From Auanema rhodensis (taxonomy: Eukaryota; Animalia; Nematoda): a stretch of 64,000 nt of DNA. Below, piece by piece: positions 1 to 64,000 of this stretch. Where the stretch lies: NCBI GenBank assembly GCA_964057225.1, contig OZ059895.1, positions 12,152,001 through 12,216,000 on the forward strand, in the 5' to 3' direction. The notes under the pieces are model-generated. The model searched no databases. It was given only the letters and a program-made list of their open reading frames with translations, and was not told the origin of the DNA. The position numbers and the translations under genes are program-made. The stretch's first letter is position 1. Every line of letters begins with the position of its first letter.

Positions 1-11
1 TTTTGCTGTTT

Positions 12-779
12 TTACTGATGATAGTTTTGTTTTATTTTGAGGTCGATCGTTTGTTGCATCCTCATTATTCTCTGTTTCTGGAGTGTATCATGTTGAGAGT
101 TATCTGATTCATATGCAATTTCGTAATTATGGTTGCTATCATTTATGTTATTGTTCTCATGTATTGTTTCATCTGTATGTTCTATAGGATGATCGGAGTG
201 TATGTTGTCTAATACGGTATCAGTATGTGGTATTCTATCTGTTGAGCTATTATTTTCTTGGACTATGTGTGAGTTGTCTTCTATGATTTTGTTGTTGCTA
301 GTGTTGCATCTTATCTCTAGTGGATAGAGCTGATTGATGGATCGAGCAATTATGTTTCCGTTGCTTGTTGCAACTTTTGCTGAACGTATGTTGCCATCTG
401 AGCTAGTAATTGTTTCAATAATGCGACCTAGTTTCCATGTTCCTCGTGGCGACATGTCGTTTTGTATTATTACTATTTCATCCTCGTGAGGAAAGAGATT
501 TGTGTGATTTTTTCTCTTGTTTTTATGTTTGAAAATGTCTTTTAAACTAGTTAGATACTCCTCCTGGAAACGTGTCCAGAATTTAGACGCTGAGTCTTCT
601 GATAACTGAAGAGCTTCTAGCGCTTGCTCTGTTGATTGAATCGTTTGAATATCGCTATGGATATCAAATATATGAGTATCCGCGTTGTTTTCAGGTAATG
701 AAAACTTTATGGCTGATGTTAAAAAGTCAATTGGCCTTATGGGTAGAGTATCTAAATTATCTGGGTGTGGATGGGTGAG
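12..779 (-). pseudogene. Out-of-frame integrase C-terminal remnant of element A (DUF5641-like region)
   Basis: Open frame from 779 reads LTHPHPDNLDTLPIRPIDFL...FWTRFQEEYL...PRGTWKLGRIIE...RSINQLYPLE, matching the post-core integrase region of element B. Confidence 0.9.
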
Positions 780-3700
780 TCTTTTGGTAGCGATGGCATA
801 TCTGGTAATTCATAAGGATGTGATTGAAATCTTTTACATGTCACACAGTTTTTCAATGTTTGCTTAATGACTCCGGTTATTTTTGGTATATAGAACTTTT
901 GTCTGAGTTGAATAAGCGTGAAATGTTTGCCTTGATGATTATTGTCTTTGTGTATTTTGTTGATCAGTTTTTTAACTATGGGGTTTGTTTTAAGAAGGAA
1001 TATAGGGTTTTTCGTCTCTTCGGGAAGAAGAGTATTTTGTAAACGACTTCTTACGCGATAAATGTCCCATGTATCTTTGAAGAATTTTAAATTTATATTT
1101 CTTTGCTGTAGCTCATCGAGGCTCATATTAGATTGGCTGTTACTGATCAAAATTTTTTCAATTATGTTGATGTCTTCAGCAGTATTCGTATCTGTTGATG
1201 TGAGATGTTTTATTTTTTGCAACTTGTTGGCGTTGTTAGGATGGACTTTAAGAAACCATTTTTTGAATAATTTTCCTACGGTTGTCATTGTTTTGATCAC
1301 ATCATCATAGTTTTCACGAATGTTCCAAATATCATCGGTTGGAAGATTGTCTATAATTATGTGGACCACATTGTGATGCTCCGATTCTGATTCTGCGTTA
1401 TTCCTGTTAGAGTTCTTAGGCGAGCCGAATGATGTCAGAGGGTTATGAGCGGAAAGTTTAGTTAACCAATGTGGACCCTTTATCCAGTCGGAATCTTGTA
1501 GTTTCTCGATGTCTGCACCTCGGGATCCAATGTCTGCAGTATTGTACGAGGTTTGTACATGATGTAATTCTACATTGCAACATACTTGTTTGATTTGGTG
1601 TAGCTGTTTATTTATAATGTTTGTTTGATTTTTAATGAACAGTGGGAGGGATTTTAGAGAAATAATCCATGATAGCGCGATGTTGCTATCGCTTACAATG
1701 TTGACTTTTGCCACTTTCGGGCATATGGTTACAATAGCTAATGCCATTCGTACTGCTAAGCGGATGGCTAATAATTCTAATCGAGGAATTGTGGTCTTAT
1801 TTTTGGGTGCTATGCGGGATTTACCGTTGAGCAGAGAACTAATCTGCTCGTTTGTTTGGAAATATGAACATGCGGCCATGGCTTGGTTGCTTGCGTCAGC
1901 AAAGACCCATAACTGTGTTTTATGTTCAGAGAATTTAAAATATCTTTTCATGGTCAATTGCTGATTGTTAATGTGATTAATATGTTGTTCCCATTGTTTG
2001 ATATTATCTGATTCAATGGGTTGGTCCCATGATAATTTTGTGTTTATGATTTCTCGCAAGATGAGTTTGAGAGGTAACAGTAATGGTGCTGCTAATCCAA
2101 TGGGATCAAATATTGAGTGTAGCTGACTGAGTAGAATTCTCTTGGTGTAACTTGTGTGAGTCGTTGTTATTTTTATTGGGATAATGAAGGAGTCGTGTTC
2201 TTTATTAAAAGATATGCCAAGTATTTTGGTTGTCATGTTCGGATATCTGTCTCCTTCAGGAAGGTTCTGTATTACTTGTTCATCGTTTGACAAGAATTCG
2301 CGAACATGCATGTTTATTTCTGTGAATAGTTTTTGGGTTTCTTTACATTTCGTTATAGCTTCTGCTGTTGTATTTGCTGTAAGAATGATATTGTCAACGT
2401 ATAAGTTGTTCAGTATTTCCATAGCTAATGGGTTGTCTACTTTTGATTCTAAGAACCATTTTATGCCCATGTTCAATACGCTGGGGGATGCAGTGATACC
2501 GAACGGTAATCTGTTGAATCGAAGGGTTATGATATTGTTGTGAGATATTGGGTATTCTTCGTTTTTTATCCAAAAGAATTTGCATAGATTTTTGTGATTC
2601 TCTGTCAGTTGTATTTGTAAAAATGCGGCTTTGATATCGCATGTTATTAATATTGGTCTTGTTCTGCAGGAGATCATGATGTCGTGTATATATGTGATAA
2701 ATGATCGTCCTGTGTGTATTATCTCATTCAACGATGGGCTGTCTTTCTGTTTAGCGGAGGCGTCAAAAACGATTCTGAGAGGGTTAGCCTTGCTGGGCTT
2801 CCAAACCCCATGGTGGGGCATATAAAACTCTAAAGGCTCCTGGTGATTGTTGGGAATTTGTTCGACAATGTTATCTTTGAGGTAACTTTCAATGGTTGTA
2901 GTATAGTGTGAGAGCATTTCTGGATTGTGCAGTAACTTTCGCCATAGGGATACGAATCTATGGTACGCGGGCATTTTGTTGTTTTTAAGATTTTTGAAGT
3001 TATTTTTTAACGGGAACGGTGCAATAATACGGTTGTTCTCAATTTTTATATATTTTGAGTATTCTTCATAGTAATCAATAGTGCGGTCTGCGTTGGCATT
3101 TTCTGTATTGATGCCGATAGAATCCAGTTCAAACAGATTAGTGAGGAGTTCTTTATGACAGGTTTCTTTTGTTATTTCTTCTACTGTAGAGCATAATATT
3201 ACTTCTTGTTGTGTATTATCATCGGGAAGAGGAGCTTCTCCATGTATCATGTGGTCGAATACCGAATTTTTCAATCTCATACGTGAGGGGAGTTCGGTTT
3301 CTTCGTTTAAATGCATGAACAGTTTGTATCTATCCATACCTATCAGTATATCCGGAGTAAATAATTCTCCGTTTGTTTGTGGATTGGCTAATTTTATTTT
3401 TCTTGTCTTTATAAATTTCAAGTCTTCTTTAGATAGTTTTGGACAACGTATGGGTGTGGTTAACATGGGTTTGGTGAATAGTTTTGTTACGATAAGGGAT
3501 CCACTTGAGGTTCCAATAATTACCTTTACGTCCTGAACTTCGTGCGTTTCGGACAATGCTCCGATACCGTAAAAGGTTTTCTTTTGAGAACCAAGGATGG
3601 GCAATCCTAACTTAGTGGATAAGTCCTTAGATATAAACGATCTCATAGATCCTTCGTCTATGAGCATGCGTACTTGCTCATATTTTTTACTATTGTGATT

Positions 3701-5299
3701 GTATATGTTTGCCATTGCTGTGCGTAATATTACTTGACTTTCTTCAATATTATGGGTGTCGGCAATGTGATTAAGTGATACTGGTGCATTGAGTGCCTCA
3801 GTAGGAATTTGATTAGTGTCAGATTCTGGTTTATAATCTGTTGTTTTTTTATTCAATGATTCTTCTGTGGTGATCAGTAAAGCCTGATCTTTTTTAATTG
3901 TTGAAGTTTCTTTATCTTTTTGGATATTTTGCACGTTTTTTCTTCCTTGTGAGCACAAGGAGGAATTATGGTCTCCTTGGCAATCTCGACATTTTTGTTT
4001 TCTGCATTCGGAACTTTTGTGTTTCTCGGAAAAACAAATCCAACAGATGGCCTTTCCGCGGATGCGGTGTCTTCTTTTCTCTGGTGTTTCAAATGTGGTG
4101 CAATGATAAAAGCGATGTTCGGATGAGTCGCAGAAAACACATGGCCAAGTTTGGGTTTTCCGTTGTTCTACGGAGTTTTCTTTATGTGCTACAGATGTGA
4201 CATTCTCTTTGTGATTTCGAAACTTTTGTTCATGACTATTTTTTGTTTGTTCTTTTAGAAAAAAGGAATAGATTTTGTGGTCTACAGCTGTCAGCATTTC
4301 TTTAGTGGAATGGTAGTTGTTTGGATAAATTAGAATGTCTTCCACGATGTGGTATGGGAATTTGTTGAGAATCATCGCGGTACACATTTCGCGGGATACT
4401 GTAGCTCCGGCTGCTTCAATTTGCCTGATAAGTGCCTTGGTTTCCCCAAATGTTTCTTTACATGATTTTGCATTATTGCTTGCAAATCTCAAATTACGTA
4501 GTTGTGTTAAAAGAGAATTGATATCCGACGAATAGTCTCCAAATTCAGAAACTAATGCTTCACGCATGAGCTCATAATTTTGAGCAGAGGGTTCTATTCC
4601 TCTGATTGCTATTTGTGAATCGCCTTTGAGGCTTTCACAGAGTAGGTTTACCTTTTCTAAGGTTGTAAACTGTTCATTATCATGAACAAGTCTATCAAAA
4701 CGGCCCCAGAATGATTTGAAGTTCTCTGGTTTGCCATCAAATGTAGGTAGCGACATCGCTGGTTTTTGGATGCTAGTTTGTTGGATGTGTAGGAATGACT
4801 TGATAATTTCCAGAAATTGATCATTCGATTTGTTTTCTGTTTCATTGTTTTCTGTTGAGCAATTGCTGTTGTGCTCAGATTCATTCTTATGAAGCGTTTT
4901 TCTCAGCTTTCTAAGTATGCGTTCAGCTTTCATGATGTGTTCGTCAAGCTCAATAATGGCGTTTTGAACCTTTTTAATGTTGGGTTCAAAGTCTTCATCG
5001 GATGTGAAGGCGATGTACTGTTCGTCTAATGCTTTACGAAGCGTTTTGTCGGATGCTTCGTAAAATTTTTGGAATTTTTTTTCGTTATCTTGATGATTTT
5101 TCAACGATTCTTTGAATTGGTGTTGGACTTTTGTCCAGCGAATGATTAGGCAAGAGAGGGTTTCCTCTTCTTCCTCAGTGTGGAAGTCGCAATCTACCAG
5201 AATACCAGGAAGGTCCTTCACTTCCATCTCGTATCGTGTAAGCAGTTCTCCAAGAAACTGGTTAGATTGTTTGATATGATTGACAAAAAGGAGTGACAT
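752..5299 (-). CDS. Gag-Pol polyprotein of element A, truncated after the integrase HHCC finger
   Basis: 1515-aa ORF: gag motif LPTFDGKPENFKSFW, triple zinc knuckle (CVFC..H..C / CWIC..H..C / CRDC..H..C), protease LIDEGSMRSFI, RT LRIVFDAS / RLPFGITASP / LYVDNI, RNase H VFADAS / TIPRLEL / TADIGSRG, integrase H..H..CVTC. Shifts frame right after MPSLPKD. Confidence 0.93.
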   Translation of the reverse strand: MSLLFVNHIKQSNQFLGELLTRYEMEVKDLPGILVDCDFHTEEEEETLSCLIIRWTKVQHQFKESLKNHQDNEKKFQKFYEASDKTLRKALDEQYIAFTSDEDFEPNIKKVQNAIIELDEHIMKAERILRKLRKTLHKNESEHNSNCSTENNETENKSNDQFLEIIKSFLHIQQTSIQKPAMSLPTFDGKPENFKSFWGRFDRLVHDNEQFTTLEKVNLLCESLKGDSQIAIRGIEPSAQNYELMREALVSEFGDYSSDINSLLTQLRNLRFASNNAKSCKETFGETKALIRQIEAAGATVSREMCTAMILNKFPYHIVEDILIYPNNYHSTKEMLTAVDHKIYSFFLKEQTKNSHEQKFRNHKENVTSVAHKENSVEQRKTQTWPCVFCDSSEHRFYHCTTFETPEKRRHRIRGKAICWICFSEKHKSSECRKQKCRDCQGDHNSSLCSQGRKNVQNIQKDKETSTIKKDQALLITTEESLNKKTTDYKPESDTNQIPTEALNAPVSLNHIADTHNIEESQVILRTAMANIYNHNSKKYEQVRMLIDEGSMRSFISKDLSTKLGLPILGSQKKTFYGIGALSETHEVQDVKVIIGTSSGSLIVTKLFTKPMLTTPIRCPKLSKEDLKFIKTRKIKLANPQTNGELFTPDILIGMDRYKLFMHLNEETELPSRMRLKNSVFDHMIHGEAPLPDDNTQQEVILCSTVEEITKETCHKELLTNLFELDSIGINTENANADRTIDYYEEYSKYIKIENNRIIAPFPLKNNFKNLKNNKMPAYHRFVSLWRKLLHNPEMLSHYTTTIESYLKDNIVEQIPNNHQEPLEFYMPHHGVWKPSKANPLRIVFDASAKQKDSPSLNEIIHTGRSFITYIHDIMISCRTRPILITCDIKAAFLQIQLTENHKNLCKFFWIKNEEYPISHNNIITLRFNRLPFGITASPSVLNMGIKWFLESKVDNPLAMEILNNLYVDNIILTANTTAEAITKCKETQKLFTEINMHVREFLSNDEQVIQNLPEGDRYPNMTTKILGISFNKEHDSFIIPIKITTTHTSYTKRILLSQLHSIFDPIGLAAPLLLPLKLILREIINTKLSWDQPIESDNIKQWEQHINHINNQQLTMKRYFKFSEHKTQLWVFADASNQAMAACSYFQTNEQISSLLNGKSRIAPKNKTTIPRLELLAIRLAVRMALAIVTICPKVAKVNIVSDSNIALSWIISLKSLPLFIKNQTNIINKQLHQIKQVCCNVELHHVQTSYNTADIGSRGADIEKLQDSDWIKGPHWLTKLSAHNPLTSFGSPKNSNRNNAESESEHHNVVHIIIDNLPTDDIWNIRENYDDVIKTMTTVGKLFKKWFLKVHPNNANKLQKIKHLTSTDTNTAEDINIIEKILISNSQSNMSLDELQQRNINLKFFKDTWDIYRVRSRLQNTLLPEETKNPIFLLKTNPIVKKLINKIHKDNNHQGKHFTLIQLRQKFYIPKITGVIKQTLKNCVTCKRFQSHPYELPDMPSLPKDSPIHTQII

Positions 5300-5572
5300 T
5301 TTTGTTGTAGATGTAGGAATAATGCTTATATTCCTTTTTTGTTTTCTTTTTTCTTTGTTTGTTTGGTGATCACAGTATATGTGAACGTAAGGAAATTGAA
5401 ACCTCTGTTTCTAATTTCAGAGTTTGCTTATTGTTCAAATCTGTTTGGTGTGACTTGACGTGGACTTATGATCGCCACGATTTTTATTAAGTATGTTTTT
5501 TGCTCAAACACGCTTGGTTCGAGTTGTATCTCACCTGCCACGCGGGACTTAAAGCGGCTAAGATCTAAACTA

Positions 5573-5584
5573 GCCGATGCACCA
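5573..5584 (-). promoter_or_regulatory. Primer-binding site of element A, tRNA-Gly type
   Basis: Minus strand TGGTGCATCGGC 3 nt after the LTR; complementary to the ...GCCGATGCACCA 3' end of tRNA-Gly(GCC) as I recall it. Confidence 0.8.
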
Positions 5585-5587
5585 ATT

Positions 5588-5837
5588 TGTGGCAATATAC
5601 CACAAGTGTATAGTATGGTTGGAAGTAAAACACAAAGCGAATATGTAGAAAAGGGTTTATTGATGAATTAACAAGACAAGCACGGAATAAAATCACTGAC
5701 TGCGAACGTTGAAAATGTAAGACTGATCTCTTCTCGTGGGCGGTCGTCAGCCTGAAACAAAGAGTTAGTCATGCCACATGTATAACACAACATGTGGTAT
5801 GGATAAAAATTACTTAGGAAGTTAGAAGAAAGAAGAA

Positions 5838-5877
<40 letters not shown>

Positions 5878-5943
5878 AGGAGAAACAAATAAAACAATTG
5901 TTGAAGATAAAAAATTATACAAACTCACTCGCTTATCGCGACA
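5588..5943 (-). repeat. 5' LTR of element A (356 bp)
   Basis: TG...CA ends with imperfect terminal inverted repeat (TGTGGCAATA / TATCGCGACA), adjacent PBS, minus-strand AATAAA at 5656-5661. Partner LTR is outside the window. Confidence 0.85.
5841..5875. repeat. (GA)n microsatellite inside the element A LTR
   Basis: About 17 perfect AG repeats. Confidence 0.95.
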
Positions 5944-6002
5944 ATTGGAAAAAAAACAATAACGAGGATAAGTATGTAAATCATTGAATATCAGATATTT
6001 TC

Positions 6003-6121
6003 CCTTACGACCATACCACGTTGAAAGTACGCCATCCCGTCCGATCTGGCAAGTCAAGCAACGTTGGGCCCGGTTAGTACTTGAATCGGAGACGGCTTGG
6101 GAATCCCGGGTGCCGTAAGCT
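6003..6121 (+). rRNA. 5S rRNA variant copy next to element A (G1C, G82A-region change)
   Basis: 119-nt 5S body beginning CCTTACGACC instead of GCTTACGACC, and TTGAATCGG instead of TTGGATCGG. Confidence 0.85.
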
Positions 6122-6501
6122 TTTCAAATGTTTTTAACGATCATACCACGTTGAAAGTACGCCATGCAGCTGATTTTCAATTTTATCTCTTCCGTAACAA
6201 ATGTTTTCAATTTTCCAGCAGTTTTACTTAGATAGCTCAACCCAAGGCATCAAAATATCTTCAATCTTATTTCTTTATTACAGTTAAAAACCAGTAGTTT
6301 ATGAACCTTCATCTTAACTTCACTGTTTCTATCTATTTCCTATTAAAACAAACGTTGTTTAAACACTATACAACTGTGAAACCTTTTTTAATTTATTGTA
6401 TTTGGAGCTCAGAAGATTCAATATCATCGAGGGATTTAGATGTAACGTGGAAAATTACATAACTAACATGAAATTGGAAAAAAAACAATAACGAGGATAA
6501 G

Positions 6502-6509
6502 TATGTAAA
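6502..6509 (+). promoter_or_regulatory. TATA-like element at -30 of the 5S gene (representative; present in essentially every unit)
   Basis: TATGTAAA starts exactly 30 nt before 5S +1, where upstream Pol III elements are expected. Function is inferred from position only. Confidence 0.45.
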
Positions 6510-6531
6510 TCATTGAATATCAGATATTTTC

Positions 6532-6650
6532 GCTTACGACCATACCACGTTGAAAGTACGCCATCCCGTCCGATCTGGCAAGTCAAGCAACGTTGGGCCC
6601 GGTTAGTACTTGGATCGTAGACGGCTTGGGAATCCCGGGTGCCGTAAGCT
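6532..6650 (+). rRNA. 5S rRNA gene (representative of block 1)
   Basis: GCTTACGACCATACCACGTTGAAAG...CCCGTCCGATCTGGCAAGTCAAGCAACGTTG...GTTAGTACTTGGATC...GCCGTAAGCT; very close to C. elegans-type 5S; ends pair (GCTTACG/CGTAAGC); followed by oligo-T. Confidence 0.97.
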
Positions 6651-6664
6651 TTTCAAATTTTTTT
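6650..6664 (+). terminator. Pol III oligo-T terminator (representative)
   Basis: TTTTCAAATTTTTTT directly after the 5S 3' end. Confidence 0.85.
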
Positions 6665-7589
6665 AACGATCATACCACGTTGAAAGTACGCCATGCAGCT
6701 GATTTTCAATTTTATCTCTTCCGTAACAAATGTTTTCAATTTTCCAGCAGTTTTACTTAGATAGCTCAACCCAAGGCATTAAAATATCTTCAATCTTATT
6801 TCTATATTACAGTTATAAACCAGTAGTTTATGAACCTTCATCTTAACTTTACTGTTTCTATCTATTTCCTATTGAAACAAACATTGTTCAAACACTATAC
6901 AACTGTGAAACCTTTTTTAATTTATTGTATTTGGATCTCATAAGATTTGATATCATCGAGGGATTTAGATGTAACGTAGAAAAATACATAACTAACATGA
7001 AATTGGAAAAAAAACAATAACGAGGATAAGTATGTAAATCATTGAATATCAGATATTTTCGCTTACGACCATACCACGTTGAAAGTACGCCATCCCGTCC
7101 GATCTGGCAAGTCAAGCAACGTTGAGCCCGGTTAGTACTTGGATCGGAGACGGCTTGGGAATCCCGGGTGCCGTAAGCTTTTCAAATTTTTTTAACGATC
7201 ATACCACGTTGAAAGTACGCCATGCAGCTGATTTTCAATTTTATCTCTTCCGTAACAAATGTTTTCAATTTTCCAGCAGTTTTACTTAGATAGCTCAACC
7301 CAAGGCATTAAAATATCTTCAATCTTATTTCTATATTACAGTTATAAACCAGTAGTTTATGAACCTTCATCTTAACTTTACTGTTTCTATCTATTTCCTA
7401 TTGAAACAAACATTGTTTAAACACTATACAACTGTGAAACCTTTTTTAATTTATTGTATTTGGAGCTCATAAGATTTGATATCATCGAGGGATTTAGGTG
7501 TTACGTAGAAAATTACATAACTAACATGAAATTGGAAAAAAAACAATAACGAGGATAAGTATGTAAATCATTGAATATCAGATATTTCC

Positions 7590-7622
7590 GCTTACGACCA
7601 TACCACGTTGAAAGTACGCCAT
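7590..7622 (+). pseudogene. Truncated 5S (nt 1-33 only), representative 399-bp unit
   Basis: GCTTACGACC...GTACGCCAT joins directly to spacer GCAGCTG; 130 bp including the internal control region and terminator are absent. Confidence 0.93.
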
Positions 7623-9904
7623 GCAGCTGATTTTCAATTTTATCTCTTCCGTAACAAATGTTTTCAATTTTCCAGCAGTTTTACTTAGATAGCTCAACCC
7701 AAGGCATCAAAATATCTTCAATCTTATTTCTTTATTACAGTTAAAAACCAGTAGTTTATGAACCTTCATCTTAACTTCACTGTTTCTATCTATTTCCTAT
7801 TAAAACAAACGTTGTTTAAACACTATACAACTGTGAAACCTTTTTTAATTTATTGTATTTGGAGCTCAGAAGATTCAATATCATCGAGGGATTTAGATGT
7901 AACGTGGAAAATTACATAACTAACATGAAATTGGAAAAAAAACAATAACGAGGATAAGTATGTAAATCATTGAATATCAGATATTTTCGCTTACGACCAT
8001 ACCACGTTGAAAGTACGCCATCCCGTCCGATCTGGCAAGTCAAGCAACGTTGGGCCCGGTTAGTACTTGGATCGTAGACGGCTTGGGAATCCCGGGTGCC
8101 GTAAGCTTTTCAAATTTTTTTAACGATCATACCACGTTGAAAGTACGCCATGCAGCTGATTTTCAATTTTATCTCTTCCGTAACAAATGTTTTCAATTTT
8201 CCAGCAGTTTTACTTAGATAGCTCAACCCAAGGCATTAAAATATCTTCAATCTTATTTCTATATTACAGTTATAAACCAGTAGTTTATGAACCTTCATCT
8301 TAACTTTACTGTTTCTATCTATTTCCTATTGAAAGAAACATTGTTTAAACACTATACAACTGTGAAACCTTTTTTAATTTATTGTATTTGGAGCTCATAA
8401 GATTTGATATCATCGAGGGATTTAGATGTTACGTAGAAAATTACATAACTAACATGAAATTGGAAAAAAAACAATAACGAGGATAAGTATGTAAATCATT
8501 GAATATCAGATATTTCCGCTTACGACCATGCCACGTTGAAAGTACGCCATGCAGCTGATTTTCAATTTTATCTCTTCCGTAACAAATGTTTTCAATTTTC
8601 CAGCAGTTTTACTTAGATAGCTCAACCCAAGGCATCAAAATATCTTCAATCTTATTTCTTTATTACAGTTAAAAACCAGTAGTTTATGAACCTTCATCTT
8701 AACTTCACTGTTTCTATCTATTTCCTATTAAAACAAACGTTGTTTAAACACTATACAACTGTGAAACCTTTTTTAATTTATTGTATTTGGAGCTCAGAAG
8801 ATTCAATATCATCGAGGGATTTAGATGTAACGTGGAAAATTACATAACTAACATGAAATTGGAAAAAAAACAATAACGAGGATAAGTATGTAAATCATTG
8901 AATATCAGATATTTTCGCTTACGACCATACCACGTTGAAAGTACGCCATCCCGTCCGATCTGGCAAGTCAAGCAACGTTGGGCCCGGTTAGTACTTGGAT
9001 CGTAGACGGCTTGGGAATCCCGGGTGCCGTAAGCTTTTCAAATTTTTTTAACGATCATACCACGTTGAAAGTACGCCATGCAGCTGATTTTCAATTTTAT
9101 CTCTTCCGTAACAAATGTTTTCAATTTTCCAGCAGTTTTACTTAGATAGCTCAACCCAAGGCATTAAAATATCTTCAATCTTATTTCTATATTACAGTTA
9201 TAAACCAGTAGTTTATGAACCTTCATCTTAACTTCACTGTTTCTATCTATTTCCTATTGAAACAAACATTGTTTAAACACTATACAACTGTGAAACCTTT
9301 TTTAATTTATTGTATTTGGATCTCATAAGATTTGATATCATCGAGGGATTTAGATGTTACGTAGAAAATTACATAACTAACATGAAATTGGAAAAAAAAC
9401 AATAACGAGGATAAGTATGTAAATCATTGAATATCAGATATTTTCGCTTACGATCATACCACGTTGAAAGTACGCCATCCCGTCTGATCTGGCAAGTCAA
9501 GCAACGTTGGGCCCGGTTAGTACTTGGATCGGAGACGGCTTGGGAATCCCGGGTGCCGTAAGCTTTTCAAATTTTTTTAACGATCATACCACGTTGAAAG
9601 TACGCCATGCAGCTGATTTTCAATTTTATCTCTTCCGTAACAAATGTTTTCAATTTTCCAGCAGTTTTACTTAGATAGCTCAACCCGAGGCATTAAAATA
9701 TCTTCAATCTTATTTCTATATTACAGTTATAAACCAGTAGTTTATGAACCTTCATCTTAATTTTACTGTTTTTATCTATTTCCTATTGAAACAAACATTG
9801 TTTAAACACTATACAACTGTGAAACCTTTTTTAATTTATTGTATTTGGATCTCATAAGATTTGATATCATCGAGGGATTTAGATGTAACGTAGAAAAATA
9901 CATA

Positions 9905-10021
9905 CTTACGGCACCCGGGATTCCCAAGCCGTCTCCGATCCAAGTACTAACCGGGCTCAACGTTGCTTGACTTGCCAGATCGGACGGGATGGCGTACTTT
10001 CAACGTGGTATGGTCGTAAGC
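9905..10021 (-). rRNA. Inverted 5S copy (nt 1-117, G65A variant)
   Basis: Reverse complement of 5S plus 69 bp of upstream spacer (to 10090); minus-strand TTTTT 6 nt downstream. Confidence 0.9.
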
Positions 10022-10691
10022 GAAAATATCTGATATTCAATGATTTACATACTTATCCTCGTTATTGTTTTTTTTCCAATTTCATGTTAGAATTTATTGT
10101 ATTTGGATCTCATAAGATTTGATATCATCGAGGGATTTAGATGTAACGTAGAAAATTACATAACTAAAATGAAATCGGAAAAAAACAATAACGAGGATAA
10201 GTATGTAAATCATTGAATATCAGATATTTTCGCTTACGACCATACCACGTTGAAAGTACGCCATCCCGTCCGATCTGGCAAGTCAAGCATACGTTGGGCC
10301 CGGTTAGTACTTGGATCGTAGACGGCTTGGGAATCCCGGGTGCCGTAAGCTTTTCAAATTTTTTTAACGATCATACCACGTTGAAAGTACGCCATGCAGC
10401 TGATTTTCAATTTTATCTCTTCCGTAACAAATGTTTTCAATTTTCCAGCAGTTTTACTTAGATAGCTCAACCCGAGGCATTAAAATATCTTCAATCTTAT
10501 TTCTATATTACAGTTATAAACCAGTAGTTTATGAACCTTCATCTTAATTTTACTGTTTTTATCTATTTCCTATTGAAACAAACATTGTTTAAACACTATA
10601 CAACTGTGAAACCTTTTTTAATTTATTGTATTTGGATCTCATAAGATTTGATATCATCGAGGGATTTAGATGTAACGTAGAAAAATACATA

Positions 10692-10808
10692 CTTACGGCA
10701 CCCGGGATTCCCAAGCCGTCTCCGATCCAAGTACTAACCGGGCTCAACGTTGCTTGACTTGCCAGATCGGACGGGATGGCGTACTTTCAACGTGGTATGG
10801 TCGTAAGC
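10692..10808 (-). rRNA. Inverted 5S copy
   Basis: Same inverted cassette and junctions as 9905-10021. Confidence 0.9.
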
Positions 10809-13800
10809 GAAAATATCTGATATTCGATGATTTACATACTTATCCTCGTTATTGTTTTTTTTCCAATTTCATGTTAGAATTTATTGTATTTGGATCTCAT
10901 AAAATTTGATATCATCGAGGGATTTAGATGTAACGTAGAAAATTACATAACTAAAATGAAATCGGAAAAAAAACAATAACGAGGATAAGTATGTAAATCA
11001 TTGAATATCAGATATTTCCGCTTACGACCATACCACGTTGAAAGTACGCCATCCCGTCCGATCTGGCAAGTCAAGCAACGTTGGGCCCGGTTAGTACTTG
11101 GATCGTAGACGGCTTGGGAATCCCGGGTGCCGTAAGCTTTTCAAATTTTTTTAACGATCATACCACGTTGAAAGTACGCCATGCAGCTGATTTTCAATTT
11201 TATCTCTTCCGTAACAAATGTTTTCAATTTTCCAGCAGTTTTACTTAGATAGCTCAACCCAAGGCATCAAAAAATCTTCAATCTTATTTCTATATTACAG
11301 TTATAAACCAGTAGTTTATGAACCTTAATCTTAACTTTACTGTTTCTATCTATTTCCTATTGAAACAAACAATGTTTTAACACTATACAACTTTTAAACC
11401 TTTTTTAATTTATTGTATTTGGAGCTCATAAGATTTGATATCATCGAGGGATTTAGATGTAACGTAGAAAATTACATAACTAACATGAAATTGGAAAAAA
11501 AACAATAACGAGGATAAGTATGTAAATCATTGAATATCAGATATTTCCGCTTACGACCATACCACGTTGAAAGTACGCCATGCAGCTGATTTTCAATTTC
11601 ATCTCTTCCGTAACAAATGTTTTTAATTTTCCAGCAGTTTTACTTAGATAGCTCAACCCAAGGCATCAAAAAATCTTCAATCTTATTTCTATATTACAGT
11701 AATAAACCAGTAGTTTATGAACCTTAATCTTAACTTTACTGTTTCTATCTATTTCCTATTAAAACAAACGTTGTTTAAACACTATACAACTGTGAAACCT
11801 TTTTTAATTTATTGTATTTGGAGCTCATAAGATTTGATATCATCGAGGTATTTAGATGTTACGTAGAAAATTACATAACTAACATGAAATTGGAAAAAAA
11901 ACAATAACGAGGATAAGTATGTAAATCATTGAATATCAGGTATTTTCGCTTACGACCATACCACGTTGAAAGTACGCCATCCCGTCCGATCTGGCAAGTC
12001 AAGCAACGTTGGGCCCGGTTAGTACTTGGATCGTAGACGGCTTGGGAATCCCGGGTGCCGTAAGCTTTTCAAATTTTTTTAACGATCATACCACGTTGAA
12101 AGTACGCCATGCAGCTGATTTTCAATTTTATCTCTTCCGTAACAAATGTTTTCAATTTTCCAGCAGTTTTACTTAGATAGCTCAACCCAAGGCATTAAAA
12201 TATCTTCAATCTTATTTCTATATTACAGTTATAAACCAGTAGTTTATGAACCTTCATCTTAACTTTACTGTTTCTATCTATTTCCTATTAAAACAAACGT
12301 TGTTTAAACACTATAGAACTGTGAAACCTTTTTTAATTTATTGTATTTGGAGCTCATAAGATTTGATATCATCGAGGGATTTAGATGTAACGTAGAAAAT
12401 TACATAACTAACATGAAATTGGAAAAAAAACAATAACGAGGATAAGTATGTAAATCATTGAATATCAGATATTTCCGCTTACGACCATACCACGTTGAAA
12501 GTACGCCATGCAGCTGATTTTCAATTTTATCTCTTCCGTAACAAATGTTTTTAATTTTCCAGCAGTTTTACTTAGATAGCTAAACCGAAGGCATCAAAAT
12601 ATCTTCAATCCTATTTCTATATTACATTTATAAACCAGTAGTTCATGAACCTTCATCTTAACTTTACTGTTTCTATCTATCTCCTATTGAAACAAACAAT
12701 GTTTTAACACTATACAACTGTGAAACCTTTTTTAATTTATTGTATTTGGAGCTCATAAGATTCAATATCATCGAGGGATTTAGATGTAACATAGAAAATT
12801 ACATAACTAACATGAAATTGGAAAAAAAAACAATAACGAGGATAAGTATGTAAATCATTGAATATCAGATATTTTCGCTTACGACCATACCACGTTGAAA
12901 GTACGCCATCCCGTCCGATCTGGCAAGTCAAGCAACGTTGGGCCCTGTTAGTACTTGGATCGGAGACGGCTTGGGAATCCCGGGTGCCGTAAGCTTTTCA
13001 AATTTTTTTAACGATCATACCACGTTGAAAGTACGCCATGCAGCTGATTTTCAATTTTATCTCTTCCGTAACAAATGTTTTCAATTTTCCAGCAGTTTTA
13101 CTTAGATAGCTCAACCCAAGGCATCAAAAAATCTTCAATCTTATTTCTATATTACAGTTATAAACCAGTAGTTTATGAACCTTAATCTTAACTTTACTGT
13201 TTCTATCTATTTCCTATTGAAACAAACAATGTTTTAACACTATACAACTTTTAAACCTTTTTTAATTTATTGTATTTGGAGCTCATAAGATTTGATATCA
13301 TCGAGGGATTTAGATGTAACGTAGAAAATTACATAACTAACATGAAATTGGAAAAAAAACAATAACGAGGATAAGTATGTAAATCATTGAATATCAGATA
13401 TTTCCGCTTACGACCATACCACGTTGAAAGTACGCCATGCAGCTGATTTTCAATTTCATCTCTTCCGTAACAAATGTTTTTAATTTTCCAGCAGTTTTAC
13501 TTAGATAGCTCAACCCAAGGCATCAAAAAATCTTCAATCTTATTTCTATATTACAGTAATAAACCAGTAGTTTATGAACCTTAATCTTAACTTTACTGTT
13601 TCTATCTATTTCCTATAAAAACAAACGTTGTTTAAACACTATACAACTGTGAAACCTTTTTTAATTTATTGTATTTGGAGCTCATAAGATTTGATATCAT
13701 CGAGGTATTTAGATGTTACGTAGAAAATTACATAACTAACATGAAATTGGAAAAAAAACAATAACGAGGATAAGTATGTAAATCATTGAATATCAGGTAT

Positions 13801-14792
13801 TTTCGCTTACGACCATACCACGTTGAAAGTACGCCATCCCGTCCGATCTGGCAAGTCAAGCAACGTTGGGCCCGGTTAGTACTTGGATCGTAGACGGCTT
13901 GGGAATCCCGGGTGCCGTAAGCTTTTCAAATTTTTTTAACGATCATACCACGTTGAAAGTACGCCATGCAGCTGATTTTCAATTTTATCTCTTCCGTAAC
14001 AAATGTTTTCAATTTTCCAGCAGTTTTACTTAGATAGCTCAACCCAAGGCATTAAAATATCTTCAATCTTATTTCTATATTACAGTTATAAACCAGTAGT
14101 TTATGAACCTTCATCTTAACTTTACTGTTTCTATCTATTTCCTATTGAAACAAACATTGTTTAAACACTATACAACTGTGAAACCTTTTTTAATTTATTG
14201 TATTTGGATCTCATAAGATTTGATATCATCGAGGGATTTAGATGTTACGTAGAAAATTACATAACTAACATGAAATTGGAAAAAAAACAATAACGAGGAT
14301 AAGTATGTAAATCATTGAATATCAGATATTTTCGCTTACGATCATACCACGTTGAAAGTACGCCATCCCGTCTGATCTGGCAAGTCAAGCAACGTTGGGC
14401 CCGGTTAGTACTTGGATCGGAGACGGCTTGGGAATCCCGGGTGCCGTAAGCTTTTCAAATTTTTTTAACGATCATACCACGTTGAAAGTACGCCATGCAG
14501 CTGATTTTCAATTTTATCTCTTCCGTAACAAATGTTTTCAATTTTCCAGCAGTTTTACTTAGATAGCTCAACCCGAGGCATTAAAATATCTTCAATCTTA
14601 TTTCTATATTACAGTTATAAACCAGTAGTTTATGAACCTTCATCTTAATTTTACTGTTTTTATCTATTTCCTATTGAAACAAACATTGTTTAAACACTAT
14701 ACAACTGTGAAACCTTTTTTAATTTATTGTATTTGGATCTCATAAGATTTGATATCATCGAGGGATTTAGATGTAACGTAGAAAAATACATA

Positions 14793-14909
14793 CTTACGGC
14801 ACCCGGGATTCCCAAGCCGTCTCCGATCCAAGTACTAACCGGGCTCAACGTTGCTTGACTTGCCAGATCGGACGGGATGGCGTACTTTCAACGTGGTATG
14901 GTCGTAAGC
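14793..14909 (-). rRNA. Inverted 5S copy
   Basis: Same inverted cassette. Confidence 0.9.
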
Positions 14910-15579
14910 GAAAATATCTGATATTCAATGATTTACATACTTACCCTCGTTATTGTTTTTTTTCCAATTTCATGTTAGAATTTATTGTATTTGGATCTCA
15001 TAAGATTTGATATCATCGAGGGATTTAGATGTAACGTAGAAAATTACATAACTAAAATGAAATCGGAAAAAAACAATAACGAGGATAAGTATGTAAATCA
15101 TTGAATATCAGATATTTTCGCTTACGACCATACCACGTTGAAAGTACGCCATCCCGTCCGATCTGGCAAGTCAAGCATACGTTGGGACCGGTTAGTACTT
15201 GGATCGTAGACGGCTTGGGAATCCCGGGTGCCGTAAGCTTTTCAAATTTTTTTAACGATCATACCACGTTGAAAGTACGCCATGCAGCTGATTTTCAATT
15301 TTATCTCTTCCGTAACAAATGTTTTCAATTTTCCAGCAGTTTTACTTAGATAGCTCAACCCGAGGCATTAAAATATCTTCAATCTTATTTCTATATTACA
15401 GTTATAAACCAGTAGTTTATGAACCTTCATCTTAATTTTACTGTTTTTATCTATTTCCTATTGAAACAAACATTGTTTAAACACTATACAACTGTGAAAC
15501 CTTTTTTAATTTATTGTATTTGGATCTCATAAGATTTGATATCATCGAGGGATTTAGATGTAACGTAGAAAAATACATA

Positions 15580-15696
15580 CTTACGGCACCCGGGATTCCC
15601 AAGCCGTCTCCGATCCAAGTACTAACCGGGCTCAACGTTGCTTGACTTGCCAGATCGGACGGGATGGCGTACTTTCAACGTGGTATGGTCGTAAGC
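15580..15696 (-). rRNA. Inverted 5S copy
   Basis: Same inverted cassette. Confidence 0.9.
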
Positions 15697-17292
15697 GAAA
15701 ATATCTGATATTCGATGATTTACATACTTATCCTCGTTATTGTTTTTTTTCCAATTTCATGTTAGAATTTATTGTATTTGGATCTCATAAAATTTGATAT
15801 CATCGAGGGATTTAGATGTAACGTAGAAAATTACATAACTAAAATGAAATCGGAAAAAAAACAATAACGAGGATAAGTATGTAAATCATTGAATATCAGA
15901 TATTTCCGCTTACGACCATACCACGTTGAAAGTACGCCATCCCGTCCGATCTGGAAGTCAAGCAACGTTGGGCCCGGTTAGTACTTGGATCGTAGACGGC
16001 TTGGGAATCCCGGGTGCCGTAAGCTTTTCAAATTTTTTTAACGGTCATGCCACGTTGAAAGAACGCCATGCAGCTGATTTTCAATTTTATCTCTTCCGTA
16101 ACAAATGTTTTTAATTTTCCAGCAGTTTTACATAGATAGCTCAACCCAAGGCATCAAAATATCTTCAATCTTATTTCTTTATTACAGTTAAAAACCAGTA
16201 GTTTATGAACCTTCATCTTAACTTCACTGTTTCTATCTATTTCCTATTAAAACAAACGTTGTTTAAACACTATAGAACTGTGAAACCTTTTTTAATTTAT
16301 TGTATTTGGAGCTCATAAGATTTGATATCATCGAGGGATTTAGATGTAACGTAGAAAATTACATAACTAACATGAAATTGGAAAAAAAACAATAACGAGG
16401 ATAAGTATGTAAATCATTGAATATCAGATATTTCCGCTTACGACCATACCACGTTGAAAGTACGCCATGCAGCTGATTTTCAATTTTATCTCTTCCGTAA
16501 CAAATGTTTTTATTTTCCAGCAGTTTTACTTAGATAGCTAAACCGAAGGCATCAAAATATCTTCAATCCTATTTCTATATTACATTTATAAACCAATAGT
16601 TCATGAACCTTCATCTTAACTTTACTGTTTCTATCTATTTCCTATTGAAACAAACAATGTTTTAACACTATACAACTGTGAAACCTTTTTTAATTTATTG
16701 TATTTGGAGCTCATAAGATTCAATATCATCGAGGGATTTAGATGTAACATAGAAAATTACATAACTAACATGAAATTGGAAAAAAAACAATAACGAGGAT
16801 AAGTATGTAAATCATTGAATATCAGATATTTTCGCTTACGATCATACCACGTTGAAAGTACGCCATCCCGTCTGATCTGGCAAGTCAAGCAACGTTGGGC
16901 CCGGTTAGTACTTGGATCGGAGACGGCTTGGGAATCCCGGGTGCCGTAAGCTTTTCAAATTTTTTTAACGATCATACCACGTTGAAAGTACGCCATGCAG
17001 CTGATTTTCAATTTTATCTCTTCCGTAACAAATGTTTTCAATTTTCCAGCAGTTTTACTTAGATAGCTCAACCCGAGGCATTAAAATATCTTCAATCTTA
17101 TTTCTATATTACAGTTATAAACCAGTAGTTTATGAACCTTCATCTTAATTTTACTGTTTTTATCTATTTCCTATTGAAACAAACATTGTTTAAACACTAT
17201 ACAACTGTGAAACCTTTTTTAATTTATTGTATTTGGATCTCATAAGATTTGATATCATCGAGGGATTTAGATGTAACGTAGAAAAATACATA

Positions 17293-17409
17293 CTTACGGC
17301 ACCCGGGATTCCCAAGCCGTCTCCGATCCAAGTACTAACCGGGCTCAACGTTGCTTGACTTGCCAGATCGGACGGGATGGCGTACTTTCAACGTGGTATG
17401 GTCGTAAGC
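17293..17409 (-). rRNA. Inverted 5S copy
   Basis: Same inverted cassette. Confidence 0.9.
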
Positions 17410-18079
17410 GAAAATATCTGATATTCAATGATTTACATACTTACCCTCGTTATTGTTTTTTTTCCAATTTCATGTTAGAATTTATTGTATTTGGATCTCA
17501 TAAGATTTGATATCATCGAGGGATTTAGATGTAACGTAGAAAATTACATAACTAAAATGAAATCGGAAAAAAACAATAACGAGGATAAGTATGTAAATCA
17601 TTGAATATCAGATATTTTCGCTTACGACCATACCACGTTGAAAGTACGCCATCCCGTCCGATCTGGCAAGTCAAGCATACGTTGGGCCCGGTTAGTACTT
17701 GGATCGTAGACGGCTTGGGAATCCCGGGTGCCGTAAGCTTTTCAAATTTTTTTAACGATCATACCACGTTGAAAGTACGCCATGCAGCTGATTTTCAATT
17801 TTATCTCTTCCGTAACAAATGTTTTCAATTTTCCAGCAGTTTTACTTAGATAGCTCAACCCGAGGCATTAAAATATCTTCAATCTTATTTCTATATTACA
17901 GTTATAAACCAGTAGTTTATGAACCTTCATCTTAATTTTACTGTTTTTATCTATTTCCTATTGAAACAAACATTGTTTAAACACTATACAACTGTGAAAC
18001 CTTTTTTAATTTATTGTATTTGGATCTCATAAGATTTGATATCATCGAGGGATTTAGATGTAACGTAGAAAAATACATA

Positions 18080-18196
18080 CTTACGGCACCCGGGATTCCC
18101 AAGCCGTCTCCGATCCAAGTACTAACCGGGCTCAACGTTGCTTGACTTGCCAGATCGGACGGGATGGCGTACTTTCAACGTGGTATGGTCGTAAGC
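18080..18196 (-). rRNA. Inverted 5S copy
   Basis: Same inverted cassette. Confidence 0.9.
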
Positions 18197-21100
18197 GAAA
18201 ATATCTGATATTCGATGATTTACATACTTATCCTCGTTATTGTTTTTTTTCCAATTTCATGTTAGAATTTATTGTATTTGGATCTCATAAAATTTGATAT
18301 CATCGAGGGATTTAGATGTAACGTAGAAAATTACATAACTAAAATGAAATCGGAAAAAAAACAATAACGAGGATAAGTATGTAAATCATTGAATTTCAGA
18401 TATTTCCGCTTACGACCATACCACGTTGAAAGTACGCCATCCCGTCCGATCTGGAAGTCAAGCAACGTTGGGCCCGGTTAGTACTTGGATCGTAGACGGC
18501 TTGGGAATCCCGGGTGCCGTAAGCTTTTCAAATTTTTTTAACGGTCATGCCACGTTGAAAGAACGCCATGCAGCTGATTTTCAATTTTATCTCTTCCGTA
18601 ACAAATGTTTTTAATTTTCCAGCAGTTTTACATAGATAGCTCAACCCAAGGCATCAAAATATCTTCAATCTTATTTCTTTATTACAGTTAAAAACCAGTA
18701 GTTTATGAACCTTCATCTTAACTTCACTGTTTCTATCTATTTCCTATTAAAACAAACGTTGTTTAAACACTATAGAACTGTGAAACCTTTTTTAATTTAT
18801 TGTATTTGGAGCTCATAAGATTTGATATCATCGAGGGATTTAGATGTAACGTAGAAAATTACATAACTAACATGAAATTGGAAAAAAAACAATAACGAGG
18901 ATAAGTATGTAAATCATTGAATATCAGATATTTCCGCTTACGACCATACCACGTTGAAAGTACGCCATGCAGCTGATTTTCAATTTTATCTCTTCCGTAA
19001 CAAATGTTTTTAATTTTCCAGCAGTTTTACTTAGATAGCTAAACCGAAGGCATCAAAATATCTTCAATCCTATTTCTATATTACATTTATAAACCAGTAG
19101 TTCATGAACCTTCATCTTAACTTTACTGTTTCTATCTATTTCCTATTGAAACAAACAATGTTTTAACACTATACAACTGTGAAACCTTTTTTAATTTATT
19201 GTATTTGGAGCTCATAAGATTCAATATCATCGAGGGATTTAGATGTAACATAGAAAATTACATAACTAACATGAAATTGGAGAAAAAAACAATAACGAGG
19301 ATAAGTATGTAAATCATTGAATATCAGATATTTTCGCTTACGACCATACCACGTTGAAAGTACGCCATCCCGTCCGATCTGGCAAGTCAAGCAACGTTGG
19401 GCCCTGTTAGTACTTGGATCGGAGACGGCTTGGGAATCCCGGGTGCCGTAAGCTTTTCAAATTTTTTTAACGATCATGCCACGTTGAAAGAACGCCATGC
19501 AGCTGATTTTCAATTTTATCTCTTCCGTAACAAATGTTTTTAATTTTCCAGCAGTTTTACTTAGATAGCTCAACCCAAGGCATCAAAATATCTTCAATCT
19601 TATTTCTATATTACAGTTATAAACCAGTAGTTTATGAACCTTAATCTTAACTTTACTGTTTCTATCTATTTCCTATTTAAACAAACAATGTTTTAACACT
19701 ATACAACTGTGAAACCTTTTTCAATTTATTATATTTGGAGCTCATAAGATTCAATATCATCGAGGGATTTAGATGTAACGTAGAAAATTACATAACTAAC
19801 ATGAAATTGGAAAAAAAACAATAACGAGGATAAGTATGTAAATCATTGAATATCAGATATTTCCGCTTACGACCATACCACGTTGAAAGTACGCCATGCA
19901 GCTGATTTTCAATTTTATCTCTTCCGTAACAAATGTTTTCAATTTTCCAGCAGTTTTACTTAGATAGCTCAACCCAAGGCATCAAAATATCTTCAATCTT
20001 ATTTCTTTATTACAGTTAAAAACCAGTAGTTTATGAACCTTCATCTTAACTTCACTGTTTCTATCTATTTCCTATTAAAATAAACGTTGTTTAAACACTA
20101 TAGAACTGTGAAACCTTTTTTAATTTATTGTATTTGGAGCTCATAAGATTTGATATCATCGAGGGATTTAGATGTAACGTAGAAAATTACATAACTAACA
20201 TGAAATTGGAAAAAAAACAATAACGAGGATAAGTATGTAAATCATTGAATATCAGATATTTCCGCTTACGACCATACCACGTTGAAAGTACGCCATGCAG
20301 CTGATTTTCAATTTTATCTCTTCCGTAACAAATGTTTTTAATTTTCCAGCAGTTTTACTTAGATAGCTAAACCGAAGGCATCAAAATATCTTCAATCCTA
20401 TTTCTATATTACATTTATAAACCAGTAGTTCATGAACCTTCATCTTAACTTTACTGTTTCTATCTATTTCCTATTGAAACAAACAATGTTTTAACACTAT
20501 ACAACTGTGAAACCTTTTTAATTTATTGTATTTGGAGCTCATAAGATTCAATATCATCGAGGGATTTAGATGTAACATAGAAAATTACATAACTAACATG
20601 AAATTGGAAAAAAAAACAATAACGAGGATAAGTATGTAAATCATTGAATATCAGATATTTTCGCTTACGACCATACCACGTTGAAAGTACGCCATCCCGT
20701 CCGATCTGGCAAGTCAAGCAACGTTGGGCCCGGTTAGTACTTGGATCGGAGACGGCTTGGGAATCCCGGGTGCCGTAAGCTTTTCAATTTTTTTTAACGA
20801 TCATACCACGTTGAGAGTACGCCATGCAGCTGATTTTCAATTTTATCTCTTCCGTAACAAATGTTTTTAATTTTCCAGCAGTTTTACTTAGATAGCTCAA
20901 CCCAAGGCATCAAAATATCTTCAATCTTATTTCTATATTACAGTTATAAACCAGTAGTTTATGAACCTTAATCTTAATTTTACTGTTTTTATCTATTTCC
21001 TATTGAAACAAACATTGTTTAAACACTATACAACTGTGAAACCTTTTTTAATTTATTGTATTTGGATCTCATAAGATTTGATATCATCGAGGGATTTAGA

Positions 21101-21652
21101 TGTTACGTAGAAAATTACATAACTAACATGAAATTTGGAAAAAAAAACAATAACGAGGATAAGTATGTAAATCATTGAATATCAGATATTTTCGCTTACG
21201 ACCATACCACGTTGAAAGTATGCCATCCCGTCCGATCTGGCAAGTCAAGCATCGTTGGGCCCGGTTAGTACTTAGGTCGGAGACGGCTTGGGAATCCCTG
21301 GTGCCGTAAGCTTTTCAATTTTTTTTAACGATCATACCACGTTGAAAGTACGCCATGCAGCTGATTTTCAATTTTATCTCTTCCGTAACAAATGTTTTCA
21401 ATTTTCCAGCAGTTTTACTTAGATAGCTCAACCCGAGGCATTAAAATATCTTCAATCTTATTTCTATATTACAGTTATAAACCAGTAGTTTATGAACCTT
21501 CATCTTAATTTTACTGTTTTTATCTATTTCCTATTGAAACAAACATTGTTTAAACACTATACAACTGTGAAACCTTTTTTAATTTATTGTATTTGGATCT
21601 CATAAGATTTGATATCATCGAGAGATTTAGATGTAACGTAGAAAAATACATA

Positions 21653-21769
21653 CTTACGGCACCCGGGATTCCCAAGCCGTCTCCGATCCAAGTACTAACC
21701 GGGCTCAACGTTGCTTGACTTGCCAGATCGGACGGGATGGCGTACTTTCAACGTGGTATGGTCGTAAGC
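21653..21769 (-). rRNA. Inverted 5S copy
   Basis: Same inverted cassette. Confidence 0.9.
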
Positions 21770-21981
21770 GAAAATATCTGATATTCAATGATTTACATAC
21801 TTATCCTCGTTATTGTTTTTTTTCCAATTTCATGTTAGAATTTATTGTATTTGGATCTCATAAGATTTGATATCATCGAGGGATTTAGATGTAACATAGA
21901 AAATTACATAACTAACATGAAATTGGAAAAAAAAACAATAACGAGGATAAGTATGTAAATCATTGAATATCAGATATTTTC

Positions 21982-22049
21982 GCTTACGACCATACCACGT
22001 TGAAAGTACGCCATCCCGTCCGATCTGGCAAGTCAAGCAACGTTGGGCC
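21982..22049 (+). pseudogene. 5' half (nt 1-68) of the 5S gene interrupted by element B; ends in TSD GGGCC 22045-22049
   Basis: 5S sequence stops at ...CAACGTTGGGCC and resumes at 31995 with GGGCCCGGTTAG. Confidence 0.96.
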
Positions 22050-22387
22050 TGTCGCTTGACAAACTGGACTTTTACCTCCAAGTATCAGTCCAAGTATGGA
22101 GTCGGTTCGTATGAGTGCGGTATTATGCGTTAAGACAAGTTAAATGAAGAAAGGTTTATTCAATAAATGCAACAACAGTAAAGTGAACAAGTGGATTGAT
22201 TCTAGAAATTCCAAGAAATCCTAAAATCAATACAAAATTGGTGAGACATGAGTTTTTTCCATCTGGTTCTCCCTTTTATAGGGAGGCACCAGATGGATCA
22301 AGGGGAGGAGAATGTTTTTGCGAGACAAAGTAAGAATGAGTGAAAATCAGTATGAAACTTACATATTCTTTCACGTCGACCGTGACA
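22050..22387 (-). repeat. 3' LTR of element B
   Basis: TGTCGCTTGAC...GACCGTGACA; no difference found from 31657-31994; minus-strand TATAAAA 22274-22280 and AATAAA 22155-22160. Confidence 0.97.
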
Positions 22388-22395
22388 GTCCGCGC

Positions 22396-22881
22396 CTAAA
22401 GTCTTCTTTTTTTGTTTGCTGAGCAGAGAGCAGAATGATGATCCGTTCCTTGACAGCGACTGCAGGTTATGTTGCAGTCGTCCATGTGCGCGGGGGCCAA
22501 GCATTTCACACAGATTCTTAGATGGTTACATCTAAGTGATCTGTGGTGGGCAGTTGGATATACTGGACAGTTGAACGAGCGATGGCCGTCGGCAGGAGTT
22601 GATTCACAGAATACGCATGAGTTAGGGTTCTTTAGGTTGGCAAGATTGTTGGTATTGTTGAGGAGAAGCTGCGATTGCAAATAGAGTTGATCAATCTTTG
22701 CGTTTAGTTGCTCCAGAGCAGCTTCAATGTTGGACGCACGAAGACGACTCTTTTCTTCAAGAATAATAATATGCTTCAGTTTTAGCGGTTCGCTTGGAAG
22801 CTGCTCCATATTTGAAAGCTTCAAATCATCGATGATTGATAGGAGGTTATCGTTCATTCTGACCGAAGTAGGTTCGGTCAT
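22396..22881 (-). CDS. Accessory sense ORF of element B: coiled coil plus triple zinc knuckle plus basic C-terminus (161 aa from ATG)
   Basis: CVFC-x7-H-x4-C, CVKC-x4-H-x3-C, CSRC-x4-HH-x3-C, ending KKRRL. TACTTCAG acceptor-like site 15 nt before the ATG; stop 8 nt before the 3' LTR; homologue in element C. Confidence 0.85.
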   Translation of the reverse strand: MTEPTSVRMNDNLLSIIDDLKLSNMEQLPSEPLKLKHIIILEEKSRLRASNIEAALEQLNAKIDQLYLQSQLLLNNTNNLANLKNPNSCVFCESTPADGHRSFNCPVYPTAHHRSLRCNHLRICVKCLAPAHMDDCNITCSRCQGTDHHSALCSANKKRRL

Positions 22882-23020
22882 AATGATCGTCCGCAACTGA
22901 AGTATTTGTAAAATTTATCTCTATTTATACTAGATTTTTGTACCTCCCCCTTGAATTTTTCTTTTGTTTTCTTTAGATTCAAAAAAAAAATTTTTTTTTT
23001 TATAGTTGTAGTTGTTGCAG

Positions 23021-23410
23021 ATGTCACAAATACAGTATCAGATGGAAGAAGACGAGCTCGGTCCATATGAATTATGCGATCGATGTAAGGCTCAGGACAC
23101 TCATCGTATACGGGAAGGCCCGGTAAGCTTATTGTTTTTTATTTATTTATTATATATTTTTTTTTTTTTTTTTTTTTTTTTATCTCAGTATTGTTGCAGA
23201 TGACGGACGATGAGCTTTATCCGGAGGATGGAGTTGAGCCAACTCGGGAGCAGCTCATCTACATGTTCTCGAGGATGCCGTTGCCTCCCAACTGCAGATT
23301 CTGCAGGGCAAAGAACCCCCGCCACCACGAACGTGAGGAGGTAAGCTTATATATTTTAACTGTGAATGTAAGTATTCTTGCAGATCTCAGACGATGATAG
23401 TGAGGGGTAA
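23021..23410 (+). CDS. Spliced antisense gene of element B; exons 23021-23122, 23200-23340, 23384-23410; 89-aa acidic protein with two CxxC motifs
   Basis: Phase-0 introns GTAAGC...TTGCAG of 77 and 43 nt; AATAAA at 23516-23521; frame and splice sites conserved in element C with mostly synonymous changes. Confidence 0.82.
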
Positions 23411-23575
23411 CTTGTAACTTCAAATATATAGTGTTTTTGTTTTGTTTTGTTTTTTTTTTTGTTTTTTTTTTTTTTTTTTTTTTTAAGTGTTTATAAATTG
23501 TTCTTATAGCTAATTAATAAAGTTTTTTTTTTTTTTTTTTTTTTTTTTTATTATTACTACAGTAAGATTAGTGTT

Positions 23576-25096
23576 TTAATTTTTATTTGTGCTAGACTCA
23601 GCTCTGTGTCTAGGATTTCTGAGCATTTTTCTCATTAATGATGTAATTATCATCACAATTTTTATTATCTGAATGATTAGTTTTTGTATGCTTATGATTA
23701 TTATAATGATTGTTTGTACCCCTATTATATAAGATAATACTGGTATAAAAACAGTCATCAGGAGTAAGCATATTGATAATGCCCAGTTTGTTTTAACTAC
23801 ATTTAGAATGTTTCTCCAGGTGTTAGCATTTGTCACAATGTTCATGATTGTTTTTTCAACGTCTGGAATTTCACTATCCCATTGTAAGGTTCCTTGTATG
23901 ATCATGCGGTGTTTTTCATTGGCACATGTTACAAAGCATTCTTCATAGATTTCAGAATTCTCTGAGTAATATTCCACAGCTGTAAGTGGCATGTGTGGAG
24001 CGCATTCAATCATGTATATGTTCTCACTACATTGCATTGTGATCCAAGACTCCTTTTGTGATATACACATGAACTCGGCAACAGCCGTTCTTCTGCAGCT
24101 GTGACACCCGGAAAGTTTTTTAAATTCCGGTCGACAAGGAAAGTCGTACAGGAAGGTACGAGACGACACATTCCCTTGTAGTTGAAGAACAACAGTTGAT
24201 TCATCAGTTTGAGGAATAAGTGTTAATTTGTTTTCTTTCATGGTAATTAGGGTGTTCTTGGTGTTCATGGGTAATAAGTTTGCCTGATTGAAAATATTAT
24301 CAGATGGACAGGTACATGTTAGCTCTTCCCTTTTTGAAATTTTGCAGTTGCACAACCTCAGTATTTTACAAGAGTTAAATTCATTTGTAGTTTGATATTT
24401 GGTTTTGCATGCTACTTCACTCATAGTATGAGGTTCCATGTAATAACTGTTTATGGTTGACAATGCATATTTGGTGTTCAAATATCGGGTTGGTGGCACA
24501 ATATGGGAGATTGAGCTTATATTAAAGTTTGGAAAATTAACAGTGTCGTATGGTTTTAAAAGAATATTAATATTGGCTTTGTGTTTAAATAGATCATATT
24601 TTACCTCTAATGGTATATTTATTTCCCAAGAATCACATTCTACTATTTCATAAACTATTTCATTGATTGGTTTAAACTCAGTTTGATAGATTGAGCAACC
24701 GTCTTCAAGAGACCAACATCCGCAGAAAAGAGAGCCACATCGCCTAGCACAACCAACTTGTGTTGGTCCTTCTTTTTTATCAAATTCTTGTAATTGTCCA
24801 ATAGGATTTATAGCTTCACAAGTGTGATTACAAGATCCTGATCCATAACAGGAATATTGAGTTTTGTATTGAATTGTGCTTTCTCGAGTATAATATAGCG
24901 TACTTTTCTGGCAAATGTATTCTGTTGGTTTTTTCGTTATTTCTATTTTGCCGATAGATTTATTTTGGTAAATGAATTCTAAGCAAGCGTCTCTTATGCC
25001 TTTATTGAAAATGATTTCATTATCGTATTCTTGATAACAATTTGTTCGATTAATGCAAATTATATTTATTGAATGCTTAATATGTGAGTTTGAACA
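23576..25096 (-). other. Phlebovirus Gc (G2)-like class II fusion glycoprotein domain
   Basis: Starts CSNSH after a signal-like stretch (LSIALMVLLITVES); fusion-loop-like CGSLFCGCWSLEDGC (24695-24739) resembles phlebovirus CGGWGCGCF; GCHSC motif; hydrophobic C-terminal anchor. Such env genes are known in nematode BEL/Pao elements. Confidence 0.85.
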
Positions 25097-28000
25097 AGAT
25101 TCCACTGTTATTAATAATACCATGAGTGCTATCGATAATTGTAATGAAGTGAATGATGATGTTCTCATGTAATTTGGAATTTTAATAGTTTCTGGAATAT
25201 CATTTTTCCATTTTGGAGTTACATTGTCAAACTTCGTGGTTACTGTGTTTTCCTTTTGTACGACTACATCGTCTGAACTTGTTAATCTTTTTGAATCAGG
25301 TTTTCCACTTCTAACTTCGGTTAGTATCGTTTGCCAATTATCATTTAAAAATTTATACCAATATTGGTCATTTTTATGAGCTTTCAATACTCTTTTACAA
25401 ATTGCTAATATAGTAAATAATAGTATAATTGGTATGAAAAATGTTATCAAAGTCGTTAATGGATTACATTGAGGGAAATATAATGCTTCCGCTGTTAGCA
25501 ATTCAGAGGATTGGCATGTAGCCTCAACTGTTGGAATTATCCCAAGAAGAGCTACTTTTGGAACAATCGTTTTCATTTTATTTTTCTTAAAATAACTTCT
25601 TACCGCTGCTTGACTACCTTGTGTTCTTGTTCTGAACCATCTATTTAGATTTGAAGGTTTGGATTCATTTTCGGTTTGAAGAGTTATCTCATTTGTTTGA
25701 TCTTTCTCTTGTTCTAAGTTCGTATTATTAGAATCATTTTCGTCTCCTGCGTCGTTGATGATATTCATGTTGGGTGTATAGATTTCGAGTGGTATTACAT
25801 TGTTACTTTGTTCACTTTCTTGAGTATTTTCAATAGTTTCAACATTTTCAACCCGATTTCCTTTTTGTGTTACCGTCCCGGTGATTAAAAATGGATTCAC
25901 TTGGTATTTTTTATTGTATCTCATTGAGTGAGGTTCTGACGCAAACGGTGCTGCTTCTGCGTTTCTCACTTCTAGTGGATATATGTGGTTTAATGAACGA
26001 GTTGTTATGAGACCAGTGCCAGTTATTAGTTTTGCAGATCTAACTTCCCCATCTGCACTTTTTATCAGTTCTATTATGCGTCCTAATTTCCATTTACCTC
26101 TACTTGAATTATCATTTTGTATTATAATAACTTCTCCTTCTTGTGGTTTCTTAGCATTCGTTGCAGGTTGTTTTCTGTTGTGTTTGTAAATATCTCTAAG
26201 ATAAAGTAAATACTCGGAATAGAATTTTTTCCAAAATAGTTGAGTTACATCGTTAGATAACTCTATTGCTTCAATGGCTTGCTCTATAGTTTGTATTGTC
26301 CTGCTATTGATAGTTTTATCATAAATTCGGGTATTCGATACGTTCGAAGAAAGTGTAAACCTGATGGAACGGTTTAAAAAATCACAAGGTCTGATAGGCA
26401 AAATGTTCAGGTTGGATGGGTTCGGATGTGTAAGCGGGCGAGTATTCAAAATTGTTTCGATTTTTACAATTACTGTATGTATATCATCAATTGACATTAA
26501 TCTATTTCCAATTGTTTTGTATAGTGCTAACTTTGTTAGTCCTACTAGTCTTTCCCATGTTCCACCTTTCCATGGAGCCTGTGGTGTGTTGAAGTACCAT
26601 TTAATATTCTTTTCGGCAAGATAATTGGTTAATGTTTTTTCATTTTTAGATTCATGGTTTTCTGTGTAAAACTCTATTACTTTAGCACTTAATAAGAAAT
26701 TTCCTCCATTATCGCTTCGTATTATTTCTGGAATACCTCTTCTTCCAATGAACCTTTCGAAAGCGTTTAAGAATGCTTTTGTTGATTGGTCAAAAACTAT
26801 TTCTAAGTGTATAGCTCTTATAGCTAAACAAGTAAACAGACATATAAATATCTTTTTGCCATCCTTTATGGTTATTGGACCTAATAAGTCACAACCTGTA
26901 CTCATGAATGGTTTTGTTAGAATTACTCTATCCTTAGGCAATGCTGGCATTAAGGACGTTCCAAACGGCAAAGCGTTGTATCTATTGCAGATTGTGCATG
27001 TTTTGAGAACTGATCTGACTATGCTTGATGGTTTACTTAAAAAGTATTTTTGACGCAAAAGTGTTAGAACAAAATCTCTCCCTTGGTGCATGCATTCTCT
27101 GTGTAAATGCATAATTATGTGTTCTGTGTACGGAGAATCCCTTGGAAGATATATGGGATTTTGAGTTTCAAACGGTAATTCCGAGTTGTTCAATCTACTA
27201 CGAACTCTGATTATTTCTTCATCGAGAAAAAATACAAAACCTTCATGTTTTTTCGTGAGGAGATCTATTGTTACATGCTGTTGTGCTTTACTTATTAGTA
27301 GTTTGGTTATAATCTCAATATCATTAGCTGTAGTTTGCCAGTTTTCATCTAATTGCATTACCTTATTTAACCTTGTTATAGCTGTGGGATGTACTTTTAT
27401 GATCCAATGTCTCAAGAATTTACTTAATTTAACTATAGTTTTCAGTAAGGTATAGTTGTTGCTACGTAATTTAAATATATCTTCAACTGGTATTTGTGTT
27501 ATTTGTTGTTGTTCAACGGTATCGATCAAGGTTGTTATATTCCAAATAGGCTCATATTCAATTTCTTCAATGTGTGATTTTGTTTGGGTTAACCATTGTG
27601 GTCCTTTAATCCACATAGAATCACTTAGTTCTTGGAGACAAGCTCTTCGAGAACCAATATCGGCTGGGTTATAATCACCATTCACATGAAAAAGTTTGAT
27701 TTTAATGTTACTTTCCTTCAATTTATCTATATACTTCCTTACATTGTCGACGCGACAGCCTACATATGGTGGTAAAGTTTTCTGATGGTTAGCTATCCAA
27801 TGTAAGGCTACCTTACTGTCACTGGCTACGTGTACAGTTTTAAGATGATTGGTTGTAGATGTGACATTATCAGCTAACATAATACCTAATAGTATGGCAA
27901 TGAGTTCTAGTCTTGGGATAGTCAGATTTCCCTTCTTTGCAATTTTCGACTTTCCGCTTACAAGTTGGCTTATTTTACCATTGGTTTCAATGTATGTGCA

Positions 28001-31000
28001 GGCAGCAATGGCTAGTTTACTAGCATCCGTAAATACCCATAATATAGAGTCATTCAGGTTTAACTTTCTTTCAAGTCTCAATTCCTTTTCATTTAATAAT
28101 TCATTTATAGCTAAATTCCATTTATGTGTTATTTCTTTGGGTAATTCTACATCCCAACCCTTGAATTGATCACTTGATTCTCTTAGTAGTAATTTTAATG
28201 GTAAAATCAATGGGCTTGCCATACCTAATGGATCGAATATTGAATGTATTTGACTTAACATGTTCCTGTGCGTGTTGATTTCAAATTTCTTTAATTTAAG
28301 TATAAGAACGAATAAATCTAATTTTGTATCATAATTTAAACCCAAAATTTTGGTAGTATTATGTGGGTATTTGTCTTCATTGTTCATATCTTCAGTAACT
28401 TTTGGATTGTTGCTCATAAATTCTCTTAAATTCATAGAAATGCCTTGTAAGATTTTCTTGGCTTTTTCGCATTTTATCTTAGCTTCTTCAACACTGTTTG
28501 CATATAAAATTATATTGTCAACATATAAGGAATCGAGCAAGTGACTAGCGTAAGGGTCGGTATGATTATTGAGGTACCAGGCTAAGCTCATGCTTAATAT
28601 ACCCGGGGACGCTGTTATACCAAATGGTAGCCGTTTGAATTGGTATGTCATGACGTTATATTTATTTACCGATTCATTTTCGTTTCTAATCCAGAAAAAT
28701 TTACAATATTTTCTGTGCTCTTCTTTAATACTTATTTGTAAAAATGCTGACTCAATGTCGCAGGTTATTATTATTGGACTTTTTCTACATTTTATTAATA
28801 TATCATGAATTTTGTGAATAAATGTTTGGCCTGAATGCATAACTTGGTTCAACGATGGACTATTTTTTTGTTTTGCTGAAGCATCAAACACGATTCTTAA
28901 AGGTCGAGCTTTTTCTTTTCTCCACACTCCATGATGTGGTAAGAAAAATCCATCTTCGGCTGATTCATCAACAATTGGCTCGATAATTCCCTTTTGAATG
29001 TATTCATTTATTAATTTTTTATACCATTCTAGTTGTTCTTTATTAGAGTGTAGATTTTTCCATAATGTCATGAATCTATGAAAAGCTGGCCATTTATTAT
29101 TTTTCAATTTATTCAAATAATTTTTAAATGGAAACGGAGCTTCAATTCTCCCGGCTTTAATGGATAGTTTTTTACTATATTCTTTAAGATAATTCTCTGC
29201 TTCTGCATTGTTATCTACTATGGTGCTTATTCCAATAGTATCGATAAGGAAAAGTTCTTTCAGTTTTGTTTCTGGAGGTGGTTCATGACTTTGTTCCTCT
29301 TCAATGCTACACAGAGTTACAATTTTTTCAAGTTTAGTTTCTCCATTTATAAGAGTTCCAAATACAGATCCTTTACATAAAAGATCAGAGGGAAGTCTGA
29401 ATTCTTCATTGTCTTTTACAAACAATTTTAATCTATCTTGTCCAATCAAAACATCCGGTTCAAAAACTTCCCCATTTGTATCGGTATTGGCTAATATAAT
29501 ATTATTTTCTTTAATGAAGCTCAAATCCTTTCTTGAAAGATAAGGACTATATATGTGGGAACTGATTTTTGGCTTAGTGAGCATTTCAGTTACAATTAAA
29601 TTTTTTTCTTTAGTATAGAATATTGTGTTTACTATACTTGAAACATGAGAATGTTTCATTCCTCCAATACCATGAAATGTTTTTCTTTGTTTGGATTTAA
29701 CTGGTAGTTTCATCCTTTTTGCTAGATCTTCTCTGATAAAAGATCGTTGAGAACAATCATCAAAAATAATGTTAACTTTCTCATAACTATCGCTATTGTA
29801 ATTGAACAAATTTGCTTTTGCTGTTCGTAAAATTATTTGGCCTTTTTCTACGTCATGATTACCAACAATTGTGGTTAAACTTGTGGGTTCTTCATGTGCT
29901 TTCTTTGGAATAATTGTTTGATTATTTCTGGTCTTTTCTTCATCATTACCCCTTTGTAAAGAAATGTTGGTGATGACTCCATTTCTATTCTGATTTCTTT
30001 TATTTTGGTAACAAACTGAAATGTTGTGATCATCATGACAGCTGTTGCATTTAAACTTTGGCCATGTGCAGTTTTTGCTTTGATGATTGTCTGCAAAGCA
30101 TACATAACATAGCCTTTTTTCTCTTAAAATTTTCCTTTTTTCCGTTGTTTCAATAGGACACATATGGCTATTGTGTGAATTGTTCGCGCAAAAAACGCAA
30201 TTCCTTCTTTGTTTCAAATCCTTAACTTCATTCAATCGAAATTGTTTTTTAGTTTGATCACCATCTGGATTTTTACTTTTTTCATTGTTACTGAGATACA
30301 GTGATTCAGTGTTTTCAGTCATCTGTAGTAGTTTTACTTGCGCCGAAATATGTTCAATGATTTTCTCGTGGGACCATTCAAAATTTTGTTTGATGTGAAT
30401 ATCTTTGATTATTTCAAATGGGAATTTATTGAGTACGGTAGCAACATAAAGCTCTTTGGTTAAAGATCCTCCCGCCGCTTGAATCTGTCGCAGCAGAGCT
30501 TTTATCTCTCTTAGCGTTTGAGCACAACTATCGGCTCGTCTTGAAGCTTTTGGCACCTTATTCAACTTGTTGATCAGCGTTGCTGTATCAACAGCGTATG
30601 AGGAATATTCTTCCTTCAAACAATTTTTCATAAACTCATAGTTTTCTTCGGTACCGGGAATTCCCCTAAGAAGATATTCGGCTTCACCTGATAAGGACTC
30701 ACATAGGAAGTTCACTTTTTCACTTATAGAGAAAGATTCATTGTTATCAATCATTCTCATAAATCTATCCCAGAATAAAGGGAATTTTTCCGGAGTACCG
30801 TCAAAGGTTGGAGTTTTTAATACGGGTCTTTGCAGTATTTGGTTAATCAGTCTTACTTCATTAACATGCTGATCATGCACTACCTGATCGGGTAAACTGT
30901 TTTGTTTTTCTTGTACCTCGTTTGTACAATTTTCATATTCTTTTTCTTCTGTATATTCAACTCTTTCCCGAAGTTGTTGTAATTCAAGTTGTATTTCCAT

Positions 31001-31408
31001 ATCTTTGATTTTTTCTTTATTTTTATCAATAAGATTTTTTAAGAATATCAACTTGTCATTCAATTCCAGTATTATTAACGTGGCATTGCCACGGATGTCT
31101 CCTTTCTCACCTTCTTCGAATTTTGTAAATTTTTTGTTTAATTCTTTTTGGTGCTCTTCTTCTAAAAGCTCACAAACTCTTTGAAAATTAATTTCAATGG
31201 TTTCAATTGATTGGAGTTTATTCTCCAAAATATTCAAGTAATTTTTAACTCTTGCACATTCATTCTCTTGCGCAATAATTTGATTTACCGGCTCAGACAA
31301 TTCTGAGTAATCGGTCATTTTCTTATAGTTTTCAACTTTAGAATTCAGTTTATTCAAAAATTCTAATTCTCTCCCCATTTGGAGAATATATCTTTGAGCG
31401 GAGGACAT
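23576..31408 (-). CDS. Gag-Pol-Env polyprotein of element B (2610 aa from the first ATG)
   Basis: Gag PTFDGTPEKFPLFW plus three zinc knuckles; protease IIFDDCSQRSFI; RT LYVDNI; RNase H VFTDAS; integrase HHCC plus DLLGP / SDNGGNF / WERLVG; GKWKLGRI domain; Cys-rich glycoprotein with C-terminal TM. Confidence 0.96.
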   Translation of the reverse strand: MSSAQRYILQMGRELEFLNKLNSKVENYKKMTDYSELSEPVNQIIAQENECARVKNYLNILENKLQSIETIEINFQRVCELLEEEHQKELNKKFTKFEEGEKGDIRGNATLIILELNDKLIFLKNLIDKNKEKIKDMEIQLELQQLRERVEYTEEKEYENCTNEVQEKQNSLPDQVVHDQHVNEVRLINQILQRPVLKTPTFDGTPEKFPLFWDRFMRMIDNNESFSISEKVNFLCESLSGEAEYLLRGIPGTEENYEFMKNCLKEEYSSYAVDTATLINKLNKVPKASRRADSCAQTLREIKALLRQIQAAGGSLTKELYVATVLNKFPFEIIKDIHIKQNFEWSHEKIIEHISAQVKLLQMTENTESLYLSNNEKSKNPDGDQTKKQFRLNEVKDLKQRRNCVFCANNSHNSHMCPIETTEKRKILREKRLCYVCFADNHQSKNCTWPKFKCNSCHDDHNISVCYQNKRNQNRNGVITNISLQRGNDEEKTRNNQTIIPKKAHEEPTSLTTIVGNHDVEKGQIILRTAKANLFNYNSDSYEKVNIIFDDCSQRSFIREDLAKRMKLPVKSKQRKTFHGIGGMKHSHVSSIVNTIFYTKEKNLIVTEMLTKPKISSHIYSPYLSRKDLSFIKENNIILANTDTNGEVFEPDVLIGQDRLKLFVKDNEEFRLPSDLLCKGSVFGTLINGETKLEKIVTLCSIEEEQSHEPPPETKLKELFLIDTIGISTIVDNNAEAENYLKEYSKKLSIKAGRIEAPFPFKNYLNKLKNNKWPAFHRFMTLWKNLHSNKEQLEWYKKLINEYIQKGIIEPIVDESAEDGFFLPHHGVWRKEKARPLRIVFDASAKQKNSPSLNQVMHSGQTFIHKIHDILIKCRKSPIIITCDIESAFLQISIKEEHRKYCKFFWIRNENESVNKYNVMTYQFKRLPFGITASPGILSMSLAWYLNNHTDPYASHLLDSLYVDNIILYANSVEEAKIKCEKAKKILQGISMNLREFMSNNPKVTEDMNNEDKYPHNTTKILGLNYDTKLDLFVLILKLKKFEINTHRNMLSQIHSIFDPLGMASPLILPLKLLLRESSDQFKGWDVELPKEITHKWNLAINELLNEKELRLERKLNLNDSILWVFTDASKLAIAACTYIETNGKISQLVSGKSKIAKKGNLTIPRLELIAILLGIMLADNVTSTTNHLKTVHVASDSKVALHWIANHQKTLPPYVGCRVDNVRKYIDKLKESNIKIKLFHVNGDYNPADIGSRRACLQELSDSMWIKGPQWLTQTKSHIEEIEYEPIWNITTLIDTVEQQQITQIPVEDIFKLRSNNYTLLKTIVKLSKFLRHWIIKVHPTAITRLNKVMQLDENWQTTANDIEIITKLLISKAQQHVTIDLLTKKHEGFVFFLDEEIIRVRSRLNNSELPFETQNPIYLPRDSPYTEHIIMHLHRECMHQGRDFVLTLLRQKYFLSKPSSIVRSVLKTCTICNRYNALPFGTSLMPALPKDRVILTKPFMSTGCDLLGPITIKDGKKIFICLFTCLAIRAIHLEIVFDQSTKAFLNAFERFIGRRGIPEIIRSDNGGNFLLSAKVIEFYTENHESKNEKTLTNYLAEKNIKWYFNTPQAPWKGGTWERLVGLTKLALYKTIGNRLMSIDDIHTVIVKIETILNTRPLTHPNPSNLNILPIRPCDFLNRSIRFTLSSNVSNTRIYDKTINSRTIQTIEQAIEAIELSNDVTQLFWKKFYSEYLLYLRDIYKHNRKQPATNAKKPQEGEVIIIQNDNSSRGKWKLGRIIELIKSADGEVRSAKLITGTGLITTRSLNHIYPLEVRNAEAAPFASEPHSMRYNKKYQVNPFLITGTVTQKGNRVENVETIENTQESEQSNNVIPLEIYTPNMNIINDAGDENDSNNTNLEQEKDQTNEITLQTENESKPSNLNRWFRTRTQGSQAAVRSYFKKNKMKTIVPKVALLGIIPTVEATCQSSELLTAEALYFPQCNPLTTLITFFIPIILLFTILAICKRVLKAHKNDQYWYKFLNDNWQTILTEVRSGKPDSKRLTSSDDVVVQKENTVTTKFDNVTPKWKNDIPETIKIPNYMRTSSFTSLQLSIALMVLLITVESCSNSHIKHSINIICINRTNCYQEYDNEIIFNKGIRDACLEFIYQNKSIGKIEITKKPTEYICQKSTLYYTRESTIQYKTQYSCYGSGSCNHTCEAINPIGQLQEFDKKEGPTQVGCARRCGSLFCGCWSLEDGCSIYQTEFKPINEIVYEIVECDSWEINIPLEVKYDLFKHKANINILLKPYDTVNFPNFNISSISHIVPPTRYLNTKYALSTINSYYMEPHTMSEVACKTKYQTTNEFNSCKILRLCNCKISKREELTCTCPSDNIFNQANLLPMNTKNTLITMKENKLTLIPQTDESTVVLQLQGNVSSRTFLYDFPCRPEFKKLSGCHSCRRTAVAEFMCISQKESWITMQCSENIYMIECAPHMPLTAVEYYSENSEIYEECFVTCANEKHRMIIQGTLQWDSEIPDVEKTIMNIVTNANTWRNILNVVKTNWALSICLLLMTVFIPVLSYIIGVQTIIIIIISIQKLIIQIIKIVMIITSLMRKMLRNPRHRAESSTNKN

Positions 31409-31508
31409 TATTTTAGCCTTCCTCAATGGATATTTCAGATTCAGCGATATTTTTATCGTCTTATTGTTTCTTGACAAGTAATTTCTTGTCAACTCGGATT
31501 TTCTACGA

Positions 31509-31601
31509 GTTCTTCGGAATTTTATTTCTCCGGCGGTTCTATATAACCTTTAACACAGTGTTCTTCGGAATTTATTTCTCCGGCGGTTCTATATAACCTT
31601 T
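31509..31601. repeat. Two-copy direct repeat of about 42 bp in the element B 5' leader
   Basis: GTTCTTCGGAAT(T)TTATTTCTCCGGCGGTTCTATATAACCTTT at 31509-31551 and 31560-31601. Confidence 0.9.
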
Positions 31602-31637
31602 GTTTTAAACTTTCCTTATCAGTAAGCAACTGAATTA

Positions 31638-31654
31638 TCCTGCCGTGGTCGCCA
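31638..31654 (-). promoter_or_regulatory. Primer-binding site of element B, tRNA-Arg type
   Basis: Minus strand TGGCGACCACGGCAGGA 2 nt after the 5' LTR; complementary to the ...TCCTGCCGTGGTCGCCA 3' end of nematode tRNA-Arg as I recall it. Confidence 0.85.
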
Positions 31655-31656
31655 AA

Positions 31657-31994
31657 TGTCGCTTGACAAACTGGACTTTTACCTCCAAGTATCAGTCCAA
31701 GTATGGAGTCGGTTCGTATGAGTGCGGTATTATGCGTTAAGACAAGTTAAATGAAGAAAGGTTTATTCAATAAATGCAACAACAGTAAAGTGAACAAGTG
31801 GATTGATTCTAGAAATTCCAAGAAATCCTAAAATCAATACAAAATTGGTGAGACATGAGTTTTTTCCATCTGGTTCTCCCTTTTATAGGGAGGCACCAGA
31901 TGGATCAAGGGGAGGAGAATGTTTTTGCGAGACAAAGTAAGAATGAGTGAAAATCAGTATGAAACTTACATATTCTTTCACGTCGACCGTGACA
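31657..31994 (-). repeat. 5' LTR of element B
   Basis: 338 bp, matches 22050-22387; adjacent to the PBS. Confidence 0.97.
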
Positions 31995-32050
31995 GGGCCC
32001 GGTTAGTACTTGGATCGTAGACGGCTTGGGAATCCCGGGTCCCGTAAGCT
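31995..32050 (+). pseudogene. 3' half (nt 64-119) of the 5S gene interrupted by element B
   Basis: Begins with duplicated GGGCC then CGGTTAGTACTTGG...CGTAAGCT. Confidence 0.95.
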
Positions 32051-35000
32051 TTTCAATTTTTTTTAACGATCATACCACGTTGAAAGTACGCCATGCAGCT
32101 GATTTTCAATTTTTTCTCTTCCGTAACAAATGTTTTCAATTTTCCAGCAGTTTTACTTAGATAGCTCAACCCAAGGCATCAAAAAATCTTCAATCTTATT
32201 TCTATATTACAGTTACAAACCAGTAGTTTATGAACCTTAATCTTAACTTTACTGTTTCTATCTATTTCCTATTAAAACAAACGTTGTTTAAACACTATAG
32301 AACTGTGAAACCTTTTTAATTTATTGTATTTGGAGCTCATAAGATTCAATATCATCGAGGGATTTAGATGTAACGTAGAAAATTACATAACTAACATGAA
32401 ATTGGAAAAAAAACAATAACGAGGATAAGTATGTAAATCATTGAATATCAGATATTTCCGCTTACGACCATACCACGTTGAAAGAACGCCATGCAGCTGA
32501 TTTTCAATTTTATCTCTTCCGTAACAAATGTTTTTAATTTTCCAGCAGTTTTACTTAGATAGCTCAACCCAAGGCATCAAAATATCTTCAATCTTATTTC
32601 TATATTACAGTTATAAACCAGTAGTTTATGAACCTTAATCTTAACTTTACTGTTTCTATCTATTTCCTATTGAAACAAACAATGTTTTAACACTATACAA
32701 CTGTGAAACCTTTTTAATTTATTGTATTTGGAGCTCATAAGATTCAATATCATCGAGGGATTTAGATGTAACGTAGAAAATTACATAACTAACATGAAAT
32801 TGGAAAAAAAACAATAACGAGGATAAGTATGTAAATCATTGAATATCAGATATTTCCGCTTACGACCATACCACGTTGAAAATACGCCATGCAGCTGATT
32901 TTCAATTTTATCTCTTCCGTAACAAATGTTTTCAATTTTCCAGCAGTTTTACTTAGATAGCTCAACCCAACGCATCAAAATATCTTCAATCTTATTTCTT
33001 TATTACAGTTAAAAACCAGTAGTTTATGAACCTTCATCTTAACTTCACTGTTTCTATCTATTTCCTATTAAAACAAACGTTGTTTAAACACTATAGAACT
33101 GTGAAACCTTTTTTAATTTATTGTATTTGGAGCTCATAAGATTTGATATCATCGAGGAATTTAGATGTAACGTAGAAAATTACATAACTAACATGAAATT
33201 GGGAAAAAAACAATAACGAGGATAAGTATGTAAATCATTGAATATCAGATATTTCCGCTTACGACCATACCACGTTGAAAGTACGCCATGCAGCTGATTT
33301 TCAATTTTATCTCTTCCGTAACAAATGTTTTTAATTTTCCAGCAGTTTTACTTAGATAGCTAAACCGAAGGCATCAAAATATCTTCAATCCTATTTCTAT
33401 ATTACATTTATAAACCAGTAGTTCATGAACCTTCATCTTAACTTTACTGTTTCTATCTATTTCCTATTGAAACAAACAATGTTTTAACACTATACAACTG
33501 TGAAACCTTTTTTAATTTATTGTATTTGGAGCTCATAAGATTTGATATCATCGAGGGATTTAGATGTAACGTAGAAAATTACATAACTAACATGAAATTG
33601 GAAAAAAAACAATAACGAGGATAAGTATGTAAATTATTGAATATCAGATATTTCCGCTTACGACCATACCACGTTGAAAGTACGCCATGCAGCTGATTTT
33701 CAATTTTATCTCTTCCGTAACAAATGTTTTTAATTTTCCAGCAGTTTTACTTAGATAGCTCAACCCAAGGCATCAAAATATCTTCAATCTTATTTCTATA
33801 TTACAGTTATAAACCAGTAGTTTATGAACCTTAATCTTAACTTTACTGTTTCTATCTATTTCCTATTGAAACAAACAATGTTTTAACGCTATACAACTGT
33901 GAAACCTTTTTTAATTTATTGTATTTGGAGCTCATAAGATTCAATATCATCGAGGGATTTAGATGTAACGTAGAAAATTACATAACTAACATGAAATTGG
34001 AAAAAAAACAATAACGAGGATAAGTATGTAAATCATTGAATATCAGATATTTCCGCTTACGACCATACCACGTTGAAAGTACGCCATGCAGCTGATTTTC
34101 AATTTTATCTCTTCCGTAACAAATGTTTTCAATTTTCCAGCAGTTTTACTTAGATAGCTCAACCCAACGCATCAAAATATCTTCAATCTTATTTCTTTAT
34201 TACAGTTAAAAACCAGTAGTTTATGAACCTTCATCTTAACTTCACTGTTTCTATCTATTTCCTATTAAAACAAACGTTGTTTAAACACTATAGAACTGTG
34301 AAACCTTTTTTAATTTATTGTATTTGGAGCTCATAAGATTTGATATCATCGAGGGATTTAGATGTAACGTAGAAAATTACATAACTAACATGAAATTGGA
34401 AAAAAAAAAATAACGAGGATAAGTATGTAAATCATTGAATATCAGATATTTCCGCTTACGACCATACCACGTTGAAAGTACGCCATGCAGCTGATTTTCA
34501 ATTTTATCTCTTCCGTAACAAATGTTTTTAATTTTCCAGCAGTTTTACTTAGATAGCTAAACCGAAGGCATCAAAATATCTTCAATCCTATTTCTATATT
34601 ACATTTATAAACCAGTAGTTCATGAACCTTCATCTTAACTTTACTGTTTCTATCTATTTCCTATTGAAACAAACAATGTTTTAACACTATACAACTGTGA
34701 AACCTTTTTTAATTTATTGTATTTGGAGCTCATAAGATTTGATATCATCGAGGGATTTAGATGTAACGTAGAAAATTACATAACTAACATGAAATTGGAA
34801 AAAAAACAATAACGAGGATAAGTATGTAAATCATTGAATATCAGATATTTCCGCTTACGACCATACCACGTTGAAAGTACGCCATGCAGCTGATTTTCAA
34901 TTTTATCTCTTCCGTAACAAATGTTTTTAATTTTCCAGCAGTTTTACTTAGATAGCTCAACCCAAGGCATCAAAAAATCTTCAATCTTATTTCTATATTA

Positions 35001-38000
35001 CAGTTATAAACCAGTAGTTTATGAACCTTAATCTTAACTTTACTGTTTCTATCTATTTCCTATTAAAACAAACGTTGTTTAAACACTATACAACTGTGAA
35101 ACCTTTTTTAATTTATTGTATTTGGAGCTCATAAGATTTGATATCATCGAGGGATTTAGATGTTACGTAGAAAATTACATAACTAACATGAAATTGGAAA
35201 AAAACAATAACGAGGATAAGTATGTAAATCATTGAATATCAGGTATTTTCGCTTACGACCATACCACGTTGAAAGTACGCCATCCCGTCCGATCTGGCAA
35301 GTCAAGCAACGTTGGGCCCTGTTAGTACTTGGATCGGAGACGGTTTGGGAATCCCGGGTGCCGTAAGCTTTTCAAATTTTTTTAACGATCATGCCACGTT
35401 GAAAGTACGCCATGCAGCTGATTTTCAATTTTATCTCTTCCGTAACAAATGTTTTTAATTTTCCAGCAGTTTTACTTAGATAGCTCAACCCAACGCATCA
35501 AAATATCTTCAATCTTATTTCTATATTACATTTATAAACCAGTAGTTCATGAACCTTCATCTTAACTTTACTGTTTCTATCTATTTCCTATTGAAACAAA
35601 CAATGTTTTAACACTATACAACTGTGAAACCTTTTTTAATTTATTGTATTTGGAGCTCATAAGATTTGATATCATCGAGGGATTTAGATGTAACGTAGAA
35701 AATTACATAACTAACATGAAATTGGAAAAAAAAACAATAACGAGGATAAGTATGTAAATCATTGAATATCAGATATTTCCGCTTACGACCATACCACGTT
35801 GAAAGTACGCCATGCAGCTGATTTTCAATTTTATCTCTTCCGTAACAAATGTTTTTAATTTTCCAGCAGTTTTACTTAGATAGCTCAACCCAAGGCATCA
35901 AAAAATCTTCAATCTTATTTCTATATTACAGTTATAAACCAGTAGTTTATGAACCTTAATCTTAACTTTACTGTTTCTATCTATTTCCTATTAAAACAAA
36001 CGTTGTTTAAACACTATACAACTGTGAAACCTTTTTTAATTTATTGTATTTGGAGCTCATAAGATTTGATATCATCGAGGGATTTAGATGTTACGTAGAA
36101 AATTACATAACTAACATGAAATTGGAAAAAAACAATAACGAGGATAAGTATGTAAATCATTGAATATCAGGTATTTTCGCTTACGACCATACCACGTTGA
36201 AAGTACGCCATCCCGTCCGATCTGGCAAGTCAAGCAACGTTGGGCCCTGTTAGTACTTGGATCGGAGACGGCTTGGGAATCCCGGGTGCCGTAAGCTTTT
36301 CAAATTTTTTTAACGATCATGCCACGTTGAAAGAACGCCATGCAGCTGATTTTCAATTTTATCTCTTCCGTAACAAATGTTTTTAATTTTCCAGCAGTTT
36401 TACTTAGATAGCTCAACCCAAGGCATCAAAATATCTTCAATCTTATTTCTATATTACAGTTATAAACCAGTAGTTTATGAACCTTAATCTTAACTTTACT
36501 GTTTCTTTCTATTTCCTATTGAAACAAACAATGTTTTAACACTATACAACTGTGAAACCTTTTTTAATTTATTGTGTTTGGAGCTCATAAGATTCAATAT
36601 CATCGAGGGATTTAGATGTAACGTAGAAAATTACATAACTAACATGAAATTGGAAAAAAAACAATAACGAGGATAAGTATGTAAATCATTGAATATCAGA
36701 TATTTCCGCTTACGACCATACCACGTTGAAAGTACGCCATGCAGCTGATTTTCAATTTTATCTCTTCCGTAACAAATGTTTTCAATTTTCCAGCAGTTTT
36801 ACTTAGATAGCTCAACCCAACGCATCAAAATATCTTCAATCTTATTTCTTTATTACAGTTAAAAACCAGTAGTTTATGAACCTTAATCTTAACTTTACTG
36901 TTTCTATCTATTTCCTATTAAAACAAACGTTGTTTAAACACTATAGAACTGTGAAACCTTTTTTAATTTATTGTATTTGGAGCTCATAAGATTTGATATC
37001 ATCGAGGGATTTAGATGTTACGTAGAAAATTACATAACTAACATGAAATTGGAAAAAAAACAATAACGAGGATAAGTATGTAAATCATTGAATATCAGGT
37101 ATTTTCGCTTACGACCATACCACGTTGAAAGTACGCCATCCCGTCCGATCTGGCAAGTCAAGCAACGTTGGACCCTGTTAGTACTTGGATCGGAGACGGC
37201 TTGGGAATCCCGGGTGCCGTAAGCTTTTCAAATTTTTTTAACGATCATGCCACGTTGAAAGAACGCCATGCAGCTGATTTTCAATTTTATCTCTTCCGTA
37301 ACAAATGTTTTTAATTTTCCAGCAGTTTTACTTAGATAGCTCAACCCAAGGCATCAAAATATCTTCAATCTTATTTCTATATTACAGTTATAAACCAGTA
37401 GTTTATGAACCTTAATCTTAACTTTACTGTTTCTATCTATTTCCTATTGAAACAAACAATGTTTTAACACTATACAACTGTGAAACCTTTTTTAATTTAT
37501 TGTATTTGGAGCTCATAAGATTCAATATCATCGAGGGATTTAGATGTAACGTAGAAAATTACATAACTAACATGAAATTGGAAAAAAAACAATAACGAGG
37601 ATAAGTATGTAAATCATTGAATATCAGATATTTCCGCTTACGACCATACCACGTTGAAAATACGCCATGCAGCTGATTTTCAATTTTATCTCTTCCGTAA
37701 CAAATGTTTTCAATTTTCCAGCAGTTTTACTTAGATAGCTCAACCCAACGCATCAAAATATCTTCAATCTTATTTCTTTATTACAGTTAAAAACCAGTAG
37801 TTTATGAACCTTCATCTTAACTTCACTGTTTCTATCTATTTCCTATTAAAACAAACGTTGTTTAAACACTATAGAACTGTGAAACCTTTTTTAATTTATT
37901 GTATTTGGAGCTCATAAGATTTGATATCATCGAGGAATTTAGATGTAACGTAGAAAATTACATAACTAACATGAAATTGGGAAAAAAACAATAACGAGGA

Positions 38001-41000
38001 TAAGTATGTAAATCATTGAATATCAGATATTTCCGCTTACGACCATACCACGTTGAAAGTACGCCATGCAGCTGATTTTCAATTTTATCTCTTCCGTAAC
38101 AAATGTTTTTAATTTTCCAGCAGTTTTACTTAGATAGCTAAACCGAAGGCATCAAAATATCTTCAATCCTATTTCTATATTACATTTATAAACCAGTAGT
38201 TCATGAACCTTCATCTTAACTTTACTGTTTCTATCTATTTCCTATTGAAACAAACAATGTTTTAACACTATACAACTGTGAAACCTTTTTTAATTTATTG
38301 TATTTGGAGCTCATAAGATTTGATATCATCGAGGGATTTAGATGTAACGTAGAAAATTACATAACTAACATGAAATTGGAAAAAAAACAATAACGAGGAT
38401 AAGTATGTAAATCATTGAATATCAGATATTTCCGCTTACGACCATACCACGTTGAAAGTACGCCATGCAGCTGATTTTCAATTTTATCTCTTCCGTAACA
38501 AATGTTTTTAATTTTCCAGCAGTTTTACTTAGATAGCTCAACCCAAGGCATCAAAATATCTTCAATCTTATTTCTATATTACAGTTATAAACCAGTAGTT
38601 TATGAACCTTAATCTTAACTTTACTGTTTCTATCTATTTCCTATTGAAACAAACAATGTTTTAACGCTATACAACTGTGAAACCTTTTTTAATTTATTGT
38701 ATTTGGAGCTCATAAGATTCAATATCATCGAGGGATTTAGATGTAACGTAGAAAATTACATAACTAACATGAAATTGGAAAAAAAACAATAACGAGGATA
38801 AGTATGTAAATCATTGAATATCAGATATTTCCGCTTACGACCATACCACGTTGAAAGTACGCCATGCAGCTGATTTTCAATTTTATCTCTTCCGTAACAA
38901 ATGTTTTCAATTTTCCAGCAGTTTTACTTAGATAGCTCAACCCAACGCATCAAAATATCTTCAATCTTATTTCTTTATTACAGTTAAAAACCAGTAGTTT
39001 ATGAACCTTCATCTTAACTTCACTGTTTCTATCTATTTCCTATTAAAACAAACGTTGTTTAAACACTATAGAACTGTGAAACCTTTTTTAATTTATTGTA
39101 TTTGGAGCTCATAAGATTTGATATCATCGAGGGATTTAGATGTAACGTAGAAAATTACATAACTAACATGAAATTGGAAAAAAAAAATAACGAGGATAAG
39201 TATGTAAATCATTGAATATCAGATATTTCCGCTTACGACCATACCACGTTGAAAGTACGCCATGCAGCTGATTTTCAATTTTATCTCTTCCGTAACAAAT
39301 GTTTTTAATTTTCCAGCAGTTTTACTTAGATAGCTAAACCGAAGGCATCAAAATATCTTCAATCCTATTTCTATATTACATTTATAAACCAGTAGTTCAT
39401 GAACCTTCATCTTAACTTTACTGTTTCTATCTATTTCCTATTGAAACAAACAATGTTTTAACACTATACAACTGTGAAACCTTTTTTAATTTATTGTATT
39501 TGGAGCTCATAAGATTTGATATCATCGAGGGATTTAGATGTAACGTAGAAAATTACATAACTAACATGAAATTGGAAAAAAAACAATAACGAGGATAAGT
39601 ATGTAAATCATTGAATATCAGATATTTCCGCTTACGACCATACCACGTTGAAAGTACGCCATGCAGCTGATTTTCAATTTTATCTCTTCCGTAACAAATG
39701 TTTTTAATTTTCCAGCAGTTTTACTTAGATAGCTCAACCCAAGGCATCAAAAAATCTTCAATCTTATTTCTATATTACAGTTATAAACCAGTAGTTTATG
39801 AACCTTAATCTTAACTTTACTGTTTCTATCTATTTCCTATTAAAACAAACGTTGTTTAAACACTATACAACTGTGAAACCTTTTTTAATTTATTGTATTT
39901 GGAGCTCATAAGATTTGATATCATCGAGGGATTTAGATGTTACGTAGAAAATTACATAACTAACATGAAATTGGAAAAAAACAATAACGAGGATAAGTAT
40001 GTAAATCATTGAATATCAGGTATTTTCGCTTACGACCATACCACGTTGAAAGTACGCCATCCCGTCCGATCTGGCAAGTCAAGCAACGTTGGGCCCTGTT
40101 AGTACTTGGATCGGAGACGGCTTGGGAATCCCGGGTGCCGTAAGCTTTTCAAATTTTTTTAACGATCATGCCACGTTGAAAGAACGCCATGCAGCTGATT
40201 TTCAATTTTATCTCTTCCGTAACAAATGTTTTTAATTTTCCAGCAGTTTTACTTAGATAGCTCAACCCAAGGCATCAAAATATCTTCAATCTTATTTCTA
40301 TATTACAGTTATAAACCAGTAGTTTATGAACCTTAATCTTAACTTTACTGTTTCTTTCTATTTCCTATTGAAACAAACAATGTTTTAACACTATACAACT
40401 GTGAAACCTTTTTTAATTTATTGTGTTTGGAGCTCATAAGATTCAATATCATCGAGGGATTTAGATGTAACGTAGAAAATTACATAACTAACATGAAATT
40501 GGAAAAAAAACAATAACGAGGATAAGTATGTAAATCATTGAATATCAGATATTTCCGCTTACGACCATACCACGTTGAAAGTACGCCATGCAGCTGATTT
40601 TCAATTTTATCTCTTCCGTAACAAATGTTTTCAATTTTCCAGCAGTTTTACTTAGATAGCTCAACCCAACGCATCAAAATATCTTCAATCTTATTTCTTT
40701 ATTACAGTTAAAAACCAGTAGTTTATGAACCTTCATCTTAACTTCACTGTTTCTATCTATTTCCTATTAAAACAAACGTTGTTTAAACACTATAGAACTG
40801 TGAAACCTTTTTTAATTTATTGTATTTGGAGCTCATAAGATTCAATATCATCGAGGGATTTAGATGTAACATAGAAAATTACATAACTAACATGAAATTG
40901 GAAAAAAAAACAATAACGAGGATAAGTATGTAAATCATTGAATATCAGATATTTTCGCTTACGACCATACCACGTTGAAAGTACGCCATCCCGTCCGATC

Positions 41001-44000
41001 TGGCAAGTCAAGCAACGTTTGGGCCCGGTCAGTACTTGGATCGGAGACGGCTTGGGAATCCCGGGTGCCGTAAGCTTTTCAAATTTTTTTAACGATCATG
41101 CCACGTTGAAAGAACGCCATGCAGCTGATTTTCAATTTTATCTCTTCCGTAACAAATGTTTTTAATTTTCCAGCAGTTTTACTTAGATAGCTCAACCCAA
41201 GGCATCAAAATATCTTCAATCTTATTTCTATATTACAGTTATAAACCAGTAGTTTATGAACCTTAATCTTAACTTTACTGTTTCTTTCTATTTCCTATTG
41301 AAACAAACAATGTTTTAACACTATACAACTGTGAAACCTTTTTTAATTTATTGTGTTTGGAGCTCATAAGATTCAATATCATCGAGGGATTTAGATGTAA
41401 CGTAGAAAATTACATAACTAACATGAAATTGGAAAAAAAACAATAACGAGGATAAGTATGTAAATCATTGAATATCAGATATTTCCGCTTACGACCATAC
41501 CACGTTGAAAGTACGCCATGCAGCTGATTTTCAATTTTATCTCTTCCGTAACAAATGTTTTCAATTTTCCAGCAGTTTTACTTAGATAGCTCAACCCAAC
41601 GCATCAAAATATCTTCAATCTTATTTCTTTATTACAGTTAAAAACCAGTAGTTTATGAACCTTAATCTTAACTTTACTGTTTCTATCTATTTCCTATTAA
41701 AACAAACGTTGTTTAAACACTATAGAACTGTGAAACCTTTTTTAATTTATTGTATTTGGAGCTCATAAGATTTGATATCATCGAGGGATTTAGATGTTAC
41801 GTAGAAAATTACATAACTAACATGAAATTGGAAAAAAAACAATAACGAGGATAAGTATGTAAATCATTGAATATCAGGTATTTTCGCTTACGACCATACC
41901 ACGTTGAAAGTACGCCATCCCGTCCGATCTGGCAAGTCAAGCAACGTTGGACCCTGTTAGTACTTGGATCGGAGACGGCTTGGGAATCCCGGGTGCCGTA
42001 AGCTTTTCAAATTTTTTTAACGATCATGCCACGTTGAAAGAACGCCATGCAGCTGATTTTCAATTTTATCTCTTCCGTAACAAATGTTTTTAATTTTCCA
42101 GCAGTTTTACTTAGATAGCTCAACCCAAGGCATCAAAATATCTTCAATCTTATTTCTATATTACAGTTATAAACCAGTAGTTTATGAACCTTAATCTTAA
42201 CTTTACTGTTTCTATCTATTTCCTATTGAAACAAACAATGTTTTAACACTATACAACTGTGAAACCTTTTTTAATTTATTGTATTTGGAGCTCATAAGAT
42301 TCAATATCATCGAGGGATTTAGATGTAACGTAGAAAATTACATAACTAACATGAAATTGGAAAAAAAACAATAACGAGGATAAGTATGTAAATCATTGAA
42401 TATCAGATATTTCCGCTTACGACCATACCACGTTGAAAATACGCCATGCAGCTGATTTTCAATTTTATCTCTTCCGTAACAAATGTTTTCAATTTTCCAG
42501 CAGTTTTACTTAGATAGCTCAACCCAACGCATCAAAATATCTTCAATCTTATTTCTTTATTACAGTTAAAAACCAGTAGTTTATGAACCTTCATCTTAAC
42601 TTCACTGTTTCTATCTATTTCCTATTAAAACAAACGTTGTTTAAACACTATAGAACTGTGAAACCTTTTTTAATTTATTGTATTTGGAGCTCATAAGATT
42701 TGATATCATCGAGGAATTTAGATGTAACGTAGAAAATTACATAACTAACATGAAATTGGGAAAAAAACAATAACGAGGATAAGTATGTAAATCATTGAAT
42801 ATCAGATATTTCCGCTTACGACCATACCACGTTGAAAGTACGCCATGCAGCTGATTTTCAATTTTATCTCTTCCGTAACAAATGTTTTTAATTTTCCAGC
42901 AGTTTTACTTAGATAGCTAAACCGAAGGCATCAAAATATCTTCAATCCTATTTCTATATTACATTTATAAACCAGTAGTTCATGAACCTTCATCTTAACT
43001 TTACTGTTTCTATCTATTTCCTATTGAAACAAACAATGTTTTAACACTATACAACTGTGAAACCTTTTTTAATTTATTGTATTTGGAGCTCATAAGATTT
43101 GATATCATCGAGGGATTTAGATGTAACGTAGAAAATTACATAACTAACATGAAATTGGAAAAAAAACAATAACGAGGATAAGTATGTAAATCATTGAATA
43201 TCAGATATTTCCGCTTACGACCATACCACGTTGAAAGTACGCCATGCAGCTGATTTTCAATTTTATCTCTTCCGTAACAAATGTTTTTAATTTTCCAGCA
43301 GTTTTACTTAGATAGCTCAACCCAAGGCATCAAAATATCTTCAATCTTATTTCTATATTACAGTTATAAACCAGTAGTTTATGAACCTTAATCTTAACTT
43401 TACTGTTTCTATCTATTTCCTATTGAAACAAACAATGTTTTAACGCTATACAACTGTGAAACCTTTTTTAATTTATTGTATTTGGAGCTCATAAGATTCA
43501 ATATCATCGAGGGATTTAGATGTAACGTAGAAAATTACATAACTAACATGAAATTGGAAAAAAAACAATAACGAGGATAAGTATGTAAATCATTGAATAT
43601 CAGATATTTCCGCTTACGACCATACCACGTTGAAAGTACGCCATGCAGCTGATTTTCAATTTTATCTCTTCCGTAACAAATGTTTTTAATTTTCCAGCAG
43701 TTTTACTTAGATAGCTAAACCGAAGGCATCAAAATATCTTCAATCCTATTTCTATATTACATTTATAAACCAGTAGTTCATGAACCTTCATCTTAACTTT
43801 ACTGTTTCTATCTATTTCCTATTGAAACAAACAATGTTTTAACACTATACAACTGTGAAACCTTTTTTAATTTATTGTATTTGGAGCTCATAAGATTTGA
43901 TATCATCGAGGGATTTAGATGTAACGTAGAAAATTACATAACTAACATGAAATTGGAAAAAAAACAATAACGAGGATAAGTATGTAAATCATTGAATATC

Positions 44001-47000
44001 AGATATTTCCGCTTACGACCATACCACGTTGAAAGTACGCCATGCAGCTGATTTTCAATTTTATCTCTTCCGTAACAAATGTTTTTAATTTTCCAGCAGT
44101 TTTACTTAGATAGCTCAACCCAAGGCATCAAAAAATCTTCAATCTTATTTCTATATTACAGTTATAAACCAGTAGTTTATGAACCTTAATCTTAACTTTA
44201 CTGTTTCTATCTATTTCCTATTAAAACAAACGTTGTTTAAACACTATACAACTGTGAAACCTTTTTTAATTTATTGTATTTGGAGCTCATAAGATTTGAT
44301 ATCATCGAGGGATTTAGATGTTACGTAGAAAATTACATAACTAACATGAAATTGGAAAAAAACAATAACGAGGATAAGTATGTAAATCATTGAATATCAG
44401 GTATTTTCGCTTACGACCATACCACGTTGAAAGTACGCCATCCCGTCCGATCTGGCAAGTCAAGCAACGTTGGGCCCTGTTAGTACTTGGATCGGAGACG
44501 GCTTGGGAATCCCGGGTGCCGTAAGCTTTTCAAATTTTTTTAACGATCATGCCACGTTGAAAGAACGCCATGCAGCTGATTTTCAATTTTATCTCTTCCG
44601 TAACAAATGTTTTTAATTTTCCAGCAGTTTTACTTAGATAGCTCAACCCAAGGCATCAAAATATCTTCAATCTTATTTCTATATTACAGTTATAAACCAG
44701 TAGTTTATGAACCTTAATCTTAACTTTACTGTTTCTTTCTATTTCCTATTGAAACAAACAATGTTTTAACACTATACAACTGTGAAACCTTTTTTAATTT
44801 ATTGTGTTTGGAGCTCATAAGATTCAATATCATCGAGGGATTTAGATGTAACGTAGAAAATTACATAACTAACATGAAATTGGAAAAAAAACAATAACGA
44901 GGATAAGTATGTAAATCATTGAATATCAGATATTTCCGCTTACGACCATACCACGTTGAAAGTACGCCATGCAGCTGATTTTCAATTTTATCTCTTCCGT
45001 AACAAATGTTTTCAATTTTCCAGCAGTTTTACTTAGATAGCTCAACCCAACGCATCAAAATATCTTCAATCTTATTTCTTTATTACAGTTAAAAACCAGT
45101 AGTTTATGAACCTTCATCTTAACTTCACTGTTTCTATCTATTTCCTATTAAAACAAACGTTGTTTAAACACTATAGAACTGTGAAACCTTTTTTAATTTA
45201 TTGTATTTGGAGCTCATAAGATTCAATATCATCGAGGGATTTAGATGTAACATAGAAAATTACATAACTAACATGAAATTGGAAAAAAAAACAATAACGA
45301 GGATAAGTATGTAAATCATTGAATATCAGATATTTTCGCTTACGACCATACCACGTTGAAAGTACGCCATCCCGTCCGATCTGGCAAGTCAAGCAACGTT
45401 TGGGCCCGGTCAGTACTTGGATCGGAGACGGCTTGGGAATCCCGGGTGCCGTAAGCTTTTCAATTTTTTTTAACGATCATACCACGTTGAGAGTACGCCA
45501 TGCAGCTGATTTTCAATTTTATCTCTTCCGTAACAAATGTTTTTAATTTTCCAGCAGTTTTACTTAGATAGCTCAACCCAAGGCATCAAAATATCTTCAA
45601 TCTTATTTCTATATTACAGTTATAAACCAGTAGTTTATGAACCTTAATCTTAACTTTACTGTTTCTATCTATTTCCTATTAAAACAAACGTTGTTTAAAC
45701 ACTATACAACTGTGAAACCTTTTTTAATTTATTTTAATTGGAAAAAAAACAATAACGAGGATAAGTATGTAAATCATTGAATATCAGGTATTTTCGCTTA
45801 CGACCATACCACGTTGAAAGTACGCCATGCAGCTGATTTTCAATTTTATCTCTTCCGTAACAAATGTTTTCAATTTTCCAGCAGTTTTACTTAGATAGCT
45901 CAACCCAAGGCATCAAAATATCTTCAATCTTATTTCTTTATTACAGTTAAAAACCAGTAGTTTATGAACCTTCATCTTAACTTCACTGTTTCTATCTATT
46001 TCCTATTAAAACAAACGTTGTTTAAACACTATACAACTGTGAAACCTTTTTCAATTTATTGTATTTGGAGCTCATAAGATTCAATATCATCGAGGGATTT
46101 AGATGTAACGTGGAAAATTACATAACTAACATGAAATTGGAAAAAAACAATAACGAGGATAAGTATGTAAATCATTGAATATCAGATATTTCCGCTTACG
46201 ACCATACCACGTTGAAAGTACGCCATGCAGCTGATTTTCAATTTTATCTCTTCCGTAACAAATGTTTTTAATTTTCCAGCAGTTTTACTTAGATAGCTCA
46301 ACCCAAGGCATCAAAATATCTTCAATCTTATTTCTATATTACAGTTATAAACCAGTAGTTTATGAACCTTAATCTTAACTTTACTGTTTCTATCTATTTC
46401 CTATTGAAACAAACAATGTTTTAACGCTATACAACTGTGAAACCTTTTTTAATTTATTGTATTTGGAGCTCATAAGATTCAATATCATCGAGGGATTTAG
46501 ATGTAACGTAGAAAATTACATAACTAACATGAAATTGGAAAAAAAACAATAACGAGGATAAGTATGTAAATCATTGAATATCAGATATTTCCGCTTACGA
46601 CCATACCACGTTGAAAGTACGCCATGCAGCTGATTTTCAATTTTATCTCTTCCGTAACAAATGTTTTCAATTTTCCAGCAGTTTTACTTAGATAGCTCAA
46701 CCCAACGCATCAAAATATCTTCAATCTTATTTCTTTATTACAGTTAAAAACCAGTAGTTTATGAACCTTCATCTTAACTTCACTGTTTCTATCTATTTCC
46801 TATTAAAACAAACGTTGTTTAAACACTATAGAACTGTGAAACCTTTTTTAATTTATTGTATTTGGAGCTCATAAGATTTGATATCATCGAGGGATTTAGA
46901 TGTAACGTAGAAAATTACATAACTAACATGAAATTGGAAAAAAAAAATAACGAGGATAAGTATGTAAATCATTGAATATCAGGTATTTTCGCTTACGACC

Positions 47001-50000
47001 ATACCACGTTGAAAGTACGCCATCCCGTCCGATCTGGCAAGTCAAGCAACGTTGGGCCCTGTTAGTACTTGGATCGGAGACGGCTTGGGAATCCCGGGTG
47101 CCGTAAGCTTTTCAAATTTTTTTAACGATCATGCCACGTTGAAAGAACGCCATGCAGCTGATTTTCAATTTTATCTCTTCCGTAACAAATGTTTTTAATT
47201 TTCCAGCAGTTTTACTTAGATAGCTCAACCCAAGGCATCAAAATATCTTCAATCTTATTTCTATATTACAGTTATAAACCAGTAGTTTATGAACCTTAAT
47301 CTTAACTTTACTGTTTCTTTCTATTTCCTATTGAAACAAACAATGTTTTAACACTATACAACTGTGAAACCTTTTTTAATTTATTGTGTTTGGAGCTCAT
47401 AAGATTCAATATCATCGAGGGATTTAGATGTAACGTAGAAAATTACATAACTAACATGAAATTGGAAAAAAAACAATAACGAGGATAAGTATGTAAATCA
47501 TTGAATATCAGATATTTCCGCTTACGACCATACCACGTTGAAAGTACGCCATGCAGCTGATTTTCAATTTTATCTCTTCCGTAACAAATGTTTTCAATTT
47601 TCCAGCAGTTTTACTTAGATAGCTCAACCCAACGCATCAAAATATCTTCAATCTTATTTCTTTATTACAGTTAAAAACCAGTAGTTTATGAACCTTCATC
47701 TTAACTTCACTGTTTCTATCTATTTCCTATTAAAACAAACGTTGTTTAAACACTATAGAACTGTGAAACCTTTTTTAATTTATTGTATTTGGAGCTCATA
47801 AGATTCAATATCATCGAGGGATTTAGATGTAACATAGAAAATTACATAACTAACATGAAATTGGAAAAAAAAACAATAACGAGGATAAGTATGTAAATCA
47901 TTGAATATCAGATATTTTCGCTTACGACCATACCACGTTGAAAGTACGCCATCCCGTCCGATCTGGCAAGTCAAGCAACGTTTGGGCCCGGTCAGTACTT
48001 GGATCGGAGACGGCTTGGGAATCCCGGGTGCCGTAAGCTTTTCAATTTTTTTTAACGATCATACCACGTTGAGAGTACGCCATGCAGCTGATTTTCAATT
48101 TTATCTCTTCCGTAACAAATGTTTTTAATTTTCCAGCAGTTTTACTTAGATAGCTCAACCCAAGGCATCAAAATATCTTCAATCTTATTTCTATATTACA
48201 GTTATAAACCAGTAGTTTATGAACCTTAATCTTAACTTTACTGTTTCTATCTATTTCCTATTAAAACAAACGTTGTTTAAACACTATACAACTGTGAAAC
48301 CTTTTTTAATTTATTTTAATTGGAAAAAAAACAATAACGAGGATAAGTATGTAAATCATTGAATATCAGGTATTTTCGCTTACGACCATACCACGTTGAA
48401 AGTACGCCATGCAGCTGATTTTCAATTTTATCTCTTCCGTAACAAATGTTTTCAATTTTCCAGCAGTTTTACTTAGATAGCTCAACCCAAGGCATCAAAA
48501 TATCTTCAATCTTATTTCTTTATTACAGTTAAAAACCAGTAGTTTATGAACCTTCATCTTAACTTCACTGTTTCTATCTATTTCCTATTAAAACAAACGT
48601 TGTTTAAACACTATACAACTGTGAAACCTTTTTCAATTTATTGTATTTGGAGCTCATAAGATTCAATATCATCGAGGGATTTAGATGTAACGTGGAAAAT
48701 TACATAACTAACATGAAATTGGAAAAAAACAATAACGAGGATAAGTATGTAAATCATTGAATATCAGATATTTTCGCTTACGACCATACCACGTTGAAAG
48801 TACGCCATCCCGTCCGATCTGGCAAGTCAAGCAACGTTGGGCCCTGTTAGTACTTGGATCGGAGACGGCTTGGGAATCCCGGGTGCCGTAAGCTTTTCAA
48901 ATTTTTTTAACGATCATGCCACGTTGAAAGAACGCCATGCAGCTGATTTTCAATTTTATCTCTTCCGTAACAAATGTTTTTAATTTTCCAGCAGTTTTAC
49001 TTAGATAGCTCAACCCAAGGCATCAAAATATCTTCAATCTTATTTCTATATTACAGTTATAAACCAGTAGTTTATGAACCTTAATCTTAACTTTACTGTT
49101 TCTATCTATTTCCTATTGAAACAAACAATGTTTTAACACTATACAACTGTGAAACCTTTTTTAATTTATTGTGTTTGGAGCTCATAAGATTCAATATCAT
49201 CGAGGGATTTAGATGTAACGTAGAAAATTACATAACTAACATGAAATTGGAAAAAAAACAATAACGAGGATAAGTATGTAAATCATTGAATATCAGATAT
49301 TTCCGCTTACGACCATACCACGTTGAAAGTACGCCATGCAGCTGATTTTCAATTTTATCTCTTCCGTAACAAATGTTTTCAATTTTCCAGCAGTTTTACT
49401 TAGATAGCTCAACCCAACGCATCAAAATATCTTCAATCTTATTTCTTTATTACAGTTAAAAACCAGTAGTTTATGAACCTTCATCTTAACTTCACTGTTT
49501 CTATCTATTTCCTATTGAAACAAACGTTGTTTAAACACTATAGAACTGTGAAACCTTTTTTAATTTATTGTATTTGGAGCTCATAAGATTTGATATCATC
49601 GAGGGATTTAGATGTAACGTAGAAAATTACATAACTAACATGAAATTGGAAAAAAAACAATAACGAGGATAAGTATGTAAATCATTGAATATCAGATATT
49701 TCCGCTTACGACCATACCACGTTGAAAGTACGCCATGCAGCTGATTTTCAATTTTATCTCTTCCGTAACAAATGTTTTTAATTTTCCAGCAGTTTTACTT
49801 AGATAGCTAAACCGAAGGCATCAAAATATCTTCAATCTTATTTCTATATTACAGTTATAAACCAGTAGTTCATGAACCTTCATCTTAACTTTACTGTTTC
49901 TATCTATTTCCTATTGAAACAAACAATGTTTTAACACTATACAACTGTGAAACCTTTTTTAATTTATTGTATTTGGAGCTCATAAGATTCAATATCATTG

Positions 50001-50959
50001 AGGGATTTAGATGTAACATAGAAATTTACATAACTAACATGAAATTGGAAAAAAAAACAATAACGAGGATAAGTATGTAAATCATTGAATATCAGATATT
50101 TTCGCTTACGACCATACCACGTTGAAAGTACGCCATCCCGTCCGATCTGGCAAGTCAAGCAACGTTTGGGCCCGGTCAGTACTTGGATCGGAGACGGCTT
50201 GGGAATCCCGGGTGCCGTAAGCTTTTCATTTTTTTTTAACGATCATACCACGTTGAGAGTACGCCATGCAGCTGATTTTCAATTTTATCTCTTCCGTAAC
50301 AAATGTTTTTAATTTTCCAGCAGTTTTACTTAGATAGCTCAACCCAAGGCATCAAAATATCTTCAATCTTATTTCTATATTACAGTTATAAACCAGTAGT
50401 TTATGAACCTTAATCTTAACTTTACTGTTTCTATCTATTTCCTATTAAAACAAACGTTGTTTAAACACTATACAACTGTGAAACCTTTTTTAATTTATTT
50501 TAATTGGAAAAAAAACAATAACGAGGATAAGTATGTAAATCATTGAATATCAGGTATTTTCGCTTACGACCATACCACGTTGAAAGTACGCCATGCAGCT
50601 GATTTTCAATTTTATCTCTTCCGTAACAAATGTTTTCAATTTTCCAGCAGTTTTACTTAGATAGCTCAACCCAAGGCATCAAAATATCTTCAATCTTATT
50701 TCTTTATTACAGTTAAAAACCAGTAGTTTATGAACCTTCATCTTAACTTCACTGTTTCTATCTATTTCCTATTAAAACAAACGTTGTTTAAACACTATAC
50801 AACTGTGAAACCTTTTTTAATATATTGTATTTGGAGCTCATAAGATTCAATATCATCGAGGGATTTAGATGTAACGTGGAAAATTACATAACTAACATGA
50901 AATTGGAAAAAAACAATAACGAGGATAAGTATGTAAATCATTGAATATCAGATATTTTC

Positions 50960-51027
50960 GCTTACGACCATACCACGTTGAAAGTACGCCATCCCGTCCG
51001 ATCTGGCAAGTCAAGCAACGTTAGGCC
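50960..51027 (+). pseudogene. 5' half (nt 1-68, G64A) of the 5S gene interrupted by element C
   Basis: ...GTCAAGCAACGTTAGGCC directly followed by LTR start TGTCACGG. Confidence 0.93.
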
Positions 51028-51196
51028 TGTCACGGTCAACGTGAAAATACGAACTTTATTGTGTTAACGTTTTGTTTGTATTTTTTGTATTAACTTCACC
51101 CCCTTTAACCATCTGGTGCCTCCCTATAAAAGGGAGAACCAAATGGTTAAAATTTTCATGTCTCACCAATTTTGTATTGATTTTAGAATTTTCTTT
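51028..51196 (+). repeat. Partial 5' LTR of element C (U3, TATA, start of R)
   Basis: Starts TGTCACGGTCAACGTGAAA like the B LTR (TGTCACGGTCGACGTGAAA); shares the TATA hairpin and CATGTCTCACCAATTTTGTATTGATTTTAG. Confidence 0.9.
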
Positions 51197-54100
51197 CAAG
51201 TTGATATTCTTAAAAAATCTTATTGATAAAAATAAAGAAAAAATCAAAGATATGGAAATACAACTTGAATTACAACAATTTCGGGAAAGAGTTGAATATA
51301 CAGAAGAAAAAGAATATGAAAATTGTACAAACGAGGTACAAGAAAAACAAAACAGTTTACCCGATCAGGTAGTGCATGATCAGCATGTTAATGAAGTAAG
51401 ACTGATTAACCAAATACTGCAAAGACCCATATCAAAAACTCCAACCTTTGACGGTACTCCGGAAAAATTCCCTTTATTCTGGGATAGATTCATGAGAATG
51501 ATTGATAACAATGAATCTTTCTCTATAAGTGAAAAAGTGAACTTCCTATGTGAGTCCTTATCAGGTGAAGCCGAATATCTTCTTAGGGGAATTCCCGGTA
51601 CCGAAGGAAACTATGAGTTTATGAAAAATTGTTTGAAGGAAGAATATTCCTCATACGCTGTTGATAGAGCAACGCTGATCAACAAGTTGAATAAGGTGCC
51701 AAAAGCTTCAAGACAAGCCGATAGTTGTGCTCAAACGCTAAGAGAGATAAAAGCTCTGCTGCGACAGATTCAAGCGGCGGAAGGATCTTTAACCAAAGAG
51801 CTTTATGTTGCTACCGTACTCAATAAATTCCCATTTGAAATAATCAAAGATATTCACATCAAACAAAATTTTGAATGGTCCCACGAGAAAATCATTGAAC
51901 ATATTTCGGCGCAAGTAAAACTATTACAGATGACTGAAAACACTGAATCACTGTATCTCAGTAACAATGAAAAAAGTAAAAATCCAGATGGTGATCAAAC
52001 TAAAAAACAATTTCGATTGAATGAAGTTAAAGATTTGAAACAAAGAAGGAATTGCGTTTTTTGCGCGAATAATTCACACAATAGCCATATGTGTCCTGTT
52101 GAAACAACGGAAAAAAGGAAAATTTTAAGAGAAAAAAGGCTATGTTATGTATGCTTTGCAGACAATCATCAAAGCAAAAACTGCACATGGCCAAAGTTTG
52201 AATGCAACAGCTGTCATGATGATCACAACATTTCAGTTTGTTACCAAAATAAAAGAAATCAGAATAGAAATGGAGTCATCACCAACATTTCTTTACAAAG
52301 GGGTAATGATGAAGAAAAGACTAGAAATAATCAAACAATCGTTCCCAAGAAAGCACATGAAGAACCCACAAGTTTAACCACAATTGTTGGTAATCATGAC
52401 GTAGAAAAAGGACAAATAATTTTACGAACAGCAAAAGCAAATTTGTTCAATTACAATAGCGATAGCTATGAAAAAGTTAACATTATTTTCGATGATTGTT
52501 CTCAACGTTCTTTTATCAGAGAAGATCTAGCAAAAAGGATGAAACTACCAGTTAAATCCAAACAAAGAAAAACATTTCATGGTATTGGAGGAATGAAACA
52601 TTCTCATGTTTCAAGTATAGTTAACACAATATTCTATACTAAAGAGAAAAATTTAATTGTAACTGAAATGCTCACTAAACCGAAAATCAGTTCCCACATA
52701 TATACTCCTTATCTTTCAAGAAAGGATTTGAGTTTCATTAAAGAAAACAATATTATATTAGCCAATACCGATACAAATGGGGAAGTTTTTAAACCGGATG
52801 TTTTGATTGGACAAGATAGATTAAAATTGTTTGTAAAAGACAATGAAGAATTCAGACTTCCCTCTGATCTTTTATGTAAAGGATCTGTATTTGGAACTCT
52901 TATAAATGGAGAAACTAAACTTGAAAAAATTGTAACTCTGTGTAGCATTGAAGAGGAACAAAGTCATGAACCACCTCCAGAAACAAAACTGAAAGAACTT
53001 TTCCTTATCGATACTATTGGAATAAGCACCATCGTAGATAACAATGCAGAAGCAGAGAATTATCTTAAAGAATATAGTAAAGAACTATCCATTAAAGCCG
53101 GGAGAATTGAAGCTCCGTTTCCATTTAAAAATTATTTGAATAAATTGAAAAATAATAAATGGCCAGCTTTTCATAGATTTATGACATTATGGAGAAATCT
53201 ACACTCTAATAAAGAACAACTAGAATGGTATAAAAAATTAATAAATGAATACATTCAAAAGGGAATTATCGAGCCAATTGTTGATGAATCAGCCGAAGAT
53301 GGATTTTTCTTACCACATCATGGAGTGTGGAGAAAAGAAAAAGCTCGACCTTTAAGAATCGTGTTTGATGCTTCAGCAAAACAAAAAAATAGTCCATCGT
53401 TGAACCAAGTTATGCATTCAGGCCAAACATTTATTCACAAAATTCATGATATATTAATAAAATGTAGAAAAAGTCCAATAATAATAACCTGCGACATTGA
53501 GTCAGCATTTTTACAAATAAGCATTAAAGAAGAGCACAGAAAATATTGTAAATTTTTCTGGATTAGAAACGAAAATGAATCGGTAAATAAATATAACGTC
53601 ATGACATACCAATTCAAACGGCTACCATTTGGTATAACAGCGTCCCCGGGTATATTAAGCATGAGCTTAGCTTGGTACCTCAATAATCATACCGACCCTT
53701 ACGCTAGTCACTTGCTCGATTCCTTATATGTTGACAATATAATTTTATATGCAAACAGTGTTGAAGAAGCTAAGATAAAATGCGAAAAAGCCAAGAAAAT
53801 CTTACAAGGCATTTCTATGAATTTAAGAGAATTTATGAGCAACAATCCAAAAGTTACTGAAGATATGAACAATGAAGACAAATACCCACATAATGCTACC
53901 AAAATTTTGGGTTTAAATTATGATACAAAATTAGATTTATTCGTTCTTATACTTAAATTAAAGAAATTTGAAATCAATACGCACAGGAACATGTTAAGTC
54001 AAATACATTCAATATTTGATCCATTAGGTATGGCAAGCCCATTGATTTTACCATTAAAATTATTATTAAAAGAATTATGTGATCAATTCAAGGGTTGGGA

Positions 54101-57100
54101 TGTTGAATTACCCAAAGAAATAACACATAAATGGAATTTAGCCATAAATGAATTATTAAATGAAAAGGAATTGAGACTTGAAAGAAAGTTAAACCTGAAT
54201 GACTCTATATTATGGGTATTTACTGATGCTAGTAAACTAGCCATTGCTGCCTGCACATACATTGAAACCAATGGTAAAATAAGCCAACTTGTAAGCGGAA
54301 AGTCGAAAATTGCAAAAAAGGGAAATCTAACTATCCCAAGACTAGAACTCATTGCCATACTATTAGGTATTATGTTAGCTGATAATATCACATCTACAAC
54401 CAATCATCTTAAAACTGTACACGTAGCCAGTGACAGTAAGGTAGCCTTACATTGGATAGCTAACCATCAGAAAACGTTACCACCATATGTAGGCTGTCGC
54501 GTCGACAATGTAAGGAAGTATATAGATAAATTGAAGGAAAATAACATTAAAATCAAACTTTTTCATGTGAATGGTGATTATAACCCAGCCGATATTGGTT
54601 CTCGAGGAGCTTGTCTCCAAGAACTAAGTGATTCTATGTGGATTAAAGGACCACAATGGTTAACCCAAACAAAGTCACACATTGAAGAAATTGAATATGA
54701 GCCTATTTGGAATATAACAACCTTGATCGATACCGTTGAACAACAACAAATAACACAAATACCAGTTGAAAATATATTTAAATTACGTAGCAACAACTAT
54801 ACCTTACTGAAAACTATAGTTAAATTAAGTAAATTCTTGAGCCATTGGATCATAAAAGTACATCCCACAGCTATAACAAGGTTAAATAAGGTAATGAAAT
54901 TAGATGAAAACTGGCAAACTACAGCTAATGATATTGAGATTATAACCAAACTACTAATAAGTAAAGCACAACAGCATGTAACAATAGATCTCCTCACGAA
55001 AAAACATGAAGATTTTGTATTTTTTCTCGATGAAGAAATAATCAGAGTTCGTAGTAGATTGAACAACTCGGAATTACCGTTTGAAACTCAAAATCCCATA
55101 TATCTTCCAAGGGATTCTCCGTACACAGAACACATAATTATGCATTTACACAGAGAATGCATGCACCAAGGGAGAGATTTTGTTCTAACACTCTTGCGTC
55201 AAAAATACGTTTTAAGTAAACCATCAAGCATAGTCAGATCAGTTCTCAAAACATGCACAATCTGCAATAGATACAACGCTTTCCCGTTTGGAACGTCCTT
55301 AATGCCAGCATTGCCTAAGGATAGAGTAGTTCTAACAAAACCATTCATGAGTACAGGTTGTGACTTATTAGGTCCAATAACCATAAAGGATGGTAAAAAG
55401 ATATTTATATGTCTGTTTACTTGTTTAGCTATAAGAGCTATACACTTAGAAATAGTTTTTGACCAATCAACAAAGGCATTCTTAAACGCTTTCGAAAGGT
55501 TCATTGGAAGAAGAGGTATTCCAGAAATAATACGAAGCGATAATGGAGGAAATTTCTTATTAAGTGCTAAAGTAATAGAATTTTACACAGAAAACCATGA
55601 ATCTAAAAATGAAAAAACATTAACCAATTATCTTGCCGAAAAGAATATTAAATGGTACTTCAACACACCACAGGCTCCATGGAAAAGTGGAACATGGGAA
55701 AGACTAGTAGGACTAACAAAGTTAGCACTATACAAAACAATTGGAAATAGATTAATGTCAATTGATGATATACATACAGTAATTGTAAAAATCGAAACAA
55801 TTTTGAATACTCGCCCGCTTACACATCCGAACCCATCCAACCTGAACATTTTGCCTATCAGACCTTGTGATTTTTTAAACCGTTCCATCAGGTTTACACT
55901 TTCTTCAAACGTATCGAATACCCGAATTTATGATAAAACTATCAATAGCAGGACAATACAAACTATAGAGCAAGCCATTGAAGCAATAGAGTTATCTAAC
56001 GATGTAACTCAATTATTCTGGAAAAAATTCTATTCAGAGTATTTACTGTATCTTAGAGATATTTACAAACACAACAGAAAACAACCTGCAACGAACGCTA
56101 AGAAACCACAAGAAGGCGAAGTTATTATAATACAAAATGAGGATTCAAGTAGAGGTAAATGGAAATAAGGACGCATAATAGAACTGATAAAAAGTGCAGA
56201 TGGGGAAGTTAGATCTGCAAAACTAATAACTGGCACTGGTCTCATAACAACTCGTTCATTAAACCACATATATCCACTAGAAGTGAGAAACGCAGAAACA
56301 GCACCGTTTGCGTCAGAACCTCACTCAATGAGATACAATAAAAAATACCAAGTGAATCCATTTTTAATCACCGGGACGGTAACACAAAAAGGAAATCGGG
56401 TTGAAAATATTGAAATTATTGAAAATACTCAAGAAAGTGAACGAAGTAACAATGTAATACCACTCGAAATCTATACACCCAACATGAATATCATCAACGA
56501 CGCAGGAGACGAAAATGATTCTAATAATACGAACTTAGAACAAGAGGAAGATAAAACAAATGAGATAACTCTTCAAACCGAAAATGAATCCAAACCTTCA
56601 AATCTAAATAGATGGTTCAGAACAAGAACACAGGGTAGTCAAGCAGCGGTAAGAAGTTATTTTAAGAAAAATAAAATGAAAACAAATGTTCCAAAAGTAG
56701 CTCTTCTTGGAATAATTTCAACGATTGAGGCTACATGTCAATCCTCTGAATTGCTTACCGCGGAAGCATTATATTTCCCTCAATGTAATCCATTAACGAC
56801 TTTGATAACATTTTTCATACCAATTATACTATTATTTACTATATTAGCAATTTGTAAAAGAGTATTGAAAGCTCATAAAAATGACCAATATTGGTATAAA
56901 TTTTTAAATGATAATTGGCAAACGATACTAACCGAAGTTAGAAGTGGAAAACCTGATTCAAAAATAATAACAAGTTCAGACGATGTAGTCGTACAAAAGG
57001 AAAACACAGTAACCACGAAGTTTGACAATGTAACTCCAAAATGGAAAAATGATATTCCAGAAACTATTAAAATTCCAAATTACATGAGAACATCATCATT

Positions 57101-58667
57101 CACTTCATTACAATTATCGATAGCACTCATGGTATTATTAATAACAGTGGAATCTTGTTCAAACTCACATATTAAGCATTCAATAAATATAATTTGCATT
57201 AATCGAACAAATTGTTATCAAGAATACGATAATGAAATCATTTTCAATAAAGGCATAAGAGACGCTTGCTTAGAATTCATTTATCAAAATAAATCTATCG
57301 GCAAAATAGAAATAACGAAAAAACCAACAGAAAACATTCGCCAGAAAAGTACGCTATATTATACTCGAGAAAGCACAATTCAATACAAAACTCGATATTC
57401 CTGTTATGGAACAGGATCTTGTAATCACACTTGTGAAGCTATAAATCCTATTGGACAATTACAAGAATTTGATAAAGAAGAAGGACCAACACAAGTTGGT
57501 TGTGCTAGGCGATGTGGCTCTCTTTTCTGCGGATGTTGGTCTCTAGAAGACGGTTGCTCATTCTATCAAACTGAATTTAAACCAATCAATGAAATAGTTT
57601 ATGAAATAGTAGAATGTGATTCTTGGGAAATGAATATACCATTAGAGGTAAAGTATGATCTATTTAAACACAAAGCCAATATTAATATTCTTTCAAAACC
57701 ATACGACACTGTTAATTTTCCAAACTTTAATATAAGCTCAATCTCCCATATTGTACCACCAACCCGATATTTAAACACCAAATATGCATTATCAACCATA
57801 AACAGTTATTACATGGAACCTCATACTATGAGTGAAGTAGCATGCAAAACCAAAGATCAAACTACAAATGAATTTAACTCTTGTAAAATACTGAAGTTAT
57901 GTAACTGTAAAATATCAAAAAGGGAAGAGCTAACATGTACCTGTCCATCTGATAATATTTTCAATCAGGCAAACTTATTACCCATGAACACCCTAATTAC
58001 CATGAAAGAAAACAAATTAACACTTATTCCTCAAACTGATGAATCAACTGTTGTTCTTCAACTACAAGGGAATGTGTCGTCTCGTACCTTCCTGTACGAC
58101 TTTCCTTGTCGACCGGAATTTAAAAAACTTTCCGGGTGTCACAGCTGTAGAAGAACGGCTGTTGCCGAGTTTATGTGTATATCACAAAAGGATTCTTGGA
58201 TCACAATGCAATGTAGTGAGAACATATACATGATTGAATGCGCCCCACACATGCCACTTACTGCTGTGGAATATTACTCAGAACATTCTGAAATCTATGA
58301 AGAATGCTTCGTAACATGTGCTAATGAAAAACACCGCGTGATCATACAAGGAACATTACAATGGGATAGTGAAATCCCAGATGTTGAAAAAACAATCATC
58401 AACATTGTGACAAATGCTAACACCTGGAGAAACATTTTGGATGTAATTAAAACAAATTGGGCATTATCATTATGCTTCCTCCTGATAACTGTTTTTATAC
58501 CAGTATTATCTTATATAATAGGAGTACAAGCAATAATTGTAATCATCATAATCATACAAAAATTAATCGTTCAGATGATAAAAATTGTAATGATCATTAC
58601 ATCATTACTGAGAAAAATGCTCAGGAATCCTAGACACAGAGCTGAGTCTAGCACAAATAAAAATTAA
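51197..58667 (+). pseudogene. gag-pol-env of element C, 5'-deleted and split by a premature stop
   Basis: ORFs 51072-56168 and 56283-58667 are collinear with the B polyprotein; B codon TTA (Leu, GKWKLGR) is TAA here; about the first 117 gag codons are missing. Confidence 0.93.
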
Positions 58668-58782
58668 AACACTAATCTTACTGTAGTAATAAAAAAAAAA
58701 AAAAAAAAACTTTATTAATTAGCTATAAGAACAGTTTAAAAACACAAAAAAAAAAAACAAAAACAAAAACAAAACAAAAACA

Positions 58783-59204
58783 CTATATACTTGAAATATC
58801 TGGATACCCCTCACCATCATCGTCTGACATCTACAACAATACTTACATTAACAGTTAAAATATATAAGCTTACCTCCTCACGTTCGTGGTGGCGGGGGTT
58901 CTTTGCCCTGCAGAATCTGCAGTTGGGAGGCAACGGCATCCTCTGGAACATGTAGATGAGCTGCTCCCGAGTTGGCTCGACTCCATCCTCCGGATAAAGC
59001 TCATCGTCTGTCATCTGCAACAATACTGAGATAAAATAAAATAAATTAATAAATAAATAAATAAAATAAAATAAAAAATAATAAGCTTACCGGGCCCTCC
59101 CGTATGCGATGAGTATCTTGCGCCTTGCATCGTTCGCATAGTTCATATGGACCGAGCTCGTCTTCTCCAATCTCCTCTTCAACCTGATACTGTAATTGTG
59201 ACAT
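58783..59204 (-). CDS. Spliced antisense gene of element C; exons 59204-59091, 59014-58874, 58830-58783; 100 aa
   Basis: MSQLQYQVEEEIGEDELGPYELCERCKAQDTHRIREGP | MTDDELYP...CRFCRAKNPRHHEREE | MSDDDGEGYPDISSI*; GTAAGC donors, TTGCAG and TTGTAG acceptors; minus-strand AATAAA 58711-58716. Confidence 0.8.
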
Positions 59205-59675
59205 CTGCAACAATTACAACTATAAAAATAAAAAATAAAAATAAAAAATTTTTGAATATAAAAAAAAAAAAAAAAAAAAAACAATAGAAAATGTCAAGAG
59301 GGAAGTACAAAAACTTCACGAATACAATAAAAATTAAATTACTAATCACACGTAGTACAATAGTAAAAAATATAAACAAAGCAAAAATAGGTTATAAAAT
59401 AATATAAACAAAGGAAAATCACTACATATAGAAACAAATGCAACAGTTATAAACAAACAAATCTTTTTATCAAGATCTTCAATCTTTGATAACATCAAGT
59501 TTATTTATCCGAATAATATACATAAAAAGTAATCCTTTGTACAGGCTTTTTATACATTGTATCCGTAAACACATACTATTCTACAATAAACTAAGGGACG
59601 TTTATCATAGGTCAACCCACAGATGCGAACAAATATATAAAGAGGGAAACCATTGTTTTTCTCAATTCAGTGCTA

Positions 59676-60137
59676 ATGGATGAAATAACGTCCAATTTAA
59701 GTGAGAACACTTCCTTTGAGGAAGATCTCAAAAATTATTCTCATCTACCCAACACCACTGCCAACCTAAGGCAGCTAATGGTTCTAGAGAAAAGGTTTTA
59801 TGACAACCTCGCCAGCGCTGTCAACCACATTTCCGCGCGCCTGGACAACATCAACAGCACACTGAATCTAAAGCTCGATAATTTGGCTGTTCAGACGGCT
59901 CCTAAAGCCTCCTGCATATTCTGCAACAAGCCTACAGCTGATGGCCATCGTACAGCTGCTTCTCCGATTTACCATTCGTCCCCAGAGCGTACCATACGCT
60001 TACACGAATTGGGACTATGCATAAAATGTTTAAACCCAAAACATTCAGCAATGTGCGAAGTATCCTGCTATAAGTGCAAGGCCGATACTCACCATGGGGT
60101 GGTCTGTGGTGACGTCAAACGTAAAAGATATACATAA
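59676..60137 (+). CDS. Accessory sense ORF of element C: coiled coil plus zinc knuckles plus basic C-terminus (153 aa)
   Basis: CIFC..ADGHR, CIKC..H..C, CYKC..HH..C, ending KRKRYT; AATTCAG 5 nt before the ATG; stop 9 nt before the 3' LTR. Confidence 0.82.
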   Translation: MDEITSNLSENTSFEEDLKNYSHLPNTTANLRQLMVLEKRFYDNLASAVNHISARLDNINSTLNLKLDNLAVQTAPKASCIFCNKPTADGHRTAASPIYHSSPERTIRLHELGLCIKCLNPKHSAMCEVSCYKCKADTHHGVVCGDVKRKRYT

Positions 60138-60146
60138 TGCCGGGAA

Positions 60147-60172
60147 TGTCACGGTCAACGTGAAAATACGAA
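60147..60172 (+). repeat. Remnant 3' LTR of element C (26 bp)
   Basis: TGTCACGGTCAACGTGAAAATACGAA identical to 51028-51053, then joins spacer GATCATACCACG. Confidence 0.92.
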
Positions 60173-60565
60173 GATCATACCACGTTGAAAGTACGCCATG
60201 CAGCTGATTTTCAATTTTATCTCTTCCGTAACAAATGTTTTCAATTTTCCAGCAGTTTTACTTAGATAGCTCAACCCAAGGCATTAAAATATCTTCAATC
60301 TTATTTCTATATTACAGTTATAAACCAATAGTTTATGAACCTTCATCTTAACTTTACTGTTTCTATCTATTTCCTATTGAAACAAACATTGTTTAAACAC
60401 TATACAACCGTGAAACCTTTTTTAATTTATTGTATTTGGAGCTCATAAGATTCAATATCATCGAGGGATTTAGATGTAACGTGGAAAATTACATAACTAA
60501 CATGAAATTGGAAAAAAAACAATAACGAGGATAAGTATGTAAATCATTGAATATCAGATATTTTC

Positions 60566-60684
60566 GCTTACGACCATACCACGTTGAAAGTACGCCATCC
60601 CGTCCGATCTGGCAAGTCAAGCAACGTTGGGCCCGGTTAGTACTTGGATCGGAGACGGCTTGGGAATCCCGGGTGCCGTAAGCT
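60566..60684 (+). rRNA. 5S rRNA gene, consensus-type copy
   Basis: Full 119 nt with intact GGGCCCGGTTAG and GGATCGGAGACGG, followed by oligo-T. Confidence 0.97.
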
Positions 60685-61094
60685 TTTCAAATTTTTTTAA
60701 CGATCATACCACGTTGAAAGTACGCCATGCAGCTGATTTTCAATTTTATCTCTTCCGTAACAAATGTTTTCAATTTTCCAGCAGTTTTACTTAGATAGCT
60801 CAACCCAAGGCATTAAAATATCTTCAATCTTATTTCTATATTACAGTTATAAACCAGTAGTTTATGAACCTTCATCTTAACTTTACTGTTTCTATCTATT
60901 TCCTATTGAAACAAACATTGTTTAAACACTATACAACTGTGAAACCTTTTTTAATTTATTGTATTTGGAGCTCATAAGATTCAATATCATCGAGGGATTT
61001 AGATGTAACGTGGAAAATTACATAACTAACATGAAATTGGAAAAAAAACAATAACGAGGATAAGTATGTAAATCATTGAATATCAGATATTTTC

Positions 61095-61213
61095 GCTTAC
61101 GACCATACCACGTTGAAAGTACGCCATCCCGTCCGATCTGGCAAGTCAAGCAACGTTGGGCCCGGTTAGTACTTGGATCGGAGACGGCTTGGGAATCCCG
61201 GGTGCCGTAAGCT
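61095..61213 (+). rRNA. 5S rRNA gene, consensus-type copy
   Basis: Same as 60566-60684. Confidence 0.97.
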
Positions 61214-62022
61214 TTTCAAATTTTTTTAACGATCATACCACGTTGAAAGTACGCCATGCAGCTGATTTTCAATTTTATCTCTTCCGTAACAAATGTTTTC
61301 AATTTTCCAGCAGTTTTACTTAGATAGCTCAACCCAAGGCATTAAAATATCTTCAATCTTATTTCTATATTACAGTTATAAACCAGTAGTTTATGAACCT
61401 TCATCTTAACTTTACTGTTTCTATCTATTTCCTATTGAAACAAACATTGTTTAAACACTATACAACTGTGAAACCTTTTTCAATTTATTGTATTTGGAGC
61501 TCATAAGATTTGATATCATCGAGGGATTTAGATGTAACGTAGAAAATTACATAACTAACATGAAATTGGAAAAAAAACAATAACGAGGATAAGTATGTAA
61601 ATCATTGAATATCAGATATTTCCGCTTACGACCATACCACGTTGAAAGTACGCCATGCAGCTGATTTTCAATTTTATCTCTTCCGTAACAAATGTTTTTA
61701 ATTTTCCAGCAGTTTTACTTAGATAGATAAACCCAAGGCATCAAAATATCTTCAATCTTATTTCTATATTACAGTTATAAACCAGTAGTTTATGAACCTT
61801 TATCTTAACTTTATTGTTTCTATCTATTTCCTATTGAAACAAACATTGTTTGAACACTATACAACTGTGAAACCTTTTTTAATTTATTGTATTTGGATCT
61901 CATAAGATTTGATATCATCGAGGGATTTAGATATTACGTAGAAAATTACATAACTAACATGAAATTGGAAAAAAAACAATAACGAGGATAAGTATGTAAA
62001 TCATTGAATATCAGATATTTTC

Positions 62023-62141
62023 GCTTACGACCATACCACGTTGAAAGTACGCCATCCCGTCCGATCTGGCAAGTCAAGCAACGTTGGGCCCGGTTAGTAC
62101 TTGGATCGGAGACGGCTTGGGAATCCCGGGTGCCGTAAGCT
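62023..62141 (+). rRNA. 5S rRNA gene, consensus-type copy
   Basis: Same as 60566-60684. Confidence 0.97.
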
Positions 62142-64000
62142 TTTCAAATTTTTTTAACGATCATACCACGTTGAAAGTACGCCATGCAGCTGATTTTCAA
62201 TTTTATCTCTTCCGTAACAAATGTTTTCAATTTTCCAGCAGTTTTACTTAGATAGCTCAACCCAAGGCATTAAAATATCTTCAATCTTATTTCTATATTA
62301 CAGTTATAAACCAGTAGTTTATGAACCTTCATCTTAACTTTACTGTTTCTATCTATTTCCTATTGAAACAAACATTGTTTAAACACTATACAACTGTGAA
62401 ACCTTTTTCAATTTATTGTATTTGGAGCTCATAAGATTTGATATCATCGAGGGATTTAGATGTAACGTAGAAAATTACATAACTAACATGAAATTGGAAA
62501 AAAAACAATAACGAGGATAAGTATGTAAATCATTGAATATCAGATATTTCCGCTTACGACCATACCACGTTGAAAGTACGCCATGCAGCTGATTTTCAAT
62601 TTTATCTCTTCCGTAACAAATGTTTTTAATTTTCCAGCAGTTTTACTTAGATAGATAAACCCAAGGCATCAAAATATCTTCAATCTTATTTCTATATTAC
62701 AGTTATAAACCAGTAGTTTATGAACCTTTATCTTAACTTTATTGTTTCTATCTATTTCCTATTGAAACAAACATTGTTTGAACACTATACAACTGTGAAA
62801 CCTTTTTTAATTTATTGTATTTGGATCTCATAAGATTTGATATCATCGAGGGATTTAGATATTACGTAGAAAATTACATAACTAACATGAAATTGGAAAA
62901 AAAACAATAACGAGGATAAGTATGTAAATCATTGAATATCAGATATTTTCGCTTACGACCATACCACGTTGAAAGTACGCCATCCCGTCCGATCTGGCAA
63001 GTCAAGCAACGTTGGGCCCGGTTAGTACTTAGATCGGAGACGGCTTGGGAATCCCGGGTGCCGTAAGCTTTTCGAATTTTTTTAACGATCATACCACGTT
63101 GAAAGTACGCCATGCAGCTGATTTTCAATTTTATCTCTTCCGTAACAAATGTTTTCAATTTTCCAGCAGTTTTACTTAGATAGCTCAACCCAAGGCATTA
63201 AAATATCTTCAATCTTATTTCTATATTACAGTTATAAACCAGTAGTTTATGAACCTTCATCTTAACTTTACTGTTTCTATCTATTTCCTATTGAAACAAA
63301 CATTGTTTAAACACTATACAACTGTGAAACCTTTTTCAATTTATTGTATTTGGATCTCATAAGATTTGATATCATAGAGGGATTTAGATATTACGTAGAA
63401 AATTACATAACTAACATGAAATTGGAAAAAAAACAATAACGAGGATAAGTATGTAAATCTTTGAATATCAGGTATTTTCGCTTACGACCATACCACGTTG
63501 AAAGTACTCCATCCCGTCCGATCTGGCAAGTCAAGCAACGTTGGGCCCGGTTAGTACTTAGATCGGAGACGGCTTGGGAATCCCGGGTGCCGTAAGCTTT
63601 GCGAATTTTTTTAACGATCATACCACGTTGAAAGTACGCCATGCAGCTGATTTTCAATTTTATCTCTTCCGTAACAAATGTTTTCAATTTTCCAGCAGTT
63701 TTACTTAGATAGCTCAACCCAAGGCATTAAAATATCTTCAATCTTATTTCTATATTACAGTTATAAACCAGTAGTTTATGAACCTTCATCTTAACTTTAC
63801 TGTTTCTATCTATTTCCTATTGAAACAAACATTGTTTAAACACTATACAACTGTGAAACCTTTTTTAATTTATTGTATTTGGATCTCATAAGATTTGATA
63901 TCATCGAGGGATTTAGATATTACGTAGAAAATTACATAACTAACATGAAATTGGAAAAAAAACAATAACGAGGATAAGTATGTAAATCATTGAATATCAG

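Follow-up and report, generated by a model that had tools for sequence, protein, structure and literature searches.

The 64-kb window analysed here, that is, the whole stretch of DNA under study, is a 5S rDNA array with a unit length of 529 bp. A search with Rfam returned 46 matches to 5S over the 64 kb, and inverted 5S copies are present in the array. The GC content of the 5S gene is 57%, compared with 28% for the surrounding spacer. At 21982 and 50960, plus-strand 5S genes that Rfam recognized as incomplete are interrupted by two related Bel/Pao elements, which we call B and C (Table 1). A third Bel/Pao element, A, belongs to a different family and is not gene-internal: its 5' end adjoins spacer 59 bp upstream of the 5S gene at 6003. 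The presence of this third element in the same 64 kb, outside a gene, points to some general accumulation of Bel/Pao elements in the array. No solo LTRs, orphan 5S halves or further remnants of the B/C family were found at the other 44 5S copies in the window. We also noticed 5S sequence variants at nt 64-70, which coincide with the site occupied by B and C.

Table 1. Features of the 5S array and its Bel/Pao elements (window coordinates; 5S nucleotides numbered from the uninterrupted gene)
Feature	Position	Strand	Basis or remark
Element A, a different Bel/Pao element, cut by window start	1..5943	-	40% aa identity to B in Gag-Pol
A Gag-Pol gene, broken (one part), continues beyond window	1..5299	-	Pfam, ORFs
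Left half of B-interrupted 5S gene (nt 1-68)	21982..22049	+	Rfam match incomplete; 0 mismatches to intact copy
Left GGGCC duplication copy	22045-22049	+	last 5 nt of left 5S half
Element B, 9945 bp, complete and provirus-like: LTR, PBS-like site, Gag-Pol-Env ORF, small ORF, LTR	22050..31994	-	both LTR termini found twice
B 3' LTR, 338 bp, TG...CA	22050..22387	-	termini, LTR comparison
B post-env small ORF, 166 codons (ORF caller), Cys/His-rich C-terminal half	22396..22896	-	stops 8 nt short of 3' LTR
B Gag-Pol-Env ORF, 2638 codons, stop-free, first ATG 31408	23576..31492	-	ORF list, Pfam
B primer-binding-site-like 18-mer, begins TGG, 2 nt past 5' LTR	31637..31654	-	single copy in window
B 5' LTR, 338 bp, with TATAAAAGG motif	31657..31994	-	termini, LTR comparison
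Right half of B-interrupted 5S gene (nt 64-119)	31995..32050	+	first 5 nt are right GGGCC copy; 2 mismatches to intact copy
Left half of C-interrupted 5S gene (nt 1-68)	50960..51027	+	one change, G64A, unique in window
Element C, 9145 bp, defective copy of B's family	51028..60172	+	opposite to B relative to 5S; LTR subtype unlike B's
C Gag-Pol-Env gene, broken (one part)	51072..58667	+	B's domain set in two readable pieces
C post-env small ORF, 155 codons	59670..60137	+	stops 9 nt short of LTR stub; homologous to B's
C 3' LTR stub, 26 nt	60147..60172	+	identical to first 26 nt of C's 5' LTR; right 5S half missing
Uninterrupted 5S gene, numbering reference	60566..60684	+	GGGCCC at nt 64-69

The long frame of B carries, according to Pfam, a DUF1759 Gag, RVT_1 with YVDN at residue 990, Peptidase_A17, Integrase_H2C2, DUF5641 and Phlebovirus_G2, with hydrophobic segments ahead of Gc and at the C-terminus. 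The Bel/Pao order of DUF1759 Gag, reverse transcriptase, Peptidase_A17 and integrase (H2C2, core, DUF5641) was found with Pfam in B, C and A. The rve core was detected in C's piece at E 4.4e-6, which is weaker than Pfam's own cut-off, and Pfam detected no extra domain beyond the usual Bel/Pao integrase set in the elements. YVDN, which is present in A as well, replaces YXDD in the reverse transcriptase as a trait of Atlas-like belpaoviruses (PMC9094657). The Env portion of B matched Phlebovirus_G2 at E 3.4e-46 (Pfam), and its best match among solved structures was PDB 7a4a, the Gc of Atlas virus (E 2.9e-25); the next matches were Gc entries of bandaviruses and phleboviruses. The domain order, the Phlebovirus_G2 Env and the 7a4a match bear out the identification, made earlier in the sequence-only reading, of an enveloped BEL/Pao element. 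With a single stop-free Gag-Pol-Env, YVDN and a phlebovirus Gc-like class II Env, B is, as judged from its predicted protein, an Atlas-like, envelope-carrying belpaovirus with a Gag-Pol-Env of 2638 aa. Among 5.8 billion proteins searched, none exceeded 38% identity in the integrase-to-Env region; parasitic nematodes of plants and of animals supplied the nearest named relatives, with insects coming next. The small ORFs that follow env matched no Pfam family.

B splits its 5S gene after nt 68, as the sequence-only reading had proposed. The 5S sequence runs to 22049, the LTR begins at 22050, and GGGCC followed by nt 69-119 resumes after 31994, so that GGGCC (nt 64-68) flanks the element on both sides. 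A G follows both LTR copies, and this 1-nt ambiguity makes a 4-bp duplication (GGCC) formally possible. We favour 5 bp because of the TG...CA convention and because an A precedes the start of C's second LTR. The two TG...CA LTRs and the short target-site duplication are those expected of Belpaoviridae, and the 5-bp duplication together with the TG...CA ends is the signature of an integrase. The LTRs are identical at 338 of 338 positions, which, with the unbroken frame of 2638 codons, indicates that the family was recently active. We considered the possibility that the 5S halves are parts of the element, in the style of Cassandra or Ajax, and rejected it: LTR identity ends exactly at TG and CA, and when one copy of the duplicated pentamer is discounted, the halves make up a single gene.

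C adjoins nt 68 of another 5S gene, with 5S sequence to 51027 and LTR from 51028. Its orientation is opposite to that of B, since the LTR terminus at 51028 is the one that adjoins B's right flank; both the position and the reversal agree with the earlier reading, whose coding strands we correct to minus for B and plus for C. C is rearranged at both ends, and its Gag-Pol-Env is broken and carries one stop. The absence of a right duplication, noted before, is explained by the 26-nt LTR stub, which is fused directly to a 399-bp spacer sub-repeat and leaves C with no right flank. Thus, both copies of the family in the window (2/2; n = 2, this window only) lie at 5S nt 68, and for the reasons presented below they are independent of each other. 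B and C are separate insertions and not array-amplified copies.

These two insertions at the same base suggest gene-internal, site-specific integration of a kind not yet described for LTR elements. Our main reading, to which we assign a probability of roughly 60%, is that an uninterrupted, recently active family of enveloped belpaoviruses integrates with nucleotide precision at 5S nt 64-68 in either orientation, its retroviral-type integrase reading either the DNA or the TFIIIA/TFIIIC-bound promoter. This would make it the first LTR-class or retrovirus-like element strictly specific for a site inside a multicopy RNA gene. The claim of the sequence-only reading that the family is specific for 5S stands as far as the same bond was used in two independent insertions; family-wide specificity is not established by n = 2, with a single flank for one of the two, and with this number the interpretation is only partly supported.

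Within the main reading, the version we prefer, though we put it at somewhat below even odds, is that B and C are separate integrase-made insertions of one young Atlas-like family with a strong preference for the 5S-internal target, and that the integrase reads the DNA directly. The integration complex would cut 5S with a 5-bp stagger around nt 64-68, recognizing the sequence around the GGGCCC core; the duplicated GGGCC is a symmetric GGNCC inside this hexamer. Because a two-fold symmetric complex would read a symmetric site alike from both sides, the same two bonds could receive the provirus in one orientation or the other, as B and C show. The gene copy that is hit is destroyed, and its loss would be buffered by the multicopy array. 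Counting against this explanation, the sequence preferences of retroviral-type integrases are usually weak. A guide-RNA-like complementarity between element and 5S was considered as well and is unlikely, since the longest shared words are 9-mers, the same as for shuffled 5S. The protein of the small post-env ORF is a weak candidate for the site determinant because the two elements choose the same bond with proteins only 33% identical.

Alternatively, the family might be specific for 5S by tethering, with the integrase or another element protein docking on promoter-bound TFIIIA/TFIIIC and cutting at a fixed distance, by analogy with Ty3 and TFIIIB at Pol III start sites. By Xenopus numbering, nt 64-68 lies at the border of box A and the intermediate element of the internal promoter, within the internal control region. 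According to a review (PMC5911963), every well-studied position-precise LTR element tethers to Pol III factors, and the 59 bp separating A from its neighbouring 5S gene is comparable to the spacing of TRE5 and other Pol III-tethered elements, as would be expected if the whole lineage were drawn to Pol III genes. However, the known tethered elements land beside the gene and not inside the factor-occupied promoter (PMC5911963). Ty3-type elements insert no more than a few bp from the Pol III start site, or else immediately beyond the gene; B and C lie inside it, at +64 to +68. Bel/Pao integrases are not known to have any sequence signature of contact with TFIIIB or TFIIIC. Furthermore, tethering would not require the exact symmetry of the duplicated pentamer, the elements carry no detected domain outside the usual integrase set, and the small ORF is poorly conserved between B and C. 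We regard tethering as unlikely.

Another scenario, which we also consider unlikely, is that the integrase favours a short symmetric GC-rich motif (GGNCC or GGGCCC) anywhere in the genome, as ZAM does with CGCGCg, and that most copies lie outside 5S while those in the array survive as harmless. The target has the ZAM-type character of a short symmetric GC-rich sequence that becomes the duplication, GGGCC being a perfect GGNCC. In the 529-bp unit, GGNCC occurs at nt 64 and 65 of the gene only, and GGGCC is confined to 5S within the array. Because the motif is restricted to this spot, the coincidence within the array need not imply recognition of more than about 5 bp, and an apparent specificity for 5S could arise from a short-motif preference together with array retention; the coincidence of two array insertions would then have a chance of about one half. 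ZAM provides a precedent for a motif-specific integrase of an LTR element (PMC2527525), and array retention is suggested by the presence of three Bel/Pao elements, from two families, within 64 kb. Against this scenario, GGNCC is expected about once per 1-2 kb genome-wide (an estimate from the base composition of the window), so that finding both observed copies in 5S would require a very large copy number or a very strong retention bias. None of the 19 GGNCC sites within A, B and C has a copy nested in it, although this evidence is weak.

Could duplication, inversion or gene conversion have produced C from B, or both from one ancestral insertion, or could C be an assembly artefact of the repetitive array? 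Arrays are difficult to assemble, this one contains inverted 5S copies, and the rearranged ends of C would fit such an origin. Nevertheless, we consider it very improbable. After an inversion, C's LTR would be flanked by nt 64-119 in reverse complement, but the sequence found there is nt 1-68. A product of duplication or conversion would retain its orientation relative to 5S, but this is reversed here, with both 5S flanks on the plus strand. C also has its own LTR subtype at both ends, with a U3 that can be aligned with B's only at the termini and in the TATA region, and the 3' module has diverged between the two. Their cores are 98% identical (125 differences over 6818 ungapped nt), and the differences comprise 65.5 synonymous and 58.5 non-synonymous changes. 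The resulting dN/dS of 0.22 (p 4.5e-16 against neutrality) indicates divergence under selection and not decay in place, and hence that the B and C lineages split while still replicating and not after insertion. The orientation, LTR subtype and dN/dS uphold the independence asserted in the sequence-only reading, and the difference in U3 on which it had relied is real; the accessory ORFs, which it took to be different, are homologous (33% aa identity, E 3e-27).

Finally, coincidence, that is, two unrelated insertions on the same bond of a tolerant array, is scarcely credible: the window was chosen for looking odd, which builds in a selection of coincidences, but with 46 equivalent bonds among the 38,966 bases of the array, a second random array insertion would fall on the same bond with a probability of about 1.2e-3 (the earlier estimate of one in several hundred is in line with this), far lower genome-wide, and both copies are of the same family at a symmetric target.

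Atlas virus of Ancylostoma ceylanicum and other nematode belpaoviruses (PMC9094657; preprint 10.64898/2026.03.22.711591) resemble B in being LTR proviruses with a single Gag-Pol-Env (2828 aa in Atlas, 2638 aa in B), and Atlas shares with B the 100% identical LTRs, the YVDN reverse transcriptase and the Gc-like Env. The sequences are distant, the database relatives of B from integrase to Env being at most 38% identical, and B and C, unlike Atlas, have an additional small Cys/His-rich ORF after env. The Atlas publications (PMC9094657, 10.64898/2026.03.22.711591) make no mention of 5S or an insertion-site preference; if our reading is true, it would add to Atlas virus biology the aspects of genomic residence and avoidance of host harm, which are absent from them.

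Ty3, Tj1, DGLT-A and other Pol III-directed LTR retrotransposons are, like B and C, placed by an integrase with near-nucleotide precision at Pol III genes, including 5S, in either orientation (PMC5911963). They land 1-33 bp upstream or just downstream and leave the gene intact, whereas B and C destroy it; they are Ty3/gypsy or Ty1/copia elements, whereas B and C are Bel/Pao. The Drosophila errantivirus ZAM (PMC2527525) carries env, and its integrase binds and selects CGCGCg, which resembles the symmetric GGNCC/GGGCCC core; ZAM is of the Ty3/gypsy lineage and its targets are scattered in the genome, in contrast to the multicopy RNA gene used here. R2, Pokey and Galadriel-type elements (PMC10946416) likewise make ribosomal gene arrays their home, but in 28S/18S rDNA and not 5S, and all but Galadriel belong to other element classes. 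Our literature search found no LTR or Bel/Pao element that targets a site inside 5S, an absence that is not proof since subscription journals lay mostly outside its coverage.

Among mobile elements, non-LTR retrotransposons and Dada DNA transposons are known to be strictly specific for multicopy RNA genes (PMC3706591, PMC8869645). The closest parallels are Mutsu, a non-LTR retrotransposon (PMC5340908), and Dada-5S, a DNA transposon (PMC8869645), both of which occupy a fixed position inside 5S, with the multicopy family serving as a safe target. They do so by target-primed reverse transcription or a transposase and are families of many copies, whereas B and C have a retroviral-type integrase and number two; Mutsu inserts about 20 nt into 5S, counted from the 5' end, and not at nt 64-68. 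If a retroviral-type integrase reliably picks one 5S-internal bond, it would represent a third, independent route to the safe-harbour strategy and a natural example of high-precision target choice in the integrase family used by retroviruses. For Mutsu, as here at nt 64-70, variants of the 5S sequence coincide with the target site, and this variation, if real, would be a hint of antagonism between the array and the element of the sort proposed for Mutsu in zebrafish (PMC5340908).

The 5S array in the window comprises 46 5S rRNA genes detected with Rfam, of which 44 are full length (37 on the plus strand and 7 on the minus strand) and two, at 21982 and 50960, are shortened. Its basic unit is 529 bp long, many spacers contain extra 399-bp sub-repeats, and the G+C content is 57% in the gene and 28% in the spacer. 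The array is heterogeneous (6137-21900, 32066-50900): the 399-bp sub-repeats, each of which opens with a copy of some 30 nt from the start of 5S, occur up to eight in a row, and from 9.9 to 21.8 kb the seven inverted genes form a higher-order pattern spaced at 787 bp. Blocks of differing strand composition delimit three long insertions that interrupt the array, namely a complete envelope-carrying Bel/Pao element (B), a defective element of the same family (C), and a different Bel/Pao element (A).

Coordinates of the three long insertions in the 5S array and of features within them
Feature	Position	Strand	Size	Description
Element A	1-5943	-		
(GA)n microsatellite	5840-5875		about 36 nt	inside the terminal, presumably LTR, region of A
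Element B	22050-31994	-		
B LTRs	22050-22387 and 31657-31994		338 bp each	identical (338/338); TG...CA ends
B post-env small ORF	22396-22896	-		ends 8-9 nt ahead of the 3' LTR, as in C
B Gag-Pol-Env frame			2638 codons	in order: Gag (DUF1759), RVT_1, Pao 'Peptidase_A17' region, Integrase_H2C2, DUF5641, Phlebovirus_G2
Imperfect tandem duplication	31500-31610		about 50 nt	B leader, between the PBS-like site and the coding frame
Element C	51028-60172	+		
C post-env small ORF	59670-60137	+		ends 8-9 nt ahead of the 3' LTR, as in B

To the left of B, nt 1-68 of 5S match an intact copy with no mismatches, and to its right nt 64-119 are present with two mismatches, so that GGGCC (nt 64-68) is duplicated. 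Because a G follows both B LTR copies, the duplication could formally be 4 bp long, but 5 bp is favored by the TG...CA rule and by the A that precedes the start of C's second LTR. Element C starts immediately past nt 68 of another plus-strand 5S gene, and its opening LTR terminus is the one that faces the right flank in B. The coding strand is minus for B and plus for C, and the two elements therefore have opposite orientations relative to 5S. At its other end, C terminates in a 26-nt LTR stub joined straight to a spacer sub-repeat, the right 5S half and the duplication being gone. When the B and C junctions were re-read in the window, all coordinates of the sequence-only reading, which had proposed site-specific integration inside 5S, held: the two flanks of B bear out its placement after nt 68 with GGGCC duplicated, the junction at 51028 and the coding strands confirm that C lies after the same nucleotide in reverse, and the stub running into the sub-repeat agrees with the reported lack of a right-hand duplication.

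The Phlebovirus_G2 fusion domain of B was detected with an E-value of 3.4e-46, and the Pao-type domain set in the same 2638-codon frame upholds the earlier description of B as an enveloped Bel/Pao element. Its reverse transcriptase contains YVDN, a mark of nematode belpaoviruses (PMC9094657). The best PDB match of the Env part is 7a4a (E 2.9e-25), which is the Atlas virus Gc, with the hookworm Ancylostoma ceylanicum as the source of the virus (PMC9094657); bandavirus and phlebovirus Gc entries follow. Hydrophobic segments lie ahead of the Gc part and at the C-terminus. The domain order, the YVDN motif and the Gc-like Env thus mark B as an Atlas-like belpaovirus, and a distant member; the Bel/Pao elements are assigned to the Belpaoviridae, which comprise viruses of metazoa (PMC8742986). 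Among 5.8 billion proteins, none exceeded 38% identity to the integrase-to-Env region of B, the nearest named matches being from Heterodera, Globodera, Meloidogyne and Anisakis, several of them also with a G2 domain. These relatives point to a probable nematode host. No break was found in B, whose two LTRs are identical and which has both a PBS-like 18-mer and a Gag-Pol-Env frame that is open throughout.

The Gag-Pol-Env region of C has one premature stop and no frameshifts, its two readable pieces, searched separately, yielded the same domains as B, and there is one in-frame 9-nt length difference from B. A deletion near the 5' end makes C approximately 0.8 kb shorter than B there and leaves it without the last 60 nt of the LTR and without the PBS; a further deletion removes part of the 3' LTR together with the flank. 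The 5S half flanking C carries one unique substitution. The stop, the deletions and this substitution indicate that C is the older, dead copy. Element A, which is cut by the window start and whose Gag-Pol contains at least one break, a frameshift, is a Bel/Pao element with only 40% amino acid identity to B in Gag-Pol; it therefore belongs to another family and is no counter-example for that of B and C. Its end is in spacer DNA upstream of the 5S gene at 6003, from which 59 bp separate it; in this single case, the spacing is similar to the one that TRE5 keeps upstream of its Pol III target genes (PMC5911963). Element A does show that the array collects Bel/Pao elements, as would be expected if a tolerant array retained them or if the lineage were more widely attracted to Pol III genes.

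A retroviral-type integrase characteristically leaves LTR ends and a 5-bp duplication, and integrase domains were detected in the elements. We tentatively prefer a mechanism in which the integrase would read the 5S sequence around the symmetric core directly. The target pentamer is symmetric (GGNCC), and a two-fold symmetric integration complex would therefore join to one and the same pair of bonds whichever way the element points, the arrangement seen in B and C. The integrase is nearly identical in the two elements. The product of the small post-env ORF is a poor specificity candidate: B and C chose the same bond, yet their versions share only 33% identity in protein, against 98% DNA identity for the remainder of the elements. 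One half of the product is Cys/His-rich and bears a weak resemblance to the zinc-knuckle region of Gag, neither the B nor the C version matched a Pfam family, and the ORF and U3 together form a swapped 3' module. A nucleic-acid guide is also unlikely, since no stretch of the element was found to be complementary to 5S beyond chance.

Another scenario is that the integration complex is tethered to TFIIIA/TFIIIC on the internal promoter, where nt 64-68 presumably mark the border of box A and the intermediate element by Xenopus numbering; we consider this rather unlikely. With direct reading and tethering summed, true targeting of 5S by the family has a probability of about 0.6. A third possibility, which we likewise regard as rather unlikely, is a mere short-motif preference combined with retention in the array. 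Within the 529-bp unit, GGNCC has just two positions, nt 64 and 65, and GGGCC in the array is found inside 5S only, so that an integrase preferring such a motif would hit the same bond in approximately one case in two, given that both copies are in the array.

That C is an artefact or arose from B by rearrangement is very improbable. Duplication, unequal exchange or gene conversion would have kept the orientation relative to 5S, which is reversed here. The left flanks of both elements are plus-strand 5S nt 1-68; inversion of B would have set the reverse complement of nt 64-119 beside the LTR of C, where sense nt 48-68 are read instead. At both ends of C the LTR begins with the same 26 nt, which differ from those of B, and the U3 regions of the two elements can be aligned solely near the TATA motif and at their ends, as expected from the difference noted in the sequence-only reading. 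The internal 6818 nt, by contrast, align without gaps at 98.2% identity, and thus B and C have a common core and different 3' modules. The core differences (65.5 synonymous, 58.5 non-synonymous) give a dN/dS of 0.22 (binomial p 4.5e-16 versus neutrality), and therefore most of the divergence dates from the time when both lineages replicated under selection and does not reflect the decay of a single copy after insertion. On these four grounds (reversed orientation, sense flank, differing LTR and 3' modules, and dN/dS), B and C are, as had been claimed, independent insertions and not array-amplified copies. Chance is scarcely credible, the probability of a second random array insertion on the same bond being 1.2e-3 (46 equivalent bonds in 38,966 array bases), an estimate whose weak point is that all array positions are assumed to be equally likely.

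Across the 44 uninterrupted 5S copies, variable sites are concentrated where the elements insert (nt 65, 66, 67 and 70): four of the seven positions within nt 64-70 vary, as against 16 of the other 112 (Fisher p 0.015, post hoc). Changes in nt 64-70 are carried by 21 of these 44 genes, and G64A in the 5S half flanking C is a further change, unique in the window. The clustering could reflect escape from insertion, or merely array-amplified variants. It recalls the case of Mutsu, in which 5S types differ at the target (PMC5340908).

Mutsu, a non-LTR retrotransposon, inserts inside 5S genes approximately 20 nt from the 5' end (PMC5340908), and the DNA transposon Dada-5S also inserts inside them (PMC8869645). 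For 5S, a 2024 review on rDNA and transposable elements names Mutsu as the sole element inside the gene, besides unspecified ones in spacers and Cassandra and Ajax, which carry 5S-derived sequence; it includes no Bel/Pao element. For Atlas virus, neither 5S nor any insertion-site preference is mentioned (PMC9094657; preprint 10.64898/2026.03.22.711591). Strict target specificity had at one time been seen only in non-LTR retrotransposons (PMC3706591), and ZAM provides a documented motif-specific integrase (PMC2527525). Among LTR elements, those that target Pol III genes are of gypsy or copia lineage and land beside the gene (PMC5911963), whereas B and C are Bel/Pao elements inside the 5S gene; provided that the pattern holds family-wide, they would be a variation on the known 5S-inserting and Pol III-directed elements.

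Follow-up and report, generated by a model that had tools for sequence, protein, structure and literature searches.

HTLV-1 HBZ and its counterparts APH-2, APH-3 and APH-4 in HTLV-2, HTLV-3 and HTLV-4 are coding genes that run antisense to their virus, are spliced, lie near its 3' end and are expressed apart from the 5' LTR (PMC10186651; here and below we cite the literature from the sections available to us). Three plant Ty3/gypsy antisense genes, Grande gene23 and those of RIRE2 and Retand (TRP28), are placed between pol/env and the 3' LTR (PMC7264820; PMC11963269). The plant antisense ORFs are conserved like core genes, have no cellular relatives and are of unknown function, and an own promoter has been demonstrated for that of Grande (PMC7264820). 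A nematode LTR element, Cer1 of C. elegans, makes the spliced, Cys-containing accessory protein CERV, which is needed for RNA export (PMC10309623). Atlas virus and other nematode belpaoviruses combine a single Gag-Pol-Env ORF, with a YVDN motif in the RT and a triple zinc knuckle, with a phlebovirus-like Env and identical short LTRs; no 3' accessory or antisense gene is described for them, and the word "antisense" is absent from the main texts (PMC9094657; 10.64898/2026.03.22.711591), as it is from those of the CERV paper (PMC10309623) and of a BEL/Pao survey (PMC3118150). Our literature search found no intron-bearing antisense gene in BEL/Pao elements and, in the available sections of PMC4367959, PMC12477816 and PMC5408684, no precedent in LTR elements; examples may already exist in papers on Cer elements, in Repbase or among the gene models of WormBase.

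Here we describe a predicted gene of this kind in an env-bearing BEL/Pao element of the nematode Auanema rhodensis. Its anatomy and its constraint in two copies are confirmed, and judged by its sequence the hidden gene is probably real and functional. It resembles HBZ and the APH genes in being antisense and near the 3' end and, as predicted, in being spliced, coding and expressed apart from the 5' LTR, and it resembles the plant genes in position. It differs from HBZ and APH in having no bZIP domain or sequence match to them, in carrying two short cellular-type introns inside the coding region, in having a segment to itself, free of overlap with sense genes, and in belonging to another virus family and host. 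Whereas the plant antisense genes are long ORFs, and the Retand survey does not contain the word "intron" (PMC11963269), the gene described here is tiny, intron-split and housed in a BEL/Pao element; Pfam finds no TRP28 (PF04195) match in it. CERV, unlike it, is encoded on the sense strand of a Gypsy/Ty3 element, has its N-terminus in common with Gag and measures about 62 kDa (PMC10309623). The likeness to HBZ and to the plant antisense ORFs is best regarded as analogy, not homology.

The window, by which we mean the whole stretch of 64,000 nucleotides that was analysed, consists of a 5S rDNA array, with 5S as the only family among its 46 Rfam matches, and contains three BEL/Pao elements, A, B and C. 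Element B is a young insertion with identical LTRs in a 5S rRNA gene (Table 1). Its polyprotein shows, in order, the Pfam domains DUF1759, Asp_protease_2 (weak), RVT_1, Peptidase_A17, Integrase_H2C2 and DUF5641, and ends in a phlebovirus-like class II G2 Env (PF07245, E=3.5e-46). The best solved structure for this Env is 7a4a (E=1.2e-24), which we take to be Atlas Gc. The YVDN motif of the RT and three zinc knuckles in NC are present in the translation, and the element has the organisation that defines Belpaoviridae: an LTR-flanked gag-pol(-env) with the order PR-RT-RH-IN and Pao-type domains. These features agree with nematode belpaoviruses such as Atlas (PMC9094657; ICTV profile PMC8742986). 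The Env, and the nematode neighbour of the 3' ORF in the ESM Atlas, point to a nematode host.

Another copy, element C, lies on the plus strand and has 96.8% identity to B across 22956-31055. It is damaged: part of its 5' LTR and gag are gone, a stop lies near 56166 and the 3' LTR is cut. Site-specific 5S targeting by a BEL/Pao element is likely; our literature search found no precedent for it. The array itself (6000-21900, 32000-51000 and 60170-64000) mixes full 5S genes with 399-bp units bearing only a 5S 5' fragment, and several 5S copies are inverted, for example at 9903-10021 and 21651-21769. No SL RNA gene was found within the window at Rfam's threshold. B and C sit in opposite orientations at the same offset (68) within the 5S rRNA gene, at a GGGCC/AGGCC site (22045-22050; 51023-51028); element A, unlike them, lies in the spacer of the array.

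Table 1. Coordinates of element B, the predicted antisense gene and neighbouring features (positions in the window)
Feature	Position	Strand	Description
Element B	22050-31995	minus	env-bearing BEL/Pao
3' LTR of B	22050-22388	minus	339 bp, identical to 5' LTR
5' LTR of B	31657-31995	minus	339 bp, identical to 3' LTR
Target duplication of B	22045-22049 and 31996-32000		GGGCC
Gag-Pol-Env polyprotein of B	23576-31408	minus	2610 aa from ATG, uninterrupted
3' sense ORF of B	22396-22881	minus	161 aa; Gag zinc-knuckle paralogue by sequence; TATA-like box at 22929
3' sense ORF of C	59676-60137	plus	153 aa; shares 33% identity with the B ORF; TATA-like box at 59634
T-rich leader (outron or intron end)	22930-23020	plus	B and C share a motif near 22935-22955
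Predicted exon 1	23021-23122	plus	102 nt, 34 codons; acidic stretch, CxxC-x5-H; ATG directly after TTGCAG acceptor
Predicted intron 1	23123-23199	plus	77 nt, phase 0, 14% GC
Predicted exon 2	23200-23340	plus	141 nt, 47 codons; acidic start, predicted helix, CxxC-x6-HH; begins AG/ATG
Predicted intron 2	23341-23383	plus	43 nt, phase 0; second donor-like GTAAGT at 23368
Predicted exon 3	23384-23410	plus	27 nt: 8 acidic codons and TAA; length and stop differ in C
Predicted 3' UTR	23411-23560	plus	AATAAA at 23516, flanked by T-runs, in a stretch without differences between B and C
Second gene copy in element C	58783-59204	minus	38, 47 and 15 codons

The predicted gene lies on the plus strand, opposite B's own genes, between the env stop (23576) and the 3' zinc-knuckle ORF. 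The first-pass annotation had proposed three exons here, and rechecking the sequence returned its coordinates, phases and translations exactly. It also returned the two introns of 77 and 43 nt, each opening with GTAAGCTTAT and closing with TTGCAG, as well as the downstream AATAAA among T-rich tracts, the sole AATAAA on the plus strand within 22389-23620. Both introns are GT-AG, T-rich and in phase 0. Base composition follows the same boundaries: the exons have 44-57% GC against 14-28% in introns and flanks, intron 2 being at the upper of these values. Exon 2, at 57%, exceeds every sampled 141-nt window of the polyprotein (maximum 47%), and its GC3 is 0.72 against 0.27. A scan of B for T-rich acceptors gave five on the plus strand and none on the element's own strand; three of the five fall in the 3' region, at 23012, 23021 and 23200, the first of them 9 nt upstream of the predicted 23021 site, and the acceptor of exon 3 failed the T-richness filter. 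The coincidence of GC blocks with splice signals counts against a reading of the latter as chance motifs. Three same-species contig sets compared with B and C contained no contig over the exons and no exon joints, and are uninformative on expression.

Several further details of the segment were recorded. An AG/ATG start occurs at all three exons of C (59204, 59014 and 58830) and at two of those of B (23021, 23200, 23384), and over 10 nt the two donors have the same sequence. Such starts and matching donors may reflect a duplication of exons or the use of alternative starts, although exons 1 and 2 show no significant similarity at the protein level (p about 0.1 in local alignment, 0.02 and 0.10 in global). 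On the genomic strand, 23135-23590 contains several AATAAA hexamers and A-runs, the longest of 27 nt; these could shorten the genomic RNA and end an env-bearing transcript early. One 193-nt contig, from one of three runs (presumably an RNA run), aligns with two differences to 22526-22718, inside the 3' ORF of B.

Comparison with element C yielded a measure of selection. In C (58783-59204) every GT and AG splice dinucleotide is retained, as the first-pass annotation had claimed, the third acceptor being TGTAG. We compared 81 paired codons of exons 1 and 2, leaving out four extra codons of C; the test thus involves two copies and 15 substitutions. Nine of the 15 nucleotide changes are silent, and the earlier list of nine synonymous codon changes proved exact; the accompanying count of about four replacements was too low, as there are six replacement changes in five codons, while the 12-nt indel between B and C is in frame as reported. 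The purifying selection that had been claimed is borne out for exons 1 and 2, in this comparison of two copies, by a dN/dS of 0.16 (Fisher p=9e-4) and by a type-preserving permutation in which each change is moved to a random site of the same base (p=0.009). The polyprotein is close to this value, with a dN/dS of 0.215 over 2489 codons. Third codon positions take 10 of the 15 changes. Replacement sites changed less than adjacent non-coding DNA (6/191 vs 35/320, p=0.001), while silent sites (9/52) showed no difference from that DNA (p=0.24), both comparisons being less sure for the T-runs included in the non-coding alignment.

The signal is unevenly distributed. Exon 1 is significant on its own (7 silent vs 4 replacement changes, p=0.002) and exon 2 is not (p=0.19), so that selection is detected mainly in exon 1; exon 3 has no silent and two replacement changes, and ends later in C, after 15 codons instead of 8. 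The indel pattern is uninformative, since two of the four non-coding indels have lengths not divisible by 3. In C the predicted protein retains each of its four Cys and three His. Of the six frames, solely that of the antisense gene is open in both exons and both copies. The other five are all interrupted; in four the ratio is above 1, and the fifth, a reverse frame that shares third positions, has a ratio of 0.25 but two to three stops per exon in both copies. Silent divergence is higher in the exons than in the polyprotein (9/52 vs 82/1590, p=0.002), which indicates that the segment has its own history, older than the rest of the B/C pair; part of the selection on the gene may predate its present setting. 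It is on the exon-intron anatomy, the open frame and the constraint in two copies that the antisense-gene reading rests, and we consider it very likely that this is a real, translated gene.

The predicted product has 89 residues in B and 100 in C. Exons 1 and 2 of B would encode an acidic protein (18 D/E vs 11 K/R) in which a CxxC-x5-H motif in exon 1 and a CxxC-x6-HH motif in exon 2, 43 residues apart, are kept in C; zinc binding is predicted from these motifs. Catalytic, membrane and basic motifs are absent, which together with the two CxxC-H motifs and the acidic stretches tentatively suggests a zinc-stabilised acidic adaptor. A structure model of exon 2 is weak (pLDDT 69, pTM 0.34), with two short helices of low confidence.

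Homologue and fold searches used single exons, and for exon 1 covered Pfam, PHROGs and the window. In Pfam neither exon of B had a match with E<=1, bZIP included, and PHROGs gave no family for the three exon queries. The earlier proposal is thus supported in part: the sequence and the two-copy comparison favour a constrained, intron-bearing antisense coding gene, and HBZ, which it cited as a precedent, is an analogy only. With exon 2, a word search among proteins of 56-179 aa found no homologue; that search also missed env and the 3' ORF, so that its database covers the lineage poorly and absence from it is weak evidence. Exon 2 gave an uninformative best score of 0.86 in the ESM Atlas, and its weak model had no match at E<=0.001 in PDB and BFVD. 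Two hits were rejected: a phmmer match of exon 2 to a bacterial repeat protein (E=4e-4 among 1.84 billion cluster representatives), dismissed as chance, and a viral contig match to exon 2 of 16 residues without the Cys motif. No family, homologue or fold from these searches speaks for any of the candidate roles first proposed, an acidic zinc-binding regulator, a silencing suppressor or a targeting cofactor.

Searches for related loci gave none in viral contigs queried with env or integrase, and none in metagenomes queried with the 3' ORF. The integrase query retrieved five distant GC-rich BEL/Pao loci (26-28% identity), none of which matches the exons, env or the 3' ORF. Four distant GC-rich BEL/Pao elements on metagenome contigs carry after pol a long sense ORF that does not match the env of B (L001 6797-9493, L002 6667-9825, L003 6905-9196, L004 1291-4236); that of L001 has a Cys/His-rich part.

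The antisense gene and the 3' sense ORF are arranged head to head. In blastp the 3' ORF matches the Gag of A and B (E 4e-10 and 8e-10), and is by this resemblance a paralogue of the Gag zinc-knuckle region; the ESM Atlas holds a similar nematode cluster of 142 aa (score 0.94, just below the tool's bar for recognition). The ORF region (22396-22929, minus; 59634-60137, plus) comprises a stand-alone triple zinc knuckle with a basic C-terminus, and the TATA-like box stands about 30 nt before TCAGT in both copies. Between B and C the 3' ORF, the spacer and U3 are strongly diverged, whereas the two elements have in common env, the antisense gene and, within the LTR, the TATA/R part, from which we conclude that the antisense gene travels with env. 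A 3' cassette swapped by recombination between subfamilies is likely from these sequences. The break is sharp: 22050-22955 of B and 59280-60170 of C differ, and 97% is shared elsewhere.

How the antisense gene would be started is suggested by its upstream region. No TATA was found upstream of it in B, and two candidates were found in C. Because the ATG directly follows an acceptor, a leader would be spliced on. Trans-splicing of an SL leader is general nematode biology, and the acceptor would fit it and an HBZ-like leader exon from the LTR equally well. A donor-like TTG/GTGAGA on the antisense strand of the LTR in B (22241) and C (51166) is a lead only, since that part of the LTR is conserved anyway. 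A further coding exon may lie upstream of exon 1. In B, CCTCCCC(C)TTGA occurs only upstream of the antisense ATG (22943-22954, plus) and upstream of the LTR TATA box (22308 and 31915, minus), and C retains a variant of it ahead of its copy of the gene. The motif may act as a promoter element or, read on the genomic strand, as a purine tract.

Other explanations of the segment have to be weighed against this evidence. That it is no gene, but AT-rich filler with chance splice-like motifs or a region constrained by a frame on the element strand, we consider highly improbable: splicing is predicted from sequence, and the reverse frame that shares third positions also has a low ratio, yet that frame is broken by stops in each exon of both copies, the GC blocks match the splice signals and the permutation test is significant. 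An effect of the antisense RNA itself, which would form double-stranded RNA and dampen the element while the protein is secondary or no longer needed, is suggested by the drift of exon 3 and its stop and by the complementarity to genomic RNA of any transcript made here, a dual role of the kind discussed in PMC7264820. The third-position bias and the kept Cys and His residues indicate selection at the protein level instead, and leave a primary RNA role very unlikely.

An intron-bearing host gene or gene fragment might have been taken up in reverse, its constraint coming from the host gene or its paralogues and not from any benefit to the element. The host-like introns, an exon-2 GC3 far above that of the polyprotein, a divergence older than the rest of the element and the confinement of long genomic-strand A-runs to the 3' region all agree with such a capture; no host-like relative appeared among the 1.84 billion cluster representatives, in Pfam or in the ESM Atlas, where eukaryote coverage is thin and env was missed too, and we judge capture unlikely. 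Alternatively, the protein might be a cofactor of integration or of the particle, which would direct insertion to 5S genes or have Gag, integrase or Env as its target; it might have arisen from an inverted, degenerate copy of the 3' zinc-knuckle ORF. B and C, which both bear the gene, do share their 5S offset (68) in opposite orientations, and the CxxC of exon 1 is similar to the final knuckle of the 3' ORF (with Cys fixed, nominal p 0.013-0.033). However, that resemblance comes from 16 comparisons and is lost on correction, the nearly identical integrases of B and C alone explain their common targeting, and B and C differ in two thirds of their 3' ORF but hardly at all in the antisense protein, which argues against a tight pair; a cofactor role is thus quite unlikely.

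We tentatively favour, at somewhat less than an even chance, an accessory gene encoded by the element on its antisense strand, whose small, acidic, predicted zinc-binding product would be the element's own regulator or a counter-silencing adaptor. Of its parts, that the gene serves the element is likely; that its protein has a regulatory or counter-silencing role is plausible, if a little short of an even prospect. Introns that are antisense to the genomic RNA are not removed from it and pass through reverse transcription, a principle known from retrotransposition indicator cassettes. Indeed, B has both introns and identical LTRs, so the introns were kept through a recent round of replication. 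Transcription would be independent of the 5' LTR and would start either in the 3' LTR or in the spacer that separates the gene from the head-to-head 3' ORF. The acceptor that precedes the ATG would receive a non-coding leader, through SL trans-splicing or from a donor in the LTR. The two short introns near the 5' end would then give the mRNA the look of a host-gene transcript, protective against small-RNA silencing in the germline. In the germline of C. elegans an Argonaute pathway can silence genes that lack introns, and expression is reported for constructs that have two introns, the first of them close to the start (PMC12055998); introns are described as a barrier to nuclear RNAi (PMC5554785). 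Given such protection, a spliced antisense gene suits a factor made while the element is repressed: the antisense gene would be expressed while the intronless gag-pol-env RNA is silenced. In the weakest step of the scheme, the protein of 89-100 residues would bind a host or element protein and thereby set expression of the element.

Retroelement annotation seeks long open frames, and a gene of about 90 residues that is split by introns on the opposite strand is therefore invisible to it. For other genomes the locus supplies a search recipe, namely to look 3' of env for phase-0 blocks that are GC-rich and set between T-rich tracts, and for this one it defines exact predicted junctions, 23122^23200 and 23340^23384. 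A wider proposition, which we regard as doubtful at present, is that nematode belpaoviruses are complex retroviruses with hidden, intron-bearing antisense accessory genes, which would provide a spliced, host-like mRNA for a counter-silencing protein while the intronless viral RNA is silenced; an equally doubtful part of it is that the antisense strand would be the sole place where a retroelement can keep introns. If the gene is expressed, belpaoviruses have a deltaretrovirus-like complexity, with a sense 3' ORF and an antisense gene that is spliced, and the gene becomes a concrete candidate for the means by which an LTR element remains active in the face of the small-RNA silencing of its nematode host.
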